In this document: piece by piece, positions 1 through 64,000 of the stretch
How positions within the stretch are numbered: the stretch's first letter is position 1
Layout: every line of letters starts with the position of its first letter
The notes under the pieces: generated by a model
Database searches by the model: none
The model's input: the letters and a program-made list of their open reading frames with translations, nothing else
Told to the model about the DNA's origin: nothing
Position numbers and translations under genes: made by a program
DNA from: an uncultured Chloroflexia bacterium
Lineage (GTDB): Bacteria; Chloroflexota; Limnocylindria; Limnocylindrales; CSP1-4
Assembly: GCA_963810065.1 (NCBI GenBank)
Contig: CAWELX010000007.1
Span: 1,170,154-1,234,153, forward strand
Length of the DNA: 64,000 bases
Direction of reading: 5' to 3'

Positions 1-349
1 CGACACCCAGCCCGTCGGGTGCCGTGATGGGCTCGAGGACCTCGAAGCGGTGTTGCTGGTCGTGGCCGCCCGGGCCCAGGCGGCGAGCGGGCTCCGCGGC
101 GCTCACACCCGTCAGGTGGCGATAGAACTCGGCCGTGAAGAAGCCGGCCCGTCTCATCTCGCCGTCGGAGACGATGTCGATGCCGGCCTCCTCCTGGTCG
201 CGGATCGCCGTGTTCACCGCGTCGTCCAGCGTCTCCCGGAGGTCGGCCGGCCCCAGCTCGCCACGGGCGTGGGCGGCCATCGCGGCGACCAGCCACGAGG
301 GGTGGGCGTGCGAGCCGACGACGCTCGTGAGGATGGCGGGGACGGTCAT
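1..349 (-). CDS. Cobalamin-independent methionine synthase (MetE C-terminal / UroD-MetE fold)-like protein, 5' part only; runs off the window edge so it is absent from the ORF track
   Basis: Minus-strand ATG at 349..347. My own translation gives MTVPAILTSVVGSHAHPSWLVAAMAAHARGELGPADLRETLDDAVNTAIRDQEEAGIDIVSDGEMRRAGFF..., with the VVGS..P..W / DLxxxxxxAVxxAIxxQExAGIDIVSDGE pattern typical of MetE C-domain / short archaeal-type methionine synthases. Same strand as the next gene. Confidence 0.5.
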   Translation of the reverse strand, partial: MTVPAILTSVVGSHAHPSWLVAAMAAHARGELGPADLRETLDDAVNTAIRDQEEAGIDIVSDGEMRRAGFFTAEFYRHLTGVSAAEPARRLGPGGHDQQHRFEVLEPITAPDGLGV

Positions 350-402
350 GGACGGTGCTCCGGGTTCCGGCGGGGACGGTGAGGGGCCATGATGCGCCCG
401 GC

Positions 403-1368
403 TCAGCCGGGCGTGGCGGCAAATGCGAACGCGCGGGCCGGGTTCGCCACGAAGAGGAGCGCCTGCTCCGGCGCCCCCAGGCCGCGGGCGGTCATCATCG
501 CTGCGAATTCGTCCAGGAGCCACGCCATGCCCGGGCTCCCGCCGTACGTCGCCCAGTACCCGCGGCGCGCCGCGTCCAGGCCCAGCACCACGCGGTCGCC
601 GAACCCATCCTCGAACGCCCACTCCAGCAGCGTCAGGGTCCCATTCGGCACGTCCGGCTTCCAGCGGAAGCCCTGGTCGTACTCGACCATCGCCCCCGTC
701 GCGAAGACCTCGCGCTGGTACCCGCGGTCGACCACCTTGTCGGTGTGCGAGAGGACGACGTTCTGCGGCGCCACGCCCCTGTCGACCAGGAACCGCGCCT
801 GGATGGCCCCCGCGGTGCCGCCCTCGCAATGCGTGAGGACCGGGACACCGGTCCGGACGTGCGCTTCCGCGGCAGCCGAGTAGACGCGCTCCTGGCGTGC
901 GGTGAGCCGGTCGGCGTCGCCGGCGATCTTGATGACACCCGCCCGGTGCGGCGTGCGCCGGACCACCGGGCCGGCATAGTCGTGCGCGTCGATGCCCTCG
1001 GCGACGTCGGCGACGAAAAGGCCGGCGATCTCCTCGACCGAGAGAATCGACCCCCAGTGGCGGTCGTGGTAGTAGCGCTCGTGGTGCAGCCCGGTCGGCG
1101 CCACGACGTGTACGCCGCTCTGCCGGCTGATCTCGGCCAGCTTCCCCGCGTTCCGGCCGCAGTCGGCCGGCATGGCGTCCACCACCGCGCGAAGCCCCAG
1201 CGCCTGCGCCGGCGCCAGCTCGGCCACGGCGTCCTCGACGGAGTCCAGGCGGAAGTCCGGGAAGAGCTGGACGGGCCGCCCGCCGTCGATGATGAGGTGC
1301 TCGTGGGCGTACGTGACGCCAAGGTCGCCCGGGTCGATGTCGCCCAAGACCGTGCGGACGAAGGGCAC
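403..1368 (-). CDS. Phosphotriesterase-family (PTE/Php, TIM-barrel amidohydrolase superfamily) metal-dependent hydrolase
   Basis: ORF 403..1425(-). The N-terminus (..GVTYAHEHLIIDG..) carries the PTE-family binuclear-metal His motif shortly after the start, and length and composition are protein-like over ~320 aa. The start was set at an internal GTG (VPFVRTVLGD...) and is uncertain. Confidence 0.7.
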   Translation of the reverse strand: MPFVRTVLGDIDPGDLGVTYAHEHLIIDGGRPVQLFPDFRLDSVEDAVAELAPAQALGLRAVVDAMPADCGRNAGKLAEISRQSGVHVVAPTGLHHERYYHDRHWGSILSVEEIAGLFVADVAEGIDAHDYAGPVVRRTPHRAGVIKIAGDADRLTARQERVYSAAAEAHVRTGVPVLTHCEGGTAGAIQARFLVDRGVAPQNVVLSHTDKVVDRGYQREVFATGAMVEYDQGFRWKPDVPNGTLTLLEWAFEDGFGDRVVLGLDAARRGYWATYGGSPGMAWLLDEFAAMMTARGLGAPEQALLFVANPARAFAFAATPG

Positions 1369-1482
1369 GCGGCAGCCTCCCGGGGACCGACGGGCGAGCG
1401 GGCGTGATCCACGCTGCGGGCCCATCGTTGCGAGTCTATCCGATATGGGTCCTATTGGTACGGACCTTTGACCCCGGCCGTA

Positions 1483-3675
1483 TCACGGCTCGCGGTCGTC
1501 GACGGTGCCAGTCAGCATGCGGTTGGTAACCCTGACCCCGACGACGAGCAGGGCCACGAAGAGGATCAGGAGGAGGATTGGCAAGGGCAGGAAGATCACG
1601 ATGTTCGTGCCGGAGAGCAGCGTGGCGGTGAAGATGATCCCCGTCGCGATGATCATGCCGGCGAGGATCATGCCCGCCGCCAGCATCTGGCCGATCCGGC
1701 TGACCTTGCCGATCTCGCGCGAGAGGTCGGCCGTGTTGACCTCGACGACGATCTTGCCCTTCTGGTACTGGTCAAGCCAGGACAGGGTCGCGGTCTGGAG
1801 GTCCGGCAGGCGCCGCCCCAGCTCCTTGCCGGTCTGGACCACCGTCTGGCGCAGCTGGGCGACCATCTTCTCCGCGGTCACCTCGCCGACCAGGAGCTCG
1901 CGGGCGTTCTTCAGCCCTTCGTCCAGGAGGCTGAACGAGGGGCTCAGGGTCCGGGTGATCTCCTCCACCTGGACCATGGCCTTCAGGGCCAGCGTGAAGT
2001 CCTGGTTGAGCTTGAGGCCATTGTCGTACAGCGTCCCCAGGATGCCGGAGATGGCAGCCCCGAAGTCGCCGCTGCCCCCGCCGCCGTACTTCAGGTACTG
2101 GTAGACGATCGCGTCGATCGCCGAGCGCACGCGGTCCGGGTTGACCGTCCCACGCTGCGTGCTCATGCGGGTCACGACGGCCGCGATCCCGGTCGCGTCC
2201 TTCTGGACCACCGACCACATCAGGTCAAGCAGGTCGAAGCGCTGGTCGCGGTTCAGCTGGCCGATGAGGCCGAGGTCCAGGAAGACGATCGTCCCGTCGC
2301 GCGTGTCGACGAGCACGTTCCCCGGGTGTGGGTCGGCGTGGAAGAAGCCGTCGACGAGGACCTGCTTGATGATCGCCCGCAGGAAGCTGCGCGCCACGAC
2401 GTCGCGGTCGACGCCGGCAGCCCCCATCGCCTCGACGTCGCTGATCTTGACGCCCCGGATGAACTCCATCGTGAGGACCCGCCGCGCGCTCCGAAGTCCA
2501 TCCACGTCGGGCACGCGGACCCCCTCGATCCCGGACATGTTCTCGGCGAGGCGACGCATGTGGTACGCCTCGTTGCGGTAGTCGAGCTCGATGAGGACGC
2601 CGGCGGCAAACTCCTCGAGGATGCCCCGCGCGTCCATCCGGCGGGCCAGCTCGAAGCGGTCCTCCATGACGCCCGCCAGGTCCTGCATGACGCCGAGGTC
2701 GGCGGCCACCATCGTCTGGACGTCGGGCCGCTGGATCTTCACCACGACCTCTCGGCCGTCGGGGAGCGTCGCGCGGTGGACCTGGGCCAGCGAGGCCGCG
2801 GCGAGCGCCTCCTCATCGAACGTGGCATAGAGCTCGGAGGCCGGCCTGTGCAGCTCCGACTCGATGATCGCGTGGGCGTTCGCGGCGGGGAACGGCGGGA
2901 CCGTGTTCTGGAGCTTGGCCAGCTCCTCCTGCCACGCCGGCGGGAGCGCCTCGGCGCGGCTGGAGACCATCTGGCCGATCTTCACGTACGTGGGGCCAAG
3001 CTGCTGGAGCATGACCCGCACCTTCGCCGGCGTGCTGAGAGCCGAGAGCTCCCGGTTCATGCCGCCGACGAGCTTCTGGAAGCGGTCACGGATGACGGCC
3101 ACCGGCGTGGACTCCAGGCCGATCTCGAAGCCGAAGGCGGCCACGGTGTTGTAGACCTGGATCAGGCGCAGGTTCTCGACGAGCTTGCTGCGGCGCGGCG
3201 TGGGCAGGCGATCGAGGAGCCGCCAGATGGCGCGCTGGCGGTCGCTCATGTCGAGCTGTGGCCGGTCGATGCCGACGACGATGTTGATGCCGCTGGCGAG
3301 CAGGGTGAACACGAGCGCGATCAGGGTGCCCCAGAGCCAGGTCGGCTGGGCGACCACGAACTCGCCCGGCGCCAGCCAGCTCGCGATGAACACCAGGAAG
3401 ACGTTCACGACGATCAGGATCAGGCCCATCGAACGCAGGAGGAGGCGGCCGGCCAGGACCAGGACGACGGGCCGGACGAACGCCCCCACGAGCGCGACGA
3501 AGAGGGCCATGAAGACGAGCGTGAGGACCGGATTGGACCCGAGCGCGAGGGCCGGCCCATTGAACGCAGCTCCGGTGAACGGGTCCGTGTAGTCGACCTT
3601 GATCAGGGAGAAGACGAAGAGGACGAGAAGGATCGTCAGCGTGTTGACGATGACCTGGGCGAAGAACCGTCGCAT
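1483..3675 (-). CDS. ABC1/UbiB-family atypical kinase with an extra N-terminal ~130-aa 4-TM domain and a C-terminal TM segment
   Basis: 730-aa ORF. The ABC1 signature QLGPTYVKIGQ, kinase-like HADPHPGN and D..LIGQL (DFG-like) motifs are present. The N-terminal ~130 aa are four hydrophobic helices (holin-IV/DUF360-like) before MSDRQRAIWRLLDRLP, which is where UbiB-like proteins usually begin. Confidence 0.8.
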   Translation of the reverse strand: MRRFFAQVIVNTLTILLVLFVFSLIKVDYTDPFTGAAFNGPALALGSNPVLTLVFMALFVALVGAFVRPVVLVLAGRLLLRSMGLILIVVNVFLVFIASWLAPGEFVVAQPTWLWGTLIALVFTLLASGINIVVGIDRPQLDMSDRQRAIWRLLDRLPTPRRSKLVENLRLIQVYNTVAAFGFEIGLESTPVAVIRDRFQKLVGGMNRELSALSTPAKVRVMLQQLGPTYVKIGQMVSSRAEALPPAWQEELAKLQNTVPPFPAANAHAIIESELHRPASELYATFDEEALAAASLAQVHRATLPDGREVVVKIQRPDVQTMVAADLGVMQDLAGVMEDRFELARRMDARGILEEFAAGVLIELDYRNEAYHMRRLAENMSGIEGVRVPDVDGLRSARRVLTMEFIRGVKISDVEAMGAAGVDRDVVARSFLRAIIKQVLVDGFFHADPHPGNVLVDTRDGTIVFLDLGLIGQLNRDQRFDLLDLMWSVVQKDATGIAAVVTRMSTQRGTVNPDRVRSAIDAIVYQYLKYGGGGSGDFGAAISGILGTLYDNGLKLNQDFTLALKAMVQVEEITRTLSPSFSLLDEGLKNARELLVGEVTAEKMVAQLRQTVVQTGKELGRRLPDLQTATLSWLDQYQKGKIVVEVNTADLSREIGKVSRIGQMLAAGMILAGMIIATGIIFTATLLSGTNIVIFLPLPILLLILFVALLVVGVRVTNRMLTGTVDDREP

Positions 3676-4328
3676 GGTCGAAGGCCTCCCGGCTCCTGGC
3701 GGCGCTCAGGCGCCGGGGGTGGTGTCGTCGGTGACGGGCGCATCGGCGGGCGGCGGTTCCGCGGTGGCCAGGTCCAGGGCGAGCTCGGGCCTGGCCGGTT
3801 GCGTCATCGGTTCGGCGGGAGCGACGGTGTCGGCCGGGGCGACCCTCGGCACGACAGCGGCGGCGACGGGCGCCACCACTCCGGCCGCCCCAGCCGCTTC
3901 GTCCGGCGGCGCTCCAGCCCCCGCGGCTCCGTCGTCGGGCAGCGCCGCGGCGATCTCGCCGATCCGCGAGCGCAGGTCGGCGGTCGCGGTCTCGAGCTCG
4001 CGGGCCGCCAGCCGGACGGCTCGGCCGACCTCCCGCAGGACGGGCTCCCACTCCGTGGCGGCCCGATCGACTTCCGGGCGCGCCTCGTCGCGGATGCGCT
4101 CGATCAGCGCGCGGCCCTCTGTCGAGGACGCGAACAGCGCACCGGCGGCACCGGCGGCGGCGCCCATCACGAACCCCACGATCTCGCGCACCGCGCTTCC
4201 TCCACGCTCGTCGGTCTCGACGGGCGCTCGGCGCGCCCGACGGCAAGGATCGCATCCACGCGGTCGTCGTGCACCGCCCGCGGCGGCGGCTGCCGCGGCC
4301 CGCGCAGGGGGTCGGCGGCCTGGCCGCG

Positions 4329-5680
4329 TCAGGCCGGCGCGGCGCCGCGGAGCGCGTCGATCTCGAGAATCGCCCCGGCCGCGCGGAGGCGATCGCGGAG
4401 CGCTGCCGGATCCAGGGCGCGGGGCTCGCGCCCTCGTTCGGCAGCCATCGCGGCGGCCGTGCCGGCGGCCTGGCCCATCGCCATGCACTGGGCCATGGAG
4501 CGGACCGAGGCGTGGGCGTCGTGCGTGGCCGAGAAGCAGCGGCCGGCGACCAGGAGGTTGACGGCATCGCGAACCAGCAGCGTCCGGTACGGGATGCCGA
4601 CCGCCTGGCCGTCGGGAAGGTAGTCCCAGCGCGGTGTCCGCACCCTCGTGATGGTCCTCGATCGGGGCGCCGCACAACCCGACCTGGTCGTCGAACTGGC
4701 GCGCGCCCAGGACGTCCTCCCGGGTGAGCCTGTAGTCCCCGTGGACGCGGCGGGTCTCGCGGACGCCGATCTGGCTGGACAACGTTGCGAGGGCCGCGCG
4801 CTCGTAGCCGGGCACGCGGTCCACGAGGAAGCGCACGTACTCCAGGGCCTGCCGACGCCCCTCCATCTCGCGGCGCGAGAGGAGCTCGGGATCCGTCGCG
4901 TTGACGACGCGTCCCTCGCGCGCCTCGAAGGAGGGAAGGCGGGTCATGACCGTCGCCGTCATCCCCTCCACCGGGGTCGCGTGGTCGGACCCCTCCAGGC
5001 GCGGGAGGTCGTAGGCGCCGGAAGCGGCGGCCTGCGCCATCAGCCCGTGGAGCTTGTCGTTCGAGACCTCCAGGCGCCGGTTCCGGTCGACGTTGACGAG
5101 CTTGAAGGTTGTCGTGAGCGTTTGCGCCGGGGCCAGCTCGCCGGCCTGCTCGTAGCCGAACCCGCCGAAGGCGCACAGATCGGCGTCGCCCGAGGCATCC
5201 ACGAACACCCGCCCGGCCACCAGCACGAGACCCGCCTTCGTGGCCACCACGACCTCGGTGACGCGCCCGTCGCAGACGACGACGTCCGCCAGGAAGGCGT
5301 GGAGCAGGACCCGCACCCCGGCGGCGACCACGAGCTCCTCCCAGGCGACCTTCAGGTGCTCCGGGTGATAGGTGATCCCGGTCCCGGCGCCGTACGTGTT
5401 GGGGCGCTCGACCACGCGGCCCCAGGCGGCGCAGGCTCGCGACCACGTCATCCGGGATGCCGCCGACGATCTTCCGCGGTGCGCTCCCCGGCGTAGAGAA
5501 CCCATAGAAGGTGTCCAGGACGGCGGTGCTCGTGCCGCCCAGGAAGCCGTTCTTCTCGATCAGCACGACCGACGCGCCCGTGCGGGCCGCGGCGATCGCG
5601 GCCGTCGAGCCGGCCGATCCCGAGCCCACGACCACGACATCGGCCGAGGCGGCGAGCGGGTAGGCGCGTGAGGCCTTCAT
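4329..5680 (-). pseudogene. FAD-dependent oxidoreductase (GIDA/FixC-like dinucleotide-binding fold) interrupted by two single-base frameshifts
   Basis: The N-terminus MKASRAYPLAASADVVVVGSGSAGSTAAIAAARTGASVVLIEKNGFLGGT (GxGxxG FAD fold) lies in the frame of ORF 3086..6160. After ..VASLRRLG the protein continues in the frame of ORF 3706..5505 (VVERPNTYGAGTGITYHPEHLK ... VFVDASGDADL ... CGAPIEDHHEGADT). It then continues in the frame of ORF 4329..4643 (RWDYLPDGQAVGIPYRTLLVRDAVNLLVAGRCFSATHDAHASVRSMAQCMAMGQAAG). The shifts are at ~5440 (GGGG run) and ~4640. The start ATG overlaps the SDR stop (ATGA at 5677-5680). Confidence 0.6.
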
Positions 5681-6486
5681 CACGATGGCGAGACCTGCGT
5701 CACGGACCACCCGCCGTCGACCAAGAGGAGCTGGCCGGTCACGTGGCGTGACTCCCCGGAGAGCAGGTAGACGGCGGCGGCCGCGACGTCCTCGGACGCC
5801 AGGAAGGCGCCGGCGAGCGGCTGCTTGCGCCGCGCGAAGGCGGCCGTGGCCGGATCCTCCGCGGCGCGCGCGGACATGGGCGTCGCGACCAGCGACGGTG
5901 CCACGACGTTCACGCGGATCCCGTGCGGCGCGTAGTACGCCGCCATGGTCGTGCCGAGGGCCGCGATCGCCCCCTTGGCCGCGGCATACGCGTGCGTGGC
6001 GAAGAGCTCCGGCACCGGGTGGGAAGCCAGGACGCTGCCCATCAGGAGCAGCGCTCCGCGGCTCCCGTCGGCGTCGGGCTCCTGGTCCAGCATCCGGCGC
6101 AGCACGGCCCGCGCTGCCAGCACCTGGGTGGTGAGGTTCAGGGCGAGGGTGCGGTCCCACGCGTCGCGGGTCAGCTCATGAACCGGTCCGTCGCCGAAGC
6201 GGCGGCCGGAGCCACCTGCGACCGCGAAGAGCCCATCGAGGCGCCCGAACCGGGCAGCCGCGGCCTTCACGGCCGCCTCCACCTGTGCTTCGTCGGTCAG
6301 CTCGGCCGGCAGGCAGGCGGCCTCGCCGCCAGATGCGGTGATGTCGTCCACCAGCGCAGCGCAGTGCTCGGCCGTTCGCGATGTCACGAAGACGCGCCCA
6401 CCCTCCGCGGCGAACCGGCGTGCCGCGGTCGCGGCCATCCCGGTCGAGCCCGTCACGAGGATGGTGCGGCCCGCCATGCGGTTCAT
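5680..6486 (-). CDS. Short-chain dehydrogenase/reductase (SDR) family oxidoreductase
   Basis: The real start is MNRMAGRTILVTGSTGMAATAARR (a TGxxxGxG Rossmann fold) at 6486..6484, and the protein reads YAAAKGA (catalytic YxxxK). The upstream 144 codons of the track ORF are a low-complexity artefact. The stop overlaps the downstream FAD-oxidoreductase start. Confidence 0.8.
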   Translation of the reverse strand: MNRMAGRTILVTGSTGMAATAARRFAAEGGRVFVTSRTAEHCAALVDDITASGGEAACLPAELTDEAQVEAAVKAAAARFGRLDGLFAVAGGSGRRFGDGPVHELTRDAWDRTLALNLTTQVLAARAVLRRMLDQEPDADGSRGALLLMGSVLASHPVPELFATHAYAAAKGAIAALGTTMAAYYAPHGIRVNVVAPSLVATPMSARAAEDPATAAFARRKQPLAGAFLASEDVAAAAVYLLSGESRHVTGQLLLVDGGWSVTQVSPS

Positions 6487-7376
6487 CGGACCCGCCGGGC
6501 AGGCCGGGCAGGCCGGGCGGGCTGGGCAGGCTGGGCCGCCTGGGCCGGTCGCGCCGTGCGGGTGGCTCCCGACCGAGCTGCACCGCGCCGCGGCGCCAGC
6601 GCCGGCGAAGGCGTCGCGAGCGCGACCTCGGCGATCATCCGCTCCTCGCCGGCCGGCGGCGGCTCGTTGATGCGACGCTCCAGCAGGAAGCGGGTCCGAT
6701 CGCCGCGGAGCAGCGCCTGGGTGTGCTCCACGGCCCGCCCCTGCGCATCGGTCGTGACGCGCCGGATCATCAGGGCCGGGGTGTTGCGCGGAACGCCGAG
6801 CTGCAGGGCCTCCTGCGGCGTGAGGATCACCGGTTCCAGGGTCTCCACGGCCGTGGCGACGCGGCAGCCGTAGTCCTCCAGCAGGACCTCGTACAGCGAG
6901 CGGACCGCCAGGTCGCACGTCTCGAGGCCCGGGAAGCGCGCAGCCGGCAGGTTCGACGACTCGAGGATCAGCGCCTCCGCCTCGACGGCGCGAATCCGCT
7001 CCAGGTGGACCACCGGGTCGCCGGGGAGGATCCCCAGCTCCGCGGCGCTGGCACGACCGGCATCGACCACCGCGGCCGCCACGACGCGCGTGGTCAGCTG
7101 CATGCCCCGCGCGCGGAGGGCCTCGCGGTAGCTGAAGAACCCGGCGAGATCGGCCTGGACCCGCGGACGGGCCACGAAGGTGCCGCGTCCCTGGTGCCGC
7201 GAGATCAGGCCGCGCTGCTCAAGCTCCGCGAGGGCCTGGCGCAGGGTCGCCCGGCTGACGTCGAGGTCGCGGCACAGCTCGCGCTCGGGAGGGAGCCGGT
7301 CGCCGGGCGCCCACTCGCCGGCGTGGATGCGGGCTTCGACCCGGCCCGCGGTCGTGGCGTGCAGCGGTTCGCGCAT
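6483..7376 (-). CDS. GntR-family (HutC/UTRA subfamily) transcriptional regulator with an unusual ~50-aa Pro/Ala/Gln/Arg-rich C-terminal tail
   Basis: 297-aa ORF. It has an N-terminal wHTH (LPPERELCRDLDVSRATLRQALAELEQRGLISRHQGRGTFV) and a UTRA-like effector domain. The tail ..PAQAAQPAQPARPARPARRVR is encoded by the caggccggg-type repeat at 6486-6560. Its stop overlaps the SDR start. Confidence 0.8.
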   Translation of the reverse strand: MREPLHATTAGRVEARIHAGEWAPGDRLPPERELCRDLDVSRATLRQALAELEQRGLISRHQGRGTFVARPRVQADLAGFFSYREALRARGMQLTTRVVAAAVVDAGRASAAELGILPGDPVVHLERIRAVEAEALILESSNLPAARFPGLETCDLAVRSLYEVLLEDYGCRVATAVETLEPVILTPQEALQLGVPRNTPALMIRRVTTDAQGRAVEHTQALLRGDRTRFLLERRINEPPPAGEERMIAEVALATPSPALAPRRGAARSGATRTARPAQAAQPAQPARPARPARRVR

Positions 7377-7614
7377 CGTCGGGTGGTCGCTCCCTGGGCG
7401 CCGCCGGTCGGCGCCGACCGGTCTCCACGCATCCTACCTCGAATGGTGTGAGTGGTACATACCATTTGGCAGGGCTCGGTGGCGCGCGACGCCGCTGCGG
7501 CCGTCGGTCGGCGAGCGTCGGCGCGCACCTGGGCGGCCGCCGGACGGTGGCCGGGTGCTTAGCCCCCGGCGGCGGTGGCCGGGTGCTCGGCCCCCGGCGG
7601 CGGCGGCCGGGTCC

Positions 7615-8362
7615 TCAGCCCCCGGCGGCGTCGGCCGGTGTGGGCGAGCGAAGCTCCAGCGGTCCAGGGCCGGTGGCCGGGGCGCGGCCCCGACGCTCGC
7701 GGCGGGCCATGACGGACTCGGCGATCCGGTAGACCGTGAGGAAGACGACGACGGTGGTCGCCGCGACGTACACCCACCAGGCCCACGGCGTGGAGGTGTC
7801 GGTGCCGCTCAGGATGCCGTGTGCCGTGGTGAAGGCAAAGGCCAGGAACGTGACGTAGTGGAGAAGGCGCCAGGAGCGCTGGCCGATGCGCCGGCGCAGG
7901 TGGAAGCTGGCGTACACGATCGCCACCAGGTAGATGGCCAGCTGGCCGAGGCCCACCCAGACCGGGCGGTAGGGCGACGCGAACGGGACGACCATCTCGG
8001 CGAAGCTGAAGGGCACCGTTGCATCGAGCCCCAGGAGCACCACGTGGACGCCGGCCAGGCCGAGACCGATCGCCGACAGGTCCTGGTGGAGGGCGAACGT
8101 CACGGGCCGGTGGGCGATCGGCGTCGAGGATCTTCGTGGACAGGAGGAGCCCGTAGATCACGGAGCCGGCGATGGCGAAGTAGGACAGGAACGCGGTGAT
8201 CCGGGTCGCCACCCACGGCAGCCGCTCGGGCGCGCTGCCGGCGAGCCGGACCAGGCCGTCCACGGCGAAGGGCAGCGTCGTCCCCAGCACGATCCCGACG
8301 GCGATGGCGAAGAGCCCCCACCGGACCAGGCTCGTGCGCGAGGAGAGTCCGCGGTACGTCAC
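7615..8362 (-). CDS. Ferric-reductase-like transmembrane (heme-binding) domain protein, apparently frameshifted
   Basis: The N-terminal part (frame of ORF 7559..8362) reads VTYRGL..LFAIAVGIVLGTTLPFAVDGL..ITAFLSYFAIAGSVIYGLLLSTKILDADRP. The continuation (frame of ORF 7615..8103) reads VTFALHQDLSAIGLGLAGVHVVLLGLDATVPFS..IYLVAIVYASFHLRRR..LLHYVTFLAFAFTTAHGIL, with the paired His of the FRD fold. The shift is at ~8080. The GTG start overlaps the apbE stop. Confidence 0.5.
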
Positions 8363-9367
8363 GCGAGGAACCTCGACGTGCGGGGCAGGGCGACGGTCCG
8401 GCCGTCGGCCAGGAGAGCGATCGCCCCCAGGGCAGGGCTCCGCTCGACGAGGTCAAGCCCGGTGGCCGCACCGAGGATCACGATCGCCTTGGCATATGCC
8501 TCGGCCTCGCGGGCCGACCCGGCGACCACCGTGGCCTGGACGACGTCGGATCGCGCCGGAGCGCCCGTCGCCGGGTCGATGAGGTGGTGGCGCCCCTCGT
8601 CCGCCCCGCCCCACCGATGGATGCTCGTGCCCGACGTGGCAACGCCGTAGGTCCGGCCGCCGAACGGTCCCCCGGGGAGCACCAGGACCGCCAGGAGGGA
8701 TGCGTCGTCACGGGGGTCGCCGACGCCGATCTCCCACGACTCGCCGGCGATGACGCGCACGGCGACGTCCCCGTCGGCGTCGACGAGGGCGCCGGCCCAG
8801 CGGAGGCCCGCGAGCGCCCGATCGGCCAGCCAGCCCTTGCCCACGCCGTCGAGATCGAGGCGAACGCCGGGCTCCCGGTCCACGACCCCGGAGCGGTGCC
8901 GGCCGCCGCCCCGGACGTCCCACGGTCGCGCGGCCGCATCGCCGACCCCGAGCGTCGAGGCGTGGGCGGTCGCTCCGGCAGATCCCGCGGGACCTTCCTC
9001 GGCGCGCAGGCGTGCGTCGAGGAGCGACACGTCGACCGCCCCGCCGGTGATCTCGCCCGCCTCGCAGCGCCCAGCGGAGCGCCGCGGCGAGCGTCGGGCC
9101 GACCGGTACCTCGGACCGCGGGTCGGCGTTGAGGAGCATGAGCCGGGACGCCGGGTCGTGCCGGGTGAGCATCGCGGCCCAGGCCCGGACGCGTGCCGCC
9201 ACGCGCCGCATCTCACGCTCGACGGCAGGTGCGTCCCCAGCAGGCGCGGTGACGTGGATCTCGAGGCGACCCCCCATGGCCTGCGCCCGGTGCACGAGAC
9301 GCGAGGCGGTGTCGATCGTGTCCACGTCGGCGGCAGGACCGGCCGGCAGGGCGACGGATCCGATCAC
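8359..9367 (-). CDS. apbE: FAD:protein FMN transferase (ApbE family), apparently frameshifted once
   Basis: N-term MIGSVALPAGPAADVDTIDTASRLVHRAQAMGGRLEIHV...RLMLLNADPRSEVPVGPTLAAALRWA (frame of ORF 8708..9367). It then continues as GEITGGAVDVSLLDAR...RLDLDGVGKGWLADRAL...GSAREAEAYAKAIVILG (frame of ORF 8359..9216). These are the ApbE hallmark motifs. The shift is at ~9065. Confidence 0.65.
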
Positions 9368-9654
9368 GGCTTGACGACAGTCCCGGACTGGGTGGTCGTG
9401 ACGACGACGGTCTGCGGCTTCGCGACGGGTGCCGGGAGCTGGGTCACCACCACGTTCGGCCCGGCGCTCTGCGGTGCCTTGACGCCCGGTGGGAGCTTCA
9501 CGACGCGGGTGACCTGCGTGACGATGGCGGCGTCCGCGGGTGTGTCCGCCTGGGCCATGACCAGCGGGGCGCCGGCCGGAAGGGCGGCGCTCGAGATCGT
9601 CGCCAGGAGCGCGGAGAGGGCGGCGACTCCGCCCGCGGCCAGGGCGAAGCGCAT
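9364..9654 (-). CDS. Small secreted Pro/Val/Thr-rich protein (signal peptide + ~65 aa)
   Basis: MRFALAAGGVAALSALLATISSAALPAGAPLVMAQADTPADAAIVTQVTRVVKLPPGVKAPQSAGPNVVVTQLPAPVAKPQTVVVTTTQSGTVVKP. The stop overlaps the apbE start (operon with the flavinylation genes). Confidence 0.4.
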   Translation of the reverse strand: MRFALAAGGVAALSALLATISSAALPAGAPLVMAQADTPADAAIVTQVTRVVKLPPGVKAPQSAGPNVVVTQLPAPVAKPQTVVVTTTQSGTVVKP

Positions 9655-9820
9655 CGGGCGCGGGTCAGGGCGCGACGCCGCCGCACGGCCGTGGGCGGCT
9701 GGACCCGCGGCGGCTCCTGTGGCAGCCGGGCGGCCGGAGGCGGGAGCACCCGAGCGAGTGGCCCGGGCTGGCGTGCCGGGCGCGGTCTCCCGCGGGGCCG
9801 GGTTCTCGCGGAGCGCCATC

Positions 9821-10126
9821 TCAGTCGTCTCCTTCGTTCTCGTTCTCGTTCTCGTTCTCGCCGCCGCCCGCGACGACCTTGTGGACGACGACGACCGGAG
9901 CCGGAGGCGCCGTCGGGGTCTCCTGGTAGACGGTGGTGACCTGCGTCCCGGCCGGCGGCGGGGGATCCGCCGGGAGCGCCATGACCGCGACGGTCTCGGG
10001 GGCGGCCGGCGTGGCCGGGCCCCCGAGACCGGCGGCGGCGCCCAGGGTGAGCGCCGCCGCCAGCCCCGCCACGACGATCGCGGAGCGCCGTGGTCCCGTG
10101 CGGCGAGAGGGGTTCGAAACCTGCAT
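9821..10126 (-). CDS. Small secreted Pro/Thr-rich protein with a C-terminal (EN)4 repeat
   Basis: 101-aa ORF. ..AIVVAGLAAALTLGAAAGLGGPATPAAPETVAVMALPADPPPPAGTQVTTVYQETPTAPPAPVVVVHKVVAGGGENENENENEGDD. Composition resembles the neighbouring small protein. It is the first gene after the promoter region shared divergently with the RR/HK pair. Confidence 0.35.
   Translation of the reverse strand: MQVSNPSRRTGPRRSAIVVAGLAAALTLGAAAGLGGPATPAAPETVAVMALPADPPPPAGTQVTTVYQETPTAPPAPVVVVHKVVAGGGENENENENEGDD
9836..9859. repeat. Hexanucleotide tandem repeat (gttctc)x4, encoding ENENENEN on the minus strand
   Basis: Direct reading of gttctcgttctcgttctcgttctc at 9836-9859. Confidence 0.8.
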
Positions 10127-10300
10127 TGGTGGCTCCAGTGGTGCTGCGGCAGGCCGTGGGCTCCGCCGCGTGAAGGTTCGGGTGACGATGGCCGCATGGT
10201 CGCCCCGGCCGATGAGGCCCGCGTGTGCCGTTCATGTGGGATCGCACAGGAAGGCCGCCCGGCCGTTGACGCGGGCCGGGCCGACCGGGAGGATGGGGGC

Positions 10301-10981
10301 ATGCGCATCCTGGTGGTCGAGGACGAGCCCAAGATGGGAGCGCTCGTCCAGCGTGTCCTGACCTCGGAGCGCCACGTCGTGGATCTCGCTCCCGATGCCG
10401 TGGCCGCCCTCGGCCTTGCCGCGCCGGGCGGCGAGCCGTACGACGTGCTGGTCCTCGATCGGATGCTTCCCGACCTGGATGGCCTCGAGCTGCTCCGCGT
10501 GCTCCGCAGCCGCGGCGTGACGACGCCCGCCCTGATGCTCACCGCCCTGGGCGCCGTGGAAGAGCGCGTCGCCGGACTCGACGCTGGCGCGGACGACTAC
10601 CTCGCCAAGCCGTTCTCCTTCGCCGAGCTCCTGGCCCGTGTCCGCGCCCTTGGGCGGAGGGCGGCCACGCCCACCGCCCGACACCTGGCCGTCGGGGACC
10701 TGGAGCTGGACGAGGAGCGCCACGTGGCACGCGTCGGGGACCGCATGGTGGACCTGTCGGCCCGCGAGTTCGCGCTCCTCGCCTACCTCATCCGGAACGA
10801 GGGCCGCGTGGTGAGCCGCCGCCAGATCCTCGACGCGGTCTGGGGCGCGGAGCCGGACGTCTACTCCAACGTGGTCGACCTGTACGTCTCGTACTGCCGG
10901 CGCAAGCTCGCAGAGCTGGGTCGGGCCGGGCTCCTGCACACCGTCCGGGGCGTCGGCTACACGCTCCGCGAGACCGCGTGA
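10301..10981 (+). CDS. OmpR/PhoB-family two-component response regulator
   Basis: ATG at 10301 with GGGAGG 9 nt upstream. MRILVVEDEPKMGALV...DVLVLDRMLPDLDG (receiver with the phospho-Asp context), then a winged-helix trans_reg_C (..RVVSRRQILDAVWG...VVDLYVSYCRRKL..VRGVGY). The stop overlaps the HK start (ATGA). Confidence 0.9.
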   Translation: MRILVVEDEPKMGALVQRVLTSERHVVDLAPDAVAALGLAAPGGEPYDVLVLDRMLPDLDGLELLRVLRSRGVTTPALMLTALGAVEERVAGLDAGADDYLAKPFSFAELLARVRALGRRAATPTARHLAVGDLELDEERHVARVGDRMVDLSAREFALLAYLIRNEGRVVSRRQILDAVWGAEPDVYSNVVDLYVSYCRRKLAELGRAGLLHTVRGVGYTLRETA

Positions 10982-12276
10982 GCAGCTCGCGGTCATCGTC
11001 CCCGGCGCCGGCCGACCCGCTGCTGACCGCGACGCGCCGGCGCCTCGCGATCACGACGATGGCGCTCATCGGGATGCTCGTCCTCGTTCTCGGGGTCGCG
11101 TCGGTGTTCTTCGGCCTGCGGGCGCTGGACAACGGCGTGGACCAGGCGCTCCACCAGGCGGTCACGGCGGAGGCCCAGCGCCTGGAGGGCGAGATGCCGG
11201 CACCCGGCGGGGACGAGGGCGACGAGCATGCGCCGCAGGGCTCCGACACGTTCTTCCTCGTCCTCGACTCCCAGGGCCAGCTGGTCTCGAACCCGTCCAA
11301 CGTCCCGCTCGGCGGCCTCCCCGAGGAGGCCGCGGTCGAAGGTGCCCGGACCTCCGGCAGCGACGTTCGCACGGTTGAGGCCCAGGTCGGCCCGGTCCGC
11401 CTGGAGACCGTGCCGATCGGCTCCGCCTCGGCGCCACAGGGCTGGGTCCAGGCCGGCTACGTCCTCACCGTGCACGAGACCCAGTCCCGCGAGCTGGTCG
11501 CGGCGATCGTCATCGTGGGCCTGCTGGGGCTCCTCGGCGCTGCCCTGGTCACGCTCTGGATCACCGGGCGCGCGCTCGTTCCCATCCGCCAGGCGTTCGC
11601 CACGGAGCGCCGCTTCGTGGCCGACGCGTCGCACGAGATCCGCACCCCGACGGCCATCATCCGGGCCTCGGCGGAGGTGCTCCAGCGCGAGGAGCTCGTG
11701 CGACCGGAAGGACGTGACCTGGCGGAGGACATCGTCTCGGAGGCCGACCGCCTTGGCCGCCTGGTGGAGGAGCTGCTCGCGCTCGCGGCGTCCGAGCGCG
11801 GAACGCTGGCCGTCGATCGCCGTCCCACGGACCTCGTGGAGGTTGCCGCGGCCACGGTTCGCCGCGCCGGTCCGCTGGCCGCCGAGCAGGACCTCGTCCT
11901 CGACGGGCCCGCTGGAACGGTCCCGCCGCTGCCGGTGCTGGCCGATCCCGACCGGCTGGTCCAGCTCCTGCTCGTCCTCCTCGACAATGCCTTCCGGGTC
12001 TCGCCCCCGGGCGGCCACGTGACGGTGTCGGTGGCGCAGGTGGGACGTCGCGCGCAGGTGGCGGTCAGCGACGATGGCCCTGGCGTTCCCGCGGACCAGC
12101 GCGAGCGGATCTTCGAGCCGTTCGCCCGTCTCGCGGATCGCCGGCGCGAGGGCCGTGGAAGTGGCCTCGGGCTGGCGATCGCGCGCCGCCTGGCCGTGCT
12201 CCACGGGGGCACGCTCAGCGTCGGCGATGCGCCCGGCGGCGGCGCGCGGTTCGTCCTGGAGATCCCGCTCCGCTGA
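10978..12276 (+). CDS. Sensor histidine kinase (2 TM, HAMP-less periplasmic sensor, HisKA + HATPase_c)
   Basis: 432 aa. The H-box is FVADASHEIRTPTAII, the N/G boxes are LDNAFRVSPPGG...SDDGPGVP...GRGSGLGLAIARRL, and there are two hydrophobic segments. Confidence 0.85.
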   Translation: MSSSRSSSPAPADPLLTATRRRLAITTMALIGMLVLVLGVASVFFGLRALDNGVDQALHQAVTAEAQRLEGEMPAPGGDEGDEHAPQGSDTFFLVLDSQGQLVSNPSNVPLGGLPEEAAVEGARTSGSDVRTVEAQVGPVRLETVPIGSASAPQGWVQAGYVLTVHETQSRELVAAIVIVGLLGLLGAALVTLWITGRALVPIRQAFATERRFVADASHEIRTPTAIIRASAEVLQREELVRPEGRDLAEDIVSEADRLGRLVEELLALAASERGTLAVDRRPTDLVEVAAATVRRAGPLAAEQDLVLDGPAGTVPPLPVLADPDRLVQLLLVLLDNAFRVSPPGGHVTVSVAQVGRRAQVAVSDDGPGVPADQRERIFEPFARLADRRREGRGSGLGLAIARRLAVLHGGTLSVGDAPGGGARFVLEIPLR

Positions 12277-12329
12277 GTGGGCGTGGCACATCCGCGGCGG
12301 GCGGGCACGCGAAACCCGGGGTAGCATGC

Positions 12330-12353
12330 AACCGACCGACCAGTCGGTCGGTT
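12330..12353. promoter_or_regulatory. Perfect 11-3-11 palindrome AACCGACCGAC-CAG-GTCGGTCGGTT, a candidate TetR operator, immediately downstream of a TAGCAT (-10-like, 12321-12326) element
   Basis: Direct reading. It sits 43 bp upstream of the TetR-domain gene start at 12396, the classic autoregulatory position for TetR-family repressors. Confidence 0.6.
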
Positions 12354-12395
12354 TTCGGGCGCGACGCCCGACACAGGAGCCAGGCCGGCCCAGAG

Positions 12396-14540
12396 ATGAC
12401 GACGGACAAGCAGACGCCGCCGGACAGGCGCACGACGGCCCAGGCCGAGAAGAGCCGCACGCGCCGCGAGCAGATCCTCGACGCCGCCTTCAACACGTTC
12501 GCCCGGCGCGGCTACCGCGACACGGCGGTCGACGACATCGCCGCCGCCGCCGACACGTCCAAGGGCGGGGTCTACTTCCACTTCGCCACCAAGGAGGCGA
12601 TCTTCCGGGAGCTCATGCGCTCCACGGCGGATCGCCTGGCGGCGAAGGTGGACCGCGCCGTGGCGGCCGAGACCGACCCGATCGCGAAGGCCGAGGCGGC
12701 GCTCCACGCCGTCCTGGCGACGTTCGCCGGGCACCGCACGATGGCGCGCCTGCTCTTCCTGGACGCGCTGGGCGCCGGCCGCGCGTTCAACGCCGAGACA
12801 AACGAGCTGCATGACCGCTTCGCGCGGCTCATCGCGGGCTACCTCGACGAGGCGGTGGCCGACGGCTCCATCCCGCCGATCGACACGGCGATCACCGGCG
12901 TCGCCTGGTTCGGCGCCCTGAACGAGGTCGTCGCGCGCTGGCTGCTGGCCGAAGACCCGGGGCTCCTGGAGGACGCCTACCCGACGCTCCGCGACCTGCT
13001 CCTCCGCAGCGTCGGGGTCCCCGAGGCGCGGATCGGCGCCGGCTTCGGACCGCGGCGGATCGGCGGGATCGGCGCGATGACGGTGATCGACCGGCCCGAC
13101 CTCGCCGCCGGCGAGGCGGACCTCGCCGCGGCGATCCGGGCGACGGGCGAGTCCCTCCCGGGGCGGCTGCGCGTGGCCACCCTCGCGGTCGCCGACCTGG
13201 ATCCGCTCGCCCTCTTCGCCGCGGCTCGCGAGGCCGACCTCGAGGCGGCGCTCTGGCTCCAGCCGGTCGAAGGGTTCGCGCTCGTGGCGATCGGTCGAGC
13301 GTGGGCCGTGGAGGCCGAGGGGCCCGACCGGTTCGCGACGGCCGCGCGCGCCTGGGCCGAGGTGCTGGAGGAGGCGACCCTGGGTGGCCTCGCCGGCGCC
13401 CCCGGCGGCCTCGCGGCCCTGCCCCGTGGCGCGGGGCCCGTGCTGCTCGGCGGGCTCGGCTTCGGCGGGGGCGTGCCCGCCGCCGGCGGACCGTGGGCGC
13501 CGTTCGGGGCGTCCTCGCTGGTGCTGCCTGCCCTGGCCTTCGCCCGCACCGGGTCCGGGACGTTCGTGACGGCCGCCCTGGCCGGCGACGAGCCAACCCA
13601 GCCGCGGGTCCTGGCCCGGCACTGGGACACGCTGGCGGCACGCGCCCTCGAGCTTGCCCCGGCCCCGGGTGCCCTGGTCGCCCGGCCGGCCGGCGCCCCC
13701 CTCGTGGTCACCGGCGAGCAGCCGGACCGCCTGCACTGGGACCGGCTTGTCGGCCTCTTCGCCGGGGCCGTCGGCCGGGGCCGGCTCGACAAGGTGGTGC
13801 TCGCCCGCCAGGTCGGCATCCGCTCGCCCCTGGAGCTGGACCCGCTCAACGCCCTGCGTCGACTGGCGGCCGCGGGTCCCGAGAGCACGACCTTCGCCTT
13901 CGTCCGGGGCGGCGTCACGTTCCTGGGGGCAACGCCCGAGCGTCTCGCACGGACCGAGGGAAGGGCCTTCCGCACCGTCGCAATCGCCGGCTCCGCGCCG
14001 CGGGGCGTCGACGCCGACGACGATGCCCGGCTGGCCGCAGGCCTCCTCGCCAGCGACAAGGATCGCGAGGAGCACGCCGTGGTCGTGGCCATGCTCCGCG
14101 ATTCGCTCGGTCCCATCGTGGAGCGGCTCGACGTGGCCCCGGAGCCCGGAATCCTGGCGCTGCGCCACGTCCAGCACCTCGTCACCCCCATGGAGGGGCT
14201 GCTCCGCGAGGAGACCGGGATCCTTGCCCTGGCCGAGCGACTCCATCCGACTCCGGCCGTCGGCGGCGAGCCCCGCGGAGCCGCGCTGGACCTCATCGCC
14301 GAGCACGAGGGCTTCGACCGGGGTTGGTATGCCGGCCCCGTCGGCTGGCTGGGGGCCGACGGTGACGGTGAGCTCATGGTCGCGCTGCGCTGCGGGCTGG
14401 TCGACGGGCAGCGGGCGACGCTCTTCGCCGGCTGCGGCATCGTGGCCGACTCCGATCCAGCCCGCGAGTGGGAGGAGTCCCGGATCAAGCTGCGTCCCGT
14501 CGCCTCGGCCCTGGGGCGCCTGGAGGACGGTGAGGCGTGA
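12396..14540 (+). CDS. menF: TetR-family DNA-binding domain (aa 1-~205) fused in-frame to isochorismate synthase MenF (aa ~228-714)
   Basis: Single 714-aa ORF. The N-terminus has a TetR HTH (RREQILDAAFNTFARRGYRDTAVDDIAAAADTSKGGVYFHFATKEAIF) plus the TetR C-domain. After the linker RIGAGFGPRRIGGIGA comes MTVIDRPDLAAGE... with chorismate-binding hallmarks (..TFAFVRGGVTFLGATPERL..., ..MVALRCGLVDGQRATLFAGCGIVADSDPAREWEE). There is no stop codon between the two modules in this sequence. Confidence 0.75.
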   Translation: MTTDKQTPPDRRTTAQAEKSRTRREQILDAAFNTFARRGYRDTAVDDIAAAADTSKGGVYFHFATKEAIFRELMRSTADRLAAKVDRAVAAETDPIAKAEAALHAVLATFAGHRTMARLLFLDALGAGRAFNAETNELHDRFARLIAGYLDEAVADGSIPPIDTAITGVAWFGALNEVVARWLLAEDPGLLEDAYPTLRDLLLRSVGVPEARIGAGFGPRRIGGIGAMTVIDRPDLAAGEADLAAAIRATGESLPGRLRVATLAVADLDPLALFAAAREADLEAALWLQPVEGFALVAIGRAWAVEAEGPDRFATAARAWAEVLEEATLGGLAGAPGGLAALPRGAGPVLLGGLGFGGGVPAAGGPWAPFGASSLVLPALAFARTGSGTFVTAALAGDEPTQPRVLARHWDTLAARALELAPAPGALVARPAGAPLVVTGEQPDRLHWDRLVGLFAGAVGRGRLDKVVLARQVGIRSPLELDPLNALRRLAAAGPESTTFAFVRGGVTFLGATPERLARTEGRAFRTVAIAGSAPRGVDADDDARLAAGLLASDKDREEHAVVVAMLRDSLGPIVERLDVAPEPGILALRHVQHLVTPMEGLLREETGILALAERLHPTPAVGGEPRGAALDLIAEHEGFDRGWYAGPVGWLGADGDGELMVALRCGLVDGQRATLFAGCGIVADSDPAREWEESRIKLRPVASALGRLEDGEA

Positions 14541-16465
14541 CCGACACGACGGCGCTGCGCGGCTTCGTGGACGAGCTGGTCCAGGCCGGGATCGCCGACG
14601 CGATCGTCTGCCCCGGCTCCCGGTCGACGCCGCTCGCGCTGGCCCTGCGCGCCCATCCCGGGGTCCGGGTGCGCGTCCTCCTCGATGAGCGGAGCGCCGG
14701 CTTCTTGGCGCTGGGGATGGCGAAGGCCGCCCGGCGGCCGGTGGCCGTCCTCACCACGTCGGGCACGGCGGCCGCCAACCTCCTGCCGTCCGTGGTCGAG
14801 GCGTCGCTGGGGCGGGTCCCGCTCGTGGTCCTGACCGCGGACCGGCCGGCGGAGCTGCGCGATCGCGGCGCCCCCCAGGCGATCGACCAGGTCCGCCTCT
14901 TCGGCGCCCACGCGAAGTGGTTCGCGGAGCTGCCGCTCCTCGACGGCGATGACGCCACGCGACGCCACGTTCGGAGCGTTGCGGCGCGCGCCGTGGCTAC
15001 CGCGACGGCAGGCCCGGCCGGCCCCGTCCATCTCAACCTGCCGTTCCGTGAGCCGCTCGTGCCGCGCGGGCCGCTGGGCCCGCTGCCCGGGGAGCCGGCG
15101 AGCGTGGTGCTCACCGGGAGGCGCACGCTCGGCGCCGAAGTGGTCACGGACCTGGCGCTTCGCCTCCGCGCCGTGGAGCGTGGCCTGATCGTGGCGGGTC
15201 CCCAGGACGATCCGGCGCTCCCCGCGGCGCTCGCTCATCTCGCCGCGGTCCTGGGCTGGCCGATCCTGGCGGATCCGCTCTCGCTGGCGCGCTGCGGACC
15301 GCACGACCGGTCCCGGGTGCTGGCACGCGGCGATCAGCTGCTCCGGCCTGGGCCATGGCGCGACGCGCACGTGCCCGCGCTGGTCGTGCGCTTCGGGGCG
15401 ATGCCGACCTCCAAGCCCGTGCTCGTCCTGCTCGAGGAGCACCGCCCGGACCTCGTCGTCGTCGACGGAGACGGGGGCTGGCGCGAGCCCGCGATCGTGC
15501 CGGCGATGATGGTCCACGCCGATGCCACGGCCACCGCCCTGGCGCTCGCCGACGCCGTCGCCGCCGACCAGCAATTCGAGGCAGGCACCGACGCTCGACG
15601 CGCAACTGCCGACGCTCGACGCCCGACTGGCACCGTCGAGAGCCGTTCGGGCGACAGCCCGCGACGAGCCCCGCCGGCTCGCACCAGCCGCTGGCTGGAG
15701 GGCTGGCTGGCTGCGGACCGCACCGCGGATCGGGCGCTCCGTGGGTGGCTCACCGGCGTGACGGAGGCCGGCGTCACGTTCGAGGGCGCGCCGTTCGCCC
15801 TCCTCGCCGACCTCCTCCCCGACGGTGCGATCCTGTGGGCCGGCAGCTCGATGCCGGTGCGTGACATGGACGGCTGGCTCCCCGGGGGTTCGCGGGCGAT
15901 CAGGCCTCTGGCCAACCGCGGCGCGAACGGGATCGACGGCGTGATCTCGTCAGCGCTCGGCGCCGCCGCCACCGGTGCACCGGTGGCGCTCGTGATCGGG
16001 GACGTGGCATTCCTTCACGACCTCGGCGGCCTCGTGGCGGCACGCCTGCACGGCCTGGCGGCGACGATCGTCGTCATCGCCAACGACGGCGGCGGGATCT
16101 TCTCCTTCCTGCCGCAGGCCGCGGCGGTCGCGCCGGAGGTGGGTCTTCCGGCCCACTACGAGGAGCTCTTCGGGACGCCCCACGGCATCGACCTCGGTCC
16201 CCTGGTCGTCGCGCTCGGGGCGGAGCATCGGATCGTGGGACCGGCCGAGCTGGGCTCCGCGCTGGAGGCGTCCCTCGGCGCCCCGGGTGTCCGCGTGCTG
16301 GAGCTCCGCAGCGACCGCGCCCGCAACCTCGAGCTCCACCGCGAGGCGGCGGGCGTTGTCCGGGCCGCCCTCGCCGAGCTGCCGGACGCCGAGCTGCGGG
16401 ATGGCGACCTGCCGGACGCCGGGCCACCGGACGCCGGCGGCGCCGGCGCGGAGCGGATCCCATGA
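14537..16465 (+). CDS. menD: 2-succinyl-5-enolpyruvyl-6-hydroxy-3-cyclohexene-1-carboxylate (SEPHCHC) synthase MenD, ThDP-dependent
   Basis: [37 protein letters not shown]... (ThDP pyrimidine-binding N-domain), ..[40 protein letters not shown] (ThDP-binding GDG...N motif). It holds an Arg-rich insert with a 21-bp direct repeat at ~15590-15640. The start overlaps the menF stop. Confidence 0.85.
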
Positions 16466-17361
16466 GCGAGCGCCTGCGCCTCCGGGTCGACGGCATGCCG
16501 TGGACGGTGCGGGTTGCGGGGCGGGGCCAGCCCGTCCTGTTCCTGCACGGCTTCTCGGGGAGCGGCCTCGCATGGGCGGGGATCGCGGGGCTCGGCAGCC
16601 GGTTCCGCGCGATCGTGCCGGACCTGCCCGGGCACGGCGGCACGGGCTGGCAGACGGAGGCGGTGCCGGCGGCCGCGGATGCGAAGGCGGCGTCGGACGA
16701 CGGGACTCCGTCCGGTGCGCCGGTGGCCGCCGACGATCGGCCCCGCGCGTCGGTGGAGCGCACCGCGGCGGACCTCGCCACGATCGTGCGGCGCCTCGGC
16801 GCCGAGCGCGTGGACGTCGTCGGCTACTCCCTGGGCGCCCGCATCGCGCTGCGCCTCGCCGTGGACCGTCCGGAGATCGTTCGACGACTGGTCCTGGAGG
16901 CGCCGTCCGCGGGGATCGCCGATCCGGCGGCCCGCGCCGAGCGGATGGCGGCCGACGCGGCCCGGGCGCGGGTTGTCGTGGCCGAGGGGATCGACGCGTT
17001 CGTCGCCCGCTGGGAGTCGGAGCCGGTCCTGGCAGGGGAGGCCGCGCTCGCCCCGGCCGTGCGCCGCCGCCAGACGGCGATTCGGCGCGCCAACGAGCCG
17101 CTGGGCCTCGCGGCGTCGCTCGTGTACGCCGGCCAGGGCGCCATGGAGCCGGTCCACCCGCGCCTCGCCGCGGTGTCGGCGCCGACGCTCGTCGTCATCG
17201 GCGACACCGATCCCGCCCGGGCGCGCGCCGAGGAGGTCGCCGCGGGCATCCCCGGGGCGCGCCTGGCCCTCGTCGCCGGCGCCGGCCACGCTCCGCACCT
17301 CGAACGTCCCGACCGCTTCCACTCCCTCGTCCTGGACTTCCTCACGGAGACCGCCGCATGA
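16462..17361 (+). CDS. menH: Alpha/beta-hydrolase, probable SHCHC synthase MenH
   Basis: [10 protein letters not shown] ... [11 protein letters not shown] (GxSxG nucleophile elbow) ... [11 protein letters not shown]. Its position between menD and menB fits menH. ATGA overlaps on both sides. Confidence 0.7.
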
Positions 17362-18206
17362 CCACGCCCGACCCCGCCCCGTCGCCCGTCGCCTGGACGC
17401 CCGTCCGCGAGTACCGCGACATCCGCTACGAGCACTCCGGCACCGGGATCGCAAAGGTGACGATCGACCGCCCGGAGGTCCGCAACGCGTTCCGGCCGGA
17501 GACCGTGAAGGAGCTGATCGACGCGTTCGCCCGGATCCGCGACGACGCCACGATCGGCTGCGTCCTGCTGACGGGCGCGGGCGACAAGGCCTTCTGCTCG
17601 GGCGGCGACCAGAACTACAAGAGCCACGCCGGCGGCTACGTCGGCGAGGACGGCGTCGCCCGCCTCAACGTCCTCGACCTGCAGCGCCAGATCCGCTCGC
17701 TGCCGGTCCCGGTCATCGCCCTGGTCAACGGCTACGCGATCGGCGGCGGCCACGTCCTCCACGTCGTCTGCGATCTCTCGATCGCCGGCGAGAACGCGAT
17801 CTTCGGGCAGGTCGGCCCGCGCGTGGGCTCCTTCGACGCGGGCTACGGGATCGGCCTCCTGGCGCGACTCGTCGGCGACAAGAAGGCCAAGGAGATCTGG
17901 TTCCTGTGCCGCCAGTACACGGCGGACGAGGCGGCCGCGATGGGCCTCGTCAACAAGGTCGTGCCGCCGGCGGAGCTCGAAGCCGAGGGTGTCGCCTGGG
18001 CCGAGGAGATCCTGTCGATGAGCCCGACCGCGATCCGCTTCCTGAAGTCGGCGTTCCTCGTGGCCACCGACGGCCTGGCCGGGCTCCAGGAGTTCGCCGG
18101 CAACACGACCGGCCTGTACTACACCACCGACGAGGCGCACGAGGGGTCGCGCGCCTTCCTCGACAAGCGCCAGCCGGACTTCACGAAGTTCCCCCGTCGG
18201 CCGTGA
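17358..18206 (+). CDS. menB: 1,4-dihydroxy-2-naphthoyl-CoA synthase MenB (crotonase fold)
   Basis: ..[92 protein letters not shown] is a near-canonical MenB sequence. Confidence 0.9.
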
Positions 18207-19174
18207 TCGAGCCCATCCCGCCGCAGGTCACCTCGCCGCCCCCGCCGTCACGCCTGCGGGTGTGGCTCCTGGCGATCCGGCCCGCGACGCTCCCGGCGGC
18301 CGCATCGGGGGTCGTGGTCGGGATCGGCGCGGCGCTGGCGATCGGGACCCAGCTCCGACTCGACACGGCGCTCGGGTGCCTTGCCGTCGCCCTCCTGCTG
18401 CAGGTGCTGGCGAACCTTGCGAACGACCTCTCGGATTTCAGGAAGGGGGCCGACACGCCCGACCGCGCCGGCCCGACGCGGGTCGCGGCCGCCGGGCTCG
18501 TCTCGGAGCGCCAGCTGGAGCTGGCGATCGGGGTCGTGATCGGCCTGGCGGGCCTCGTCGGGCTCTGGCTGGTCGCCGTCGGCGGGCCGGTCCTGCTGGC
18601 ACTCGGCGCCCTCGCGATCATCGCCGCCCTGGCCTACACCGGCGGCCCCTTCCCGTACGGCTACCGGGCCCTTGGCGACGTGTTCGTCTTCATCTTCTTC
18701 GGGCTGGTGGCCGTGGTGGGCACGGCCTACCTCCAGGCGCTGCGGCTCAACCCGCTCTTCTTCGTCGCGGCGATCCCGGTGGGCGCGCTGACGACCGCCA
18801 TCCTGGTCGTCAACAACCTGCGCGACATCCCGACCGACACGGCAACCGGCAAGCGAACCCTCGCCGTCGTGCTCGGTCGCCGGCGCACCGCGCTCGAGTA
18901 CGCGCTCCTGCTGGGAGTTGCGTTCGCGGTGCCGGCAAGCCTGGCCGCGTTCGGGCTCGCGGCGGGCGGCGGCTTCCCGGCCCTTGCCCAGGGGCTCCCG
19001 CTGCTCACCCTGCCGCTGGCAATCCCGCTGCTGCGGACGGTCCGCGACTTCGAGGCGCCCCGCGAGCTCAACGCCGCGCTCAAGGGGACCGCCCGCCTGG
19101 CGCTCTGGTTCGGGCTCCTGTTTGCGCTGGGGCTCGCCCTCGTCGGGCTCCGTCCGGGCGGGGGCCCGGCATGA
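18203..19174 (+). CDS. menA: 1,4-dihydroxy-2-naphthoate polyprenyltransferase MenA (UbiA superfamily)
   Basis: The GTG start overlaps the menB stop (GTGA). It is multi-TM, with the UbiA Asp-rich motif [11 protein letters not shown] and a second motif [19 protein letters not shown]. Confidence 0.85.
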
Positions 19175-20340
19175 GCGAGCCGTCGCGCCCCCTCCACCCG
19201 GGCGACGCCGCGGCGCTGCGGGCGATCCTGGAGGCGGTCCCGGTCGCCGGCCTCTCGGCGCTCCGCGTGCGTGTTCCCTTTCGACGCCCGTTCGCCACCG
19301 CGACCGGGATGTGGCTTCACCGTGAGGCGTGGATCGTGCTGCTCGAAGGCGCCGACGGGCGGGTCGGACTCGGCGAGGCGGTCCTCGAGCCCGACGCCAC
19401 GGAGGTCGAGGAGACGATCCTCGCCCGGGCCATCCGCGATGCGGCCGCTTCGGCGCGCGAGGGCGACCTCCCCGACGCCGAGGAGCTGGAGCTGCTGGGG
19501 GGTCCCGGACGGGCTCTCCGTGCCGCGATCGACGGCGCGCGCCTCGACCTGGCGCTCGAGCCGGACGGCGCCGCGGTGTCGGTGAACGGGACGATCGGGT
19601 TTGCCGCCCCACGTGAGGGCGCGGAGGCCGCCCTCCAGGCCATGCAGGCCGGCTTCACGACACTCAAGCTCAAGGCCGGCGCGGAGCGCGAGACCGAGGA
19701 CCTGGTGGCACGGGTGCGTGCCATCCGTCGGGCCGTGGGCCCGGAGATTCGGCTCCGTCTCGACGTCAACGCGGCGTGGGACCTGCCAACGGCGGAGGAT
19801 CGCCTGGAGGCGGTCGCGCGGTTCGACATCGAGTACGTGGAGCAGCCCCTGGCGGTGGACGACTCGGCCGGGGCTGCCGAGCTCCGGCGCCGCGTCGCCG
19901 TGCCGCTGGCGGCCGACGAGGCCGTCTACTCCGTCTCGGCTGCCAGGCGGCTGCTCGCGGAGGGCGCCGCCGACGTGCTCGTGGTGAAGCCGGCGCGAGT
20001 CGGTGGCCCGGTCGCAGTTGCCGAGATCGCCGCCGCCGCCGCGGCGGCAGGCGTTCCCGTGGTCCTGTCCACGCTCTTCGAGACGGGCATCGGTGTGGCG
20101 TCCGCGCGGGTCGCCGCCGCGGCGCTTCCGGCTGCGCCGTGGCGCGGAGGCACGACTCGCCTGCCCCACGGTCTGGCGACGGCGGGCCTCCTGGAGCACG
20201 ATCTCCTCCGGGCGCCCATGACCCTCGACGACGGCGAGCTCGCCGCGCCGGGCGGCGACGGCGCCGCCGGGCTGGGGATCACTCTCGACGATGGCGTCAT
20301 GCGGCGCTTCGCGGTCGAGGCCGTCGAGGGCGCCGGATGA
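19171..20340 (+). CDS. menC: o-succinylbenzoate synthase MenC (enolase superfamily)
   Basis: ..GFTTLKLKAGAE...RLDVNAAWD...IEYVEQPL..LAADEAVYS...VLVVKPARVGG matches the enolase-superfamily metal ligands and general-base positions in the menC slot of the operon. Confidence 0.8.
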   Translation: MSEPSRPLHPGDAAALRAILEAVPVAGLSALRVRVPFRRPFATATGMWLHREAWIVLLEGADGRVGLGEAVLEPDATEVEETILARAIRDAAASAREGDLPDAEELELLGGPGRALRAAIDGARLDLALEPDGAAVSVNGTIGFAAPREGAEAALQAMQAGFTTLKLKAGAERETEDLVARVRAIRRAVGPEIRLRLDVNAAWDLPTAEDRLEAVARFDIEYVEQPLAVDDSAGAAELRRRVAVPLAADEAVYSVSAARRLLAEGAADVLVVKPARVGGPVAVAEIAAAAAAAGVPVVLSTLFETGIGVASARVAAAALPAAPWRGGTTRLPHGLATAGLLEHDLLRAPMTLDDGELAAPGGDGAAGLGITLDDGVMRRFAVEAVEGAG

Positions 20341-22598
20341 GCCCGGCGCTGGTCCTCCCGCTCGCGCTCCGGCGCCACGCTGCCGCGCGCCCCACGGACC
20401 TCGCGATCCGCGATGCCGGGGGCGACACTTCGTACGCCGGCCTCGACCAGTCCCTGGATCGGGTGGCGTCCGCCCTGCAGGCCTCGGGTATCGCCCCCGG
20501 TGACCGGGTGGCCCTGCTCGCGCCGCCATCGGCCGGGTCGCTGGCGCTCCTGCTCGGCATCCTGCGGATGGGCGGCATCGCCGTCCCGCTCGGGATGCGC
20601 CTCACGCGCCGCGAGATCGGGGAGTCGCTGGCAGCAGCATCGCCGGCGCTGATCGTCCACGACGCGGCGTTCAACGGCATCGCCACCGGCCACGGCGTGC
20701 CGGGCGTCGCTCCGGCCGACCTCGTCGAACGCGGCCGCGGGGTGGTGCCGGGCGAAGCCGACATCGGCCCGGCCGCGCCCGCCGTGGCCGTGCTCACGTC
20801 CGGGACCACCGGGCGGCCGAAGGCGGCGCTCCTGTCGCACGTGGCCCTGGCCGCGAGCGCGGAGGCGTGGACGGCCGCGCTGCCGGCCGCGACGGGGTGG
20901 CTCCTGTGCCTCGCGATGTCGCACGTCGCCGGACTCGGGGTGGCATGGCGGGCGCTGGGCGCCGGCAGGCCGCTCCACGTCGCGACCGGCTTCGAGGCGG
21001 GCAGCGTGCTCGACGACCTGCGCGGCCCGGGGGCGCCGAGCCACCTCTCCCTCGTCCCGGTCCAGCTGGCGCGCCTGCTCGACGCCGCGGGCGGAGGGCC
21101 GCCGCCCCGGACGCTGCGCGCGGTGCTCCTGGGGGGTGCGCCGATCCCGCCGGCCCTCGTGCTCCGTGCCGCCGCGGCCGGATGGCCGGTCGTGCCGAGC
21201 TACGGGCTGACGGAGGCCGGCTCCGGGGTGACCGCGCTGCCAGCCGACGAAGCCGCGGCCACGCCCGACTCAGCCGGGCGGGCGCTCCGCGGCGTCGCGG
21301 TCCGGATCGCCGAGCCGGGTCCCGACGGGGTGGGGGAGATCCAGGTCCGCACCCCGGCCGCCTTCTCCGGGTACCTGGGGCGCCAGGATCTGTCCGCGGC
21401 GGCCTTCACGCCCGACGGCTGGCTGCGCACGGGCGACGCGGGCCGCCTCGACGTGGTCGGCCGGCTGTTCGTCGCCGACCGGCGCGCCGACCTCGTCGTC
21501 GCGGGCGGCGAGAACGTCCTGCCGGCCGAGGTGGAGGCTGTCCTGGAGAGCCATCCGGCCGTCGCGGAGGCCGGCGTGGCCGGCCGCCCGGACCCGACGT
21601 GGGGCGCCGTCCCGGTGGCCGGGCTCGTGCTGCGCCCGGGGGCCGTCGAGCCCTCCGATGACGAGCTCCGCGCCTGGTGCCGTGAGCGCCTGGCGTCGTA
21701 CAAGGTCCCGGCCGCGTTCCTGCGCCTCGACGAGCTCCCCCGCACCGCCTCCGGCAAGCTCCGCCGAGGCGAGCTTCGCGACCGCCTCACGCCGCTCGTG
21801 GTCGTGCTGCACGCCACCCTCTCGACGGGCCGCCAGCTGGCCCCGCTCGTGCGTGAGCTGGCGGCAGGCGGGGACCTACGCGTCGTGGCCCCGGACCGCC
21901 GGGGGAGCGGCGAGCATCGCCTGGAGCCGCCACGCGCCGTCTCGATGGACGAGCACGTGGTGGACCTGGAGGGGCTCCTCGACGCGGAGGGTGTCGGTCG
22001 CGCCGTCGTGCTCGGCCACAGCTTCGGGGGCGTCGTGGCCCTCGAGGCGGCGGCCAGGCTGCCGGAACGCATCGCGGGCGTGGTCGCCTACGAGCCGCCA
22101 TACGGGCCGCTCGCCGACGCCCGCACGCAGCGAGCCTTCGCGCTGGTCGCGCGGGCGACCGCTGATGCCGCGGCGCGCGCAGGGGCGCCCGCCGCGGCAC
22201 GCGCCTTCATGCGCGGCGTTGGGGGCCGGGGAGCGTGGGAGACCCTGCCGGAGCGCAGCCGGACGTTCCTCGAGGAGGAGGGTGGGGGAGCCGTCGCGGA
22301 CGCAGGCATGGCCGGCCTCGACCCGTCGGCGCTGGCCGGCATCGCCTGCCCGGTCACCATCCTCACGGGCAGTGCCTCGGATCCTTTCTATGCCCCGATC
22401 GCGGACGCCCTTGCCGCCCGGATCCCCGGCGCCCGCCGGGCCGTCCTGGCGGGGCTGCGCCACACCGCGCCGATCACCGAGCCGTCGCCCGTCGCGGTGG
22501 CCCTGCGCGAGGCGCTGGTGGCCGGACAGGCGCCCGGCCTGGGAACCCCGACCCCATCTCGACCGCCGGCCGCCGCCCCTCCAGGAGAGCCCGCATGA
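20337..22598 (+). CDS. menE: o-succinylbenzoate--CoA ligase MenE (aa 1-~485) fused to a C-terminal alpha/beta-hydrolase domain (aa ~490-753)
   Basis: The adenylation domain has AMP-binding motifs LTSGTTGRPKAALLSH, ..PSYGLTEAG.., ..RTGDAGRLD.., ..YKVPAAFLRLDELPRTASGKLRR. With no intervening stop it continues as LVVVLHATLSTGRQL...VVLGHSFGGVVALEAAARLPERIAGVVAYEPPYGP... (GHSFGG nucleophile elbow). Confidence 0.75.
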   Translation: MSPALVLPLALRRHAAARPTDLAIRDAGGDTSYAGLDQSLDRVASALQASGIAPGDRVALLAPPSAGSLALLLGILRMGGIAVPLGMRLTRREIGESLAAASPALIVHDAAFNGIATGHGVPGVAPADLVERGRGVVPGEADIGPAAPAVAVLTSGTTGRPKAALLSHVALAASAEAWTAALPAATGWLLCLAMSHVAGLGVAWRALGAGRPLHVATGFEAGSVLDDLRGPGAPSHLSLVPVQLARLLDAAGGGPPPRTLRAVLLGGAPIPPALVLRAAAAGWPVVPSYGLTEAGSGVTALPADEAAATPDSAGRALRGVAVRIAEPGPDGVGEIQVRTPAAFSGYLGRQDLSAAAFTPDGWLRTGDAGRLDVVGRLFVADRRADLVVAGGENVLPAEVEAVLESHPAVAEAGVAGRPDPTWGAVPVAGLVLRPGAVEPSDDELRAWCRERLASYKVPAAFLRLDELPRTASGKLRRGELRDRLTPLVVVLHATLSTGRQLAPLVRELAAGGDLRVVAPDRRGSGEHRLEPPRAVSMDEHVVDLEGLLDAEGVGRAVVLGHSFGGVVALEAAARLPERIAGVVAYEPPYGPLADARTQRAFALVARATADAAARAGAPAAARAFMRGVGGRGAWETLPERSRTFLEEEGGGAVADAGMAGLDPSALAGIACPVTILTGSASDPFYAPIADALAARIPGARRAVLAGLRHTAPITEPSPVAVALREALVAGQAPGLGTPTPSRPPAAAPPGEPA

Positions 22599-23440
22599 CG
22601 ACCCCGCGCGAGGCGCGCGACGCGCACGACCCGACCCCCTCCGGCCTCGCCACCGAGCGTGGCAACGCCGCGGCGCCGGCCGAGGTGGGCGCCATGTTCG
22701 ACCGGATCAGCGGTGTCTACGACCCGATGAACCTCGTCATCAGCGCGTTCCAGGAGCCGCGCTGGCGGAAGCGGGCGGTCGCCGTCGCGGCGCTGAAGCC
22801 CGGCGGCCGGGCGATCGACATCGCGAGCGGCACCGGCAAGGTCGCCGCCGACCTTCTGCGCTCGGCGCAGCCCCGCGGCGAGGTGCTTGGCGTCGACATC
22901 AGCCCGGGCATGATCGAGGTCGCCCGCAGGCGCCACGAAGGTCGGCCTGGGCTTACGTTCGTGGTGGGCGACGCGATGGCCCTGCCGGCCGAGGCTGACC
23001 GCTTCGACGCCGCCACGATCGCCTTCGGGATGCGCAACCTGCCCGACTACACGAAGGGGTTCGCCGAGATGGCCCGGGTCGTCCGTCCGGGCGGGAAGGT
23101 GGTCTGCCTGGAGATCGCCCGGCCGCGCAGCCGCGTGGCGCGCGTGATGCGCTGGTGGTTCGACCGCGTCGTGCCGGTCATCGGCAGGGTCGCCGGCCAG
23201 GGGGACGCCTACGCGTACCTCGTTCGCAGCGTCCAGAACTACCCGTCCCCGGAGCGCATCGCCGAGGTCATGCGCGGGGCCGGCCTGGTGGGCATCCGCT
23301 GGATCGGCATGTCGGGCGGCATCGTCACGATCCATGTTGGGACGGTGCCACCGAACGTCCCCGGAGGGCCCGGACCGGGTGCTACCCGGATCATCAGCGT
23401 CGCCGACGCCGTGCTCCAGGAGCGCCGCACCGGCCGATGA
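22596..23440 (+). CDS. ubiE: Demethylmenaquinone methyltransferase (UbiE/MenG, class I SAM MTase)
   Basis: FDRISGVYDPMNLVISAFQEPRWRK...AIDIASGTGKVA (SAM motif I) ...FDAATIAFGMRNLPDY...AYAYLVRSVQNYP is the canonical UbiE/MenG sequence. The start overlaps the menE stop. Confidence 0.85.
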
Positions 23441-23502
23441 TCGTCAGCGGCCGAGGCTGCTGATCAGAAGCGGCCCAGGCCGTTGATCCGCGGTTGCGTG
23501 GC

Positions 23503-24314
23503 CTACCCCTTGCGGCGGTAGCTCCAGATCGCGAGCGGGGCGAAGACCGCGACCAGGCCGACGATCCAGCCCGCAGCCAGCAGCACGTTCCCCGCTTCGG
23601 GGACGCCGATGATGAGGCCGCGGGCGGCGTTGACGACGACCGTGACCGGGTTCGCCTCGGCGATCGGCTGCAGCCACTCCGGCATGGTCGAGATTGGGAC
23701 GAACGCCGAGCTCACGAAGGTCAGCGGGAAGACGGGGATGAAGATGGCTCCCTGCGCAGCCTGGGCCGACTTGGCGCGGAGGCCGATGTTGGCGGCCAGC
23801 CAGCTGATGGCATAGCCGAACAGCGTCACGAGCACGAGCGCCAGGATGAACTCGGCGAAGCTCCCCGTGAAGCGGAAGCCGATCAGGAACCCGACCAGGG
23901 TCATGATCATGACGGTGTAGGCGTTCCGGAGCAGGTCGGCGAACGTCTTGCCGATCAGGACCGCGGACGGCGCCATCGGCAGGGAGCGGAAGCGGTCGAT
24001 GATCCCCTTCTGGAGGTCCTCGGCGAGGCCGACCGCCGTGCTGGTCCCGCCGAACACGACTGTCTGGACGAAGATCCCGGGCATGAGGAACGTGATGTAG
24101 GTGACGCCGGGAGTCTGGATCGCGCCGCCGAAGACGAAGGCGAAGAGCAGCACGAACATGATCGGCGTGATCGTGTCGATCACGAGGAGCTGCGGGTTGC
24201 GCACGACAGCCAGCATGTTGCGCCAGGCGATCGTGATCGAGTCACTGACGATCCACAGGGGAGAGCGGCGGATCCGCAGGGCAGGTCGCCCCGCGGCGGG
24301 GGCGGTCAGGGCGG

Positions 24315-24318
<4 letters not shown>
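23503..24318 (-). CDS. ABC-2 type transporter permease
   Basis: 271 aa with 6 predicted TM helices and an ABC-2 family layout. It ends in TAG, showing TAG is a genuine stop here. The start overlaps the ATPase stop. Confidence 0.85.
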
Positions 24319-25355
<1,037 letters not shown>

Positions 25356-25467
25356 GGGAGACCTCGTGTACCGGCAGGTCGGGTGCTGCCGGCACCCTCC
25401 AGTTCGGAGGTCGAGGCGTTACGGATGGGTCGGCCCCGGCCGGCCCCGACGCGCACGTAGCCCTGCC

Positions 25468-26298
25468 TCAGTACCAGGGCCAGGGCACGGCCGGCCAGTC
25501 CGGGTGCGGCTGCGGGAACCGGCCGCTCCGGAGCAGCTTCTCGATCCGCGTGTTCGTCGCCTCCAGCTCGTCGCCCGCGAGGTGGGGCTCCAGTTGCCCG
25601 CGGATGCCGGGCAGCGCAAGCCGCAGGCGCGCCAGGGCCTCCGCCTCGCGCGGTGCCAGCCGCGTGCCGCGCCAGCCCCACAGCACGGTTCGGAGCTTGG
25701 GTTCCACGCTGAACGTGACCCCGTGGTCGACGCCCTGGATGATCCCGTCCTCCCGGACCAGCAGGTGGCCGCCCTTCCGGTCGGCGTTGTTGACGACGGC
25801 GTCGAAGAGCGCGATCCGGCGCAGCCGCGGATCCGCGGCCCGGACCAGCTCGACGACGTCGCGGTCCTCGCGAATCTCGACCCACAGCTGGAGCATGCCC
25901 GGCCCCACCGGCGCGTCCGAGCGGAAGACCGTGGGGGGCACCACGTCCCAGCCGCTGGCCTGGGAGACGATGAAGGCCGCCACTTCGCGATGGGCCAGGG
26001 TGCCATCCTCGAAGTCCCACAGCGGCCGCTCGCCGCGAATCGGCTTGTAGACGGCGGCAGCCACGACGTCGCCGCGCCCCGGGACCGTGCCGTGGACCGC
26101 GACGAGGAGCGTCACGTTGGAGGCCTGGACCAGGCGCCCGACGATCTCGATCTCGCCGCGCTCGAGGAAGGGAAGCGCCGTGGCGGGCGGCAGGGCCACC
26201 GCCGGCGGGAGGGCCGGCCCGACCTCCTCGTCGGGCCCGGACGGCTCGGACGGCCAGGCCTCGCCGGCCTCGTCGGCGCGGCGCGTCTCGTCCGTCAC
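25468..26298 (-). CDS. SCO1664-family protein (PI3/4-kinase-like fold, Actinobacteria-restricted family)
   Basis: 276 aa. ..GSLQLWV...DAVVNNADRKGGHLLV..GVDHGVTF resembles the SCO1664/TIGR03843 family. Its position next to DUF3090 and the MSMEG_4193-type phosphomutase matches the known conserved triad. Confidence 0.6.
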   Translation of the reverse strand: MTDETRRADEAGEAWPSEPSGPDEEVGPALPPAVALPPATALPFLERGEIEIVGRLVQASNVTLLVAVHGTVPGRGDVVAAAVYKPIRGERPLWDFEDGTLAHREVAAFIVSQASGWDVVPPTVFRSDAPVGPGMLQLWVEIREDRDVVELVRAADPRLRRIALFDAVVNNADRKGGHLLVREDGIIQGVDHGVTFSVEPKLRTVLWGWRGTRLAPREAEALARLRLALPGIRGQLEPHLAGDELEATNTRIEKLLRSGRFPQPHPDWPAVPWPWY

Positions 26299-26365
26299 GG
26301 GCGGCGCCCTGCGCGGTGTGGGTCGCCGCGGCGGGGACCCGCGCGGCCGGGGCCTGCGCGGCGGG

Positions 26366-26945
26366 TCAGTGGACGTACCCGTTGCGACGCGGGCACAGGT
26401 GGCCGGTGGGGTCCAGGGGCTGACCGCACAGCGGGCACGGCAGCCGGCCCGCCGCGACCGTGCGCAGGGCCCGTTCGACGAACGCCCGGGCGCGTGCCGG
26501 CGTCAGGCGGATGCGGACGAGGTCCGGCCCGTCGGGATCGTCGTCCTCGAGCTCGAGATCCACGTCGGGCTCCTCGCCCTCCTCTTCGTCGTCCTCCACC
26601 TCGAGCTGCGCCCGGGCCTCGACGACGATCTCGTCGCTGTCGCCGTCCCAGGCCAGCGTCATCGTGCCGACGCGGAACGCCTCGACGAGCGGCTCGTCGA
26701 GGGACCCGGTGTCGTCGTCGCCCGGCAGCGAGGGCCTCCGGGACGTTGACGCCCCGTCGCGAGAGCTCGGCGAGGAGGAGCGCCATCCGTTCGGCCAGCA
26801 CCTGCACCTGGACCTTCTCCAGCACGACCGAGACGAGCGCGCTGCCGCGCCGTGCCTGGAGGAAGAAGGTCCGGTTGCCCGGCTGGCCGACGGTGCCGCT
26901 GACGAACCGGTCCGGGAGGCCGAAGTCGTAGATGCGTCGAGACAT
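26366..26945 (-). CDS. DUF3090 (SCO1663-like) protein, apparently frameshifted once
   Basis: N-term MSRRIYDFGLPDRFVSGTVGQPGNRTFFLQARRGSALVSVVLEKVQVQVLAERMALLLAELSRRGVNVPEALAAG (frame of ORF 26295..26945). The C-term is in the frame of ORF 26366..27250: ..DDDTGSLDEPLVEAFRVGTMTLAWDGDSDEIVVEA...RLPCPLCGQPLDPTGHLCPRRNGY (the DUF3090 Cys cluster). The shift is at ~26735 in a G/C run. Confidence 0.6.
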
Positions 26946-26954
26946 GCCGCGACT

Positions 26955-27626
26955 CTACCGCGCCCGGCGTCGGGTCGCCGGGTGCAGTGTTCCGCGCCGT
27001 CGGGCGGGCGCCAGCGAGACGACGCTGCCGCCCGTGTCGTTGACCCGCTCGACGTGCGTCCCTGCCGTCGCGTAACGCACCACCGATAGGGAGCAGGGGT
27101 CCACGCCGATTCGCTGGAAGCCGTCGAGATGGAGGCCCAGCGCGTCGGCGAGGACGGCCTTGATGACGTCACCGTGGCTGACCACGGCGTAGGTGGCGTC
27201 GGCACCGAGCGTCGCGTTCCAGCGCCGGACCGCCGCCACGGCGCGGGCACTCATGTCCGCGAGGCCTTCGCCGTCGGGAAAGACCGCGGCCGAGGGCCGG
27301 GCCTGGACCACCGCCCAAAGCGGCTCCCGGCGGAGCGCCTTGAGATCGCGGCCGGTCCACGTTCCGTACCCGACCTCGCCGAAGGCCTCGTCCACGTGGA
27401 GCGGCGGCGCCGGATCGCGACCCGCCAGGATCGCATCGGCCGTCTCCCGGCAGCGCTCAAGCGGCGAGCACACCACGGCCGCCAGCGGGACCGCGCGCAG
27501 CCGCTCGCCCATGGCCGTGGCCTGGGCACGTCCGCGCTCGTCGAGGTGCACGCCGGGCGTCCAGCCGGCCAGCACGGGTCCGGTGAGCGGGGTGAGGCCG
27601 TGGCGGACGAAGAGGACCGTGGTCAC
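26955..27626 (-). CDS. Histidine-phosphatase superfamily protein (MSMEG_4193-type putative phosphomutase)
   Basis: The GTG start VTTVLFVRHGLTPLTG carries the RHG catalytic motif of PGM/histidine phosphatases, and there is a second His in ..VVSHGDVIKAV. It is the third member of the actinobacterial triad. Confidence 0.7.
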   Translation of the reverse strand: MTTVLFVRHGLTPLTGPVLAGWTPGVHLDERGRAQATAMGERLRAVPLAAVVCSPLERCRETADAILAGRDPAPPLHVDEAFGEVGYGTWTGRDLKALRREPLWAVVQARPSAAVFPDGEGLADMSARAVAAVRRWNATLGADATYAVVSHGDVIKAVLADALGLHLDGFQRIGVDPCSLSVVRYATAGTHVERVNDTGGSVVSLAPARRRGTLHPATRRRAR

Positions 27627-27634
27627 CCGGTCGC

Positions 27635-28207
27635 TCAGGCGGGGGTGACGTCGGCGCCGACGTCGAGCGCCGGAGAAGGGTGCCCGTGCTCGCCGTCGTG
27701 CTCGGGTGCACGCTCGCCGGCCCACCCCGGGATCTCCTCGCCCCGCTCCGAGGCGATGACCTGCAGTCCTCCGAACAGCGTGAAGCCGGTGATCTCCAGC
27801 CCGGGCTCGTCGAGGGACGGCTCGGGTGCGTCGGTCGAGTTCATGGCGCCGCCGAAGATCGCCGGACCGCTGATGCGAACCGGCACCCCCGGGGCGACCA
27901 CGACCCGCGTGCCGGCGAAGACCGTGCGGACGTCGAGCTGCGCCCCGGCCGGGTCGATCGTCACCTCGCGAAGGTCGACGTCCACGCCCGCATACCAGCT
28001 GATGACACGGCCGCCGCGAAACGATGGCCCGCTGCCCTTGAACTCGACGCCGTCCATCACGGCCACGAGGTCGATGTCGTCCGACGCCGGGTCCGGGATC
28101 GACGGCGCCTTCTTCTTGAAGCTGAGAGCCGCGAGCGCGCTTGCGATGCCGGCGACGATCGAGACGCCGATGACGAGGCCGAGAAGCCGGGCGAGGAAGC
28201 GGAACAT
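27635..28207 (-). CDS. Membrane-anchored protein with a LiaF/DUF2154-like C-terminal domain (putative cell-envelope stress protein)
   Basis: The real start MFRFLARLLGLVIGVSIVAGIASALAAL (TM anchor) is at 28207. A beta-rich domain follows (..RVISWYAGVDVDLREVTIDP..LDVRTVFAGTRVVVAPGVPVRISGPAIFGG). Upstream codons of the track ORF are artefact. Confidence 0.45.
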   Translation of the reverse strand: MFRFLARLLGLVIGVSIVAGIASALAALSFKKKAPSIPDPASDDIDLVAVMDGVEFKGSGPSFRGGRVISWYAGVDVDLREVTIDPAGAQLDVRTVFAGTRVVVAPGVPVRISGPAIFGGAMNSTDAPEPSLDEPGLEITGFTLFGGLQVIASERGEEIPGWAGERAPEHDGEHGHPSPALDVGADVTPA

Positions 28208-28284
28208 GGGGGACCTCCAGGGGCTGCTGACGCCGGCGTCGATGCTACCTCCCGCGGACGATCGAGGCCCGCTACGCTGGCAGG

Positions 28285-29796
28285 ATGGACCGGCTGGAGC
28301 GGGAGGCGGAGCGCCTCGAGGGCGCCGTCTGGGGTCACCTCGTGGGGGACGCCCTCGGCGTGCCGTACGAGTTCCGGCCGCCCGGCGGGATCGGCGAGAT
28401 CCGTTTCGGCGCCTCCGGCACCCACGGCCAGCCGGCGGGCACGTGGAGCGACGACGGAGCGCTGATGCTGGCCCTGCTGGACTCGCTCGTGCGGGCCGAC
28501 GCCGACCCGGGGCGGGCCTCCATCCGCTTCGACCCGGAGGACCAGGGCCGCCGGATCCGGGCGTGGTACGAGCGCGGCGCCTACACGCCCGACGGCGACG
28601 GCGCGTTCGACATCGGCGGCGCCACCCTGGCCGCGGTGCGCGCGCTCCAGGAGGGCGTCCCGGCCGATCGATCGGGGAGCGTGAAACCGAACGCGCTGGG
28701 CAACGGCTCGCTGATGCGAATCCTCCCCGTCGCACTGGCCGGCCGTCGCAGGGACGACGCGACCCTCGTCGCCTGGGCAAGCGCGGCGTCGGCGGTGACC
28801 CACGGGGAGCCACTGCCTCGTGCGACCTGCGCGCTCTACGTCCTGCTCGCCTGTCGGCTTCTCGTGCACCCCGATGATCCCGGGGCGGCGATGGCGGACG
28901 CTCGCCGCGCGCTGGCCCGGCATGCGGCGGCGGCCGGCCTCGACGGCGCCCTGGGCGAGCTCCTGGCCTGGGAGCGACGGACCGGCGGCGGCCACGTCGC
29001 CGACGCGTTCTGGTCGGCATGGGACGTCGTCGTCGCAGCGACCTCCTACCAGGAAGCGGTCGAGGGCGCAGTCCGCCTCGGCAACGACACGGACACGACG
29101 GCCGCGATCGCCGGCGGGCTGGCGGGTATCCGCTGGGGCGTCGGGGGGATCCCGCAGCTGTGGCTGGCCCGGATGCGCGGCCGGGAGATCGCCGGCGAGC
29201 TCCTCGACCGGCTGCTCGCGGAGGCGGGATGGCGGACCTCCACGACAAGCCCGCTGCGGGTGGACTGGGTGCCGCTCCGCGACGCAGGCGACCTCGCGGG
29301 CGCCGGCGGCGCCCTGGGAATGACGCTCCTGCCGGGCAAGAAACGGCGCGGGTACGGTGGCCCCCAGTGGCGCGACGCCGCAGCCGATGCCCGCTGCCTG
29401 CGCGACGTCCATGGCTGCAGCACGCTCCTGCTGCTGGTTGAGGACATCGACCTCGACATCAGCCGTGCGTGGGGGACGATCCCGGCCCTGGAGGCGGCCG
29501 GGATTCGCGTGATCCGGCACCCGATCCGCGACATGGGCGTGCCCCGCGACGCGCCCGCCTTCGGGGCCATGCTCGACGCGATCCGCGGGCGTGTGCTGGG
29601 CGGCGAGCGGATCGTCGTGGCCTGCCGGGGCGGCCTGGGCCGAACCGGGACCGCGGTGGCCTGCCTGCTCGTCGACGCGGGCGTGCCCGCTTCCGAGGCG
29701 ATCCGCCGGGTCCGGGCGGCCCGGCCGGGCACGATCGAGCGGCACACGCAGGAGGAGTTCGTCCGGGGGTGGCAGCGCCGGGGGGCGGACGGATGA
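28285..29796 (+). CDS. Fusion protein: ADP-ribosylglycohydrolase (ARH/DraG fold, aa 1-~300) + CX5R protein-tyrosine/dual-specificity phosphatase domain (aa ~340-503)
   Basis: N-term: AVWGHLVGDALGVPYEF...GTWSDDGALMLALLDSL...GNGSLMRILPVAL...GNDTDTTAAIAGGLAGIRWG (ARH metal-binding Asp/Thr motifs). C-term: ..IRVIRHPIRDMGVP...RIVVACRGGLGRTGTAVACLLV carries the exact CX5R P-loop. The stop overlaps the ribokinase start (ATGA at 29793-29796). Confidence 0.75.
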   Translation: MDRLEREAERLEGAVWGHLVGDALGVPYEFRPPGGIGEIRFGASGTHGQPAGTWSDDGALMLALLDSLVRADADPGRASIRFDPEDQGRRIRAWYERGAYTPDGDGAFDIGGATLAAVRALQEGVPADRSGSVKPNALGNGSLMRILPVALAGRRRDDATLVAWASAASAVTHGEPLPRATCALYVLLACRLLVHPDDPGAAMADARRALARHAAAAGLDGALGELLAWERRTGGGHVADAFWSAWDVVVAATSYQEAVEGAVRLGNDTDTTAAIAGGLAGIRWGVGGIPQLWLARMRGREIAGELLDRLLAEAGWRTSTTSPLRVDWVPLRDAGDLAGAGGALGMTLLPGKKRRGYGGPQWRDAAADARCLRDVHGCSTLLLLVEDIDLDISRAWGTIPALEAAGIRVIRHPIRDMGVPRDAPAFGAMLDAIRGRVLGGERIVVACRGGLGRTGTAVACLLVDAGVPASEAIRRVRAARPGTIERHTQEEFVRGWQRRGADG

Positions 29797-30803
29797 GCGG
29801 GGGACGTGTCGTCGTCGTCGGGTCCGTGAACGTGGACCTGGTGGTCGTCACGCCGCGCCTGCCGGGACCCGGCGAGACCGTGACGGGCGGCGACGTCGAG
29901 CGGCATCACGGCGGCAAGGGCGGCAACCAGGCGGTCGCCGCCGCGCGCCTGGGCGCCCACGTCGTCTTCGTGGGTGCCGTCGGCAACGACGACTTCGGGG
30001 CCGCCGCGCGAGACGCGCTCGAAGGGGAGGGGATCGACGTCGCGCACCTCGCGACGGTGGGACGGCCGACCGGCGTCGCGCTGATCGTGGTCGACGAGCA
30101 CGCGGAGAACCTCATCGCCGTGGCGCCAGGCGCCAACGGAGCCCTGGACGAGGACGCCGTTGCCGCGACGCTTGCCGCGCTGGCCCTGGGGCCCGGCGAC
30201 GTGGTGCTGGCATGCCGCGAGATCCCGCCCGGGGCGGTGCGGGCCGCGCTCGCGGCCGCCCGGGGGGCCGGGGCGACCGGCATCCTGAACCCGGCGCCGG
30301 CCGACGGGTTCGACGGGGCGACGATCGCGCTCGCCGACGTCCTGACGCCGAACGAGGCCGAGCTCGCCATCATCGGCGGAGACGGGTCGCCGGAGGTGGC
30401 AGCCCGATCGCTGCTGGCCGGCGGGCGATCCGGGCGATCGATCGTCGTGACGCTTGGCGCGGCGGGCGCGCTGGTGGTACCGGCCGACGGGCCGGCGCTG
30501 GAGATTCCGGCGCGACCGGTCGTCCCGGTCGACACGACCGGCGCCGGCGACGCGTTCAACGGCGCGCTGGCCGCTGGGCTCGCCGAGGGTCGTGGCCTGG
30601 TCGGCGCCGCCACGCGGGCAGTCGCCGCGGCCGGGCTCTCGACGACGCGGATGGGGGCCCGGGGTGGCATGCCGACCTCCGCCGAGCTCGCAGCCGCCGA
30701 GCCCGCCTTCACCGAGCCGGCATTCACCGAGCCGAAGAGAGGCGCGGAGCCCGGGGTCGTCGAGCCGGCAGCCACCGTGCCGGAGGACGCGACCGGCTCG
30801 TAG
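29793..30803 (+). CDS. rbsK: Ribokinase (PfkB family)
   Basis: MSGGRVVVVGSVNVDLVVVTPRLPGPGETVTGG...GGKGGNQAVAAARLGA (ribokinase GG/anion-hole motifs) ...PVDTTGAGDAFNGALAAGL (DTxGAGD catalytic motif). It has a small AFTEPAFTEP tandem repeat at the C-terminus. Confidence 0.85.
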   Translation: MSGGRVVVVGSVNVDLVVVTPRLPGPGETVTGGDVERHHGGKGGNQAVAAARLGAHVVFVGAVGNDDFGAAARDALEGEGIDVAHLATVGRPTGVALIVVDEHAENLIAVAPGANGALDEDAVAATLAALALGPGDVVLACREIPPGAVRAALAAARGAGATGILNPAPADGFDGATIALADVLTPNEAELAIIGGDGSPEVAARSLLAGGRSGRSIVVTLGAAGALVVPADGPALEIPARPVVPVDTTGAGDAFNGALAAGLAEGRGLVGAATRAVAAAGLSTTRMGARGGMPTSAELAAAEPAFTEPAFTEPKRGAEPGVVEPAATVPEDATGS

Positions 30804-31061
30804 CGGGCCCTCGCCTCCACGGAGAGCGGTCACCGCCACGATCGTGGTGCCGCGAGACCACGCGACCCTGTTGCAGCGGCCGAACGGCCCTTGCACCCGA
30901 GCGGCGATCCGGCGAGACTTCCGGCGTCCGGCAATGCGGGCGAATAATCGCGCGTGAAGCGCGGTCGCCCAGAATGCCGGCGAGATCGGCCGCGACGAGC
31001 GATCGTCGGCCGGGCCCGCCCGGGACGACGGCGAATGGCGACCAGGGGGCGAAATCGGGTC

Positions 31062-32798
31062 ATGACCGCAGGCCGCGTGCGCACCATCGTCGGGCTGCTG
31101 CTCGTCGGGCTGCTGCTCGTCGGGCCGGCGCCCGCCGGCGCCAGCGCCGCGATGCCCGCTCCCCGCGTGGTGCTCGTCGTGGGGCCGGTGGGGGATCTCA
31201 CGGAGTCGTACCGCCGCTGGGCGCGCGAGGGCGCGGCCGAGGCCCGTCGCTGGACGAAGGACGTCGTCGAGATCTACTCCCCGGACGCGACGTGGCCGCG
31301 GGTGCGGGCCGCCCTGCAGGGCGCCTCGGTCGTCGTGTATCTCGGGCACGGCAACGGCTTCCCCAGCCCGTACGGGACCAGGCTTCGCCCGTCCGTCCAG
31401 AATGGTTTCGGTCTCAACCCGGTCGGCGGTCGCGGTGACGCGACGCACCAGTACTTCGGCGAGTCTCTCATCGCCAAGCAGGTGCGCCTGGCGCCGGGGG
31501 CAGTTGTCCTGCTCTTCCACCTGTGCTACGCATCGGGCCTCGCGGAGCCCGGCGTCCCCGAGGGTGCCGAGGCAGGGGCCCGCCAGCGCGTTGACAATTT
31601 CGCCGCCGGCTTCATGGCCGCCGGGGCGTCGGCCGTCGTGGCCGATGCGTACGCCTCTCCCGCGCCGTACCTTCGGACCCTCCTCGGGCAGAAGAAGTCC
31701 GCCCGGACGGCGTGGGAACACTCGGCGACCGCCAACGGCCACGTCCGCGCCTTCTCCAGCGAGCGGACGCCCGGCGCCATCGCGCTGATGGACCCGGAGC
31801 AGCAGTCCAGCGGCTTCGCGCGGTCGCTCGTCCTCGCCGCGGGCGCCGCCGCCGGCATCGTCCCGGCGGGACCCATGCCCGGAACGACGCCGCCGCCGGG
31901 TGGATGGGAGATCGTCGTGCCGCCGCAGCCGTCCATCGCGCCCGACGCGTTCGACCTGGGCGCCCAGCCCGGGACGCCGGCGCTTGCCGGGATGCCGCTG
32001 GCCGGGTCCACGGTCCGGCTGCGCCTTCCCGTCGAGGCACCCGCAGGGGTGGCTCTCGCGAGCGCGTACCGCCTGGGCACGCGCTGGATCCCGCTCGACG
32101 AAGCGAGTGCGTTGGCCGGACCGGCGGGCGGCGATCCCGCCGCCAGCCCGGATCCCGCGGCGGTCGCCGACCCGGCGCTCGTCGCGCGCGAGTCGGCCGC
32201 GACGCTCGTGGACGTCGTCCCCGCGTCGGTCGCCGGGGGTGAGGTCGCCGGGACCATCACCCTGCCCGACAGGGCCGGGCGCTATCGCCTGGAGGTCACG
32301 ATCCATGATCCCGAGGGGGTCGCCCTCCCGTACGCGGTGCAGGCCTCGATCCCGGGCGTCGTCGTCCACGTCGGCGGTCCCGGGGCGGCGTGGCTGGACG
32401 CGCCGCCGGCGGTGTCCGTGACCGCGGGGACGCTGGCCTCCATCCAGGTCGACGTCACGAACGGAGAGGCCGAAGCCTGGGGCAGCTGCGAGCCTCGGCA
32501 ACGAGGCTACGGCCCGGACGACACCGGCGACTGCCCGACGGTGCGCCTCGTCGGCCGCTGGGTCGCGGTCGACGGCGCCGGCACCGCCGCGCCGATGACA
32601 CGGGAGCTGTCGATTCCCGCTGCGACGGCGCAGGCCGCCTGGATGACCGGGCCCGTGCCCTTCGACCCTGGAACCTACCTGCTCGTGGCCAGCCTGGAGC
32701 GTTCGTCGGGCGGTGGTTCGCCGCACGTGCTGGGCCGCCCGACCACCGTCACGGTCCAGGTGCTCGCCAGCCCGCTGGTGCCCACGCCGGTCAACTGA
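31062..32798 (+). CDS. Secreted protein, paralog A: N-terminal caspase/gingipain-like (clan CD-like) putative cysteine-peptidase domain + C-terminal beta-rich (Ig/FN3-like) domains
   Basis: Signal peptide MTAGRVRTIVGLLLVGLLLVGPAPAGASAA. VVLVVGPVG...GASVVVYLGHGNG...(~50 aa)...AVVLLFHLCYASG gives a hydrophobic strand-His-Gly, then strand-Cys, spaced as in caspase-hemoglobinase-fold peptidases. A ~260-nt 5' leader precedes it. It is 45-50% identical in its N-domain to the gene at 39149-41335. Confidence 0.55.
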   Translation: MTAGRVRTIVGLLLVGLLLVGPAPAGASAAMPAPRVVLVVGPVGDLTESYRRWAREGAAEARRWTKDVVEIYSPDATWPRVRAALQGASVVVYLGHGNGFPSPYGTRLRPSVQNGFGLNPVGGRGDATHQYFGESLIAKQVRLAPGAVVLLFHLCYASGLAEPGVPEGAEAGARQRVDNFAAGFMAAGASAVVADAYASPAPYLRTLLGQKKSARTAWEHSATANGHVRAFSSERTPGAIALMDPEQQSSGFARSLVLAAGAAAGIVPAGPMPGTTPPPGGWEIVVPPQPSIAPDAFDLGAQPGTPALAGMPLAGSTVRLRLPVEAPAGVALASAYRLGTRWIPLDEASALAGPAGGDPAASPDPAAVADPALVARESAATLVDVVPASVAGGEVAGTITLPDRAGRYRLEVTIHDPEGVALPYAVQASIPGVVVHVGGPGAAWLDAPPAVSVTAGTLASIQVDVTNGEAEAWGSCEPRQRGYGPDDTGDCPTVRLVGRWVAVDGAGTAAPMTRELSIPAATAQAAWMTGPVPFDPGTYLLVASLERSSGGGSPHVLGRPTTVTVQVLASPLVPTPVN

Positions 32799-32819
32799 CG
32801 GACGCTCGCCCGCCTGCGG

Positions 32820-33173
32820 TCAACAGGTGACGTGGAGGATCGCCCGCACCTTCGAGCGCTTGCGCTGGCCGACCAGCCGGCATGCGTCGGCCGTTGGGAG
32901 CGCCACCACCTCGATCCCGCGGCGGCGCGCCTCGTCGATGACCTCCGGCATGATTGGCAGCTGTCCGTCGGCTCCGGTTCCGACGATGAGCTCGCCGCCG
33001 CCCCACGGGATGGCCTCCGCGAGGGACAACGGGGTGTGCCCGTAGGCCGCGCGCCATGGCTTCGACGCGGTCTTGTCCCGCCGTCGGACCTCGCCGCGGT
33101 CGATCACCACGTCGAAGGTGCAGCGCTGCCCGTCAACCTCGATCTCGCCGAATCCCAGGAGCCGCGCCTGCAT
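32820..33173 (-). CDS. Mth938-like domain protein (DUF498/DUF598)
   Basis: 117 aa. ..CTFDVVIDRGEVRRRDK...GTGADGQLPIMPEVIDEARRRGIEVVALPTADACRL resembles the Mth938 family. Confidence 0.7.
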   Translation of the reverse strand: MQARLLGFGEIEVDGQRCTFDVVIDRGEVRRRDKTASKPWRAAYGHTPLSLAEAIPWGGGELIVGTGADGQLPIMPEVIDEARRRGIEVVALPTADACRLVGQRKRSKVRAILHVTC

Positions 33174-33315
33174 CCCCGACCGCCTCGCGTCGCACCCGCA
33201 ACCGCGGGCCTTCCGACGTGGCTCACTCTACGCCCGCAGACGATTGCCACCCGCCAGGACGGCCTTCCCGCGCTCTGCCTTACGAACCGCTACCCTGATG
33301 TGACATTTGCCACAC

Positions 33316-33350
33316 GAACAAGGACCAAGGGATCCCTTGTGCCCTTGTTC
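33316..33350. promoter_or_regulatory. Near-perfect palindrome GAACAAGG-acc-AAGGGATCCCTT-gtgc-CCTTGTTC in an AT-richer divergent intergenic region (candidate operator or structured RNA element)
   Basis: Direct reading. The inner 12-bp perfect palindrome is centred on GGATCC, and the outer 8-bp arms are exact reverse complements. It lies between the divergent Mth938 (-) and small ORF / GT4 (+) genes. A TGTGACAttTGCCACA quasi-palindrome sits just upstream (33297-33312). Confidence 0.5.
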
Positions 33351-33421
33351 CGTTGGGCTCACGATCCACTGACGCGCGGGCCGCCGCCGCCCACGTGGTC
33401 CACGCCTGCATGGTGATTCAC

Positions 33422-33541
33422 ATGATCGAACTCATCGCACTCGTCGGGGTCCTCGGCGCCGCCCTGCTGGGCGTTCGCAAGGTGAACGACAGGCCGCTCG
33501 ACCGCGTCGACCGGCGCCTCTGGCCCTACCTCCACCACTGA
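33422..33541 (+). CDS. Possible 39-aa hydrophobic small protein
   Basis: MIELIALVGVLGAALLGVRKVNDRPLDRVDRRLWPYLHH: one TM helix, GGTGA 6 nt upstream of the ATG, inside the 500-bp divergent intergenic region. No homology argument is possible here. Confidence 0.2.
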   Translation: MIELIALVGVLGAALLGVRKVNDRPLDRVDRRLWPYLHH

Positions 33542-33673
33542 GACCGCGCTCTCGCGCCAGGCGAGTCGCCGCCTCCTGAGGTCGCCCGACGAGGGCGGCC
33601 TCTTCGTTTGCGGCGCGAGTGTCCCACCCGGCCAACCCGACGACGGACTCCCGAAGGGTGGCAGGATGGGGGC

Positions 33674-34918
33674 ATGCGGATCCTGCTCTGGCACGGCTAC
33701 CTGCTCGGCGGCACCGGCTCCAACGTCTACACGCGGCTGCTTGCGCGCGCCTGGATGCAGGCCGGCCACGACGTTACGGTGTTCTGCCAGGACCCGCGGC
33801 CCGACCTGTACGACCTGGGCGGGGCCCGCGTCGTGCGCCCCGACGTCGGTGGCCTGCTGCCGGTGTTCGTGCTGGATCGATACGAGGGGTATGAGGCCAG
33901 GCTGATCGGGGACTGCAGCCGCGAGGAGCTCGATCGCTGGGTGGAGGCGAATGCCCGCGCCATTGCCGAGCACCTCCCGGCCGACGTCGTGTTCTGCAAC
34001 CACGTCCTGCTCGGGGGGCCGGTCGGGGTGGCGGTCGGAGCGCGCTTCGCGGTGAAGGCCCACGGTTCAGAGCTCGAGTACGCGATGCGGGACAACCCGA
34101 TCCTCGCAGCGTGGGGGCAGGACTGCCTGCGCCAGGCCGCTGCCACCTTCGTCGGCTCGGCGCACGTTCGCCGGGTCCTGGAGGACGTGTGTGGCCACGT
34201 CGACCGCGTCCACGAGGTTCCGCCGGGGGTGGACATCGACGACTGGCAGCCGGAGGAGCGGGCGACCGCGCTCGCCGAACTCCTGGACGAGGCGCGCCGC
34301 GACCCACCGAACCCGGGGAACGCCCGGGAGCGGCTGCCCGACGAGGGCAACGCCGAGCGGCTCGCCCAGTTCCTCGCGGAGGACCGGCCGACGGTCGTGT
34401 ACTTCGGGAAGCTCATGCACAACAAGGGCGTGCACCTGCTCCTGGAGGCGCTCGACGACCTCGACGCGCGGGCCGTCATCGTGGGGTTCGGGGACGACCG
34501 ACCGGAGCTGGAGCGGCTGGCGGGCCACGGCGCCCTGTTCACCGGCCCGCTGGAGCACCGGCACCTGGTGCACCTGCTGGCCCTCGCGGACGCCTGCGTC
34601 GTCCCGTCGATCTTCCCGGAGGCCTTCGGGATGGTGGCCGCCGAGGCCGCCGCGACCGGGTGCCCGCCGCTCGTCGCGCGCCACTCCGGGCTCGCGGAGA
34701 TCGCCGCCGGGCTCGCCGAGGAGTACCCGCCGGCGCTGCGGCACCTGGCCGGCTTCACGTCGGGCGACGTGGGCGATCTCCGGGCCAGGCTCGCCGAGCT
34801 GCTGGCCCTCGGAACGGCCGAGCGGGAGGCCATTCGCGCATCCGCCCGGCGGGCGGCAGTCGAACGGTGGAGCTGGACGAGCGTGGCGCGCCGCCTGCTG
34901 GAGCCGCTCGCACGCTGA
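33674..34918 (+). CDS. GT4-family (GT-B fold) glycosyltransferase
   Basis: MRILLWHGYLLGGTGSNVYTRLLARAWMQAGHDVTVF (GT4 N-domain) ...VVYFGKLMHNKGVHLLLEAL...PSIFPEAFGMVAAEAAATGCPPLVARHSGLAEI (EX7E-type C-domain motif). GGATGGGGG RBS. Confidence 0.8.
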   Translation: MRILLWHGYLLGGTGSNVYTRLLARAWMQAGHDVTVFCQDPRPDLYDLGGARVVRPDVGGLLPVFVLDRYEGYEARLIGDCSREELDRWVEANARAIAEHLPADVVFCNHVLLGGPVGVAVGARFAVKAHGSELEYAMRDNPILAAWGQDCLRQAAATFVGSAHVRRVLEDVCGHVDRVHEVPPGVDIDDWQPEERATALAELLDEARRDPPNPGNARERLPDEGNAERLAQFLAEDRPTVVYFGKLMHNKGVHLLLEALDDLDARAVIVGFGDDRPELERLAGHGALFTGPLEHRHLVHLLALADACVVPSIFPEAFGMVAAEAAATGCPPLVARHSGLAEIAAGLAEEYPPALRHLAGFTSGDVGDLRARLAELLALGTAEREAIRASARRAAVERWSWTSVARRLLEPLAR

Positions 34919-35258
34919 CGGGCCGCCACCCCCGTACCGGCGACCGGTGCTCCGCGTCGGTCATCAGGCGGACGTGGGGCCCGGATGACCTGTCGCCACA
35001 AGGCTGGCGCGTCGGCCCGGAGTGCTGCGTCGGCCCCGGAGTGTTGCGTCGGCGGGTTCCATCGGGACGTCCCCAGGGCCTGCGGCCCTCGCTCGCCCGG
35101 TGCGCTTCCCACCCTCCGAGCGGAGCAGGGCGCCCGCCCGGATGCCCTGATCGACTTCGCAGAGGGCAGCCGGTTCGCGAACCCCTGGGCGGCCGTCCGG
35201 CCAGGCATCGCGCCCTACAGGAGGTCGTCCTCGCGAAGGCGGCTTGACAGCGGGTTAC

Positions 35259-35888
35259 TCAGGCGTCGTGGACGAGGCCATGCTCCACGGCGTACCGGGT
35301 CAGCGCCTTCGGGCCGCGCAGGCCCAGCTTGGCTGACAGGTTCGCGACGTGGCGGCGGACCGTGTGCGGGCTGATGCCGAGCGCTCGGCCCACGTCGGCA
35401 GCCGACTTGCCCGCCGCGATATGCGCGAGAACCTCGCGTTCGCGGACACTCAGGGGACTTCCCGCGTCCATCCACCGGAGGGAGTCGTCGATCACCGTCT
35501 CGGCGATGCTGCTGTGGAGGTAGCGCTCGCCGCGGGCGACGGCCCGGATGGCCTCGACGAGCTCACTCGTGCGCGCGCCCTTCACGACGTACCCGGCCGC
35601 CCCGGCGCGGAGGGCCTGCCGAATGGTCTCGGCATCTCGGTGCATCGTCAGCACCAGGACACGGAGACCGGGCCGACGGTTCGCAAGGTCGCGAAGCAGC
35701 GAAAGGCCGTCGTCGTTTGGGTAGGTGATGTCGACGAGCATCACGTCGGGGGAGCTGTTGGCGAGGAGATCGAACGCCCCTTCGCGGTCAGCAGCCTCAC
35801 CGACCACGACGATCCCAGGCTGGAGGGCGAGGACATGGCTGAGCGCCTCGCGCACGAGGTGATGGTCGTCCACGAGCGCGACGCGCAC
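35259..35888 (-). CDS. NarL/LuxR-family response regulator
   Basis: GTG start VRVALVDDHHLVREAL..., receiver domain (..DVMLVDITYPNDDG..), C-terminal LuxR HTH (LSVREREVLAHIAAGKSAADVGRALGISPHTVRRHVANLSAKLG). Confidence 0.85.
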   Translation of the reverse strand: MRVALVDDHHLVREALSHVLALQPGIVVVGEAADREGAFDLLANSSPDVMLVDITYPNDDGLSLLRDLANRRPGLRVLVLTMHRDAETIRQALRAGAAGYVVKGARTSELVEAIRAVARGERYLHSSIAETVIDDSLRWMDAGSPLSVREREVLAHIAAGKSAADVGRALGISPHTVRRHVANLSAKLGLRGPKALTRYAVEHGLVHDA

Positions 35889-35971
35889 GGGCAGAGGGGA
35901 CCTGGGGTCGGCCCCGGCCCTTCCCGCAGAAGCCGTGGGCGTCGAATTGCCCGAGCGTGTCCCGTCCGCCG

Positions 35972-37123
35972 TCACCGAACCAGCGCCCCGGACTCGACCG
36001 CACCTGTCGACGCGACATCGGCGGGTTCGGGCGCCAGGGCGGCCGCGCTCGCGCCCGTCAGGGGCACGTCCAGGCGCACGACCGTGCCGCTGCCCGGCGT
36101 CGAAATGACGTGGAGGGTTCCGCGGACCGCCGCGGCGCGGTCGCGCATGCTCGCCAGCCCGAGGCCTCGTGCGTCGATGCCGGCGGCGTCGAAGCCGATC
36201 CCGTCGTCGATCACCTCGATGCGGAGCTGTCGAGCGACGCGCTGGACCGAAATCCGGATCCGGCCCGGCTGGCCGTGCCGCATGGCATTGCCGAGTGCTT
36301 CCTGGACGATACGGTACGTGTCGACCTCCCTGGCGGGATCGAGGAGGTCCGGGCGGTAGAGGGAGGCGTCGGCCGAGAACTCCACCGGCATCCCGGCTGA
36401 GGCCGCCAGCTCCCGGAGGGCGGCCACCAGCCCGGTCTCCCGAAGGCGCGCCGGGCGCAGCCGGAACGCGACGCCGCGGACGTCCTCGAGCGCCCTGCCA
36501 GCCATCTCGCGGGCCCTGCGGACGGCATCCCGGCCGGCCTCGTCGGGTGCCCGTGGGTCCGCCAGCGCCGACTCCGCTGCGTCGAGGGTGAGCGCCAGGG
36601 CGGTCATCGTTTGTCCGACACCGTCGTGGAGGTCCGCCGCGAGGCGCCGTCGCTCGTCCTCCTGGGCCGTCAGGAGCCGGTCGCTCGCCGCGCGGTAGAG
36701 CGCTGCATACCGGTGCCCGGTCGTCGTCACGCGGTTGGCCATGACCGCCACGATGAAGGCGATGATGGCCATGAGCGGCCACTCTTCGAGATCCAGGTCG
36801 GCCATGGCAGCAGCCGTCGGCCCGGAATCGCCGTTGGCGATCGCGGCATAGACGAACACGAAGAGCGTCGCCAGCGCGATGCGCAGGATTGCCAGCCGCA
36901 GGCCGAAGGCGAAGGTGAAGACTTCGACCGCCAGGACGATCCAGAGCCCGTGAAGGAGGATGTCCGGGTCACCCAGCTGGGCGACGACGGCAGCCGCCAC
37001 CGCGACGCCCGTCGCGTCGAGCGCGATCAACAGCCAGGGCGGGCGCGCGACGAGCCAGCCGTCCCCGCGGCCAGGCTGCGCGACACCCCCACCACCTCGG
37101 TACACGCCGGCCCCCATCACCAA
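35972..37123 (-). CDS. Membrane sensor histidine kinase, NarX/DesK type (HisKA_3 + HATPase_c)
   Basis: 3-4 N-terminal TM helices. H-box RRLAADLHDGVGQTMTAL, then ..RIVQEALGNAMRHG...DDGIGFD.. It is the cognate kinase upstream of the LuxR RR. Confidence 0.8.
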   Translation of the reverse strand: MVMGAGVYRGGGGVAQPGRGDGWLVARPPWLLIALDATGVAVAAAVVAQLGDPDILLHGLWIVLAVEVFTFAFGLRLAILRIALATLFVFVYAAIANGDSGPTAAAMADLDLEEWPLMAIIAFIVAVMANRVTTTGHRYAALYRAASDRLLTAQEDERRRLAADLHDGVGQTMTALALTLDAAESALADPRAPDEAGRDAVRRAREMAGRALEDVRGVAFRLRPARLRETGLVAALRELAASAGMPVEFSADASLYRPDLLDPAREVDTYRIVQEALGNAMRHGQPGRIRISVQRVARQLRIEVIDDGIGFDAAGIDARGLGLASMRDRAAAVRGTLHVISTPGSGTVVRLDVPLTGASAAALAPEPADVASTGAVESGALVR

Positions 37124-37366
37124 CTGCCAGCCCGGCGCCAGCGCCGGCCATCATGTTCATCATGTCGTGACCGGTCTCGGACCATTGGAATGGTCGAAAA
37201 CGACTATAGCTGGATTGTCCAGCCCACCCTCATCCTCGTGGCTGCCCGTCGAAGAGGGCAATCGGAACAGGTAGGGCGGTCGACCGCAGACCCGTGGCTG
37301 TCGACACGCAGGGGAGGCCCGGGAGCCGAGGGGAGACTCCGGGCCGACACGGGGTGGGGGATTCAC

Positions 37367-38170
37367 ATGGGGGCGGAGATGCTGCAGCCGCGGCCGGCTG
37401 CGCTCCTTCCGGTGGGCCTCGATCCGGCGCCGGACGGCATACGCATCGTCGCGCTGTCGGGCAACGCGACGGGTGGCAGCGCACTGGATGAGGTCCACGC
37501 CAGCGACAGAGAGATCCATGCGCGCCTCTTGGCCGCCCAGGAGGCTGAACGGGCACGGATCGCTCGAGACCTCCATGACGTCGTCGGCCAGGCGCTGACG
37601 GCGGTCCGGCTCAATCTCCTGTGGCTGGATCGTGTGAACGCGCGGACCGGGGCGAGCGGGGCCGAGATCAGCGACAGCATCGCCGTCGTCGATGCGGCGC
37701 TCCACCAGGTTCGCACGGCGGCCTTCGACCTGCGGCCCGCGATACTCGACGACCTCGGGCTCGGCGCCGCGCTGCGAGCGCTCTGCCGCCAGGTCGCGCT
37801 CCGGTCCGACATGGACGTCTCCTGCCGCGTGGCCATCGGCAGGTCGCGCCTCCCGGCCGAGATCGAGACGACGTGCTTCCGGATCGCCCAGGAAGCGATC
37901 ACCAACGTCGTCCGACATGCCGGGGCACGCAGAGTGGAGGTCGACGTCCGTTGGCGACGGCGGTCGGGCGTGCTGATCCTCGACGTGTCCGACGACGGCG
38001 TTGGTTTCGACCCGACAGTCGTCACCTCGACGAGGTGCCTTGGGCTCGCCGGGATGGCCGAGCGCGCGTCGCTCGTGGGGGGCGATGTCGAGGTCCGCTC
38101 GGGGTCCGGCAACGGGACGAGGATGATCGCCCGCCTGCGGGTCCCAACGCGACGGGACGTCGTCCGATGA
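37367..38170 (+). CDS. Soluble (no TM) HisKA_3-type sensor histidine kinase
   Basis: ATG at 37367. H-box RARIARDLHDVVGQALTAV, ..RIAQEAITNVVRHAGA...DDGVGFD..GLAGMAERA. The stop overlaps the RR start (ATGA 38167-38170). Confidence 0.75.
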   Translation: MGAEMLQPRPAALLPVGLDPAPDGIRIVALSGNATGGSALDEVHASDREIHARLLAAQEAERARIARDLHDVVGQALTAVRLNLLWLDRVNARTGASGAEISDSIAVVDAALHQVRTAAFDLRPAILDDLGLGAALRALCRQVALRSDMDVSCRVAIGRSRLPAEIETTCFRIAQEAITNVVRHAGARRVEVDVRWRRRSGVLILDVSDDGVGFDPTVVTSTRCLGLAGMAERASLVGGDVEVRSGSGNGTRMIARLRVPTRRDVVR

Positions 38171-38832
38171 TGTTCCCGCCGCCGACGATCCGCGTCGTTC
38201 TCGGGGAGGACCACGCGCTCGTGCGGGCGGGGTTTCGGGCGCTCCTGGACGGGATCGCCGGCGTGGACGTCGTCGCCGAGGCCGCCGACGGCCGGGAGGC
38301 CCTGTCGGTCATCGCCTCTCACCTGCCCGACGTGGCCGTCCTCGACATCACGATGCCGGGCCTCAACGGGATCCAGGTGATCGCCCAGCTCCACCTGGAG
38401 CACCCGCAGGTTCGCGTCATCGTCCTGTCAATGCACGACAACGAGGAGTATGTGCGCCAGGCACTGCGAGCAGGGGCCGTGGGGTACCTGCTCAAGGATT
38501 CGCATCCGGCGGAACTCGAGCTCGCGGTCAGAGCGGTGATCCAGGGCGGCACCTACCTCAGCCCGACCGTCTCCCGCCACGTCGTCTCCGACTACGTGCG
38601 CCGGGCAGCGGACGACGGCGGGACGTCGGACGGCCTGACGCCGCGCCAGCGGGAGATCCTGCAGCTCATCGCCGAGAGCCAGACGAACCAGCAGATGGCG
38701 AGCAGCATGAACCTGAGTGTCAAGACCATCGAGACGCATCGCGCGCAGCTGATGGACCGGCTCGACATCCACGACGTCGCCGGCCTTGTTCGTTATGCGA
38801 TCCGTTCTGGCCTTGTCCCCGCCGACCGCTAG
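38167..38832 (+). CDS. NarL/LuxR-family response regulator
   Basis: IRVVLGEDHALVRAGF...DVAVLDITMPGLNG (receiver) ... LTPRQREILQLIAESQTNQQMASSMNLSVKTIETHRAQLMDRL (LuxR HTH). Confidence 0.85.
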   Translation: MMFPPPTIRVVLGEDHALVRAGFRALLDGIAGVDVVAEAADGREALSVIASHLPDVAVLDITMPGLNGIQVIAQLHLEHPQVRVIVLSMHDNEEYVRQALRAGAVGYLLKDSHPAELELAVRAVIQGGTYLSPTVSRHVVSDYVRRAADDGGTSDGLTPRQREILQLIAESQTNQQMASSMNLSVKTIETHRAQLMDRLDIHDVAGLVRYAIRSGLVPADR

Positions 38833-39148
38833 GTCCCTGCCGTCGCGCGCCCGGGCAGCTCAGGTCCTGACCCCGGCTTCGCCCGGGTGCGGATGGCGCA
38901 GGTTCCGGGTCCACCCTTAGGGGTGAATGCGCATCCGCCCCGATGGGCGGAACTCCGCAGTCCGCGCAGCATCCATCGACGAGTCGCTCCCCCGGGGGGG
39001 GTAGGCGCCTGGCGGCCAGGGTGGCAGGGGACCACCGGCTCGCCGGGCCGCGGCGACTCGCAAGGGGGGAAGATTGCGCCAGGGTGGGGGAAACCCGACG
39101 GGGCGGGGCGTTGACGATCGTGCACTCGGCGCCCCCGAGCGTGGATCC

Positions 39149-41335
39149 ATGGACGTTCGAGGCGACCGGGCCAGCGTGAGCCGTGCGGCCCGCCGCCTCG
39201 GCTTGCGGCTGGCGGTTGTCGCGGCCCTGGCTCTCGCCCTGCTCCTCGCCGCGTCCCCCCTCGCCGCCCCCGGCGTCCGCGCTGCCGCCCCGCGGGTGGC
39301 GATCATCGTCGGCCCGGTCGGGAGCCTGACCGCCTACTACCGCTCCGACGCCGAGAAGGCGGCCGCCGAGGCGCGCCGGTACACCGACGACGTCGTGACG
39401 GTCTACTCGCCCGACGCCACGTGGAGCGCGGCGCGGGCGGCGATGCAGGGCGCCTCGCTCGTCGTCTACCTGGGCCACGGCAACGGCTGGCCCAGCCGCT
39501 ACAGCAGCCGGCTCAACCCGCGGACCCAGGACGGCCTGGGGCTCAACCCGGTCGCCGGGCAGGGCAACCTCGCCCACCAGTACTTTGGCGAGGCGTACCT
39601 CACCGACCGGGTGACCCTCGCGCCCAACGCGGTGGTGGTCCTGAGCCACCTGTGCTACGCCTCGGGCAACTCCGAGCCCGGCCTCCCCGAGGGGACCCTC
39701 GCGGTGGCGAAGCAGCGCGTCGACAACTTCGCCGCGGGCTTCCTGGCGGCGGGCGCGTCCGCCGTGATCGCCGACGGCTATCTCGGCCCCGCCTACTACG
39801 TGCGCTCGATCCTCGCCGGGCGGGGCACCGTGGAGGGGATCTGGCGGGACGCGCCGAACTACCACGACCACGTCATCGCGTTCAAGAGCGTGCGGACCCC
39901 GGGCTTCACCGCGCTGCTGGACCCCATCAGGCGCGCGAGCGCGTTCTACCGCTCGCTCGTGACGCGCGCGGACCTGCGCTCCGGCGAGGTCGCCCGGGGG
40001 ACGGCCTCGGGTGCCGCTGCCTCGCGCGGTCCCGTGCCCGGGCCCGGGACGCCGCCGAGCGGATGGGAGGTCGTCCTCCCGCCGCAGCCTTCGGTCGCGC
40101 CCGACGCCTTCGACCTCGGGGCACAGCCCGGCACGCCGACGCTCACGGGGATGCCGCTGGCCGCCGCCACGATCCAGCTCCAGGTGCCCGTGGAGGTGCC
40201 CGCCGGGGTGACCCTTGGGACTGCCTACCGTCTGGGCACCCGCTGGATCCCGCTCGACGAGGCGGACGCGCCGGCCGATCCCGCGGCCAGCCCCGACCCC
40301 GCGGCCAGCCCCGATCCCGGCCCCAGTGCCGACCCGGCGGCCAGCCCCGACCCCGGTGCCAGCCCCGACCCCGCGGCCGGCCCCAGTGCCGACCCGGTGG
40401 CCAGCCCCGATCCCGGCCCCAGTGCCGACCCGGCGGCCAGCCCCGACCCCGCGGCCAGCCCCGACCCCGCGGCCGGCCCCAGCGCCACCGCCAGCCCGGG
40501 CACCGGGGCAGCCGACCCTCCGGATCTCGTCGCCCGCGAGTCGGCTGCGTCGCTCGTCGACGTCGTCCCCGCGACGGTCGCCTTCGGCGGGGTCACGGCG
40601 TCCGTCAACCTGCCGGCCACGAGTGGGCGCTACCGCCTGGAGGTCACCCTCCACGATGGCGACGGGGTCGTCCTCCCGTACGCGGTTCAGGCCGCGATCC
40701 CGGCCGTCGTCGTCCACGTCGGGGGCCCGGGCGCCGCCTGGCTCGACGCGCCGCCGTCCGTCTCGCTCAACGCCGGCACGCTCGCCTCCCTCCAGGTTGT
40801 AGCCACCAACGGCGAGGCGACGGCGTGGGGCGTCTGCACAGCCGGGCCGTCCCCCGCGGGCGCCGAGGCCGCCGCTTCCTGCCCCACCGTCCGCCTCGTC
40901 GGCCGCTGGGTCGCCCTCGCTGGAGGCGGCGGGACGGCGGCGCCGATGACCCGCGAACTCGCTGTCCCGGCCGCGACGGCGCAGACGACGTGGCTGTCCG
41001 GGCCGGTCCCCACCGAACCCGGCACTTACCTCCTCGTGGTCAGCCTCGAGCGCGCCACGGGTGATGGCCCGCCGCAGGTGCTGGGCCGACCCGTCACGGT
41101 CATGGTCCTGGTGGCCGCCGCTCCGCTGCTCCCGATCCCAGCTGACAGTCCCGCGCCGCTGCCAGCGACGCCGGGCGGCACCGACCCCGCGACCGTGCCG
41201 CTGTTGCCGACGGGTGGCGACGTCGATTCGACGCTCGTGCCGAGCGGCGGAAGCCTGCTTCCAACTCAGCCCGACTCAACCCCAGGACCAAGTGTCAGCA
41301 GCCCGCCCAGGGCCGAAGAGGGAGGTGGCCAATGA
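39149..41335 (+). CDS. Secreted protein, paralog B of 31062-32798 (caspase/gingipain-like His...Cys domain + PASPD-repeat linker + beta-rich C-domains + Pro/Thr-rich tail)
   Basis: Signal-like N-terminus (..LRLAVVAALALALLLAASPLAAPGVRA). RVAIIVGPVG...GASLVVYLGHGNG...AVVVLSHLCYASG has the same motif spacing as paralog A. A long 5' leader precedes it. The stop overlaps the next gene's start (ATGA 41332-41335). Confidence 0.55.
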   Translation: MDVRGDRASVSRAARRLGLRLAVVAALALALLLAASPLAAPGVRAAAPRVAIIVGPVGSLTAYYRSDAEKAAAEARRYTDDVVTVYSPDATWSAARAAMQGASLVVYLGHGNGWPSRYSSRLNPRTQDGLGLNPVAGQGNLAHQYFGEAYLTDRVTLAPNAVVVLSHLCYASGNSEPGLPEGTLAVAKQRVDNFAAGFLAAGASAVIADGYLGPAYYVRSILAGRGTVEGIWRDAPNYHDHVIAFKSVRTPGFTALLDPIRRASAFYRSLVTRADLRSGEVARGTASGAAASRGPVPGPGTPPSGWEVVLPPQPSVAPDAFDLGAQPGTPTLTGMPLAAATIQLQVPVEVPAGVTLGTAYRLGTRWIPLDEADAPADPAASPDPAASPDPGPSADPAASPDPGASPDPAAGPSADPVASPDPGPSADPAASPDPAASPDPAAGPSATASPGTGAADPPDLVARESAASLVDVVPATVAFGGVTASVNLPATSGRYRLEVTLHDGDGVVLPYAVQAAIPAVVVHVGGPGAAWLDAPPSVSLNAGTLASLQVVATNGEATAWGVCTAGPSPAGAEAAASCPTVRLVGRWVALAGGGGTAAPMTRELAVPAATAQTTWLSGPVPTEPGTYLLVVSLERATGDGPPQVLGRPVTVMVLVAAAPLLPIPADSPAPLPATPGGTDPATVPLLPTGGDVDSTLVPSGGSLLPTQPDSTPGPSVSSPPRAEEGGGQ
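40264..40500 (+). repeat. Coding tandem repeat (~18-24 nt units, gccagccccgaccccgcggcc-like) encoding (PAASPDP/GPSADPAASPDP)n inside paralog B
   Basis: Direct reading. The protein reads ADPAASPDPAASPDPGPSADPAASPDPGASPDPAAGPSADPVASPDPGPSADPAASPDPAASPDPAAGPS. The stretch is absent from paralog A, which has a single PAASPDPAA. Confidence 0.7.
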
Positions 41336-41979
41336 CCGCGACGACGATGGGCCAGTCTGACGCCCGCGCCAGCGCCCCCGAACCCCGCGCCGGTCGGGCC
41401 GACGCCGGGTTCCGCCTCCTGCCCGGCCGGGTGGTGGTCTACGCCTGGCTGCTGGCGGCGGTTCCGATCGCCCTCCTGCAGCTCGTGCACGCCGGCGTGC
41501 ACGAGCACCACGAGCTCCCGCCGGTGCTCCACTGGCTGCGCGACACGGCCCTTGCCGTGCCGCTCGCCGCTGTCGCGGTCGTCGTCGCCGCGCTCCTCGT
41601 CTCCAGGCTCCGACCGACGGAGCCGGGGGGGCGCGCGTCGTTGACGACCATGGCGCTCTGGGGGGCGCTCGCCGCCCTCCTGTTCGCCGCACTCAGCATC
41701 CCCGGAAACCAGATGCACGGCCTGCTGTTCGGCGCCGAGGAGGAAGAAGGCGTCAGCCTCCTCAACGACCTCGCGGCCGACGCCCTGTATGCGTTGGAGG
41801 CGGCGCTCCTCGTCATCGCCCCCATCGCGCTGCTCGCCGGGGTCCCCTGGCGGGGCGCGTGGCGGGCCACTCCATCCATGCAATCGGCCCAGGGTGCCGC
41901 GGCGATGGTCGCCGCGCCAGATGGGCCACTCGAGGCGCCCGCGAACGCGGGAGCGACCCACGACGGAGGCGATCGATGA
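41332..41979 (+). CDS. Hypothetical integral membrane protein (His-rich loop HAGVHEHHELPPVLHWL)
   Basis: 215 aa with 4-5 hydrophobic helices. It is translationally coupled to paralog B upstream (ATGA), and its stop overlaps the first mini-ORF ATG (ATGA at 41976-41979). Confidence 0.5.
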   Translation: MTATTMGQSDARASAPEPRAGRADAGFRLLPGRVVVYAWLLAAVPIALLQLVHAGVHEHHELPPVLHWLRDTALAVPLAAVAVVVAALLVSRLRPTEPGGRASLTTMALWGALAALLFAALSIPGNQMHGLLFGAEEEEGVSLLNDLAADALYALEAALLVIAPIALLAGVPWRGAWRATPSMQSAQGAAAMVAAPDGPLEAPANAGATHDGGDR

Positions 41980-42073
41980 ACGACACAGACCAGGTCGCCT
42001 CCGTCACCGCAGGAGGCGACAGATGAAGAACAGGCACCACGACGCCTCCATCACCGCGGGAGGCGATCGATGA
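41933..42073 (+). repeat. Three tandem 47-bp units, each ending GGAGGCGA(T/C)(C/A)GATGA (an SD-like GGAGG plus ATGA stop/start overlap). They create two 16-codon mini-ORFs (41976-42026 MNDTDQVASVTAGGDR; 42023-42073 MKNRHHDASITAGGDR) chained between the membrane-protein gene and the giant-protein ORF
   Basis: Direct reading: units at 41933-41979, 41980-42026 and 42027-42073 (period 47, ~75% identity, the last 20 nt nearly identical). Each unit's TGA overlaps the next ATG. The upstream membrane protein ends ..THDGGDR and both peptides end ..TAGGDR. Confidence 0.6.
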
Positions 42074-42141
42074 GCAGCAGCGACCACCGCGCCTCCGGGG
42101 CCGGCCTTCGACGGGCAACCAGGAACGAGGAGTACCAGGCA

Positions 42142-45100
42142 ATGGGTCATTCGCGAACAGGGCACCGGCCCAGGACGCTTCGGTTCCTGGGCATCTGGCT
42201 CGCCAGCGTGGCGATGATCGTGACGCAGCTGGCCGCGCCGGTGGCACAGGCCGCTCCGATCAACACCGCCGCCGCCACGCCCGCCGCGGCTCCGGCCGCC
42301 CCGACGAGCACGATCACGTTCGCGGTGAAGGCCGCGCGCACGGAGCTGAATGCCTTCGACGGGGCTCCGCGCACAGCGCTCCCCGCTGATCCGGCGGTCC
42401 CAACCGGGGTCAAGGAAGGCGACCCGGTCACCGCCTACAAGTGGATCGTCAACGAGGACAACACCGGCCAGAACACCACGCGCAACGCAGACCCCGGGTC
42501 GGCCTGCTCCGCATGGCTCGACGCCGCCCACACGGCTCCCAACCCGAACTACCCGGGTTCCTGCAAGTGGACTTCCATCGCCGGCCTCGCGAGCTCTGCC
42601 CCGGTCGCGGCCCAGGGCGACGAGACGACCGCCGACGGCACCTTCACGATCTCCAGCCTGGCCCCCGGCCGGTACCTCATCTCGGTGCTCGCCGACGGCT
42701 ACAAGCTCGACGGCGCCCCCTTCAGCGTCCCGATGGAGGCACCAGGCGTGGTCGACGTGCCACTGCAGCCGAGCCCCCTGCCGACCGCGACCATCAAGGC
42801 GCAGGTCTTTGACGACGTCACGTCGGCCAACGGCCAGTACGATCCCGGTGAGGACGGCCTGCCCGGGTTCGCCGGCTTCATCACTGACTACATCGGCCAG
42901 GTGACGACCGACGTCTTCGGCAACCCGCTGTGCACGAAGTACGAGGCCGGTGACGGGCCCAACGGGTACGCGTGGGTCGACGGCGCGCCCGTCGTCGCCG
43001 CCGACTCCCACGGTGGCAAGTGCCTGTCGGGCGACGCCAACATGGACGGCGTCGTGGACGCGGCCGACATCCCGCTGTACAGCGACCCGCAGCTTGGCCC
43101 GGGCGTGCTGACGATCCCGAACCTCGGCCCCAACCGTTACGCCCTGTCCGTCGTCCCGCCAACCGGCTCCAGCTGGGTCCAGACGACCACCCTCGAGGGC
43201 AACCACGACTGGGATTCCTGGGTGATGGAGGGCTCCACCGGCCTCGACACCGAGTTCGTCGTCGCCGGAGAGCCGTTCCCGGCCCAGATCTTCGGCTTCG
43301 TTCCCGGCCCGACGACCGGCGCCTGGACACATCCCGCAACCGGGACCTCGAAGCCGTATGGCGACAGCTTCGCCGCCGGCGGGACCGGCACCATCAAGGG
43401 CGTCGTGGACGCCATGAAGGTCTATGTGCCGACCAAGGGCGGCCAGTGCCTGCCGGGCACGATCTGGGGCGGCCTGTGCGGAGGGAAGGTCGACAAGCCG
43501 ATCGACAAGCCATGGATCGCGCTCAGCGATCTCAACAGCGGCGACACGGCCGTGTGGATGGGTCGCGGCAACGCCGACGGCACGTTCACGATCCCGCACG
43601 TCCCCGACGGCAGCTACACGATCACCTACTGGGACGAGCCCCAGAACTACATCCTCGATCTGCTCAACGTGACCGTGGCCAACGGCGAGACCGTCGACAT
43701 GGGGGTCCTTCCCCTGACGGGCTGGTTCACGAAGTTCGACGGCCATGTCTTCAACGACCTGAACCGCAACGGCAAGCAGGACGCCGGCGAGCCCGGCGTG
43801 CCCGACTTCACCCTGACCTTGCGCAAGCGCGAGAACTCGCTCATGGACCGCGGCGCGACCCTGGTCACGACCGACGCCAACGGCTACTACGTCATGGAGA
43901 ACGCCTACCCGCTCACGGAGTGGCTCGTCCTCGAGGCGTACAACGACCGCTACTACACGACCGGCGTCACCTATCAGGCCGACAACCAGCCCACGAAGAC
44001 CACGGTCCTGGGGGCCGGCGTCGACGTCAGCGTCCTGCCGATCATCGGCCTGTCCGGCCGGCTCGACTGGGGGGTCCACTTCTACGATCCGACCGGCGAC
44101 AACGGGATCGACCCGAAGAACGGCGGGATCGTCGGGTCCGTCAGCTACGACACCACCCGCAACGAGGTCAACCCGCAGTACGCCGTGGCAGAGGACTGGC
44201 AGCCCGGCGTCTCCGGCCTGACGGTCGACCTGTTCGCCCCGGTGCCCTGCCCGACGGACGGCAGCCAGCCCTGCGACGCCAACGGCGACTACGCCCTTGC
44301 GCCCGACGGGTCGTATGCCCGCGGCAAGCTCCTGAACACGTACGTCACCGAAACGTGGCAGAGGCCAACCGACTGCATCGCCCGCGGCGTGGATGGGACG
44401 CCTCTCGCCAACCCGGCCGACCAGCAGGTCCTGCCGGTCGGTCCGACCAAGGACTGCCTCGAAGGCCCCCTGATGGGGGTCCAGTTCGGGCCGTACCCGA
44501 CCGACCAGGGGACCGCCGACGCCAACTTCGGCGCCGCCGTCGACGGCAACTACGGCTTCGGCGACGGCTGCTTCAACGGCACGCTGGACGCCACTGACCC
44601 CGCCAACCCTGTCTGCGACGGCGGCACGTTCGAACCGCTGCCTGCCGACGACTACCTGGTCCACGTCAGCAACGTCAACGATCAGCAGGGCAACCCCGTC
44701 TACCACTTCACTCGTGAAGAGGACATCAACATCGCGACGGGCGACAGCTACGTCCCGCAGATCCCGCCGCCGGCCTGCGTCGGCGCGCTCCACACGGTGG
44801 ACGTGGCCGGCACGCCCGTCGACGCGAACAACAACCCCACCGACAACTACCCGGCGACGCAGATCCCCGACCCGTCCGGCCTCGGCTCCGCCACGATCTC
44901 GGTGCCGGCCTCGACGCCCACGGACAACCCTACCTTCGTCGGCATCGGCGGCTCACCCTACGAGGGCCTGGCCAAGCCGCTGTGCGACACGAAGCTCGTG
45001 TCGCTCCAGGACGGCAAGTCGATCGTTCCCGGGTTCAACGTCTTCACCGACGTGCCGCTCCCGAGCCGCTTCTTCGCCTACAACGTCGATGACCTCAACT

Positions 45101-48100
45101 TCTCGACCGACCCGAAGTCGCTGCTCTATGGAGAGAAGGCGGGCCTTCCGTTCACCCCCGTCGGCATCTATGACTTCGCCGACCGCCTGGTCACCACGTC
45201 CGAGACCGACTACAACGGCCTGTTCGACGTGCTCCTGCCGTCGACCGACCGGATCAGCTGCCCGACGCCATCGGGCGTCTGCGGCAACGTCTACCGCTTC
45301 GTCGGAAACGACCCGGGCATCCCCGGTCGCCTGAACACGAACTACAACCCGCAGTACCGGACGATCGCGGCCGACTTCGAGGCCTGGCCGGGCATCATCG
45401 TCCCGGCCGACACGGCGCCGACCCAGGTGGGCGTGACGATCCAGCTGCCTGGCACCACGACGTTCCAGGCGGTCTCGTGCCCGGTCAACGACCCGGCGGT
45501 CGCACCCACGACGCCCGAGCTCTACGCGATCGACCGGCCGTACGGCTACTCGGGCGATCGCTTCACGATCACGGGCCAAGGATTTGGGTCCACCCGCGGC
45601 ACGGTCAACTTCGACGGCGTGCCGCTGCCGAGCAACAACAACTGGGTCGTCTCCTGGACCCCCACCTCGATCACGATCGAGATGCAGAACTACGCCCAGG
45701 CGGCGGCCGGGCCGCATCAGCTCTCGGTCACGGCCAGCAATGGCAAGACCACGGTCAACGGGCTGACCTACCACTACCTGCGAAACGTCAACAACGCCGC
45801 CAACCGGTACCTGCCGCCGATCCTGGAGGTGGGTCCGAACGTCGCGCGAATCCGCGCTATCGGCCGGCCAACTCGCTCCCGGCTGCGGCCAACCACGCGA
45901 TCCAGAACGCGCTGGACGACGCTCCCGCGGGCGCGCTCGTCGTCGTCTATCCGAACACGCCGAGCGCCAATCCGCGGCTGAACCCGCGTGGCGCGTACTA
46001 CGAGAACCTCATCATCTCCAAGCGGGTGAAGCTGCAGGGCGTCGGCCCGGGCAGCCCCGACGGCAAGGTGCGCGGCACGATCATCGACGGCGGCGCGTTC
46101 GCCGGCGACAGCCCCGTGGCCGCGGACTGGTACACGACGATCGGCAACCTGGCGTGGGCCGGGAACCAGACCATCTACGACGGCGCGGACATCTCGATCT
46201 TCGTGCCGAGCAGCGGTAGCAGCGCCTTCCCGACGTCGTACGACGCCAAGACCGCACCGTCCGTCGACGGCTTCGACCTCCGCGGCGGCGACCAGCAGGG
46301 CTTCCCCGGCAACATCAACGTCATCGGCGGCGGGCCCACCGGTCTGCCCGGCGGCCTGGTGACCCAGGGCGGCGCCATCTTCGCCAACGCCTATGCCCGC
46401 AACCTGCAGATCACGAACAACGTGGTCCAGAACAACGGTGGAGCCTACGGCACGCTCCGCATCGGGACGCCGGACCTGCCGGCCCCCGACACGAACAATC
46501 ACAACGAGGGCGTCCGGATCGCCAACAACCGCATCATCGCCAACGCCGGCACCAACCTGGCCGGTGGCATCGGGATCTTCGCCGGCAGCGACGGCTACAC
46601 CGTCGCCGGCAACGACATCTGCGGCAACTTCTCTGCCGAGTACGGCGGCGGCCTGAGCGTCTACGGCCTCAGCCCGAACGGCTCCATCGACCACAACCGG
46701 ATCTACTACAACCAGTCCTACGACGAGGCGGGCGGGATCATGATCGCCGGCACGCTGCCGGTCGACCCGAACGCGAACTACGGGACGCCCAACGGCCCCA
46801 AGGGCTCGGGCTCCGTCGCCATCCATGACAACCTGATCCAGTCCAACCTCGCCAATGACGACGGCGGCGGGATCCGGTTCCTGATGGCCGGCGACTTCCC
46901 GATGAACGTCTACAACAACATGATCGTGAACAACGTGTCGACCCACGAGGGCGGCGGCATCGCCATCGACGACGCCCCCAACGTGCGGTTCGACAACAAC
47001 ACGGTCATGAAGAACGTCACGACCGCGACGGCCGTGACCAGCGACGGCCAGCCGGCCCCGGCCGGCCTGTCGACGGGCCAGAACAGCGCTCAGCTCCAGG
47101 CCACGTTGCCGGGCGGCTCGGAGCTCTTCAGCAACCCGCTCCTCTTCAACAACATCTTCTGGGACAACCGGGCCGGGTCGCGCACGACGGGAAGCGGCAC
47201 CGTGACCGGCATCGGGACGCTTGACGCCAACCACTGGGACATGGGCGTCCCGGGCACGTCGTTCGTGCTCTCGCCCACCAACTCGATCCTCCAGTCCGAG
47301 ACGACGAACCACAACGACGTGGTCGCGAGCCCGACCAACACGGTCGACCAGGATCCGCGGGTGGCTTCTTCGTACGACACGGCGCTGACGTTCAGCCCGT
47401 GGCGCACGAACCCGAACTTCGTCGGCGCGATCCTTGTTGCCGCCGACCTGCCGCCGAACCTGCTCGGCAACTACCACCTCGGCGGCACCGGCTCGCCGGC
47501 CTACAACCTCGGCGCGGCGTCCAAGGCCACCATTGCCGCGCCCGCGTTCGACATCGACGGCCAGGTGCGTCCTGCGCTCGGCGGCTTCGATGCCGGCGCC
47601 GACGAGTTCTCGGGCGCCCAGGCGGACCTCTCGATCACCAAGGACGATGGCGTTAGCACGGTCAATCCGGGTGGTGCCCTCAGCTACACGATCACCGTGA
47701 CCAACGCCGGCCCCAACGGCGTGGCGCTGGCGCCGGTGACCGACAACATCCCGACAACGCTCACCGGCGCGACCTGGACCTGCTCGGTTCCGGCGGCGGT
47801 GGGCTATGCCTGCGGCGCCGCCAGCGGCAGCGGCAGCATCAACACGACAGTCAGCCTGCCGTCCGGCGGCAGCGCGACCTTGACGCTGAACGGAACGGTC
47901 GCCCCGAGTGCGAGCCTCACGCTGGCCAACACGGCCTCCGTTGCACCCCCCGCCGGCACCACCGACCCGACGCCGCTGAACAACACTGCGACCGACACGG
48001 ACACCGTCGTGCTGGACGCCATCTTCGCGAACGGCTTCGAGACGGGCGCCCGCCCGTGGGGCTGGACGAGCGCAACGCCCGCCGGCACCGGCACCGCCGC

Positions 48101-48641
48101 CACGAATCGCCTGAACGTGACGGCGGGCGGGGCTCTCGTTGGCAACCTCGGCCTGCAGGCGCAGGGCAACAACACCAACTACGTCCAGTACAACTTCGGC
48201 ACCGGGGCCAACCCCGCCACGCCGACGTATGACGCGCGGTTCTACTTCCGGCCCAACGCCAACAGCTCGACCGGCAACGACATCTTCAGAGCGGCCGCGG
48301 GCACCAACAACGCGTCCTTCAACGGCCCGCTGTTCCGCGTGCGGTACCGCCTCAACGCCGGAACGCCGCAGGTCCAGATCCAGATCGGGACGGGGACCGC
48401 CAACGCGTCGTGGACGAACCTCCTCGGCGGCACGGCGAACAACGTCATCGAGGTGGTCTGGCAATCGGGGACCACGCTGCAGCTGTACGTCAACGGCGGC
48501 CTGGCGCAGACCCTGACCGCGGGCACCGGCTCGGTGATGGCAGTCCGCCTGGGCTCCGTGACGACCACCGGCAACGCCACCCTCATGTACTTCGACGCCT
48601 TCGCCTCCAAGCGCTCGGTGTCGCCCCTGGTCGGGCCGTAG
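42142..48641 (+). CDS. Giant secreted multi-domain surface protein (~2,100 aa if read through one apparent frameshift at ~45,850): Cna-B/SdrD-B/CarboxypepD_reg-like beta-sandwich repeats, IPT/TIG domain, right-handed parallel beta-helix repeats, DUF11 repeat, and a ~200-aa C-terminal domain
   Basis: ORF 42070..45981 (signal peptide MGHSRTGHRPRTLRFLGIWLASVAMIVTQLAAPVAQAAP; GTFTISSLAPGRYLISV / DGTFTIPHVPDGSYTITY / NGYYVMENAYP beta-sandwich motifs; IPT-like YAIDRPYGYSGDRFTITGQGFGSTRGTVNFDGVPL) ends in an Arg-rich out-of-frame-looking tail. ORF 45477..48641 in the +1 frame continues with beta-helix repeats (NNVVQNNGGAYGTLRIG.., IANNRIIANAGTNLAGGIGIF.., IHDNLIQSNLANDDGGGIRF.., NNMIVNNVSTHEGGGIAID), then DUF11 (ADLSITKDDG..YTITVTNAGPNG), then the C-terminal domain. 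The second ORF has no plausible start of its own. Confidence 0.6.
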
Positions 48642-48696
48642 TGCCATGCCTGACCACGACATCACCCGTCCAACCGTCGCCGAGGGAGACAACGTC

Positions 48697-50100
48697 ATGA
48701 GCGACCAGAGCAGGTTGCTGCTGAGCCGGCGCCAGGTGCTCAAGTACGGCGGGCTCACCGCCGCGGCCACGGCCGCGGCGGCCCTGGGCCCCGGCTGGTG
48801 GGGACCATCCTCCAGCCGGGCCGGGCCCTCGCCGTGGATCGTCCCCCGGACCTCAAGCTCGTCGGGACCGACGGCTGGATCTAGCTGCCAGGCCCCCAGA
48901 TCAACTCCAGCGCCTACGGCGTGGTCCACCCGGACAGCTATGCGCCCGCCGGGCGCACCGACTACATCTTCGGGTTCGCGAACGGGACGGGCGTCCCGGA
49001 CCGGGACCTGCACCTGCTCAAGAACAAGGCCCAGCACTCTGCCCCGATGTTCTGGGCCAAGGAGGGCGAGGAGTTCCGGGTCCAGCTGACGAACGTCGGC
49101 CTGGCCCAGCGCCCCGACCTGTTCGACGCCCACACCGTCCACTGGCACGGCTTCAAGAACGTCATCCCGTTCTTCGACGGCGAGCCGACCGGCTCGGTGT
49201 CGGTGCCGCAGGGCCAGACGTTCACCTACGTCTACAAGTCCCACGACCCGGGCACCTACATGTTCCACTGCCACGTCGAGGACGTGGAGCACGTGCACAT
49301 GGGGATGACCGGCCTGGTGTTCGTCCGGCCGGCCCAGGATCACGAAGGGAACACCGCCGGAGCGCCGTCTCCTGGTACGGAGCGAACCGCGCTTCCAGGA
49401 GCCATCGAGCCTCCGGGCATACCGCTCGGCTAGCCTACAACGACAGCGTCGGCCGATCATCCGGCGTCGACGGGCTTCGACCGCGAGTACGGGATGTTCC
49501 TCAGCGAGCTCTGGGCGGAGGCCCACTGGGCCGACGCCCACATCCAGCTTCCGGAGTGGAGCGACTACCACGCCGACTACGCGCTGCTCAACGGCCGGGT
49601 CTGTCCCGACACGCTCGCACCGAACGGGGGCTCGATCGACCCCTTCAACGTCGCTCGGAACGGCGACAAGACGCTGGTCGCGCCGGCCGGGCACCCGGAA
49701 CTCGGGAGCCAGCCGATCTCGTCGCTCGTGACCTGCAACGCGGCGAACGTGTCCTCCTGCGGTTCGCGAACCTCGGCTTCAAGGAGGCCGCGATGACTCT
49801 CACCGGCATCAAGCTGCGGGTCGTCGGGCGCGACGCCACGCTTCCTGCGCGGGCGCGATGCGGTGGACCTGACCTACTCTCGTCGAGACGAACACGCTGG
49901 CATTCGGCGCCGGCGAGAGCTTCGACGCGATCTTCACCGCGCCCGCCCACAGCGGCGCCGGCCCGGGCGGGTCCGACACGTACGTCCTCTACAACCGGAC
50001 GTACATCCGCGCCGACAACACGGGCGGCGGCGGCGGACAGCGCACCGAGGTGCGCGTCTACGCACCGGGCACCGTCCCGCCCAGGTACCCGAACGGCTGA
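48697..50100 (+). pseudogene. Multicopper oxidase (cupredoxin) gene 1, degraded: Tat-type signal, several frameshifts, one in-frame TAG
   Basis: MSDQSRLLLSRRQVLKYGGLTAAATAAAALG (twin-Arg signal), then the frame is lost. ..DLKLVGTDGWI-TAG-LPGPQINSSAYGVVHPDSYAPAGRTDYIFGF...HTVHWHGF...PGTYMFHCHVEDVEHVHMGMTGLVFVRP (Cu-site His motifs). Later real-looking segments (FDREYGMFLSELW..., ERVLLRFANLGFKEAAMTLTGIKLRVVGRDATLP, ..AFGAGESFDAIFTAPAHSGAGPGGSDTYVLYNRTYIRADN...) sit in three different frames. Confidence 0.5.
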
Positions 50101-50129
50101 GACGGCGGCTGAGGAACGGAGTGATCACG

Positions 50130-51492
50130 ATGCTGCGATTCACGCCACCGCGCACCCGCGCCTGGCTCTCCCTCGCCGGCCTCGTCCGCGCTCGTCTCCG
50201 GCGTCCTGTCGCCGCCGCCGCCCGGCCGACGTCGGCCGCGACGCAGGGGATCAACAGGGCCGGCATCGCCTGCACCACGAGCACCGGCACCAACCCGACG
50301 TTCACCCTCACGACCAGCGGGGCTACATCAACCTGCCGGACGGCACCACCGCCTACATGTGGGGGTTCTCGGAGGGCAGCGGGCCTTCCAGCACCCGGGC
50401 CCCGTCCTCTGCGTCAACGAGGGCGACACCGTCACGATCGTCCTGAAGAACGCCCTCACGAACGCGCCGAAGAGCGCGCCGGCCGTCTCCTGATCTTCCC
50501 CGGCCAGGTGGACGTCACTGCCGACGGCGCGCCGTCGCAGCCGGACTTCGACGGAGCCGGCGCGCACCTCGCTCGCCACGGCGGCGCAGCCGAGCGGCGG
50601 CACGGTGACGTACAGCTTCGTCGCCGCGCAGCCCGGGACCTTCCTCTACGAGAGCGGCGGCGGGGGCGAGCGGCGGACTCGACTCGAGCCCGCAGATCCA
50701 GGTCCGGATGGGCCTCTTCGGCGCCCTCATCGTGCGCCCGGCCTCGGCGCGAAGTTCGCCTACGACCGGGCCGACTCGCGGTTCAACCCGGACACCGAGT
50801 TCCTCGCCCTGCTGTCCGAGATCGACCCGTACCTCAACGCGGCGGTCCTCAAGGGCAAGACGTTCAACTTCAACACCTACCACCCGCGCTACTGGCTCAT
50901 CAACGGCCGCGGCTTCCCGGACAGCATCGCCGACAACTTCGCCGCCTGGCTGCCCAGCCAGCCGTACGGCTCCCTGGCGGCGATCCACCCGAACGACAAG
51001 TACCTCGCGGACGGGTCACCCGGACCCCAGCATCGACCCGCTGTCCTGTCCTGGGTGGGGACGGAGGACTACCCGTTCCATCCGCACGGCAACAACGGCA
51101 AGGTGATCGGGCGCGACGGAGCGGCCGCTCGCCGGGCCCGCCGGCCAGGACATGTCGTTCGACGAAGTTCGTCGTGAACATCGGACCGGGCCAGACCTGG
51201 GACGTCCTCTTCAGCTGGCGCGACGCCGAGGACTACTCGCCCGACGAACCCGGTCCCGGCGAGCGAGCCGAACCTGCAGGACCTCACGGTCGGGATGTTC
51301 TACGGCGGCAGCCCGTACCTGGGCGTCCAGGAGCCGATGCCGCCGGGGATCTCGACCCTCAACGAGTGCGGCGAGTTCTACATCATCGCCCACAACCACG
51401 CGCTGTACCAGATCACGTCCTGGGGCGTGAACATGACCGGGCCGATCACCTACACGCGGGTCGATCCGCCCCTGCCCAACAGCTGTCCGTGA
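50130..51492 (+). pseudogene. Multicopper oxidase gene 2, degraded by multiple frameshifts
   Basis: GAGGAACGGAG RBS + ATG at 50130 (MLRFTPPRTRAWLSLAGLVRA). Protein-like islands alternate between all three + frames: YINLPDGTTAYMWGFSEGSGPS; PVLCVNEGDTVTIVLKNALTN; VTYSFVAAQPGTFLYESGG; GLFGALIVRPA..KFAYDRADSRFNPDTEFLALLSEIDPYLNAAVLKGKTFNFNTYHPRYWLINGRGFPDSIADNF...YPFHPHGNNGKVIGRDG; KFVVNIGPGQTWDVLFSWRDAEDYSPDEPGPGE; MFYGGSPYLGVQEPMPPGISTLNECGEFYIIAHNHALYQITSWGVNMTGPITYTRVDPPLPNSCP. Confidence 0.5.
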
Positions 51493-51528
51493 TGAGAGGT
51501 AGGGGAACGACGATGATCCGGACGTACG

Positions 51529-54430
51529 ATGAAGCGAACCCTCCTCTCCTCCCTGGCCCTGGGTCGGCGCTGCTGCTCGGGGCGCTGCTGGTCCCCGGGA
51601 CCGCGTCGGCCGCCGGGCCGATCACCTGGACCGCCTGCACGGCGCCGACGGCGGGCGCATCGGCGCGGCTGTCACCTGCGACCTGTGCGCGACGACCGGC
51701 ACCGGCCCTGCCCGGCACCACGGTCGGGATCGGAGCGTGCCGACGTCGGACGCGACGGGGCACGCCCGGGTCGGCCACCGTGCCCGGACCCGTGCTGGTC
51801 GTGACCGCGGGCGACACCGTCACGGTCAAGCTGCCCAATCGACCTGGCCGCGACGTCGCTCCTGTTCGACGGCCAGCCGGGCATCCCGGAGATTACCGGC
51901 GTCACCGCCGGCAACAGCGTGACCTACACGTTCACGGCCGCGCTGCAGCCGGGCACGTACCTGTACGAGGCCGGGCTGACCCCGGGCGCCGAGTACCAGG
52001 TGGCGATGGGCATGTACGGCGTGCTCGTCGTCCGGCCGGCCGGAGCCCCCGGTCAGGCCTACGCAGACGCTCGACCGCCTTCAACGAGGAGGCCGTCGTC
52101 GTCCTCGGCGAGGTCGACCCGACCCTGAACAACAGCAGCACGCCGCGTCGTCAACCTCCGGTACTTCGCCCCGACGTACCAGCTCGTCAATGGGTCGGCG
52201 TACGCGATCACGGCCGCACGCCCCGGCGATCAACGTGACCTCCGGGAACACGCTCCTGCTGCGCTACGCCAACGCCGGCATCCAGCACCACTCGATCGGA
52301 GTGCTCGGCCTGCGCCAGTCCGTGCTCGCCGCGGACGGCAGCCCGATCGCCCACCCCCGGGGCATGGTCGCCGAGACGATCGCGCCGGGCCAGACGGCCG
52401 ACATTCTCGTGAGCCTCCCGGCGACCACCGCCGCCTCCACCAAGTACGCGCTCTACGACGCGAGCATGACGCTGAACAACAGCACCGGGTCCGCCATCGG
52501 CGGCATGCTCGCTTTCGTCGATGCCGCTCCGAGCGGCTCGTCCTCCGGTGACACCGTCGGACCGATCACGAGCGGCGTCGCGCTCGACACGACGACCGCC
52601 TTACCGCATCGGTCAGCGACATGTCCTCCGGCGGCTCGAGCGTAGCCGGCGCCGAGTACTTCGTCGACACCCCCGGGACAGCGGCCTCGGCACGCCGATG
52701 ACCGGCATGTTCCCGTCCGATCCGGCCGCCGTCTCGGCCACGCTCACCCTCCCGCTCCCGACGGGAAACCACACGATCTACGTCCACGGCCTCGACGGCG
52801 CCCTCCCGACCGCGAACTGGGGCAGCTTCAGCACCGTCACGTACACCCTCGACGCGGTCGGGCCGACGACGACGGTGCCGTGCCTGACACCGAGCCCGAA
52901 CGGTCGGTGATCGTCGACATCAGGCAACCGCGACGATTCCGCGGCGGCAATAGCATCGTCACGACGGCCGAGTACACCCTCGACGGCGGCAGCCATGCGT
53001 CCTTCCGAGCCCTTCACGTGCCCGATGACCCTCAACAAGACCGCACCGATCGTCAGCCTGACGGCGACGATCACCAGGCCAGCGTGCTCGGCGCGGGCCC
53101 CACCGTGGACGTCCGCAGCCGGACGCAGCGGGCAACTGGGGTACCGTCGCCTCGGCCACCCTCACGGTCGACGCGGTCGGACCTTCGGTCTCGGGGGTGA
53201 CCGCGAACCCGCCCGCCAACAACGGCAGCTACGGCCAGAGCAGCGGCAACCCGTCGGTCCGGGTCTCCGCGACCTTCGATGACACCGCGTCGGGCGGCAC
53301 CGTCGCCGCGGGCGAGGGCTTCATCGACGCCGTCGGCTCCCGGCACGGGCTTCCCGTTCGTCGCGACCGATGGGGTGTTCAACGCGACGAGCGAGACCGG
53401 CTACGCCGACATCCCGCTCACGACGATCAACCTCCTGTCCCTCGGCAACCACACGATCAGCGTGCGCGGCAAGAACGCGTTCGGCTGGGGGGCGCGAGCG
53501 TCCATCGACTACCTCATCGACCGGACCGCGCCGACGTTCACCGGCATCACCCTGACGCCGTCCACGGAGACTGCGGCCGCCAGCGTCACCCTGACGGTGG
53601 TCGGCTCGGCCGATCCGCTGGTCACAGGCCTCGCCAGCGGCGTCGCTGGCGGCGAGTACTGGATCGACACGGCCGCCCCGGCACGGGCGCCGGCAGGCCT
53701 TCACCGGCCTACGCCGAGCATCCCGGTGACCACCCTGACGACCGGCACCCACACGATCGGCGCGCGCATCCGCGACGCGGCCGGCAACTGGAGCACGATC
53801 ACCCAGACCGCGACGGTGACGGTCAGGTCGCGGACGGCATCTTCTCCAACGGCTTCGACACCGGTGGCGCGCCCTGGGGCTGGTCCAGCCGCTCGTCCAA
53901 CAGCGCCACGCGCCTGAACGCGACGCCGGTGCCGCCATCGTCGGCGCGCGCGGCCTTCAGGCGCAGGGCAACAACACGAACTACGTCCAGTACAACTTCG
54001 GCACCGCGGCCAACCCGGCATCGGCGACCTACGACGCGCGGTTCTACTTCAACCCGAACGGCAACGTCTCGACCGGCAAGGACATCCTGGCGCCGCGGGA
54101 CCAACACCGCGTTCGGCACCCCGCTGTTCCACGTCCGCTACCGAACGCCGGCACCACGCCGCAAGTCCAGATCCAGGTCGGGGCGACCGCCAACCCGTCG
54201 TGGGTGACATCCTCCGCGGGCTCGAACGTTATCGAGGTGGTTTGGAGCGTCGGCCGCGACCGGAGCCTCACGCTCTACGTCAACGGCGTGTCCTCTCAGA
54301 CGCTCGCCACGGCCACCGTCGGCTCCGTCGGATCGGTCCGCCTGGGCTCCGTGACCACCGGCGGGTCACACCCTCATGTACTTCGACTCCTTCACCTCCA
54401 AGCGAACGGTGTCGCCGCTCATCGGGCCGT
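51529..54430 (+). pseudogene. Multicopper oxidase gene 3 fused to Ig-like repeat modules and a C-terminal domain homologous to the C-terminus of the giant protein; heavily frameshifted
   Basis: MKRTLLSSLALG + (frameshift) SALLLGALLVPGTASAAGPITW (signal peptide). MCO islands: GPVLVVTAGDTVTVKLPN, VTYTFTAALQPGTYLYEAGLTPGAEYQVAMGMYGVLVVRPAGAPGQAYAD, ..NVTSGNTLLLRYANAGIQHHSIGVLGLRQSVLAADGSPIAHPRGMVAETIAPGQTADILVSLP... ~90-aa Ig-like modules from ~52,500 (..GNHTIYVHGLDGALPTANWGSFSTVTYTLDAVGPTTTV; ..GNHTISVRGKNAFGWGARASIDYLIDRTAPTFTGITLTPS; ..GTHTIGARIRDAAGNWSTITQTATVTV). At 53,830-54,430: DGIFSNGFDTGGAPWGWSS...QAQGNNTNYVQYNFGTAANPASATYDARFYF...TPQVQIQVGATANPSW...NVIEVVWSVGRDRSLTLYVNGVSSQTLATATVGSVGSVRLGSVTTGG..(shift)..TLMYFDSFTSKRTVSPLIGP, colinear with 48,000-48,641. 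Confidence 0.4.
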
Positions 54431-54504
54431 AGCGCCATGACGAGCATCGAACGGTCCGAGCGGGACCGCAGCCTCACGGCTGCGGTCCGGAAGCCGGGGA
54501 TCCC

Positions 54505-55000
54505 GTGCCGGCTCCTCGAGCCGGCCGGGGTCACCCCGAGCCGCCGGGTGCGGCCTCGCACCTGATCGCGGCGATCGTCGGCGTCCTCGTGCTGCCGATC
54601 GCCGTGGCGGCGACTGTCTGGACGCAGCCCGACGGCCGCAGCGAATGCCGCCGCCGCCCGCGTCGTGTCCGCGTCGGACCTCGAGGAGGAGTACGGCATC
54701 AAGGTCAACCTCGTGGCCGTGAGCGCCGGCGGCGGCATGATCGACGTGCGGTTCACGGTCATCGACAAGGACAAGGCGCTCCACCTCCTCCACGACGCGA
54801 CGAGCGATGCCGGCCCTGCTCGTCGAGCCGAGCGGCACCGTGATCCCGCGCCGACGGGGATGCGACACAAGGTCACGATCCTCGACGGGGGGACGTACTT
54901 CATCCTCTACGCGAACCCCGGCGGCGCGATCCAGGCCGGCACGCCCGTGTCGGTCGTGATCGACGACGTCCGGCTCCAGCCAATCGACGCGCAGAGCTGA
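54505..55000 (+). CDS. Small membrane-anchored protein (TM helix + ~110-aa beta-rich extracytoplasmic domain), at least one frameshift near the 5' end
   Basis: ..ASHLIAAIVGVLVLPIAVAATVWTQP (TM) in one frame, then AAAARVVSASDLEEEYGIKVNLVAVSAGGGMIDVRFTVIDKDKALHLLHDATSD...GMRHKVTILDGGTYFILYANPGGAIQAGTPVSVVIDDVRLQPIDAQS in the next. Function unknown; it lies between the MCO block and the subtilase. Confidence 0.3.
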
Positions 55001-55013
55001 CTGGAGACCCCCG

Positions 55014-57939
55014 ATGCGACGGACCATCACCCTGGCCCTCGTGGCCGTCCTCCTGGTCGCGGCCCTGCCCGCCGCGGCCGCCGGGGCGTCCTTGCCGGGC
55101 CAGGTCGGTTCGCGCATCACCACGTCCGCTGGCGCCGCGGCCGCTGCCCCGGCGCCAGCGGACATGACCACCGTCATCGTCACGATGCGCGACCGGGCCG
55201 ACCTTGGAGCCATCGGGGGCGGCACGCGAGCCGCCCGCCTCGCCGCCATCATCCGGGCACTTCGCGCCCGGGCGGGGCTGTCCCAGGCCCCGCTGCTGTC
55301 CTTCCTCCGCCGGCAGGCCGCGCTCGGCCGCGTTGCCCGCCAGGACTCGTTCTGGGTCTTCAACGGCCTCTCGGTCACGGCCACGCCGGCAGTGGTGGCC
55401 CTGATCGCCGCCCGGGCCGACGTCGCGAGCGTCACGCCGGACGAGATCCCGATCGTGCCGGTGGCGGCCGCAGTGCCACTCCGGCCGGCCGCTGCTCCTC
55501 CAACGTCCTTCGCCCCGGCGGAGACGAACGTCTCCCTCGTCAATGCCCCGGCCCTGTGGGCCCTCGGGTACACCGGGCAGGGCGTGGTCGTCGCCAACCT
55601 CGACTCCGGCGTTGACGCGAGTCATCCGGACCTGGCGGGTCGGTGGCGGGGCGGCACCAACTCCTGGTTCGATCCTTACGGTCAGCACCCGACGACGCCG
55701 ACGGACCTCAGCGGCCACGGCACGGCGACCATGGGCGATCATGGTCGGCGGAGACGCCGGGGGAACGTCGATCGGCGTGGCCCCTGGTGCGACATGGATC
55801 GCCGCCAAGATCTTCAACGACGCCGGCACGGCAACCGCCACCGCCATCCACGCAGCCTTCCAGTGGGTCCTCGACCCGGACGGCGACCCGGCAACCGCCG
55901 ACGCGCCACAGGTCGTGAACAACTCGTGGGCCTACGGGACGCCGGGTTGCGACCTGGCCTTCCAGCCGGACCTGCAGGCGCTGCGCGCGGCGGGAATCCT
56001 GCCGATCTTCGCGGCCGGCAACTACGGCCCGGGGACCGCGACGAGCGTCGAGCCCGGCGAACTACCCCGAGGCACTCGCCGTGGGCTCGATCAAGAACAC
56101 GAGCGTCCTCGACGGGACGTCGAGCCGCGGGCCGTCGGCCTGCGGCGAAGCGGCGACGGCCTATCCCGAAATCGTCGCCCCCGGAGTGAAGGTCCGGACG
56201 ACCGATCTGCACGGCTTCTACCAGGTGGCAACGGGGACCTCCCTCGCCGCGCCGAACGTTGCTGGTGCCCTGGCACTCCTGCTGAGCGCCCACCCGGGTC
56301 TCAGCCCGGACGCCCAGGCCGCTGCGCTCACCGGCTCGGCGGTCGATCTCGGCGTGGCCGGGCCCGACAACAGCTACGGGTACGGGCGCCTGGACGTCCT
56401 CGCCACGTATGACGCTCTGACGGCGGCGCGACGCCCACGCCGACGCCCACGCCGACGCCCACGCCGACGCCCACGCCCACGCCCACGCCGACGCCCACGC
56501 CCACGCCGACGCCCACGCCCACGCCGACGCCGACGCCGACGCCCACGCCCACGCCGACGCCCACGCCCACGCCCACGCCCACGCCGACGCCCACGCCCGA
56601 CGCCACCGGACCGGTGACCTCCGGCCTGGCGCTGGCGCCGGCTCAGACCAACGGGTCGGTCGACGCGGCCCTCAGCGCCACCGGTGACGACTCGGCCACC
56701 GGCCGCTCGAACATCGTGGCGGCCGAGTACACCATCGACGGCGCCCCGGCCGTCGCCATGTCGGTCGGTGCACCCGCCCCCGTCGCCGGTCTGCACGCGA
56801 CCATCCCGACGACAACCCTTGCCGAGGGCACTCACGTGGTCGCGGTGCGCAGTGAGGATGCGGCCCTCAACTGGGGGGCGACGAGCACCATCGTCCTCGT
56901 CGTGGACAAGACTGCGCCGGCCGTCAGCTCTATCTCCGCTGCGCCGAACCCGACCGTGGGGGCGGCGAGCGTCACCCTGCTGGCCTCGGCGACCGATGCC
57001 GGCAGCGGCGTCACGGCAGCCGAGTGGTTCACCGGCGCAGATCCGGGCGCAGGCAACGCCGCAGCGATGACCCCGACCGGCACTGGCCCGTGGACCCTTG
57101 GTGCCACGGTCACCGTCAGTACCTGGGCGAACGGCAGCTACACGCTCAGCGTGCGGGCGCGGGATGCTGCGGGCAACTGGAGTTCGCTCGGGAGCACCGT
57201 GCTCGTGGTTAGTGCATCATCGCCGCCGCCGGCGCTCCTGTACTTCTCGACGCTGGGCAACACGGCAGTCCCGGGCGTGGGAGGCACGGCTGACGATGCC
57301 GACATCTACGCCACGAACGGCACGACCTACACCCGGGAGATCGACGCGAGCGGCACAGGCAGCCTGGGGCTGCCCAGCGGCGCCAATGTCGACGGCTTCG
57401 TCCGAGTCGACGCCACCCACTTCTACGCGTCCTTCAGCGCCACGAACACCTCGGTGCCCGGCCTCGGCAATGTCCAGGACGAGGACGTCGTCTACTACAA
57501 CAACGGTGTCTGGTCGGTCTACTTCGACGGCACGGCCCACGGCCTGACCGCCAACAACCAGGAGATCGATGCGTTCAGCATCGTCGGGGGGACCCTGTAC
57601 TTCTCGACATTCGGGAACACCAATCCCCCGGGTGTCACCGGCACGGCTGACGACGCCGACATCTACAGCTGGAACGGATCGACCTACAGCCGGGTCTGGG
57701 ATGCGACCGCCAGCGGTCTCCCGGGTACAGCCAATGTCGACGGCCTCAAGCTCGTCGACGCCACCCACTTCTTCCTTTCGTTCAGCTCCACGACCACGAC
57801 GGTGCCGGGCCTGGGTGCGGTTCCAGACGTGAACGTCGTCTATGACAGCGCCGGAACCTGGTCGACCTACTTCGCCGGCGCCGCACACGGGCTGGTCGCC
57901 GGGACCGGCCAGGACGTGGACGCCATCGACATCCCGTAG
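55014..57939 (+). pseudogene. Secreted subtilisin-like serine protease (S8) with TP-repeat linker and C-terminal Ig-like + duplicated beta-rich domains; three apparent frameshifts
   Basis: Signal peptide MRRTITLALVAVLLVAALPAAAAGAS. Pro-domain/catalytic: VVVANLDSGVDASHPDL (Asp), DLSGHGTATMG (His), shift ~55,745, ..GVAPGATWIAAKIF...VVNNSWAY (Asn), shift ~56,060, ..VATGTSLAAPNVAGALALLLSAHPG (Ser), shift ~56,429. Then (TP)n in frame 1, and TPDATGPVTSGLALAP... Ig-like modules (..TIVLVVDKTAPAVSSISAAPNP.., ..TLSVRARDAAGNWSSLGSTVLVV), then two ~110-aa internal repeats (LYFSTxGNTxxPGVxGTADDADIYxxNGxTYxR...ANVDGxxxVDATHFxxSFSxTxTxVPGLGxVxDxxVVY). Confidence 0.6.
56431..56598 (+). repeat. Hexanucleotide coding microsatellite (ACGCCC/ACGCCG)n encoding a (Thr-Pro)n linker of ~28 dipeptides
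   Basis: Direct reading. Frame 1 gives TPTPTP..., continuous with the downstream domain ORF 56614..57939. The upstream catalytic domain is in frame 2 and would read RPRRRP. Confidence 0.8.
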
Positions 57940-58520
57940 CGACCCGCCCAAACCGCGGCGCCAGGAGTTCGCGCCCCGGGGGCCGCTCGGTCGCACTCGG
58001 AGACGGCAGGGGACCCGAGCCGCTCGATGGCTCATCTGGCGCAGGAGCGGGAGGTCCGTGCGAGCCGCTTCTGGGCGGCCGCGAGGCGACCCGTGAGCTG
58101 CCTGGCCGTCACACCGCGGTGCGACGCCTGGCCGGGCATGCAGCCGATCGCCTCGTAGAGCTGGCGGGTCACGGACGAGAGGTCATCCAGCTGAGTCTGG
58201 CGCGCCGACGACCGGGCCCGATCGGCGGCCGGCTGGGCCCGGAGCATGGAGGCCCGGCGGCGTGGGCCGGATCGAGGTCGACCAGGACGAAGCGCCGCGC
58301 GCAGGCGGGGCGACTCGCATGAGGGTCGGGCACTTGCGCCGCGCGCTCTCGCGGCCTGCGACCTGGCGCCAGATGGACGTTCTCGCCGCCATCGCGGTCC
58401 CTGCCCCGGCCGGCGAGCTGCCCCATCCCGGGACGCTGACGTGCCGGTCAAGAACGACCCGCTGGCGGAGCACCGCCCTCGCTCCACGACCGCCAGCCTC
58501 GGTCTCCGCGGCGCGCGATC

Positions 58521-60461
58521 TCAGGTATCGATTCCTGCGAACAGGAGCGCGAGCGCGAGAACCCCCGCCGCCGATCCGCCCGCGAGGAGAGCCACGCGCG
58601 AGGCTGCCTGCTCGGTCCGCGGCAGCCGCCCGCCACCGACCGCGAACGACACAGCGAGGACGGCAAGCACCAGGAGCACGAACCCGAGAACGGACGCCGG
58701 ATCGAGCGATCCGTCGACGCGGCCGCTGGTGATCCCCTGTGGGCCCATCGTGAAGGTGAAGCGTTGCCGCGTCACCTCGGTGCCGTCCGCCTCGAGGACG
58801 ACCGCGCTCGCTTCCCACTGGCTGCCGGCCGGCAGGAGGCCGCCGTCGGCGACGAACAGCGCGCCCGGCGCCACGGCCGTCGCCGCCGCGCCGTACGCCC
58901 GATGCAGCTCGATCCTCGACGCACCGACGTTCTCGTCGAGGCGCTGGAGGAGCAGGACGACGGTCCGCCCTTCGTCGACGCCGCCCGGCAGGACCACCCC
59001 GAAGCGGTTCAAGCCCGGCCGGCCCGGCAGCAGGTCGAGCCCGATCTCGAGCGTCGACGGGGCGGTGCTCGGGGCCCGGGCGATCTGGACGGCCTGCTCC
59101 TGGGTGGGAGGCGATCCGCTGGCGAGGTTGCCGGCGGCGAGCAGGACCGTCGCCGCGATGGCCGCCTCGGCGAGCAGCCGACGGCGCAGGTGGTCGGGCG
59201 TCGGCCGGCCCCTGCCGCCGTCGACGAAGTTCGCCGCGCCCAGCCCGAGGGCGGCTGCGAAGATGGCGACCTTGGCCGCCAACGCCACGCCATACGGCGT
59301 CCCGAACGGCAGCAGCTCCCTCGTCTCGGCCCAGGCGGCCGCCGCTCCGGTGAGGCCGATCAGGGCGACGGAGACCAGCGCCAGGGCCGAGAAGCGCGGC
59401 ACGGCCGCTCGCAGCAGCTCGCGTCGATCGTCGGCCAGGGCCAGCCATGCAAGGGCGACGACCCCGGCCAGCCACACCGAGACCGCGCCCAGGTGCACGA
59501 GCATCACGGCGAGCGGGGCCGGCGACGCGAAGGCCGCCGCGTGGCCGCTCAGCGCCAGCACCCCGAGGCCGGCCAGCCCGGCGACGCCGCCGACCACCAC
59601 CGCGGCGGTGGGCCGGCCGAGGCCAAGAAGGGTGAAGGCCGTCGCGGCGCCGACCAGGGCCACGCCGAGCCGCACCAGGATGAGCAGCCCCGGTCGCGTG
59701 CCCGCCAGGTAGCCGGCAACGTCGGCGGGCCCGCCCGCCGCGACGACGGCCAGAACCAGGCCACCCACGCCCCCCGCGACGAGCGCAACGACCTGGGCTG
59801 CCGCAAGGGTGCTCCAGGCGTCGCCGCCGCGCCATCGACGCCGCCAGCTGGACGGCGCGTTCCCGGGGCGCCGTCTGGCCGCGGACCGTCGCCGCCCGGC
59901 GGTCGCAGCCAACGCCGGGCGAAGCACGATGAACGCGAAGACGAAGAGGCCGAATGCGAGCATGGACCCGAGGTACCCCGCCGCTCGCCCGTCGACCTCG
60001 ACGACCGCAGCGCCGGCGTCGTGACCCGCGTGGAGGTTGCCGGGACTCGTGCCGCTCGCCGATCCCGGCGATCCGGTCGAGATGCCCACACCGAACGTGA
60101 AGAAGCCGGTCGTGCTGTGGCCATCCGCCGCCGACATGGCCCGCCACTCGACGGTGTAGACACCATCCGGGAGCGGCGTGGGCAGTTGCACGACCCAGGT
60201 GTGCGCGTCGGCCGGGTCGGTCGTCCCGGCCGGGACCGGGATGTCGCGACCGTCGCCATCGGACAGGGTCAGCCCCGTGAAGCGCGCCTCGACGGGCTCG
60301 CTGAACACGAGGCGGATCTCCGCGGGGCCGACGTCGAGAACGTCAGCCGCACCCGGTGCGCTGCTCACCAGCTGCGAGTGCGCGTCAGCAGGCGTGGCGG
60401 CCAGGCAGAGGAGGAGGACCCACGCGGCCGCGAGCGCGGCCGCGTGGGTTCGCGTGAGCAT
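58521..60461 (-). CDS. CopC-CopD fusion copper transport/resistance protein (YcnJ-like) with an additional C-terminal extracytoplasmic domain
   Basis: Start MLTRTHAAALAAAWVLLLCLAATPADA|HSQLVSSAPGAADVLDVGPAEIRLVFSEPVE... has a signal peptide cleaved to an N-terminal His, as in CopC Cu(II) sites. The ..VYTVEWRAMSAADGHSTTGFFTFGV CopC fold is followed by an 8-TM CopD-like domain and a C-terminal beta domain. Upstream track codons are artefact. Confidence 0.75.
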   Translation of the reverse strand: MLTRTHAAALAAAWVLLLCLAATPADAHSQLVSSAPGAADVLDVGPAEIRLVFSEPVEARFTGLTLSDGDGRDIPVPAGTTDPADAHTWVVQLPTPLPDGVYTVEWRAMSAADGHSTTGFFTFGVGISTGSPGSASGTSPGNLHAGHDAGAAVVEVDGRAAGYLGSMLAFGLFVFAFIVLRPALAATAGRRRSAARRRPGNAPSSWRRRWRGGDAWSTLAAAQVVALVAGGVGGLVLAVVAAGGPADVAGYLAGTRPGLLILVRLGVALVGAATAFTLLGLGRPTAAVVVGGVAGLAGLGVLALSGHAAAFASPAPLAVMLVHLGAVSVWLAGVVALAWLALADDRRELLRAAVPRFSALALVSVALIGLTGAAAAWAETRELLPFGTPYGVALAAKVAIFAAALGLGAANFVDGGRGRPTPDHLRRRLLAEAAIAATVLLAAGNLASGSPPTQEQAVQIARAPSTAPSTLEIGLDLLPGRPGLNRFGVVLPGGVDEGRTVVLLLQRLDENVGASRIELHRAYGAAATAVAPGALFVADGGLLPAGSQWEASAVVLEADGTEVTRQRFTFTMGPQGITSGRVDGSLDPASVLGFVLLVLAVLAVSFAVGGGRLPRTEQAASRVALLAGGSAAGVLALALLFAGIDT

Positions 60462-60492
60462 GGCGGTGCGAAACCTGGGCCGGTTACGCCGG

Positions 60493-61095
60493 TCAGGCCG
60501 GCTTCCGCCGGTTCGCCAGCGCCAGGCCGATGGCGACGATGCCGACGACGAGGCCGGCTCCGCCGAGCACGAGGGCCGGCACCACGAGAGCAGCCGCGTC
60601 CTCGCCCTTCTGCGCCGAGGCTTCCAGCTCGGCCGCGGTCGGGAGCTGGACCGGGAACTGGAGGGCGGTCGCCTCCTGGACCTCGTTGAAGCCCTCCGGG
60701 CTCGAGGTGAACGACTCGTCGATGGCGGCGCCCTCGATCGCACCGGTCAGGTGGAACGTGTAGGGGCCGGCCACCGTCGGGATGAAGACCGACTCGTAGG
60801 CGCCCGGCTCGCCTTCGCGGGTCGAGAGCGGCAGGTCGCGCTTCTGGTCGCCGACGATCACCTCGGCCTTGACGGTCGTTTCGAGACCCTCGACGGGCTG
60901 TCCGTCCTTGTTCACGAAGAACTCCAGGCCGCTCCTCCCGCCGACGTACACCGGCTCGTCGATGAAGCCGACCTCGACCTCGTAGCCGGCGACCTCGCGG
61001 CCTTCGTGGGCCAGGACGGGAGCGGCGGTGAGCAGGAGCAAGAGCAGCGGGATGGCAGCCGCCATCCCGCGACGAATGGCATGCGCGGACAACAT
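60493..61095 (-). CDS. YcnI-like (DUF1775) secreted copper-binding protein with a C-terminal membrane anchor
   Basis: MLSAHAIRRGMAAAIPLLLLLLTAAPVLA|HEGREVAGYEVEVGF... After signal-peptide cleavage the N-terminus is His (the YcnI Cu site), beta-rich. The C-terminus AALVVPALVLGGAGLVVGIVAIGLALANRRKPA is a TM anchor. It lies immediately upstream of CopCD, like ycnI-ycnJ. Confidence 0.6.
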   Translation of the reverse strand: MLSAHAIRRGMAAAIPLLLLLLTAAPVLAHEGREVAGYEVEVGFIDEPVYVGGRSGLEFFVNKDGQPVEGLETTVKAEVIVGDQKRDLPLSTREGEPGAYESVFIPTVAGPYTFHLTGAIEGAAIDESFTSSPEGFNEVQEATALQFPVQLPTAAELEASAQKGEDAAALVVPALVLGGAGLVVGIVAIGLALANRRKPA

Positions 61096-61187
61096 CGGAA
61101 TCCCCCTTCGCGTGCGCGACAACGGCGTGGGCCACGGCCCACGCGGCGACCGAACGCCACGTCGCCAGCGTCCCGGCGAGGGGACGG

Positions 61188-61904
61188 TCAGGCGGCGCGG
61201 GGCACCGCTGGCGGGGCGCGGCCCGGGTCCTGCCGGGCGATGGTCCAGTGGTGGGCGGAGACGGCCGCGGCAATCCAGGAGCCGGCGGCGGGACGCGTTG
61301 CCCGCAGGCCGCTGCGATGGGCACCGGCAGCGACGGCTCGCGCGAGCCGTTCACCGAGGATGGCGATCCGCCACCTGACGAGGGCGCCGACGGCCGCGAG
61401 GATGAACGTGATGGCCGCCAGGGCCGGAAGAGCCAGCGGATTATCCGGCCCGAAGAGCACTCCGAGGCCGGGCACGTGGTGGTGAGCGATGTGCTCCAAG
61501 TTCTCCTGGATGACATAGCCGACGACGACCGCGGCGAAGAGCCGGATCCACAGGACCAGGAGCTCGCCCCGGTACGAGCGCACGGCGGGAGCCCGATCCT
61601 GCAGCCCCAGGGCGAACGCCCCCCGGTGCGGTGTTCCCAGGGCCGCCAGGCGAAGTCGGAGTCGTGCAACGCGCAGCGCTGTGCTCGCGACGAGCGTGGC
61701 TCCCGCGACGCCGACGAGGAGCATGTAGACGGGCCAGTAGCCGTCGTGGCCGCTCTGCCGCATGGCGGCGGCGAACGTGTCGCCGATCCCGTACTCCGCC
61801 AGGAAGATGGCGTCGTGCGCGACGAAGAGCGCGACGATCGTGAGCAGGACAAAACGGCCGCTTCCTGCGGCCCGAGCGGTCGACCGGGAAGCCCGCCAAG
61901 TCAT
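61188..61904 (-). CDS. Hypothetical integral membrane protein (6 TM, HHH motif)
   Basis: MTWRASRSTARAAGSGRFVLLTIVALFVAHDAIFLAEYG... with hydrophobic helices throughout and ..NLEHIAHHHVPG. The start overlaps the AbiEi-like stop (ATGA 61901-61904). Confidence 0.45.
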   Translation of the reverse strand: MTWRASRSTARAAGSGRFVLLTIVALFVAHDAIFLAEYGIGDTFAAAMRQSGHDGYWPVYMLLVGVAGATLVASTALRVARLRLRLAALGTPHRGAFALGLQDRAPAVRSYRGELLVLWIRLFAAVVVGYVIQENLEHIAHHHVPGLGVLFGPDNPLALPALAAITFILAAVGALVRWRIAILGERLARAVAAGAHRSGLRATRPAAGSWIAAAVSAHHWTIARQDPGRAPPAVPRAA

Positions 61905-62603
61905 GGTCGCGCCATCATAGGGCCCCGTCGCGCGGTTGCACTCCCCCAACCTTGGGGTACGGCCCATCGCCCGGTGCCATGGAGCAGGTGGCCCGGCTCG
62001 GCGAGGGCGAGCTCGACCAGCTGTTCGACCCGGCGACCTCGACCGCGCCCTGCCTCCCGGAGGCGACTCGGCGTGGTCAGGCCACGGTTGACGGCCTCCC
62101 GGATAGCGCGTGCGACCTGCTTGGGCGCCACCCCGGCCGCGGCGACATCGGCGATCGTCCGGCCGGGCGCGGTCAGGCGCATCCCGTTCCGGACGACCAC
62201 GCTGGACCCGTCAAGCGGCCGCGTCGTCGTGTGCAGCGCGACCCCGGGTCGCCGCGAGAGCTTCCGTCGGCTCCGCGGGACGGACAGGTGGATCTGCTCG
62301 GGGATGACGTCCGAGAGCCCGAAGACCTCAAGCGCGGATTCGTGCGGACACGACGGGAGCGAGACTGAGCCAGGCCGCGAGGAGTTCCTCACGGGGTGAC
62401 GACGGGTAGTCTCGGAGCCGGTACACGCCTCGAGCGACACGGACGAAGCGGCCGCTCCTTGCATGATGGTTGAGCAGCGGAGAGCTGAAGCCGAGTTCAC
62501 GGGCCTGGGCCGTGGTGAAGTAGCCTGCCTGTCCGGTTGCGATCGCGAAGAGGCGTGCGTGATCAGGGCACGAGGCACGTGTCGTGTCGTCCATCTCGTG
62601 CAT
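61901..62603 (-). CDS. AbiEi-family (type IV TA antitoxin-like) transcriptional regulator domain protein, one apparent frameshift; no AbiEii partner present
   Basis: N-term (frame of ORF 62328..62603) MHEMDDTTRASCPDHARLFAIATGQAGYFTTAQARELGFSSPLLNHHARSGRFVRVARGVYRL (AbiEi_4 wHTH). The C-term (frame of 61901..62851) reads HESALEVFGLSDVIPEQIHLSVPRSRRK..PGVALHTTTRPL...GMRLTAPGRTIADVAAAG...EAVNRGLTT. A single extra base at ~62,335 separates them. Confidence 0.55.
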
Positions 62604-63026
62604 AGTACGTAGGTTTGGAACGACATCGCGCGCGGCGTGGGCATCATCGGGTCACCCGCCGCGGCTCCGCGACCCGCGACATGGCTCCGCCTTCGGCTGG
62701 TGATCCGGCCCCGAACGCTACCAGGGGGGACCCGTTCCCCGCCCCAACCCAACCCCGGGCGCCGCCTGACCAGCTCCTCAGCTCCCCGTCTGATCAGGTC
62801 TTTGAACGAGGTTCGCTCCCACCAGGCGATCGCCTTGAGCCGATCCGCCACCCGCCACGGGAGCAGGAGTGCTCGCGGTCGGGGGCGGGAGGAGCTGGCT
62901 GGCGCTCCGCGAGGTAGTGCGCCAGGGTGGACCGCAGCTCGTCGAACGCGGCGAGCAACCGCGCCTCGGGGGTCACGGCTTCGGCTCGGCTGACGATCCG
63001 GTCCCTGTGCGGTCGCGTTCGGCGGG

Positions 63027-63503
63027 CTAGCCCATGAGCGTGTATGTGACGGTGAGCGTCCCTGCGGGCTTCACGATGAGCATGTAGGCGAGGATGAGCA
63101 GCCCTAGGCCCACCAAGAGAACGCAGATCAGCGCGACGAGCCAAGCACCGCACCCCCACTGGCCCTGTGCCCAGGACTGGCTCGACACGCTGTAGCCGAG
63201 CGCTGCGAACTGCTGGGCCTCCTCGGAGAACCGGGAGTTGGCGTCCTTCTGCTGCTTCCCCTTGTATTCGCGCACGACGGTCAGCGATAGCGGGTCCTTG
63301 AGTCCGAGTCGCCTCAAAGCCGCCCCTCGCGCCGCAGCGCGCGCCGCCTCGGCATCTCCCGCATTGGCAAGTGAGCCAGGAGCCGAGGCAGCCGACACTG
63401 GAGCAACGGACTCGGAGACCGGAGGCGCGGGCGCAGGGTTGGGGGTAGCGGGCTCTGGCTCGGGTGCACCCGGCTCGGGGCTCGTCGGCTCCATGAGCTG
63501 CAT
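63027..63503 (-). CDS. Hypothetical protein: Pro-rich N-terminus, central soluble segment, C-terminal TM helix
   Basis: MQLMEPTSPEPGAPEPEPATPNPAPAPP...LGLKDPLSLTVVREYKGKQQKDANSRFSEEAQQFAALGYSVSSQSWAQGQWGCGAWLVALICVLLVGLGLLILAYMLIVKPAG. Lys-containing and non-Arg-biased, unlike the artefact ORFs. Confidence 0.4.
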   Translation of the reverse strand: MQLMEPTSPEPGAPEPEPATPNPAPAPPVSESVAPVSAASAPGSLANAGDAEAARAAARGAALRRLGLKDPLSLTVVREYKGKQQKDANSRFSEEAQQFAALGYSVSSQSWAQGQWGCGAWLVALICVLLVGLGLLILAYMLIVKPAGTLTVTYTLMG

Positions 63504-63858
63504 CCTCCGTACTCGTGGTCCAGGGGGCCTAGGCCTCAACCTACAAGGCGCGGGTCGAGCGCAGCAGTGCCAACCCGCCCCATCGCTCGGCACGGCCCCC
63601 GGAGGCTCGGCGCGCGTCCCGTCCCGCGAGCGGAGTGGAACGCCCGGTGCGGAGCCGGATTCAGCCGGGCGCAGCGGGGTCGCCTCGGGCCGTCGCCGGG
63701 AGTCTTCCTCGCGATCCTCGAGGAACGCCTGACGGAGACGCTGGTTCAGGCGGGCCCGGCGGTCGCAACGGGGTCCCTATCGATCATCGGGTTCGTGGCG
63801 GCCATGCCCCCGGCACGAACCCATTGCCGATCTCTATCGAGCTCGTCTTCTGGTTAGG

Positions 63859-64000
63859 TCAGAGGTTGAAGCGGGCGACGAGCGGGCAGTGGTCGGAGAG
63901 ATCCCACACCTCGGGGTGCAACTCTCCCCAGGCGGGCGATGCCTAACGCACGACGAGGACGAACGTTCCCTTCCCGACCGTGAAGCTGTAGTGATTGGGG
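63859..64000 (-). CDS. 3' end of an endonuclease/exonuclease/phosphatase (EEP)-family gene, with an in-frame TAG
   Basis: Minus-strand translation (my own) ..HYSFTVGKGTFVLVVR-TAG-ASPAWGELHPEVWDLSDHCPLVARFNL-TGA. The SDHxPLxxxF C-terminal motif is typical of EEP nucleases/phosphatases. Confidence 0.35.

Follow-up and report, generated by a model that had tools for sequence, protein, structure and literature searches.

A 64,000-nt stretch of an uncultured Chloroflexota genome (referred to as the window in the rest of the text), part of a metagenome contig of 1,533,031 bp (1.53 Mb), carries pristine operons beside genes broken by single-base frameshifts, which raises the question of whether the broken genes are decaying in the organism or were damaged in the assembly. 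A preliminary description of this DNA had considered both possibilities, taking disruptions in homopolymer runs to favour consensus error and the clustering of the disruptions to favour real pseudogenisation of particular loci. Relative to orthologs and Pfam models, the whole window contains at least 44 shifts and two in-frame TAG codons.

Frameshift-aware protein-to-DNA alignment against intact orthologs (relatives L004, L084, L142 and others), with a codon-usage Viterbi analysis as a second line of evidence, placed at least 37 net shifts, and probably 40-45, in a 7.6-kb block (4.8 per kb), compared to 7 in the remaining 56.4 kb. This 40-fold enrichment (binomial P = 1.1e-27) confirms that gene integrity is non-uniform far beyond chance. 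The preliminary description, which had called for such a scan, counted more than 12 events between 48.6 and 57.9 kb; these are real and more numerous than described, but the zone ends earlier, at 56,423, beyond which positions 56,425-57,939 form a single open frame in which the S8 subtilase gene runs to its stop. The shifts are spread over three multicopper-oxidase genes, one small gene and one S8 protease gene. The zone and the genes in and beside it are as follows.

48,784-56,423, plus strand: dense frameshift zone, at least 37 net ±1 shifts (18 '+1' and 19 '−1'), median spacing 123 nt
42,070-48,641, plus strand: giant secreted protein gene (SdrD_B, CarboxypepD_reg, TIG, beta-helix, DUF11), single −1 shift at 45,799-45,859
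48,697-50,094, plus strand: multicopper oxidase 1 (MCO1; TAT signal), at least 3 frameshifts and an in-frame TAG at 48,882-48,884
50,135-51,489, plus strand: multicopper oxidase 2, about 11 frameshifts
51,530-54,432, plus strand: multicopper oxidase 3, at least 20 frameshifts; carries Ig-like repeats, its C-terminal domain being a paralogue of 48,014-48,648
54,440-55,000, plus strand: small conserved protein with a membrane anchor (relatives: about 190 aa), 4 frameshifts (54,563; about 54,640; 54,803; 54,846)
55,014-57,939, plus strand: S8 subtilase with Thr-Pro linker and Ig-like/C-terminal repeats, 3 frameshifts (55,737; 56,050; 56,423)
56,431-56,604, plus strand: (ACGCCS)x29 tandem repeat encoding the Thr-Pro linker, last dense-zone shift 8 nt upstream

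Most other genes of the window are intact. The UbiB/ABC1 gene (1,483-3,675) and the CopC-CopD gene (58.5-60.5 kb) are uninterrupted, as first described, and so is the menaquinone operon, which serves as an internal control for a low error rate.

12,396-23,432, plus strand: menaquinone (men) operon, eight intact genes

Its genes, in the order TetR-MenF, MenD, MenH, MenB, MenA, MenC, MenE-hydrolase and MenG/UbiE, give full-length Pfam matches, overlap at GTGA/ATGA junctions and are collinear and in frame with the relative L144. An identical copy of the MenH protein was seen on one Logan contig from run ERR12035938, a run that contains the same population. Exact-protein look-ups with the products of 41,332-41,979 and 24,315-25,355 returned nothing usable, and an Rfam scan and a tRNA scan of the window gave no matches.

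Outside the dense zone the background is about 0.12 shifts per kb. Besides the shift in the giant gene, which was previously placed near 45,850 and is now located to 45,799-45,859, the isolated lesions are the following.

4,330-5,690, minus strand: FAD-dependent oxidoreductase gene, two isolated frameshifts (about 5,420 and about 4,624)
7,694-9,368, minus strand: ferric-reductase-like gene and ApbE gene, shifts at about 8,116 (ferric reductase) and about 9,062 (ApbE)
26,370-26,945, minus strand: DUF3090 gene, one-base insertion at 26,729 (26,727-26,729)
61,980-62,560, minus strand: AbiEi-like antitoxin gene, frameshift near 62,335 (VVS/HESALEV)
63,943-63,945, minus strand: in-frame TAG in the C-terminal part of an endonuclease/exonuclease/phosphatase-like (EEP) gene running off the window

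Stitching two frames together restored continuous full-length Pfam matches for the FAD oxidoreductase (one PF12831 match, 1-396 of 416), ApbE (1-264 of 266) and DUF3090 (one match over its full length), in agreement with the disruptions first reported for these genes. A '+2' Viterbi segment at 4,222-4,443 proved spurious, the oxidoreductase ending near 4,330. The disruptions of the ferric reductase, described near 8,080 and found near 8,116, where the stitched Pfam match is weaker, and of AbiEi, near 62,335, are likewise supported but less firmly. The EEP TAG, described near 63,950, lies at 63,943-63,945.

The spectrum of lesions in the dense zone was then compared with what each explanation predicts. 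Runs of at least four identical bases lie within ±9 nt of 10.8% of the shift sites, compared to 12.5% of all zone positions, so that homopolymers are not enriched at the shift sites. Nor are the shifts concentrated at long mononucleotide or short tandem tracts, in contrast to homopolymer-driven errors or phase-variable contingency loci; the window's longest runs, a G8 at 38,994 and a G7 at 41,625 (the latter within an ORF), cause no shift. All shifted segments retain coding-type codon usage, and five of the five shifted genes align full-length and colinearly with intact orthologs. Only one true in-frame stop was found in the zone, the TAG at 48,882; TGA codons at 52,908 and 56,853 were rejected as wrong-frame readings. 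On reading through the sequence, no mobile element was noticed. The edges of the zone are sharp. The idea that they correspond to exact repeats was only partly upheld: the upstream paralogous domains (48,014-48,648 and 53,832-54,439) are 75% identical, too divergent for classical repeat collapse, and the downstream edge adjoins the 174-bp tandem repeat.

MCO1 required a recount. Using L003 proteins as the alignment reference had over-counted its shifts, since the L003 MCO1 has four shifts of its own, and the recount was based on references with long open reading frames. Comparison of MCO1 with the 90%-identical DNA of L084 revealed one deletion, and the first MCO1 shift is a 1-nt deletion (CCTGGG-CCCC in the window, CCTGGGGCCCC in L084). 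The in-frame TAG first noted near 48,885 lies at 48,882-48,884, although the residue expected there is not necessarily Tyr, relatives having Ser, Thr or Tyr.

Since both in-frame stops of the window are TAG and the shifted segments are still coding-like, programmed ribosomal frameshifting or stop-codon read-through could in principle keep the genes functional as written. We consider the likelihood of such recoding to be practically negligible, because the orthologs are read in a single frame with no shift needed at any site, inspection of the sequence contexts revealed no slippery or other motif and no context common to the shift sites, and TAG is an ordinary stop elsewhere in the window, ending for example the ABC-2 gene as well as the giant gene. 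Programmed frameshifting is not known to involve dozens of shifts within one gene, in both directions.

Real pseudogenisation, in which the multicopper-oxidase/S8 cluster would have been inactivated and be decaying through small indels, deserves closer attention, as the frames are disrupted relative to intact orthologs, the lesions are largely confined to one functionally coherent gene cluster and one in-frame TAG is present. Moreover, L144 was not found to carry the cluster at the syntenic site, suggesting that the cluster may be accessory and dispensable. About 40 real indels are normally accompanied by several-fold more substitutions, i.e. hundreds, plus dozens of stops and some larger deletions. 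However, the single true stop and the full-length colinearity with orthologs do not make up a mixed lesion spectrum in proportion to the indels, and the homopolymer bias of slippage-type mutation is missing. Relative-rate counts yielded 187 amino-acid changes unique to the window and 211 unique to L003 in the shifted genes (outgroup L004), compared to 64 and 66, respectively, in the N-terminal block of the largely intact giant gene (outgroup L006). Among alignment columns that show no variation across up to 40 orthologs, the window departs from the shared residue at 8 of 426 in the shifted genes and at 5 of 380 in the giant gene. Neither measure shows an excess of amino-acid change in the lineage of the window. 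At 26,729, where relatives could be compared, the lesion is not reproduced, both L144 and a 94%-identical JGI protein being intact. Together with the patches found at other positions in Nanopore-only assemblies and their absence from the tested short-read contigs (see below), these results make pseudogenisation of the cluster very unlikely, and the clustering of the lesions does not favour it as initially proposed. Should the roughly 40 one-base indels nevertheless be real, they would represent a very recent, indel-specific burst within 7.6 kb and almost without substitutions, for instance if error-prone repair had acted locally or an accessory island had been the target of mutagenesis, which we consider very improbable.

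The relatives point to consensus error instead. L004, L005, L009 and L013, short-read assemblies according to their record names, and the JGI metagenome contigs L081-L084 and L142, for which we assumed a short-read platform, lack the shifts of the window; L005, L009 and L013 were tested and have no frameshifts, and L004 and the JGI contigs served as long-ORF references. L142, L140 and L143 had been considered as fragmented relatives, which was rejected as their apparent breaks are only contig ends. The closest relatives are Nanopore-only metagenome-assembled genomes (MAGs) of the Microflora Danica (MFD) project, which were assembled with metaFlye and one round of Medaka without short reads (PMC12313526). 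These carry private patches of 3-10 kb that are as dense as that of the window but lie at other positions, with 21 shifts in L003 (5,397-8,713), 27 in L010, 10 in L011 and 5 in L001; the patch measures 3.3 kb in L003 and 9.5 kb in L010, compared to 7.6 kb in the window.

L144, a 95.1%-identical relative whose contig follows Flye-style naming, allowed a direct comparison outside the dense zone; shifts inside the zone were judged through evolutionary signatures and analogy. Its DUF3090 gene is intact where the window has one base more (CAGCGAGG in the window, CAGGAGG in L144). Conversely, the window is intact at five places where L144 carries an intragenic shift of its own (window-equivalent positions 25,963, 27,362, 29,507, 29,579 and 30,191). 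Over 18.5 kb, the window and L144 thus have one and five private intragenic shifts, respectively, and none in common, i.e. the one-base indels are private to each assembly and reciprocal between siblings, as expected of long-read error. For the dense zone itself, the relatives recovered by a metagenome scan and by two protein searches with the stitched proteins reach at most about 80% identity, and no independent assembly above 90% was found in the collections searched.

Altogether, these observations strongly support consensus error, one of the two options of the preliminary description, but not through the homopolymers that it invoked (10.8% compared to 12.5%). The disruptions are very probably technical, consisting of residual long-read consensus errors with one patch near raw-read quality, and the multicopper oxidases, the small protein and the S8 protease would be intact in the organism.

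A mixed situation, in which errors account for the dense patch and for most of the scattered shifts while some isolated lesions are real (AbiEi near 62,335, the EEP TAG and possibly the MCO1 TAG), is unlikely but retains some plausibility. The AbiEi gene has no recognisable adjoining AbiEii partner, suggesting a remnant, and nonsense substitutions are less typical of long-read consensus error than indels. On the other hand, the background of 0.12 shifts per kb is enough to explain the AbiEi event, housekeeping genes of L144 that look intact carry 0.27 private shifts per kb, and a patch with about 0.5% indel error should also contain a few erroneous substitutions, roughly one of which may create a stop.

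How could residual error become so concentrated? The length of the contig, 1,533,031 bp in an uncultured lineage, is indicative of long reads, and we infer that the contig was most likely assembled from Nanopore reads alone. Such a contig would carry a low background of one-base consensus errors, here about 0.12 per kb. The indel density between 48.78 and 56.42 kb, about 0.5%, is roughly that expected of a single current-chemistry Nanopore read, suggesting that the consensus there probably derives from very few or poorly matched reads. The balance of '+1' and '−1' shifts (18:19) and the lack of homopolymer enrichment are as expected of stochastic read noise and not of replication slippage, and the non-homopolymer, extremely patchy distribution of the sites suggests that usable coverage was locally scarce, and not that basecalling was systematically biased. 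Possible causes would be a drop in local coverage over an accessory or strain-variable segment, mis-recruitment of reads from co-occurring relatives during polishing, or an unpolished chunk.

The relevance of these findings lies in annotation, not in biology. At least 11 genes of the contig would be called fragments or pseudogenes, and the practical warning first given to users of this contig is valid. Truncated products of this single contig are already on record, 111-aa and 391-aa products being present as entries in public protein collections. Because the genes are called as fragments, the copper/oxidase metabolism of the lineage would be under-called. As the same patchy problem affects the sibling public MAGs L003, L010, L011, L001 and L144, comparative or pseudogene-based inference on such long-read MAGs needs frameshift-aware gene calling or re-polishing.

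Residual indels in Nanopore-only (meta)genome assemblies are known to truncate predicted proteins relative to their orthologs, as described for R9/R10.4 data (PMC9262707). The window resembles such assemblies in that one-base indels split conserved genes, are private to each assembly and are absent from short-read assemblies of relatives; in contrast to the classical errors, for which homopolymer-derived indels are stressed, its sites are not homopolymer-associated and are 40-fold enriched in one 7.6-kb block. As in decaying loci and genomes such as those of Mycobacterium leprae or recently host-restricted symbionts, adjacent genes are multiply frameshifted while their neighbours are intact. 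Genuine decay is also accompanied by nonsense mutations, deletions, insertion sequences and a loosening of amino-acid constraint; of these, only a single stop was seen in the dense zone. Assemblies can also contain low-quality stretches where the consensus comes from a single uncorrected long read or very few of them, as in gap fills, bridges with weak support or unpolished chunks. The dense zone may be of this kind, as it shares with such stretches a read-length-sized block, a near-raw indel rate, balanced insertions and deletions, and sharp edges.

Gene integrity is strongly uneven along the window, as the preliminary description had claimed: frameshifts occur at 4.8 per kb in a dense zone of five genes on the (+) strand (48,784-56,423) and at 0.12 per kb outside it (binomial p = 1.1e-27). 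As a feature of the assembled sequence the pattern is genuine, and it matters to users of the contig. Truncated gene products of the window are recorded from a single 1,533,031-bp contig in NCBI and ENA. The window has a G+C content of 73%. Its gene map, based on a codon-usage Viterbi model trained on the window's own long open reading frames and on Pfam scans, comprises:

UbiB/ABC1, an SDR and a GntR-like regulator, together with a ferric-reductase/ApbE group
Two-component pair, and an eight-gene menaquinone (men) operon at 12.4-23.4 kb
ABC exporter, and a DUF3090/SCO1664-like/histidine-phosphatase group
Additional two-component systems
42 to 58 kb: large cluster of secreted-protein and oxidase genes
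Copper genes: CopC-CopD and YtkA-like

The men operon is undamaged, with full-length Pfam matches for the men genes and GTGA/ATGA overlaps, and UbiB and CopCD likewise read without interruption. The operon is headed by an atypical fusion: one 714-aa open reading frame (12,396-14,540) contains both a TetR-type regulator (TetR_N, TetR_C_24) and a chorismate-binding domain of the isochorismate-synthase type. A 735-aa product (20,335-22,541) combines MenE (AMP-binding) with an alpha/beta-hydrolase domain; this fusion is probably real because a 95%-identical relative, L144, encodes the same architecture (753 aa). Two secreted proteins of ~600-680 aa (31,100-32,777 and 39,230-41,128) are paralogs with 70-75% nucleotide identity; the second adjoins a two-component system and carries a 96-nt/18-nt Pro-Ala-Ser-Asp-rich repeat insert at 40,275-40,486.

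To count the disruptions, we ran our own frameshift-tolerant protein-to-DNA aligner on 48.6-57.9 kb with orthologous proteins of nine related loci, using as counting references those whose open reading frames are long (L004, L084, L083, L081, L142, L006 and L002).

Frameshifts in the dense zone, from alignment with the long-open-reading-frame references
MCO1, multicopper oxidase: at least 3
MCO2, multicopper oxidase: about 11
MCO3, multicopper oxidase: at least 20
Small gene: 4
S8 protease: 3

In place of the earlier figure of more than 12 events, a conservative list contains 37, the first at 48,784 and the last at 56,423; the S8 gene is open from 56,425 to its stop at 57,939. A 174-bp (ACGCCS)n repeat begins 8 nt after the last shift and may mark a boundary of alignment or polishing. 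The supposed preference of the indels for homopolymers was not borne out, as runs of at least 4 lie within ±9 nt of 10.8% of shift sites, compared to a background of 12.5%. The window's longest homopolymers are a G8 at 38,994 and a G7 at 41,625 inside a 215-aa membrane-protein gene; neither gives a frameshift, and the G7-bearing gene is in frame with its relatives. Natural one-base indels are expected to prefer mononucleotide runs. The lack of such a preference, together with the balance of +1 and -1 shifts (18:19), speaks against real pseudogenisation of these genes.

Four further lines of evidence argue against decay. First, every shifted gene matches the full ortholog length segment by segment, with coding-type codon bias in all segments and no larger deletion in alignments over the whole ortholog length. 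Second, lineage-unique residues are not in excess: the five shifted genes have 187 in the window and 211 in the sister L003 (outgroup L004), and the N-terminal block of the adjacent giant gene (42,070-48,641, +) has 64 and 66, respectively (outgroup L006). Third, the window departs from columns that are invariant in as many as 40 orthologs at 8/426 positions in the shifted genes and 5/380 in the giant gene, both inside the range of intact genomes. Fourth, the dense zone contains a single true in-frame stop; TGA at 52,908 and 56,853 were rejected as wrong-frame readings. In bacteria, ~40 fixed indels should be accompanied by several-fold more substitutions, about three quarters of them altering the protein sequence and a few percent introducing stops. 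By our estimate, real decay would predict roughly 25 or more invariant-column deviations and many stops, which were not observed. A handy internal control is the ~200-aa C-terminal domain common to the giant protein and MCO3 (48,014-48,648 and 53,832-54,439; 75% nucleotide identity), fully in frame in the former and with five shifts in the latter.

Outside the dense zone, seven shifts are scattered over 56.4 kb. Joining the frames yielded single continuous Pfam matches for FAD_oxidored (model 1-396/416, spanning two junctions), ApbE (1-264/266) and DUF3090 (1-170/170), in agreement with the disruptions first described. For ferric reductase and AbiEi, the junctions can be recognised by eye, with weaker Pfam backing. 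Both reported in-frame stops are indeed TAG, one in MCO1 (48,882-48,884) and one in the endonuclease/exonuclease/phosphatase-like (EEP) gene (63,943-63,945, -), although the residue expected in MCO1 is not just Tyr, relatives having Ser, Thr or Tyr. The AbiEi shift and the EEP TAG might be real lesions. No adjacent AbiEii toxin partner is recognisable beside the AbiEi-like antitoxin gene (61,980-62,560, -); the open reading frame downstream codes for a membrane-like protein without Pfam match.

Searching with the repaired DUF3090 protein retrieved a 97%-identical protein on L144, an ENA contig of 218 kb named in the Flye style (ERZ25039459 contig_14320) that shares 95.1% DNA identity with window 16,367-34,919. 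The window has an extra base at 26,729 (CAGCGAGG versus CAGGAGG), the exact DUF3090 shift site, and the gene is intact in L144. Conversely, L144 has five private one-base differences (window-equivalent 25,963, 27,362, 29,507, 29,579 and 30,191) that disrupt its SCO1664-like, histidine-phosphatase, ADP-ribosylglycohydrolase/phosphatase and PfkB genes, all five sites being intact in the window. Listing every indel across 16,367-34,919 revealed no shift common to both. When near-identical genomes differ reciprocally by frameshifts private to each assembly, this is the signature of consensus error. Synteny ends at ~34.9 kb, past a GT4 glycosyltransferase; beyond it, L144 (1-2,022) carries an RCC1-repeat gene, whereas the window continues with two-component systems and, farther along, the oxidase cluster. 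Window 35-58 kb may be an accessory island.

The conserved, syntenic cluster (42,070-57,939; counterparts in loci L001-L143) codes for a giant secreted beta-helix/Ig-like protein, three multicopper-oxidase-domain proteins, a membrane-anchored ~190-aa protein without Pfam match and an S8 protease. It adjoins the CopC-CopD and YtkA-like copper genes and appears functionally uncharacterised. A 47-nt tandem repeat (2.8 copies, 41,965-42,096; no Rfam match) is located at the 3′ end of the 215-aa gene and extends as far as the first ATG of the giant gene (42,070), upstream of the predicted signal peptide. A tblastn search of GTDB species-representative genomes for MCO2 relatives returned 160 stretches, of which the 80 kept represent separate loci in Chloroflexota, Actinomycetota and other groups, with synteny checked in the closest only. 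The cluster is also present in many Actinomycetota; its closest public relatives, with 75-83% nucleotide identity, are MAGs of uncultured, Limnocylindria-like Chloroflexota, and no independent assembly of the dense zone above ~80% identity was found in the collections searched.

Scanned with the same aligner, contigs with short-read-style names showed no shifts (L005, L009 and L013) or one doubtful event (L012). L006 and L007 were clean, as was L002 from its open reading frames, and in the contigs that served as references, L004 and L081-L084/L142, the genes are open over long stretches. Private dense patches were found in several Nanopore-only Microflora Danica MAGs: L003 (21 shifts, 5,397-8,713) and L010 (27 shifts, 2,350-11,479), both clean beyond their patches, L011 (10 shifts) and L001 (5 shifts). 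All lie in the same gene cluster at positions different from those of the window, and gene calls in these public contigs will be fragmented likewise. These MAGs were assembled with metaFlye and one Medaka round, without short reads (PMC12313526).

Of the two explanations initially offered, consensus error is favoured by the intact short-read-style orthologs and by the reciprocal private shifts. Biologically, the pattern is almost certainly an artefact, and once corrected the genes are to be annotated as intact. The background shift rate fits residual error in a long-read-only assembly of moderate coverage. The dense patch has ~0.5% indels without context bias, sharp edges and few substitutions (two or three excess codons at invariant columns and one stop), and resembles sequence close to raw-read quality, whose consensus was probably built on very few or poorly matched reads. 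Coverage could have dropped across a strain-variable or accessory segment, a candidate suggested by the end of synteny with L144, for which no close copy of the oxidase cluster was found in the collections searched. Reads could also have been cross-recruited from co-occurring relatives carrying the same conserved cluster, as L001-L003 share one sample, or polishing might have missed a chunk. In size, the patch is similar to those of L003 and L010.

Follow-up and report, generated by a model that had tools for sequence, protein, structure and literature searches.

PutA and BirA are bifunctional enzyme-repressors, in which one polypeptide joins a pathway enzyme to a DNA-binding domain for its own operon. 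A native fusion of a TetR-family regulator to the isochorismate synthase MenF would resemble them in this arrangement, although it differs from them in its folds and DNA-binding domain. Such fusions are found in several Chloroflexota lineages. They form a family of at least 50 protein clusters (90% identity) of 640-740 aa from Anaerolineae, Dehalococcoidia, and other Chloroflexota, with examples in an Anaerolineaceae bacterium (GBL36853.1, 674 aa) and in a Dehalococcoidia MAG (P0273, 662 aa). These proteins carry TetR_N, TetR_C, and Chorismate_bind in one chain and head menD/menH/menB.. operons, with a palindrome whose halves read ACYGACC and GGTCRGT just upstream of their genes. Public records name them merely "isochorismate synthase," and our literature search found no paper on TetR-isochorismate synthase fusions. 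An earlier reading of the locus described below predicted that a native fusion would count as novel. This claim needs qualifying, since the public databases already contain native fusions of TetR to MenF from other Chloroflexota.

The locus that we compared with these systems lies in a 64,000-nucleotide stretch of DNA from an uncultured Chloroflexota bacterium; we refer to the whole of this stretch as the window. As assembled, a single ORF of 714 aa runs unbroken from 12396 to 14540 (+) through both modules with no internal stop, as had been noted previously. The N-terminal module is indeed a TetR-family regulator. Pfam places TetR_N (PF00440; E 5.6e-16, 58.5 bits, cutoff 24) at aa 27-73, which identifies a TetR-type HTH, and TetR_C_24 (PF17932; 31.5 bits, cutoff 26.4) at aa 93-182, which identifies the helical ligand/dimerisation domain; TetR structures in the PDB match aa 8-207. 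The second module contains Chorismate_bind (PF00425) at aa 447-698 (E 6e-74), and its score of 310.3 bits with the NCBIfam model TIGR00543 (cutoff, 224.75) assigns it to the isochorismate synthases. Stand-alone orthologues start at M228 (ATG 13077-13079, MTVIDRP), in agreement with the proposal of a complete MenF beginning at an internal Met. When MenF was aligned to EntC (5jxz), LDK(239) lay opposite VDK147 and GATPE lay opposite GASPE197. In this alignment, the Lys in ..LDKVVLAR and the Glu in ..GATPERL are the counterparts of EntC K147 and E197, which we take to be the general base and the general acid, respectively. The menaquinone context is confirmed by menD, menH, menB, and menA downstream. 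In the operon, which reads tetR-menF-menD-menH-menB-menA(-menC-menE-menG), menF is the first gene for an enzyme. The features of the locus are as follows.

12321..12326, + strand: -10-like hexamer TAGCAT, read in the sequence, directly 5' of the operator candidate; orthologues have TATAGT, TATCAT, or TAGGAT at the same place
12330..12353, no strand: 24-bp palindromic operator candidate, a perfect inverted repeat (11-2-11) with the core ACCGACC..GGTCGGT
12396..13080, + strand: tetR/acrR-family regulator gene in its corrected reading, from Pfam TetR_N/TetR_C_24, identity to the stand-alone TetR P0395, and orthologue stops
13047..13076, + strand: repeat-containing tail where the frame leaves that of relatives, net +1 nt, from comparison with P0395, the related locus L009, and orthologue ends
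13077..13080, + strand: ATGA stop/start overlap (menF ATG plus tetR TGA), kept in the window, from the sequence and orthologue junctions
13077..14540, + strand: menF, isochorismate synthase, 487 aa; TIGR00543 above cutoff, 95% identity over 487/487 aa to the stand-alone MenF P0387, EntC Lys/Glu matched
14537..16465, + strand: menD, SEPHCHC synthase, a TPP enzyme; Pfam TPP_enzyme_N/M_2/C, one-frame tblastn match to orthologous MenD
16462..17361, + strand: menH-like alpha/beta hydrolase; Pfam Abhydrolase_1/6, position shared with orthologous operons
17358..18206, + strand: menB, ECH_1 family in the DHNA-CoA synthase position; Pfam ECH_1 (E 7e-73), ATGA overlap with menH
18203..19174, + strand: menA, UbiA prenyltransferase; Pfam UbiA, GTGA overlap with menB

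The relatives of this locus have two genes where the window has one ORF. The 120 best homologues drawn from 5.8 billion proteins are all unfused chains of 448-519 aa, and each covers the part of the query that starts at M228. We found that tetR has its own stop in 51/51 related loci with both genes (3 metagenome contigs and 48 species-representative genomes of Limnocylindrales-type Chloroflexota). In all 28 of the orthologue junctions listed, tetR ends in a TGA that shares bases with the menF ATG or GTG (ATGA/GTGA), and gene calls give the same 4-nt overlap in L001-L003 and L092. The split pairs (for example, L001-L048; P0395/P0387, P0383/P0003) have genes 57-100% identical to those of the window and share with it the upstream RR-HK, the downstream menD-H-B-A, the operator candidate, the -10-like hexamer, and the ATGA/GTGA motif at the junction. 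However, their tetR ends at the overlapping TGA, whereas in the window tetR is shifted by +1 and its frame continues into menF. One 9.1-kb contig from JGI sample 3300075153 reads RR-HK-TetR(236)-MenF(487, 4-nt overlap)-MenD-H-B-A. P0395, a stand-alone TetR of 236 aa from this sample, is 100% identical to aa 1-218 of the window protein and then reads SAGSERSAGAVGSARTAR before its stop, and the gene after it begins 4 nt before that stop. The MenF of this contig starts at the same Met as that of the window and is 95% identical to it. In a rough NJ tree, used only for the shallow placement of the window since its deep fused-versus-split branching is unreliable, the window MenF lies deep within the split clade, adjoining P0001, rather than with fused members. 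Thus, independent assemblies of the same or the closest lineages do not reproduce the continuity, and the ortholog comparison suggested in the original prediction did locate a stop between tetR and menF, as a TGA overlapping the menF start. The idea of a native repressor-enzyme fusion at this locus finds no support here and is almost certainly wrong.

The difference between the window and its relatives lies in the tetR tail. The ancestral tetR stop, TGA 13078-13080, is in frame only after net removal of one tail base; as assembled, the tetR frame misses it by one base, and the ATGA motif itself is present. The 34 nt from 13047 to 13080 read GGACCGCGGCGGATCGGCGGGATCGGCGCGATGA, which would give the junction peptide GFGPRRIGGIGAMTVIDR in the fused frame, and they include a tandem 9-nt repeat (GGATCGGCG, twice) at 13057-13074. 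The fused frame agrees with P0395 and L009 as far as ..RIGAGFG (codon 218, 13047-13049). The +1 frame of the tail reads ..GGSAGSAR followed by a stop, which resembles the orthologue ends GGSGR and AGSGR (each before a stop) and GSAR... The Gly/Arg linker described earlier (about aa 206-227) is the C-terminal tail of TetR in a Gly/Arg-rich reading. The window tail is 10 nt longer than orthologue tails of 60 nt. Compared with the conspecific TetR, where P0395 implies a tail of 60 nt, the change amounts to a net -26 nt within the repeat array and is no clean 1-nt indel. A tail-specific 20-mer, TTCGGACCGCGGCGGATCGG, had 13 matches in the metagenome collection, all of them chance matches and none homologous to the locus. 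We dropped a GC3/frame plot as a test of the tail's selected frame: the hand count of 13/14 in the fused frame against 7/10 in the +1 frame slightly favours the former in a 30-nt stretch too short to weigh, and the window-wide plot is noisy.

We consider it about 80% probable that the 714-aa ORF arose at the assembly level, by a surplus base that joined two adjacent genes. The two genes would be translationally coupled neighbours, a TetR/AcrR regulator with a true product of about 228-236 aa and a menF of 487 aa. A net one-base surplus in the Gly/Ser/Ala-coding 9-nt-repeat tail (13047-13076) would put tetR in the menF frame, and the TGA at 13078-13080 would then be read through. The surplus base would most likely be an error in the consensus or assembly of long metagenomic reads, and we infer that it is technical rather than biological. 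Elsewhere in the window, the FAD_oxidored gene lies in pieces in three frames and the DUF3090 gene in two, and the ferric reductase and ApbE genes are split at about 8119 and 9066, respectively. By frame arithmetic, at least five sites in four other window genes (about 4640, 5450, 8119, 9066, and 26725) are shifted, all by a net +1 as in the tetR tail, and DNA alignment shows that two of these five shifts are single-base insertions. That the same net shift recurs at this many sites points to assembly error. The fragmented multicopper-oxidase region (48.8-52.2 kb) was not counted as frameshift evidence, because its pieces are partly parted by in-frame stops.

Other records are in keeping with such an error. 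MFD MAGs, which make up most relatives, are Nanopore-only and Medaka-polished (PMC12313526), and the window itself is probably from a Nanopore MAG. L045 and the 99%-identical L018 differ by a frame-breaking 1-nt change within menF. P0231, on another high-GC contig, is a frameshift-garbled TetR..MenF ORF of 626 aa; thus, spurious TetR..MenF mergers do get called. An identical 714-aa protein has already been deposited as a product and comes from a single NCBI/ENA contig of 1.53 Mb, which fits the pattern of these MFD MAGs. The locus serves as a caution: alternative frames of high-GC long-read MAGs contain few stop codons, so that one indel at an ATGA gene junction is enough to create a convincing "fusion protein." Together, the split relatives and the other +1 shifts make the fallback offered in the original prediction, an indel artefact or a lost stop, the best-supported of its options.

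It is unlikely that the continuity stems from a real, very recent mutation, in which a repeat-array change plus one base created a true 714-aa TetR-MenF, possibly alongside free MenF from M228. In its favour, the deposited sequence has no break in the ORF, the tail is a slippage-prone 9-nt repeat array in which L013 carries an in-frame duplication, the net -26 nt could be genuine strain variation, and the neighbouring RR, HK, menD, and menH genes have no frameshift. Moreover, native fusions, with linkers -3 to +39 aa relative to that of the window, indicate that the architecture works. Since they show that cells can live with a fused product, a real event becomes more likely a priori. However, slippage by 9-nt units preserves the frame, and the change seen here is +1 mod 3. 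It also goes the same way as the five other shifts that break genes in the window, which could not all be adaptive, and the conspecific contigs are split. Since the ATGA and the orthologue-like ..GSAR with its stop are intact in the +1 frame, any real event would have to be extremely recent. We are just as doubtful that a mutation of this kind secondarily re-created the architecture native to other Chloroflexota, with a bifunctional repressor-enzyme and a live one-base interconversion between the split and fused states.

It is very improbable that the lineage has a conserved native fusion of the kind seen in the 640-740-aa proteins from Anaerolineae and Dehalococcoidia. The domain order is identical and the operator motif is homologous, but all relatives at 57-100% identity are split, and the window is nested in their clade with its stop/start overlap relic kept. 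In contrast, the native fusions are 39-46% identical to the window protein, fall in other clades of the NJ tree, are continuous on up to 12 independent contigs, and have no ATGA relic. Should the native fusion link occupancy of the enzyme to the binding of DNA, quinone biosynthesis would offer a new example of the enzyme-repressor logic of PutA and BirA; this idea is worth pursuing on the native fusions and not on the window protein. Programmed recoding, in which a ribosomal frameshift within the repeat tail would let TetR end at the TGA after all, is hardly credible, as nothing beyond the repetitive sequence suggests it, no slippery heptamer or stimulatory structure is apparent in the letters of the 34 nt at 13047-13080, the relatives have no need of it because their frame is direct, and unrelated genes carry five further shifts of +1, which favour error.

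Apart from the probable merger of its first two genes, the tetR-menFDHBA(CE) operon is genuine and has a phylogenetically conserved operator candidate. A TetR regulator with such a candidate heads the menaquinone operon across many Chloroflexota, and our literature search found no TetR-type regulator of men genes. The perfect palindrome reported upstream is present at 12330-12353 and reads AACCGACCGAC CA GTCGGTCGGTT, although its spacing is 11-2-11 and not 11-3-11, the earlier string having carried one surplus G. It occurs once in the window, where shuffles predict 0 matches, and it is the sole strongly conserved intergenic element across more than 30 related species, with conserved copies upstream of tetR in more than 30 related loci. 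By this conservation it behaves as the putative operator it had been taken for. The TAGCAT element noted before is also in place. A consensus scan for sigma-70 promoters and terminators around the locus gave no match, with no full sigma-70 consensus, and we place the putative promoter solely by the conserved TAnnnT hexamer. Bound to the palindrome over this promoter, the regulator would keep its own operon repressed, and a ligand would release it. The best matches of the TetR part among solved structures (E 1e-14 to 1e-12, over the HTH and ligand domain) are FadR/YsiA-type and related regulators, namely 2ibd, 3vpr, 1vi0/3whb, Mce3R (9b7y), and DarR. As the closest of these are FadR/acyl-CoA-type TetRs, our guess is that the ligand may be a CoA-thioester or a quinone pathway product. 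The FadR ligand itself is not transferable, because the NCBIfam FadR(Bac) model gives 62.6 bits, far under its equivalog cutoff of 200; FadR-type regulators act in fatty-acid degradation, whereas the operon here is for menaquinone biosynthesis. Overlapping junctions recur farther along this operon: GTGA is read in the sequence at 14537 and 18203 and ATGA at 17358, and the ORF coordinates give a 4-nt overlap at 16462 as the fourth further junction of this kind.

The most plausible reading of the fusion in the window is a merger of two ordinary genes through a +1 indel that very probably arose in assembly. The uninterrupted frame that the original prediction described, from a TetR module into a complete isochorismate synthase (MenF), does hold in the sequence by ORF scan, Pfam and NCBIfam. 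The product scored 310 bits against the isochorismate-synthase subfamily model TIGR00543 (cutoff, 224.75), and in an alignment to EntC (5jxz) the MenF part kept a Lys and a Glu opposite K147 and E197, the general base and the general acid of EntC.

Features of the tetR-menF locus (coordinates in the window)
12321-12326, upstream of the ORF: TAGCAT hexamer (sequence)
12330-12340 and 12343-12353, upstream of the ORF: arms of a perfect inverted repeat (sequence)
12396-14540, + strand: TetR-MenF ORF, 714 codons without interruption (sequence)
aa 27-73 of the 714-aa product: TetR_N (Pfam)
aa 93-182 of the 714-aa product: TetR_C_24 (Pfam)
aa 447-698 of the 714-aa product: Chorismate_bind (Pfam)

We compared the locus with its relatives. 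In a search of 5.8 billion proteins, the best 120 matches to the full ORF were all stand-alone isochorismate synthases (448 to 519 aa, at most 83% identity), with coverage starting at query M228. Three encoding contigs shared the layout RR-HK-TetR (218 to 240 aa)-MenF (482 to 484 aa)-MenD-MenH-MenB-MenA, where RR and HK are a response regulator and a histidine kinase, and on all three tetR ended 4 nt past the MenF start. Scanning a single genome for each GTDB species gave 75 loci. With the three contigs above, which are metagenomic, added, 51 loci carried both tetR and menF, most of them from Chloroflexota tagged Limnocylindrales or "uncultured Chloroflexia." When a script traced the TetR frame downstream, TetR had its own stop in 51 of 51, and in all 28 junctions read at the sequence level this was a TGA overlapping the MenF ATG or GTG (ATGA/GTGA); only in the window did the frame continue, for 1.4 kb. 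Thus, TetR has a separate stop in every orthologous locus compared, which contradicts a lineage-conserved native fusion.

The closest sequences are also split. The exact 714-aa product was recorded from one NCBI/ENA contig of 1.53 Mb, and its 90% cluster includes P0395, a 236-aa TetR from JGI metagenome 3300075153. P0395 is identical to window residues 1 to 218 (100%) and then reads SAGSERSAGAVGSARTAR to its stop; the following gene starts 4 nt ahead of that stop. A second 3300075153 contig has the order RR-HK-TetR (236 aa)-MenF (487 aa)-MenD-MenH-MenB-MenA, likewise with a 4-nt overlap, and its MenF (P0387, N terminus MTVVDRP) is 95% identical to the window MenF over all 487 residues. Therefore, organisms at the species or strain level carry two genes. 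In a rough neighbor-joining tree of the MenF domain, whose deep order is unreliable, the window MenF lay deep within the split clade, adjoining the split protein P0001, while fused forms were spread over several other deep branches.

The frame is lost in the 3' tail of tetR. The ATGA is kept at 13077-13080, and TetR enters it in the ATG frame, not the TGA frame. The fused frame matches relatives as far as RIGAGFG (codon 218). Read in the +1 frame, the tail ends in GGSAGSAR and a stop, resembling the orthologue ends GGSGR, AGSGR and GGAR. The window tail exceeds that of three orthologues by 10 bases (9 + 1), and it holds a tandem duplication of the 9-nt unit GGATCGGCG at 13057-13074. Compared with the 3300075153 organism(s) with split genes, the window tail is 26 nt shorter (-27 + 1). 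The P0395 tail has a period of 3 aa (GSA GSE RSA GAV GSA RTA R), which shows it to be built from an array of 9-nt repeats. Across the clade, the TetR tail is a hot spot of repeat change, with lengths of 45 to 81 nt, and one relative has an in-frame duplication there (VPEAQIR VPEAHIA; L013:3588-3663).

The window has five further shifts, all of them net +1 by frame arithmetic on coordinates, like that in tetR. The FAD_oxidored (PF12831) gene at 3709-5662 (-) matches its profile as three segments, each in a different frame (positions 1-67, 83-331 and 335-416), which implies two net +1 frameshifts near ~5450 and ~4640. The DUF3090 gene at 26393-26930 (-) matches in two pieces (profile positions 1-67 and 71-170), with a net +1 break at ~26725. 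Against the orthologous JGI contig L092, the frame changes at ~8119 in a ferric-reductase-like gene (7630-8362, -) and at ~9066 in an ApbE gene (8362-9337, -), and nucleotide alignment shows one inserted window base at each. Six shifts in the same direction, with four of the broken genes unrelated and conserved, point to systematic consensus error and not natural mutation. We therefore put the probability that the extra base in tetR is a technical (assembly) artefact at about 0.8. This was the fallback of the original prediction, an in-frame artefact in an indel-rich window, and the five other shifts and the split relatives back it. A real recent mutation in the tail would fit the unshifted frames of the adjoining RR, HK, menD and menH genes and the slightly higher GC3 of the tail in the fused frame; however, the five shifts in the same direction elsewhere in the window make it improbable.

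Most relatives in the genome scan were "MFD" MAGs, which are assembled from Nanopore reads alone and polished with Medaka (PMC12313526). To judge by its NCBI+ENA source and contig size, the window probably derives from an assembly of this type. Two of the MFD MAGs, L045 and L018, are 99% identical at the locus, and a one-base indel between them (at L045:3740-3750) breaks menF in one. Such one-base breaks in related long-read MAGs are consistent with residual indel errors of these assemblies. P0231, a garbled 626-aa TetR..MenF ORF from another high-GC contig, shows that spurious mergers do get called as proteins. L011 and L003 (menD start at 5780) likewise have single-base differences that break the frame of menF or menD.

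The original prediction held that a native fusion would be novel; the architecture is already native in other Chloroflexota lineages.

Native TetR-MenF fusion family (sequence searches)
P0123-P0128 and P0271-P0313 (proteins), L093-L099 (loci; e.g., L096:4001-6025): at least 50 clusters, 640 to 740 aa

When 1.84 billion cluster representatives were searched in full with HMMER, proteins of 659 to 690 aa aligned with query ~16 to 709 in one stretch (41 to 46% identity), and their sequences were clean TetR, linker and MenF. With one fused protein as the query, we found 48 fused clusters (PF00440, PF17932 and PF00425; 640 to 841 aa; identity down to 39%). BLAST against both halves of the window protein confirmed 50 fused proteins, whose linkers range from 3 aa shorter to 39 aa longer than the window's. 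Therefore, the architecture is native, but in other lineages: Dehalococcoidia, Anaerolineae/Anaerolineaceae and unclassified Chloroflexota (e.g., GBL36853.1). One fused cluster has 108 members and another 129, and identical proteins occur on up to 12 contigs. The fused genes lead operons with menD, menH, menB, menC, menE or menA. Database records call the proteins only "isochorismate synthase," and our full-text literature search found no description of TetR-MenF fusions or of a TetR regulator for men operons.

The predicted perfect palindrome is present upstream of tetR; its spacing was misjudged as 11-3-11, since the arms at 12330-12340 and 12343-12353 give 11-2-11. The 24-mer occurs once in the window, with 0 matches in 100 shuffles. 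Among 14 aligned upstream regions, the sole strongly conserved block is AAACCGACC(G/A)GTCGGTCGGTT, directly preceded by a TAnnnT hexamer, and a pattern search located the motif in more than 30 species loci, ~60 to 100 nt ahead of the TetR match. Upstream of fused genes lie palindromes of this kind (AAACCGACCAtcTGGTCGGTTT, ACCGACGCGTCGGT and ACTGACC(G/A)GTCAGT), with the general form ACYGACC-GGTCRGT, homologous to the window's. These comparisons indicate that the TetR regulator and candidate operator at the men operon are genuine. This conserved module and the native fusions elsewhere in Chloroflexota are worth carrying forward.

In the window, tetR is followed by menF, menD, menH, menB, menA, an MR_MLE (menC-like) gene, an AMP-binding (menE-like) ORF and a UbiE-type methyltransferase gene, and ATGA/GTGA overlaps join consecutive genes. 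Because TetR-family repressors generally behave in this way, the likeliest mechanism is that a TetR dimer on the palindrome over the promoter would repress tetR itself together with the men operon and would leave upon ligand binding, while menF translation would be coupled to tetR termination at the ATGA. The nearest solved structures, FadR/acyl-CoA-type and related TetRs, are too distant (E ~1e-13), and therefore their ligand specificity is not transferable. The menE-like ORF (20442-22598, +) encodes AMP-binding and AMP-binding_C domains and then a C-terminal Abhydrolase_6 (aa 453-685); this ORF may be natively fused or may be a further frameshift merger. MenD (14537-16465, +) has 642 aa, whereas most relatives have 601 to 605 aa and the near-conspecific contig has 633 aa; the additional residues fall in an Arg/Ala/Asp stretch of low complexity near aa 330-400 and in the C-terminal tail.

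Elsewhere in the window, 48885-52125 (+) is a run of short ORFs with multicopper-oxidase motifs and Cu-oxidase_2/3 matches at both ends. In-frame stops and a single frame change separate the ORFs, GC is lower in this region, and its GC skew is strongly negative. The region may be either a decayed gene for a large secreted oxidase or further sequence errors. In the ORF at 56413-57936 (+), a long initial (TP)n repeat (PTPTPT.., ~30 copies) gives way to Ig-like (Big_13) sequence, and the opposite-frame ORFs there are by-products of the repeat.

Follow-up and report, generated by a model that had tools for sequence, protein, structure and literature searches.

The window, which is the whole 64-kb stretch of DNA that was analysed, carries on its plus strand a fusion gene (28285..29796) followed by the gene of a ribokinase-type PfkB kinase of 336 amino acids (29793..30803, plus strand), recognised by the PfkB profile and by PDB matches. 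The fusion gene is an intact open reading frame of 503 amino acids that places an ADP-ribosylglycohydrolase (ARH/ARG) domain and a KAP-like Cys-phosphatase domain in a single polypeptide, as found with Pfam, a homologue alignment and AlphaFold2. In the alignment the N-terminus coincides with those of the homologues from M1, and the start codon is therefore well placed. The DraG-like hydrolase domain spans residues 13-291 (28321..29157, plus strand). The phosphatase domain, which is KAP/CDKN3-like and of the dual-specificity type, spans residues 315-503 (29227..29793, plus strand). The motif GDALGVPYEF is found at residues 21-30, GNDTDTTAAIAGG at residues 266-278 and VVACRGGLGRTGTAVACLL at residues 444-462. 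The AlphaFold2 model of the fusion is confident, having a mean pLDDT of 94.3 and a pTM of 0.92.

The hydrolase domain matches the ADP_ribosyl_GH profile (PF03747) with an E-value of 1.2e-58 and a score of 199.5 bits against a cut-off of 26.2, and the match spans positions 1-286 of the 287 positions of the profile. The putative metal site consists of D22, S55-D56-D57 (28447-28455) and D268-T269-D270-T271-T272 (29086-29100), all encoded on the plus strand. Across 69 homologues that are 51-82% identical, D22, S55, D56, D57, D268, T269 and D270 are invariant, and T271 and T272 are at least 90% conserved. The role of the GDA, SDD and DTD(T/S)T residues in the metal site is presumed from what is known of DraG and ARH3. 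The best Foldseek matches of the domain are Lmo0067 (8za7), Tri1 (6dre), the T. thermophilus structure 2cwc and DraG, each with a probability of 1.00 and with target-normalised TM values of 0.69-0.85. The domain is predicted to have the all-alpha ARH fold, similar to that of DraG and Tri1, and to be metal-dependent. It scores far below the cut-offs of the equivalog models for DraG (TIGR02662; 70.6 against 337.05) and Tri1 (NF041672; 91.6 against 490), and is related to both while belonging to neither equivalog. DraG, Tri1 and Listeria Lmo0067, which reverse the action of a transferase or toxin, share the fold and the metal-site motifs with the window hydrolase. However, the window protein is 24-30% identical to them, lacks a partner transferase gene and carries the additional phosphatase domain.

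The C-terminal part contains a PTP-SAK match (PF22784) at residues 406-493, with a score of 41 bits against a cut-off of 27, and a Tc-R-P match (PF22785) with a score of 36.8 bits against the same cut-off value. The DSPc (18.9 against 33.5) and CDKN3 (20.3 against 20.7) families remain below their Pfam cut-offs. The P-loop has the CX5R form, C447-R-G-G-L-G-R453 (29623..29643, plus strand), and is followed by T454. Residues C447, G450, G452, R453 and G455 are invariant in the 69 homologues, in which T454 is at least 90% conserved. The candidate general acid is D416 (codon 29530..29532, plus strand), situated in a P413-x-x-D416 loop about 31 residues before the nucleophile. This assignment follows the spacing in KAP and other DSPs. 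All of the same homologues have D416, and P413 is conserved in at least 90%. In Foldseek the C-terminal part superposes onto KAP/CDKN3 (1fpz) with a TM of 0.89 and an rmsd of 2.0 Å over 185 columns, and its sequence matches in the PDB include ShufPTP, the Thermococcus PTP, SsoPTP and DUSP23. The CX5R(T) P-loop, the upstream Asp loop, a conserved Gln and the fold are common to the window phosphatase, KAP/CDKN3, the SsoPTP-type archaeal PTPs and DUSP23, although the window domain is only about 22% identical to KAP, falls under the DSPc and CDKN3 cut-offs and is fused to an ARH domain.

Phosphatase domains of this kind form 1,337 clusters at E<=1e-10 in a representative library clustered at 50% identity. 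The PTP-SAK-type domain also occurs in fusions with PARG and with a MavL-like macrodomain, which are two other ADP-ribose-removing folds. Because one phosphatase domain is in this way repeatedly attached to three unrelated ADP-ribose hydrolase folds, it points to a shared ADP-ribose-linked chemistry.

Judged by its motifs and profile matches, the 503-residue protein is a genuine two-domain enzyme, combining an ARH hydrolase and a cysteine phosphatase whose predicted active sites are both intact. This agrees with the earlier note, which had described such a fusion on the basis of motifs that are indeed present; both domains exceed Pfam cut-offs. That note had also allowed that the C-terminal domain might lack the Asp and other features of a PTP, or that the fusion might be peculiar to one genome. 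Both doubts are removed, because D416 and the other PTP features are invariant, with the superposition onto KAP in accord, and because the fusion is found in at least 65 species-level genomes. The family as a whole spans many lineages.

The kinase ORF scores 199.9 bits with the PfkB profile, against a cut-off of 25.8. Among the NCBIfam models it matches ribokinase TIGR02152 best (263.5 bits, under the trusted cut-off of 299.65), and NF008353 gives 218 against a cut-off of 341. All of its best 16 PDB sequence matches are ribokinases. The segments GSVNVDL, GGKGGNQA, PNEAE and DTTGAGDAF, which correspond to the ribose- and ATP-site motifs N-x-D, GGKGxNQA, NxxE and DTxGAGD, align with the ribokinase 6znx. 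The C-terminal tail of the kinase is of low complexity (EPAFTEPAFT...).

The fusion and the kinase gene are joined by an ATGA start/stop overlap (29793..29796, plus strand), formed by the fusion stop TGA at 29794-29796 and the kinase ATG at 29793, exactly as described earlier. Of 13 sequences examined from the close clade, counting that of the window, 9 retain an ATGA or GTGA overlap. The same kind of overlap joins 12 of the 40 co-directional gene pairs in the window (30%) and 76 of 506 such pairs in the genome-derived loci and the window together, and was therefore rejected as a special signal. A PfkB gene follows the fusion in all 18 loci in which the fusion is at least 57% identical to that of the window, mostly with a 4-nucleotide overlap. 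However, no PfkB homologue lies within 6 kb of an ARG-PTP fusion at 46-56% identity (0/47) or at 45% identity or less (0/19), these 66 more distant loci being those with enough flank. The ribokinase pairing is confined to the window's own bacterial lineage, and the ribokinase was rejected as a general partner of ARG-PTP fusions.

Upstream, a divergent intergenic region of 77 bp (28208..28284) separates the fusion from a LiaF-like gene on the minus strand and is the putative promoter region. A block ending in ...GCCCGCTACGCTGG directly before the start codon is common to the window and to four other loci (L001, L002, L005 and L028). A consensus scan called no sigma-70-type promoter in this region. 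Since the scan of positions 27500-33300 called neither promoters nor terminators, the operon boundaries are set by gene spacing alone. The position of the locus between a LiaF-like and a caspase-like gene was also part of the earlier description. The name of the first gene is weakly founded, the LiaF match being a sub-threshold one (E-value 0.0059) in a homologue, and the window copy has no Pfam match; the downstream "caspase-like" protein has no match in Pfam, NCBIfam or PADLOC.

Synteny of the window-type neighbourhood is preserved in 14 species-level genomes, showing that its chromosomal context is stable. A profile scan of the 17 flanking proteins (approximately 20337-38832) found no ART or sirtuin domain. 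The window has no ARPP, chaperone, REase/nuclease or helicase gene, and the neighbourhood of the fusion has no ligase. There is no Nudix (NrtR) or WYL regulator homologue anywhere in the 64 kb, nor is the TTATAC-N9-GTATAA palindrome, which lies beside nrtR in other clades, present there; control of the window operon by NrtR was rejected on these grounds. Neither the fusion nor the kinase nor any of three neighbours had a PADLOC match, and assignment to a known defence system was likewise rejected. Carriage by mobile elements was rejected as well, there being no full-length relative on 72,556 plasmids or among 50,697 phages. That search returned only ARH-only matches and a single PTP-ARG fusion, carried by a Leisingera plasmid.

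In other clades the surroundings of the fusion are different. NrtR adjoins orthologous fusions in 11 other loci, and in other Limnocylindria their partners include ARPP-1 (PF20208), a NERD+UvrD helicase and an EEP nuclease. The gene order on the Leisingera conjugative plasmid is WYL, PTP-ARG, PD-(D/E)XK nuclease and UvrD. The conserved partners in other clades are thus regulators, nucleases and helicases, and not sugar-metabolism genes.

The earlier note was not aware of any characterisation of this domain architecture. The architecture is not new, as fusions of ARG with a phosphatase of the rhodanese-phosphatase superfamily were described by Iyer, Burroughs, Anantharaman and Aravind in 2022 (Viruses 14:1977; PMC9503650). 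They form the core of what these authors call "ARG-centric" systems, and the two activities often reside in one polypeptide. In that survey ARG is coupled to a phosphatase, within one polypeptide or through an adjacent gene, in just over 55% of the systems, and a Nudix (NrtR) or WYL one-component regulator is present in 42%; the partners are these regulators, ARPP, nucleases (REases) and helicases, and the ribokinase term is absent (PMC9503650). Protection from viral or toxin ADP-ribosylation is the role predicted in the source paper (PMC9503650). Pfam families have been built for the ARG-phosphatase fusions (PTP-SAK PF22784, Tc-R-P PF22785 and ARPP-1 PF20208), and the JGI name carried by homologues is "ADP-ribosylglycohydrolase/protein-tyrosine phosphatase". 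No biochemistry on any member of the fusion family was found in the literature.

Like the ARG-centric proteins, the window protein unites an ADP_ribosyl_GH domain and a Cys-phosphatase of the PTP-SAK type in a single chain and has no ART coupled to it, and its PTP half is 38.5% identical to that of the Leisingera thetidis protein WP_264214654.1 from plasmid pBMJM1_5. By its domain content, the window fusion belongs to the type that comparative genomics has already catalogued as the core of predicted ADP-ribosylation-reversing systems. However, the window locus differs from those systems in several respects. It lacks the Nudix/WYL regulator, ARPP, chaperone, nuclease and helicase, its context is stably syntenic and not variable, and its ribokinase partner is not mentioned in the survey (PMC9503650). 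The domain order is ARG->PTP, whereas it is PTP->ARG in 23 of the 34 most distant ARG-PTP loci (those at 45% identity or less).

The reading that we prefer, with a probability of roughly 0.55, is that the fusion is a bifunctional ARG and R-P phosphatase enzyme that reverses macromolecular ADP-ribosylation, and that the lineage-specific ribokinase recycles the ribose. The ARH domain would cleave the bond between the ribosyl group and its acceptor in an ADP-ribosylated macromolecule. The acceptor most likely carries arginine-linked ADP-ribose set by a foreign or toxin ADP-ribosyltransferase, a source suggested by the lack of any transferase gene coupled to the fusion. The phosphatase may take a phosphate off the ADP-ribose-derived sugar, or off the same substrate, and the ribokinase, predicted to be co-transcribed, would recycle ribose freed downstream of both activities. 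This last step is the weakest one and is specific to the lineage. If ADP-ribose were cleaved into AMP and ribose-5-phosphate, taking the phosphate off and restoring it with the ribokinase would constitute a futile cycle, and the role given here to the kinase is therefore not chemically compelling. The fold matches, which include the toxin-reversing ARHs Lmo0067, Tri1 and DraG as well as KAP, are in favour of this reading. So are the invariant catalytic residues, the confident model, the survey's partners beside orthologous fusions, the fusion of the phosphatase domain to two other ADP-ribose-removing folds, the lack of ART and sirtuin domains in the flanking proteins and the PfkB gene in all 18 loci of the lineage. 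Against it are the lack of a PADLOC match, the stable synteny, the negative result for full-length relatives on plasmids and phages, the absence from the window of the regulators, chaperones and effectors to which the published systems owe their "conflict" character, and the fact that the closest solved relatives of the phosphatase are protein phosphatases.

The earlier note proposed a dedicated salvage route for ADP-ribose involving the ribokinase. In such a route the substrate of the ARH domain would be a soluble ribosyl compound, namely ADP-ribose-1''-phosphate, O-acyl-ADP-ribose or a different ribose conjugate. The phosphatase would trim a phosphate, and the ribokinase would return the free ribose to metabolism. 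The invariable presence of the kinase gene after the fusion in the lineage (18 of 18 loci), in most cases with overlapping start and stop codons, agrees with this proposal, as does a CoA_binding_2 gene lying directly upstream in 18-20 other loci. Similar arrangements are known elsewhere: ARH-family genes lie directly before, or cluster with, PfkB kinase genes in the Rus ribose-utilisation loci of Bacteroidetes, where they stand beside ribokinases (10.1101/574913), and in E. coli yegT-yegU-yegV, where the two are joined by 4-nucleotide overlaps. However, the identity of YegU and YegV to the window pair is a mere 26%, the GGKGxNQA signature of ribokinases is missing from YegV, and no phosphatase domain is present; orthology with YegU/YegV was rejected on the identity and the missing motif. 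The proposal is further weakened by the routine nature of the overlaps, by the lack of PfkB within 6 kb in any of the 66 more distant ARG-PTP loci, by the absence of the ribokinase term from the survey (PMC9503650) and by the regulators, nucleases and helicases that accompany the fusion in other clades. In addition, the ARH structures closest to the window domain are those of enzymes that reverse ADP-ribosylation of macromolecules. Small-molecule salvage is thus considered unlikely.

Two further explanations look distinctly improbable. One is the repair of nucleic-acid ends, whereby the ARH domain would strip ADP-ribose from 5'- or 3'-phosphate ends of RNA or DNA and the phosphatase would then remove the terminal phosphate. 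Activity on RNA 5' ends, known for some Cys-phosphatases, counts for this explanation, and helicases and nucleases adjoin related fusions. Furthermore, de-modification of ADP-ribosylated phosphate ends is known for the ARH-like SCO5809 and for macrodomains, and the Deinococcus radiodurans operon DRB0100-DRB0099-DRB0098 (ligase, PARG and HD-phosphatase/polynucleotide kinase) likewise couples an ADP-ribose hydrolase to a phosphatase and a kinase (PMC11833690). However, the D. radiodurans folds (macrodomain PARG, HD phosphatase and P-loop polynucleotide kinase) are unrelated to those of the window, and the proposed substrate there is nucleic-acid ends. Pfam detected no nucleic-acid-binding domain in the fusion, the window's neighbourhood has no ligase, helicase or nuclease, and the ARH half is closer to DraG and Tri1 than to ARH3-type enzymes. 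The other explanation, that of an endogenous regulatory eraser, supposes a DraG-like switch acting on a host target, where it would reverse arginine ADP-ribosylation as well as Tyr/Ser/Thr phosphorylation; the neighbouring ribokinase would be incidental. The closest solved relatives of the two halves, which include DraG for the N-terminal one and are the protein phosphatases SsoPTP, DUSP23 and KAP for the C-terminal one, are consistent with such a switch, and so are the stable, housekeeping-like context and the commonness of 4-nucleotide overlaps. Nevertheless, there is no ART, sirtuin or protein kinase in the neighbourhood, and the attachment of the phosphatase to three unrelated ADP-ribose hydrolase folds points away from protein dephosphorylation.

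A very improbable route would be the erasure of a phosphoribosyl "scar". A pyrophosphatase would trim protein-linked ADP-ribose to phosphoribose, the phosphatase would remove the 5''-phosphate, the ARH domain would free the ribose from the acceptor and the ribokinase would recycle it. If true, this would be the first enzymatic pathway that removes protein phosphoribosylation, and it would explain the fusion of the phosphatase domain to three unrelated ADP-ribose hydrolase folds.

In genomic terms, the locus adds a family member and a lineage-specific neighbour to a kind of system that was already known. Fusions of ARG to a phosphatase occur widely, and the phosphatase half by itself makes up over 1,300 clusters at the 50% identity level. 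The window lineage has a stripped-down version, composed of the enzyme and a ribokinase and lacking regulators or effectors. It is a convenient biochemical entry point, because a coupled ribokinase assay would directly show whether free ribose is a product. If the predicted role of these fusions in undoing ADP-ribosylation imposed by phages or toxins is true, they would represent a new class of bacterial counter-defence.

The fusion gene (28285..29796, forward strand), lying in a window of about 74% G+C, encodes a single protein of 503 residues. Residues 13-291 match the Pfam family ADP_ribosyl_GH (E = 1.2e-58), and the C-terminal part matches PTP-SAK ("Swiss Army Knife protein, DSP-PTPase"; 41 bits, cut-off 27) and Tc-R-P (36.8 bits, cut-off 27), falling slightly under threshold with the generic DSPc and CDKN3 models. 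The ADP-ribosylglycohydrolase (ARH, or ARG) and phosphatase (PTP) domains were thus read correctly in the earlier note. The metal-site residues of the ARH domain (D22, S55, D56, D57, D268, T269 and D270) do not vary in either of two alignments, of 16 and 69 homologues with 51-82% identity, and neither do the phosphatase residues D416, C447, G450, G452, R453, G455 and Q489. The AlphaFold2 model, calculated from the 69-sequence alignment, has a mean pLDDT of 94.3 and a pTM of 0.92; no segment falls below 50, implying that the two domains would have a defined relative arrangement. The best Foldseek matches to the N-terminal half are Listeria Lmo0067 (from an effector-immunity pair of an ADP-ribosyltransferase, ART, and an ARH), Tri1, an ARH of T. 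thermophilus and DraG, with a TM of 0.69-0.85 when normalised to target; ARH3 is a weaker match (0.57-0.69). The C-terminal 185 residues superimpose onto KAP/CDKN3 with a TM of 0.89 and an rmsd of about 2 Å, in agreement with the sequence matches of this half to solved PTPs (ShufPTP, Thermococcus PTP, SsoPTP and DUSP23). An Asp in the place of the general acid, whose absence would have spoken against the earlier note's reading, is present as the candidate D416. The fusion, a member of the class joining ARG to rhodanese-phosphatase (R-P) superfamily domains, has two intact active sites in what is predicted to be one rigid protein.

More than 100 full-length homologues have the same two Pfam domains, several of them already named "ADP-ribosylglycohydrolase/protein-tyrosine phosphatase" by JGI. 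On contigs representing one genome per species the fusion was found in about 65 loci, all in Chloroflexota and mainly in Candidatus Limnocylindria, presumably the lineage to which the window belongs, and it is therefore not confined to a single genome. A further 80 metagenomic loci, sampled with an alignment that included divergent fusions, add many proteins of 25-44% identity in which the PTP precedes the ARG domain; occasional neighbours are ARPP, WYL, NrtR, AAA-ATPase and UvrD. One relative, P0036, called as 608 residues with ARH as its sole Pfam domain, shares 98% identity with the fusion over 69% of the length of the latter, yet its match to the PTP query stops after residue 99. This suggests a frameshift in a near-identical assembly, so these high-GC MAGs may often contain indel errors.

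The PfkB gene (29793..30803, forward strand; 336 residues) begins with an ATG at 29793 that overlaps the TGA stop of the fusion (29794-29796) as ATGA, confirming the overlap with a ribokinase-type gene described in the earlier note. The top NCBIfam model is ribokinase TIGR02152 (263.5 bits, under the trusted 299.65), the 16 best PDB sequence matches are all ribokinases, and the motifs GSVNVDL, GGKGGNQA, PNEAE and DTTGAGDAF align with a solved ribokinase. Most of the clade keeps an ATGA or GTGA overlap here. The same 4-nt overlap occurs in 12 of the window's 40 pairs of adjacent co-directional genes, and is thus a sign of an operon rather than of a special relationship between fusion and kinase. 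The genes of this genome are very tightly packed: nine in succession, between 10301 and 23440, are joined by overlaps of exactly 4 nt. The low-complexity C-terminal tail of the kinase (about residues 303-336; 30700-30803, forward strand), which contains a tandem EPAFT-EPAFT repeat, is absent from several homologues of the clade, called at 306 residues.

When both locus samples were pooled and binned by identity of the fusion to that of the window, a PfkB homologue was found in 19 of 21 ARG-PTP loci at 57% or more (18/18 among those with at least 1.5 kb downstream), in none of 61 at 46-56% (0/47) and in none of 34 at 45% or less (0/19). The ribokinase is thus a lineage-specific neighbour, and its co-directional, overlapping arrangement with the fusion belongs to one lineage. 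In the deepest case, locus L088, the fusion is about 58% identical and the kinase lies 1.2 kb downstream.

A search with the phosphatase domain only (residues 315-503) against 1.84 billion cluster representatives matched 1,337 clusters at E<=1e-10, many being stand-alone proteins of about 185 residues. Among the fusions sampled from the matches, P0152 and P0157 carry ARH in the reverse order, P0138 has a PARG catalytic domain, P0259 has a MavL-like macrodomain ADP-ribosylhydrolase, and P0197 is a GDSL + PTP + TPR + ARH protein of 1,521 residues; TPR repeats, GDSL lipase and tandem PTP copies were seen as well. Of the proteins P0138, P0259, P0197 and P0143, one has three tandem PTP-SAK-type copies. 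That a single phosphatase family is joined to three ADP-ribose-removing folds unrelated to each other argues for a substrate tied to ADP-ribose chemistry, not a generic phosphoprotein.

Neighbouring genes were called by codon-position G+C and clustered, and the recurrent ones were annotated, giving four patterns. Type A, syntenic in the window and 13 species-level genomes (fusion 68-82% identical), has the order ABC-2 transporter, unannotated 276-residue protein, DUF3090, MSMEG_4193-type phosphomutase, LiaF-like (reverse), fusion (forward), PfkB (forward) and a function-unassigned protein of 570-620 residues. The first four form a conserved block (23503-27626, reverse strand), in which the putative phosphomutase scores 282.7 bits with TIGR03848. 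The DUF3090 gene (26366-26945, reverse strand) is apparently frameshifted near 26,730: its N-terminal 71 residues match in the frame of ORF 26295..26945 and its C-terminal part (...LVEAFRVGTMTLAWDG...CPLCGQPLDPTGHLCPRRNGYVH) runs on in that of ORF 26366..27250, either as a pseudogene or through an assembly indel. The protein downstream of the kinase (31077-32798, forward strand; longest ORF from 30954), of 570-614 residues and conserved in this position in at least seven close-clade loci, had no match in Pfam, NCBIfam or PADLOC. It has a hydrophobic N-terminal segment and the motifs ...YLGHGNG... and ...HLCYASG..., which could form a His/Cys dyad, as the earlier note suspected.

The names of the matched Pfam families led to section 3.8 of Iyer, Burroughs, Anantharaman and Aravind (2022; PMC9503650), which describes a widely distributed system built around an ARG domain that has no coupled ART or sirtuin. 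The architecture, not known in the earlier note to have been characterised, had already been catalogued computationally. A Nudix (NrtR-like) or WYL regulator occurs in 42% of these ARG-centric systems, and among the accessory genes are those for chaperones, Macro/NADAR, ARPP, and restriction-endonuclease-fold nucleases with helicases. In the authors' proposal, viral ARTs are the source of the ADP-ribosylation that these systems oppose, and the ADP-ribose set free is a further substrate of the phosphatase; the word "ribokinase" is absent from their paper.

Types C and D fit that description. In type C (11 loci) an NrtR-type regulator (NUDIX + NrtR_WHD) adjoins the fusion, divergently or co-directionally, one co-directional gene overlapping it by 4 nt; ARPP-1 (PF20208) lies downstream in 3 of the 11. 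The intergenic region of the divergent loci contains a palindrome, TTATAC-N9-GTATAA, a candidate NrtR operator that was not found in the window. This conserved AT-rich element, between nrtR (reverse) and fusion (forward) at loci L016, L022, L030, L038 and L043, lies within ...ACTTATACGCG...TGTGTATAAT.GTCAAG, in a background otherwise above 70% GC. Other loci, type D, encode a helicase, either NERD+UvrD or another UvrD-like one, or else a nuclease of the EEP family. Type B (about 18 loci) has CoA_binding_2 directly upstream of the fusion, and DUF2202, two-component system and FeoB-like genes downstream. The 160-residue CoA_binding_2 protein, which is not mentioned in the 2022 survey (PMC9503650), is encoded directly upstream of the fusion and in the same direction in some 20 loci that belong to a different clade of Limnocylindria (L034-L037, L040, L042, L045, L047-L050, L053, L055, L056, L059, L065, L092, L093, L098 and L099), with gaps of 19-250 nt where measured, and may be a nucleotide-binding partner.

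The window's copy has the core features of the class, an ARG domain without an ART and an R-P phosphatase fused to it; the accessory ones are missing. Nowhere in the 64-kb window was there a gene for a regulator, ARPP, chaperone, nuclease or helicase, no ART or sirtuin domain was found among the 17 flanking proteins scanned, and this copy had no PADLOC match. The type A context is conserved across species, and the rate of divergence of the fusion (68-82% identity) is much like that of the genes around it (kinase 68-80%, ABC ATPase 86-89%). The copy looks like a domesticated, minimal version of an ARG-centric system.

The ARH half would cleave an ADP-ribosyl-acceptor bond. DraG and Tri1 are arginine-specific, in line with their NCBIfam names. 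MavL-type macrodomains are arginine-specific too, to judge from the title of PMC10951314 and the Pfam name, and by analogy with all three the bond would most likely be that of arginine-linked protein ADP-ribose. The Cys-phosphatase would take a phosphate off an ADP-ribose-derived moiety and, in the window's lineage, the ribokinase would recover ribose. The kinase step is the weakest part of this mechanism: should ADP-ribose just be cut into AMP and ribose-5-phosphate, it would be futile for a phosphatase to be followed by a ribokinase. Action of the phosphatase on a phosphoribosyl adduct, from which ARH then frees ribose, would be chemically coherent and has a low probability. Salvage of a soluble metabolite, as the earlier note proposed, has precedents in the Rus loci and yegTUV; it depends on a neighbour found in a single lineage, and we consider this reading unlikely. 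Two further readings, that the fusion repairs nucleic-acid ends bearing ADP-ribose and that it is an endogenous switch like DraG, are equally improbable, and more so than salvage.

The fusion class is computationally defined and biochemically uncharacterised, no experimental study of any ARG-phosphatase fusion having been found in the literature. An IS-flanked cassette on a conjugative plasmid of Leisingera thetidis (locus L082; NZ_CP109792.1, 83554-94071) also fits the published description, in the order hypothetical protein, AAA ATPase, WYL regulator, PTP-ARG fusion, PD-(D/E)XK nuclease and UvrD helicase; its PTP half is 38.5% identical to that of the window. Here a cultured organism carries a textbook ARG-centric system, which would lend itself to experiments.

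Follow-up and report, generated by a model that had tools for sequence, protein, structure and literature searches.

A duplicated ATGA stop–start junction as a putative ribosome relay to a giant surface-protein gene in uncultured Chloroflexia

In a 64-kb stretch of DNA from an uncultured Chloroflexia bacterium (64,000 nucleotides; hereafter, the window) a membrane-protein gene is joined to a giant surface-protein gene by a short tandem array with a 47-nt period. Reading the array from its sequence, we consider it probable that it is a twice-duplicated translational-coupling junction, and that its stop–start relay has been retained because the giant gene relies on it for translation. The two mini-genes within the array probably just pass ribosomes on to the surface-protein gene, and the mini-peptides look unimportant in themselves. 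Termination-reinitiation was one of the readings offered by an earlier note on this locus and is the one best supported here: in each unit the Shine-Dalgarno (SD) sequence, the ATGA and the anti-SD are conserved against a background of drift at the remaining positions.

All features described below lie on the + strand. Three copies of the SD-ATGA junction motif GGAGGCGAnnGATGA, at 41965, 42012 and 42059, follow one another with a spacing of exactly 47 nt, as GGAGGCGATCGATGA at 41965–41979 and 42059–42073 and as GGAGGCGACAGATGA at 42012–42026. These three matches to the junction 15-mer compare with 0.2 expected, and none of 100 shuffled sequences contained three. TRF reports a period-47 array at 41965–42096 with 2.8 copies and 76% matches. 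The earlier note counted three 47-bp units; the threefold motif stands, but the first of these 'units' (41933–41979) matches the true units at only 24–26 of 47 bases, mostly in the last ~15 nt. The window thus holds the original junction followed by two inserted 47-nt units (41980–42026 and 42027–42073), which are identical to each other at 36 of 47 positions. The original junction (41965–41979) comprises SD1 (GGAGGCG, 41965–41971), a 4-nt spacer and an ATGA (41976–41979) that is both the stop of the membrane gene and the start of the first mini-ORF. Each inserted unit consists of an anti-SD, a 9-nt loop, an SD and an ATGA: anti-SD CGCCTCC at 41996–42002, SD2 at 42012–42018 and ATGA at 42023–42026 in the first, and anti-SD at 42043–42049, SD3 at 42059–42065 and ATGA at 42070–42073 in the second. 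The sequence GGAGGCGAUC may be a 9/10 extended SD with respect to the 16S rRNA 3' end of this lineage.

The overlap at each link is the 4-nt ATGA, in which ATG takes bases 1–3 and TGA bases 2–4; the original description, in which the A of ATG was the first base of TGA, is incorrect. ATGA is found at 41976, 42023 and 42070 in the window and in all units of the orthologous loci L001, L007 and L018. The chain itself runs as originally proposed, from the membrane-protein stop through two 16-codon ORFs to the ATG at 42070. The ORF list and ortholog comparison identify relay mini-ORF 1 at 41976–42026 (MNDTDQVASVTAGGDR; its ortholog in L007 is MKHTDQVATVTAGGDR) and relay mini-ORF 2 at 42023–42073 (MKNRHHDASITAGGDR; its orthologs are the second unit of L007 and the single units of L018/L020, MKNRDQDASVTAGGDR). 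The start of each mini-ORF is in the giant-gene frame, and its stop, on the next ATGA, is in that of the membrane gene. Because the unit length equals 2 mod 3, every copy gives an ORF of 16 codons, and it is only from such periods that a stop–start relay arises. Termination-reinitiation pairs are recognised by co-directed ORFs with an ATGA or TGATG overlap, and the array shows the ATGA form.

The upstream cistron (41332–41979; ORF list, 38 homologues) encodes a 215-aa membrane protein, and its own start overlaps the stop of a 753-aa ORF (ATGA at 41332); neither the 215-aa nor the 753-aa protein has a match in Pfam or NCBIfam. The tail of the membrane protein, ...ATHDGGDR, encodes the SD of the next cistron, and the ending ..TAGsThAGGDR is kept in membrane-protein homologues even at 42% identity. 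A C-terminus common to the mini-peptides and the upstream protein had been suggested, and this holds for GGDR and for nothing beyond it. The giant secreted or surface protein gene occupies 42070–48641 (Pfam, ORFs, tblastn frames), with SdrD B-like, CarboxypepD_reg, TIG, beta-helix and DUF11 domains in Pfam. It had been taken for one continuous ORF; its frame in fact switches once between 45,774 and 45,891, the first frame covering 42070–45981 and the second running on to 48641, with ~2,190 codons in total; the switch may stem from pseudogenisation or from a nanopore assembly error.

Where the giant protein starts is ambiguous. Both candidates, the third ATG of the array (42070) and, 72 nt downstream, the ATG at 42142, share one frame, as claimed initially, and gene callers are split between the two. 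The intervening 24-codon N-terminal extension (42070–42141, MSSSDHRASGAGLRRATRNEEYQA) is 72 nt long, in frame and open in all 23 distinct loci. It holds the ancestral anti-SD CGCCTCC (42090–42096, codons R-A-S) and an internal SD GAGGAG (42127–42132), and a tblastn alignment with the L005 giant protein begins at residue 1, corresponding to 42070. The ATG at 42142 opens a typical signal peptide (42142–42249, MGHSRTGHRPRTLRFLGIWLASVAMIVTQLAAPVAQA followed by AP) and is a possible alternative start. Since it has a conserved SD of its own as well as the signal peptide, the giant gene could be translated without the relay, which counts against the relay being obligatory. The N-terminal peptide SSSDHRASGAGLR would mark a translated extension, and a mature AP... 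terminus would mark the processed giant protein.

The origin of the units can be read from their composition. Codons 2–7 of the giant gene are matched by the first 16 nt of a unit, and the membrane-gene tail by its last ~23 nt; a unit is thus a chimera of the flanking gene ends and, consequently, a local duplication of the junction. All six independent units are exactly 47 nt long and have a common novel joint, CCTCC(G/A)TCAC(C/G)GCnGGAGG, and on this sequence comparison the units are of single origin. The 3' half of the unit has no other site in the 64-kb window (≤3 mismatches), nor any site away from the orthologous junction in the 56 loci searched. Unit-type searches can use the motif CGCCTCCNTCACNGCNGGAGGCGA or, in generalised form, a period of 2 mod 3 with units ending in SD-N4-8-ATGA.

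We compared 23 distinct orthologous junctions from uncultured Chloroflexia metagenome-assembled genomes (MAGs) and metagenomes. The junction is a single SD-ATGA in 18 of them; one mini-ORF is present in two lineages (L001/L006 and L018/L020), and two mini-ORFs are present in the window and in L007. All loci with extra units form one clade of the membrane-gene tree. Nested in this multi-copy clade is L008, which is single-copy and has apparently lost its unit, so that units can apparently go without obvious harm. Multi-copy arrays come from separate sources, a diverged 3-copy array from the MAG L007 and 2-copy arrays from two separate JGI metagenome contigs (L018, L020) and a MAG (L001/L006), and because of this recurrence the array is not an assembly artefact. 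No orthologous locus with a protein identity of 43% or more lacks the junction 15-mer. Among the distant homologues (L029–L056), most of which run off the contig or have other junctions, L029 alone is informative, and it keeps ATGA while its SD and anti-SD are both degenerate.

L017 was considered as a third independent 3-unit locus and rejected, because its 100% identity to the window is limited to 41,560–42,075 and falls to ~75–80% on either side; it is either a recombinant or an assembly or polishing chimera. Its tract of full identity to the window stops exactly at the third ATGA.

A slipped duplication of the junction, proposed originally as a recent event, accounts for the origin of the array (chimeric units, single junctions in 18 of 23). 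Being 23% diverged, common to species-level lineages and always 47 nt long, the duplicated units are not recent noise. It was also suggested that copy number among orthologs would expose such noise; most junctions are indeed single, but the signals of the units are near-invariant and no free strain-level variation is seen. Across units, the anti-SD, SD and ATGA vary at 1 of 18 sites, whereas the 5' part does so at 12 of 16 (Fisher p = 4.5e-5). Independent multi-copy lineages are few (3–4), and the pairwise tests lack phylogenetic independence. The 3' 31 nt of the units show 1–3 differences, compared with 6–9 expected from the divergence of four-fold sites in the adjacent gene, and the 5' part has diverged about as much as neutral drift predicts, or more. 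In the mini-peptides, the N-terminal half varies freely. Spacer changes from GAT to GAC and from CGA to AGA retain the A needed for ATGA. Since conserved and drifting parts lie inside the same units, gene conversion is an unlikely cause of the conservation.

These patterns bear on an alternative reading, a tolerated duplication without a role, in which the giant protein is made from 42142 and the junction copies are leftover sequence. An internal GAGGAG or AAGGAG plus ATG at a fixed alignment position in all loci, the choice of that internal start by gene callers in L001, the lack of units in most orthologs together with the apparent loss in L008, and the weak coding periodicity of the extension (codon-position entropies of 0.66, 0.74 and 0.79 for positions 1, 2 and 3) would all fit. 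We nevertheless regard it as unlikely, given that the SD, anti-SD and ATGA of the units hardly change next to 16 nt that drift neutrally, that unit length is constant, that the extension is always in frame and open whereas its other frames contain TGA in the orthologous loci, and that the junction 15-mer is invariant in very distant homologues.

The conservation of the 3' half of the unit would be explained by predicted anti-SD/SD hairpins. The earlier note had recommended folding the junction region, and doing so brought out these hairpins, which it had not described. In the ancestral junction the anti-SD CGCCTCC lies 17 nt after ATGA and is the exact complement of the SD GGAGGCG; RNAalifold keeps the SD:anti-SD pairing in 21–23 of 23 junctions, a figure to which covariation cannot contribute as the SD is invariant. 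Conservation of the helix could partly be due to the R-A-S codons. The predicted minimum free energy (MFE) fold of the window has each of the three SDs in a helix (z = −2.8; equalled by 1 of 200 shuffles); the fold of the single-copy junction is as stable as its shuffles (z ~0). Single predicted hairpins range from −13 to −26 kcal/mol: in the mini-ORF 1 region −18.8 kcal/mol is predicted for anti-SD:SD2 and −25.9 kcal/mol for SD1:anti-SD, and the hairpin of unit 2 is predicted at −17.1 kcal/mol. Within the array each anti-SD is predicted to pair either with the preceding SD, with an 18–24-nt loop round the start codon, or with the following SD, with a 9-nt loop. A further small hairpin (CCCGCGaaCGCGGG, 41938–41951) falls within the codons for the membrane-protein tail, 13 nt before SD1, and appears both in the RNAalifold consensus of the 23 junctions and in MFE folds; its innermost pair is CG in 17 junctions, UA in 3 and AU in 1.

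The hairpins of the array could instead act on the mRNA, as REP or puf-type intercistronic structures do, by protecting the upstream transcript from 3' exonucleases or by providing a processing site before the 6.5-kb gene. Their high G+C content and predicted stability, with one hairpin per unit, and the z-score against shuffles speak for this, but the arms are precisely the SD and its complement. Moreover, a stability element needs neither an invariant ATGA in every unit, nor a period held to 2 mod 3, nor spacer changes that preserve the A of ATGA, and we give this reading very little credence.

We hold a leader-peptide attenuator, or an inserted mobile element resembling mycobacterial MIRUs, to be similarly far-fetched. 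The short ORFs upstream of a large gene and a MIRU-looking architecture (PMC12548453 section 11, PMC3184786) make both worth weighing, and the attenuator was among the original proposals; it finds no support, as the peptides have no conserved N-terminal half and contain no regulatory codon runs. An Rfam scan of 41000–43000 at a permissive threshold gave sub-threshold chance matches only (e.g. Rothia-sucC at 21 bits against a gathering threshold of 64.5). Transcription attenuation was ruled out, since a promoter and terminator scan found no promoter-like site and no + strand terminator. Against a mobile element, the units are built from the ends of their own flanking genes and the unit occurs nowhere else in the window or the 56 loci.

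We propose the following model for the favoured relay. In the ancestral state, still seen in 18 of 23 junctions, the membrane gene ends in GGAGGCGATCGATGA; its last codons supply a strong SD, and its stop overlaps the giant-gene start. In untranslated mRNA the SD would be shut in the predicted hairpin round the start codon; a ribosome finishing the membrane gene would melt this hairpin, terminate at UGA while its anti-SD cleft is occupied by the SD, and reinitiate on the overlapping AUG. The giant protein would then be made only in step with the membrane protein, if coupling is obligatory as we infer. In one clade a stretch of ~47–50 nt across the junction was tandemly duplicated, and in the lineage of the window this happened again. 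Ribosomes would there pass by serial termination-reinitiation from the membrane gene to mini-ORF 1, mini-ORF 2 and the giant gene, the mini-ORFs presumably being translated on the way, and every SD would stay masked by a neighbouring anti-SD until a ribosome comes. Purifying selection would keep the relay signals, as one broken link would end coupled translation of the giant gene.

Each component of this model has precedents. Of 14 gene pairs with ATGA overlaps put to the test, 13 proved strictly coupled (Huber 2019, PMC6728339), and the single-copy junction is a textbook case of such termination-reinitiation pairs, with a 4-nt overlap and an SD in the last codons of the upstream gene (PMC6728339; PMC10666635). 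Known cases join two real genes, whereas the window adds two 16-codon links whose products have no evident function, and would have three reinitiation events in 100 nt. In coupled pairs, occlusion of the ribosome-binding site by structure is well recognised, as is the 'delivery' of ribosomes by short ORFs (Brown & Wade 2025, PMC12548453, sections 8 and 11); coupling by RNA unfolding is exemplified by phage f1 VII/IX, MS2 coat/lysis and rpmI-rplT (section 8). The array resembles these in that the SD is predicted to pair with its exact complement, with one arm translated, so that upstream translation should open the helix; it differs in that its anti-SD is predicted to have a choice of SDs, before or after it. 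The review also cites mycobacterial uORFs that deliver ribosomes to a coupled gene (ref. 75 in PMC12548453). In the ribosome-delivering arrangement, as presumably in the window, the short ORF matters only through ending on the start codon of the next cistron. Plasmids provide further short upstream ORFs delivering ribosomes, tap-repA of R1 and repY-repZ of ColIb-P9. In those examples the leader ORF is single, lies at the 5' end of the message and is initiated de novo; the window instead has a series of mini-ORFs inside the message, fed from a gene upstream.

Among known elements the array is most like the MIRU repeat at mycobacterial senX3-regX3, so the assertion that such an architecture had never been described is incorrect. 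MIRUs are tandem 40–100 bp intercistronic repeats with small ORFs that overlap the stop and start of their neighbours (−4 nt), the flanking operon genes included (Supply 1997, via PMC12548453 section 11 and PMC3184786); they occupy some 40–50 loci per genome and look inserted or mobile. The likeness is considerable: tandem units lie between two co-oriented, overlapping genes and in the orientation of those genes, each with a small ORF whose stop and start overlap its neighbours so that coupled translation would be preserved, with internal G+C-rich inverted repeats and with copy number varying among lineages. MIRUs, however, are dispersed and belong to Mycobacterium, whereas the 47-nt unit is confined, across the window and the 56 loci, to one junction, is made from its own flanking gene ends rather than inserted, and occurs in Chloroflexota-type MAGs. 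Copy number of the 47-nt array differs between species, and no strain-level VNTR behaviour is seen. Judged by its single junction and flank origin, the element is not a member of the MIRU family.

Variation in copy number invites an adaptive reading, in which ribosomes are lost at each step and the number of units (0, 1 or 2) is selected to set the ratio of membrane to giant protein per species. Consistent with this, copy number varies among related species and is identical in the two L018/L020 samples, the relay signals are conserved, and reinitiation is known to be more or less efficient depending on the SD and on RNA structure (PMC6728339, PMC12548453). But copy number is linked to no other feature of the locus, a relay that is simply needed as soon as it exists would be equally conserved, and there are three states only in a handful of lineages; selection of this kind strikes us as improbable. 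We are only slightly more receptive to a copy-number-adjustable natural relay born from the junction itself, in which the supply of ribosomes to the giant gene would be set by the number of links, and the ultra-conserved junction might also be a recombination joint that swaps giant-gene alleles; the latter idea is hinted at by the end of the L017 identity tract at the third ATGA. Were the adjustable relay true, it would also show a way for MIRU-like coupled repeats to arise de novo.

The twice-duplicated coupling junction involves no new mechanism: ATGA coupling, SD occlusion, ribosome-delivering short ORFs and tandem coupled repeats have all been described previously, and the element is an evolutionary curiosity, not a novel type of regulator. 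For annotation it is a warning against labelling such arrays as intergenic spacers or as regulators, as they are neither. Provided that translation of the relay takes place as we infer, it would be a clean natural case of serial termination-reinitiation via ORFs that exist only to pass ribosomes. An obligately coupled junction would filter the duplications that survive in it, which need a period of 2 mod 3 together with SD, ATGA and anti-SD, and the array suggests a route by local duplication to MIRU-like repeats outside mycobacteria.

The membrane-gene ORF (41332-41979, 215 aa) lies in a window of 73% G+C and, read within 41700-42400, has the 3' end ...GAC GGA GGC GAT CGA TGA. It is followed by two 47-nt units, unit 1 (41980-42026) and unit 2 (42027-42073), each ending in GGAGGCGAnnGATGA; the long ORF of the giant surface-protein gene starts at 42070, after both units. 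The motif GGAGGCGANNGATGA has three matches in 64 kb against 0.2 expected (none of 100 shuffles gave three), and TRF reports an array of period 47 with 2.8 copies and 76% matches, confirming the array described in the earlier note. The 16-codon mini-ORFs created by the units are found in the ORF list at 41976-42026 and 42023-42073, and their translations are exactly those given previously. The segment 41933-41979, then counted as the first repeat unit, is no complete copy of the unit: units 1 and 2 agree with each other at 36 of 47 bases, while this segment has just 24-26 of 47 in common with either.

The composition of the units points to their source. Six independent units are each exactly 47 nt long; their 5' 16 nt correspond to codons 2-7 of the giant gene (in the unit of the orthologous locus L001 these are still the same as the single-copy consensus GCACCCAGGACCACCG), their 3' ~23 nt correspond to the membrane-gene tail, and all six share the novel joint CCTCC(G/A)TCAC(C/G)GCnGGAGG. 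Since both unit ends match the flanking genes and the joint is shared, the units are therefore tandem duplications of the junction itself, which bears out the slipped duplication that had been suggested as their origin. As the ORF is 4 nt longer than the repeat period, only a period of 2 modulo 3 turns a duplicated junction into a stop-start relay. The sequence itself shows that a mini-ORF in a 47-nt unit starts in the giant-gene frame and ends in the membrane-gene frame on the next ATGA, the four-nucleotide start/stop overlap.

Exact-protein look-up, species-representative genomes and JGI metagenomes provided orthologous DNA with 23 distinct junctions, and 18 of these carry a single copy of GGAGGCGA(T/C)CGATGA. 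Two copies (one mini-ORF) are present at L001/L006 and L018/L020, and three (two mini-ORFs) in the window and at L007. A further three-copy locus, L017, was left out as an independent case: its identity to the window is 100% only along 41560-42075 (equivalent to L017 3001-3590), a tract with both units and the 3' portion of the membrane gene, while identity on either side of the tract is ~75-80%, and right after the third ATGA it is 87% identical to an L024-type giant gene. L017 is either a recombination tract that stops at the conserved junction or a chimera of assembly or polishing. Neighbour joining on the membrane gene groups all the multi-copy loci into one clade, with the single-copy locus L008 nested inside it, and all outgroups have one copy. 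Most simply, the unit originated once in the ancestor of the clade, was duplicated again in the window/L007 lineage and was lost in L008. An adaptive 'rheostat' is a less likely reading of this copy-number variation. A mobile element is likewise less likely: allowing three mismatches, we found no unit elsewhere in the window, and in the 56 fetched loci it occurs at the orthologous junction only.

The ancestral, single-copy junction is itself strongly conserved. The C-terminal region of membrane-protein homologues is variable, and the extreme tail ..PATAGsThAGGDR is kept even at 42% identity; the 15-mer GGAGGCGATCGATGA (41965-41979) is identical across loci L002-L028, down to membrane proteins that are 43-51% identical. 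The tail codons of the 'PATAG' motif hold a small conserved hairpin, CCCGCGaaCGCGGG (CCCGCG..CGCGGG, 41938-41951), with some covariation at its innermost pair (CG in 17 sequences, UA in three and AU in one). Against the 16S rRNA 3' tail usual in bacteria, GGAGGCGAUC would match the full Shine-Dalgarno (SD) complement at 9 of 10 positions; this suggests an extended SD, and such pairing would explain the conserved 'spacer'. At a distance of 17 nt past the ATGA, the sequence CGCCTCC (anti-SD) is perfectly complementary to the SD GGAGGCG. The RNAalifold consensus includes the SD:anti-SD helix, which is retained in 21-23 of 23 sequences; no compensatory changes are found among them because the SD never varies. 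In a distant ortholog (L029, 1380-1470) the ATGA is present, with degenerate sequences at the SD (GGCGGCG) and at the anti-SD site (CGCCCGC), an anecdotal joint loss of both pairing partners.

Within the array, the anti-SD of each unit has two predicted partners: the following SD, with a loop of 9 nt and -17 to -19 kcal/mol, and the preceding SD, with the start codon inside a loop of 18-24 nt and -18.6 to -25.9 kcal/mol. The minimum free energy structure of 41925-42160 has all three SDs paired, and its folding beats 199 of 200 shuffles (z = -2.8); at the single-copy junction of L004 the same helix forms, with a stability not above that of shuffled sequence. The attenuator put forward in the earlier note and a role in mRNA stability are each less likely readings.

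Variation among the six units is concentrated outside the signals: 1 of 18 sites is variable in the anti-SD, SD and ATGA, 5 of 13 in the loop and spacer, and 12 of 16 in the 5' part (5' part versus signals, Fisher p = 4.5e-5). Orthologous units differ at 1-3 positions of their 3' 31 nt against 6-9 expected from the 4-fold-site identity of the adjacent gene (68-81%), and in the 5' 16 nt differences are at or over expectation. Gene conversion would homogenise whole units, and no such pattern is seen; selection on the signals is thus the simpler reading of these alignments, with few lineages and interdependent comparisons behind it.

The array sits in an operon in which domain searches identify a histidine kinase (HisKA_3) joined through an ATGA at 38167 to a response regulator of the GerE type, followed by a 753-aa secreted-looking protein (39074-41335) with a long stretch of ASPDP/GPSADP-type Pro/Ala/Ser/Asp repeats and no family match in Pfam or NCBIfam. 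Its stop overlaps the membrane-gene start in another ATGA (GGGAGGTGGCCAATGA, 41332), and the 215-aa membrane protein likewise has no family match in domain searches. Located 3' of the relay, the giant protein carries SdrD-B-like, CarboxypepD_reg, TIG, beta-helix and DUF11 domains; its gene switches frame once between 45,774 and 45,891 (42070-45981, second frame to 48641), and the downstream TAT-signal multicopper oxidase (48646-49433) is split into overlapping ORFs. MAGs from Microflora Danica with the title 'uncultured Chloroflexia bacterium' are the nearest relatives, and we take them to be long-read assemblies; if so, the breaks in both genes may be assembly indel errors, or they may mark real pseudogenes.

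With its ATGA overlap, a strong SD in the upstream gene and predicted occlusion of that SD by its complement, the single-copy junction has the make-up of an obligately coupled pair. Coupling was strict in 13 of 14 tested pairs with ATGA-type overlaps (PMC6728339), and occlusion of the downstream ribosome-binding site is a recognised route to dependence on the upstream gene (PMC12548453, section 8). Duplicated copies that act like the single junction would give three termination-reinitiation events in relay, and the relay signals would be maintained because coupled translation of the giant gene passes through them, the mini-ORF peptides themselves being of no importance. The main rival is that some or all of the giant protein comes from the internal ATG at 42142, which would bypass the relay. 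Of the two candidate starts (42070-42249), this second ATG has at all loci its own GAGGAG/AAGGAG followed by a classical signal peptide, and gene callers are split between 42070-type and 42142-type starts among orthologs. At every locus the 24-codon stretch after the ATGA (consensus MSTQDnRASaAGxRRSxRSEEhQv) is 72 nt long and in frame with the second ATG. The coupled start at 42070, if used, would give the signal peptide an unusually long, charged 24-residue N-terminal extension.

The interpretation in the earlier note is partly supported: its relay reading stands along with the duplication origin, and its attenuator reading and its view that no element of such architecture had been described do not. 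MIRUs, as presented in section 11 of PMC12548453 (citing Supply 1997) and in PMC3184786, are tandem intercistronic repeats of 40-100 bp; each small ORF in them overlaps the neighbouring operon genes at stop and start (-4 nt), preserving coupling. On these accounts the 47-nt array would work likewise, in tandem between coupled genes; it departs from that family in two defining features, its unit being built from its own flanking genes and, across the window and the 56 fetched loci, not interspersed. The element is best classed among the coupled intercistronic repeats, as a new variant that arose locally and relies on ordinary ATGA coupling.
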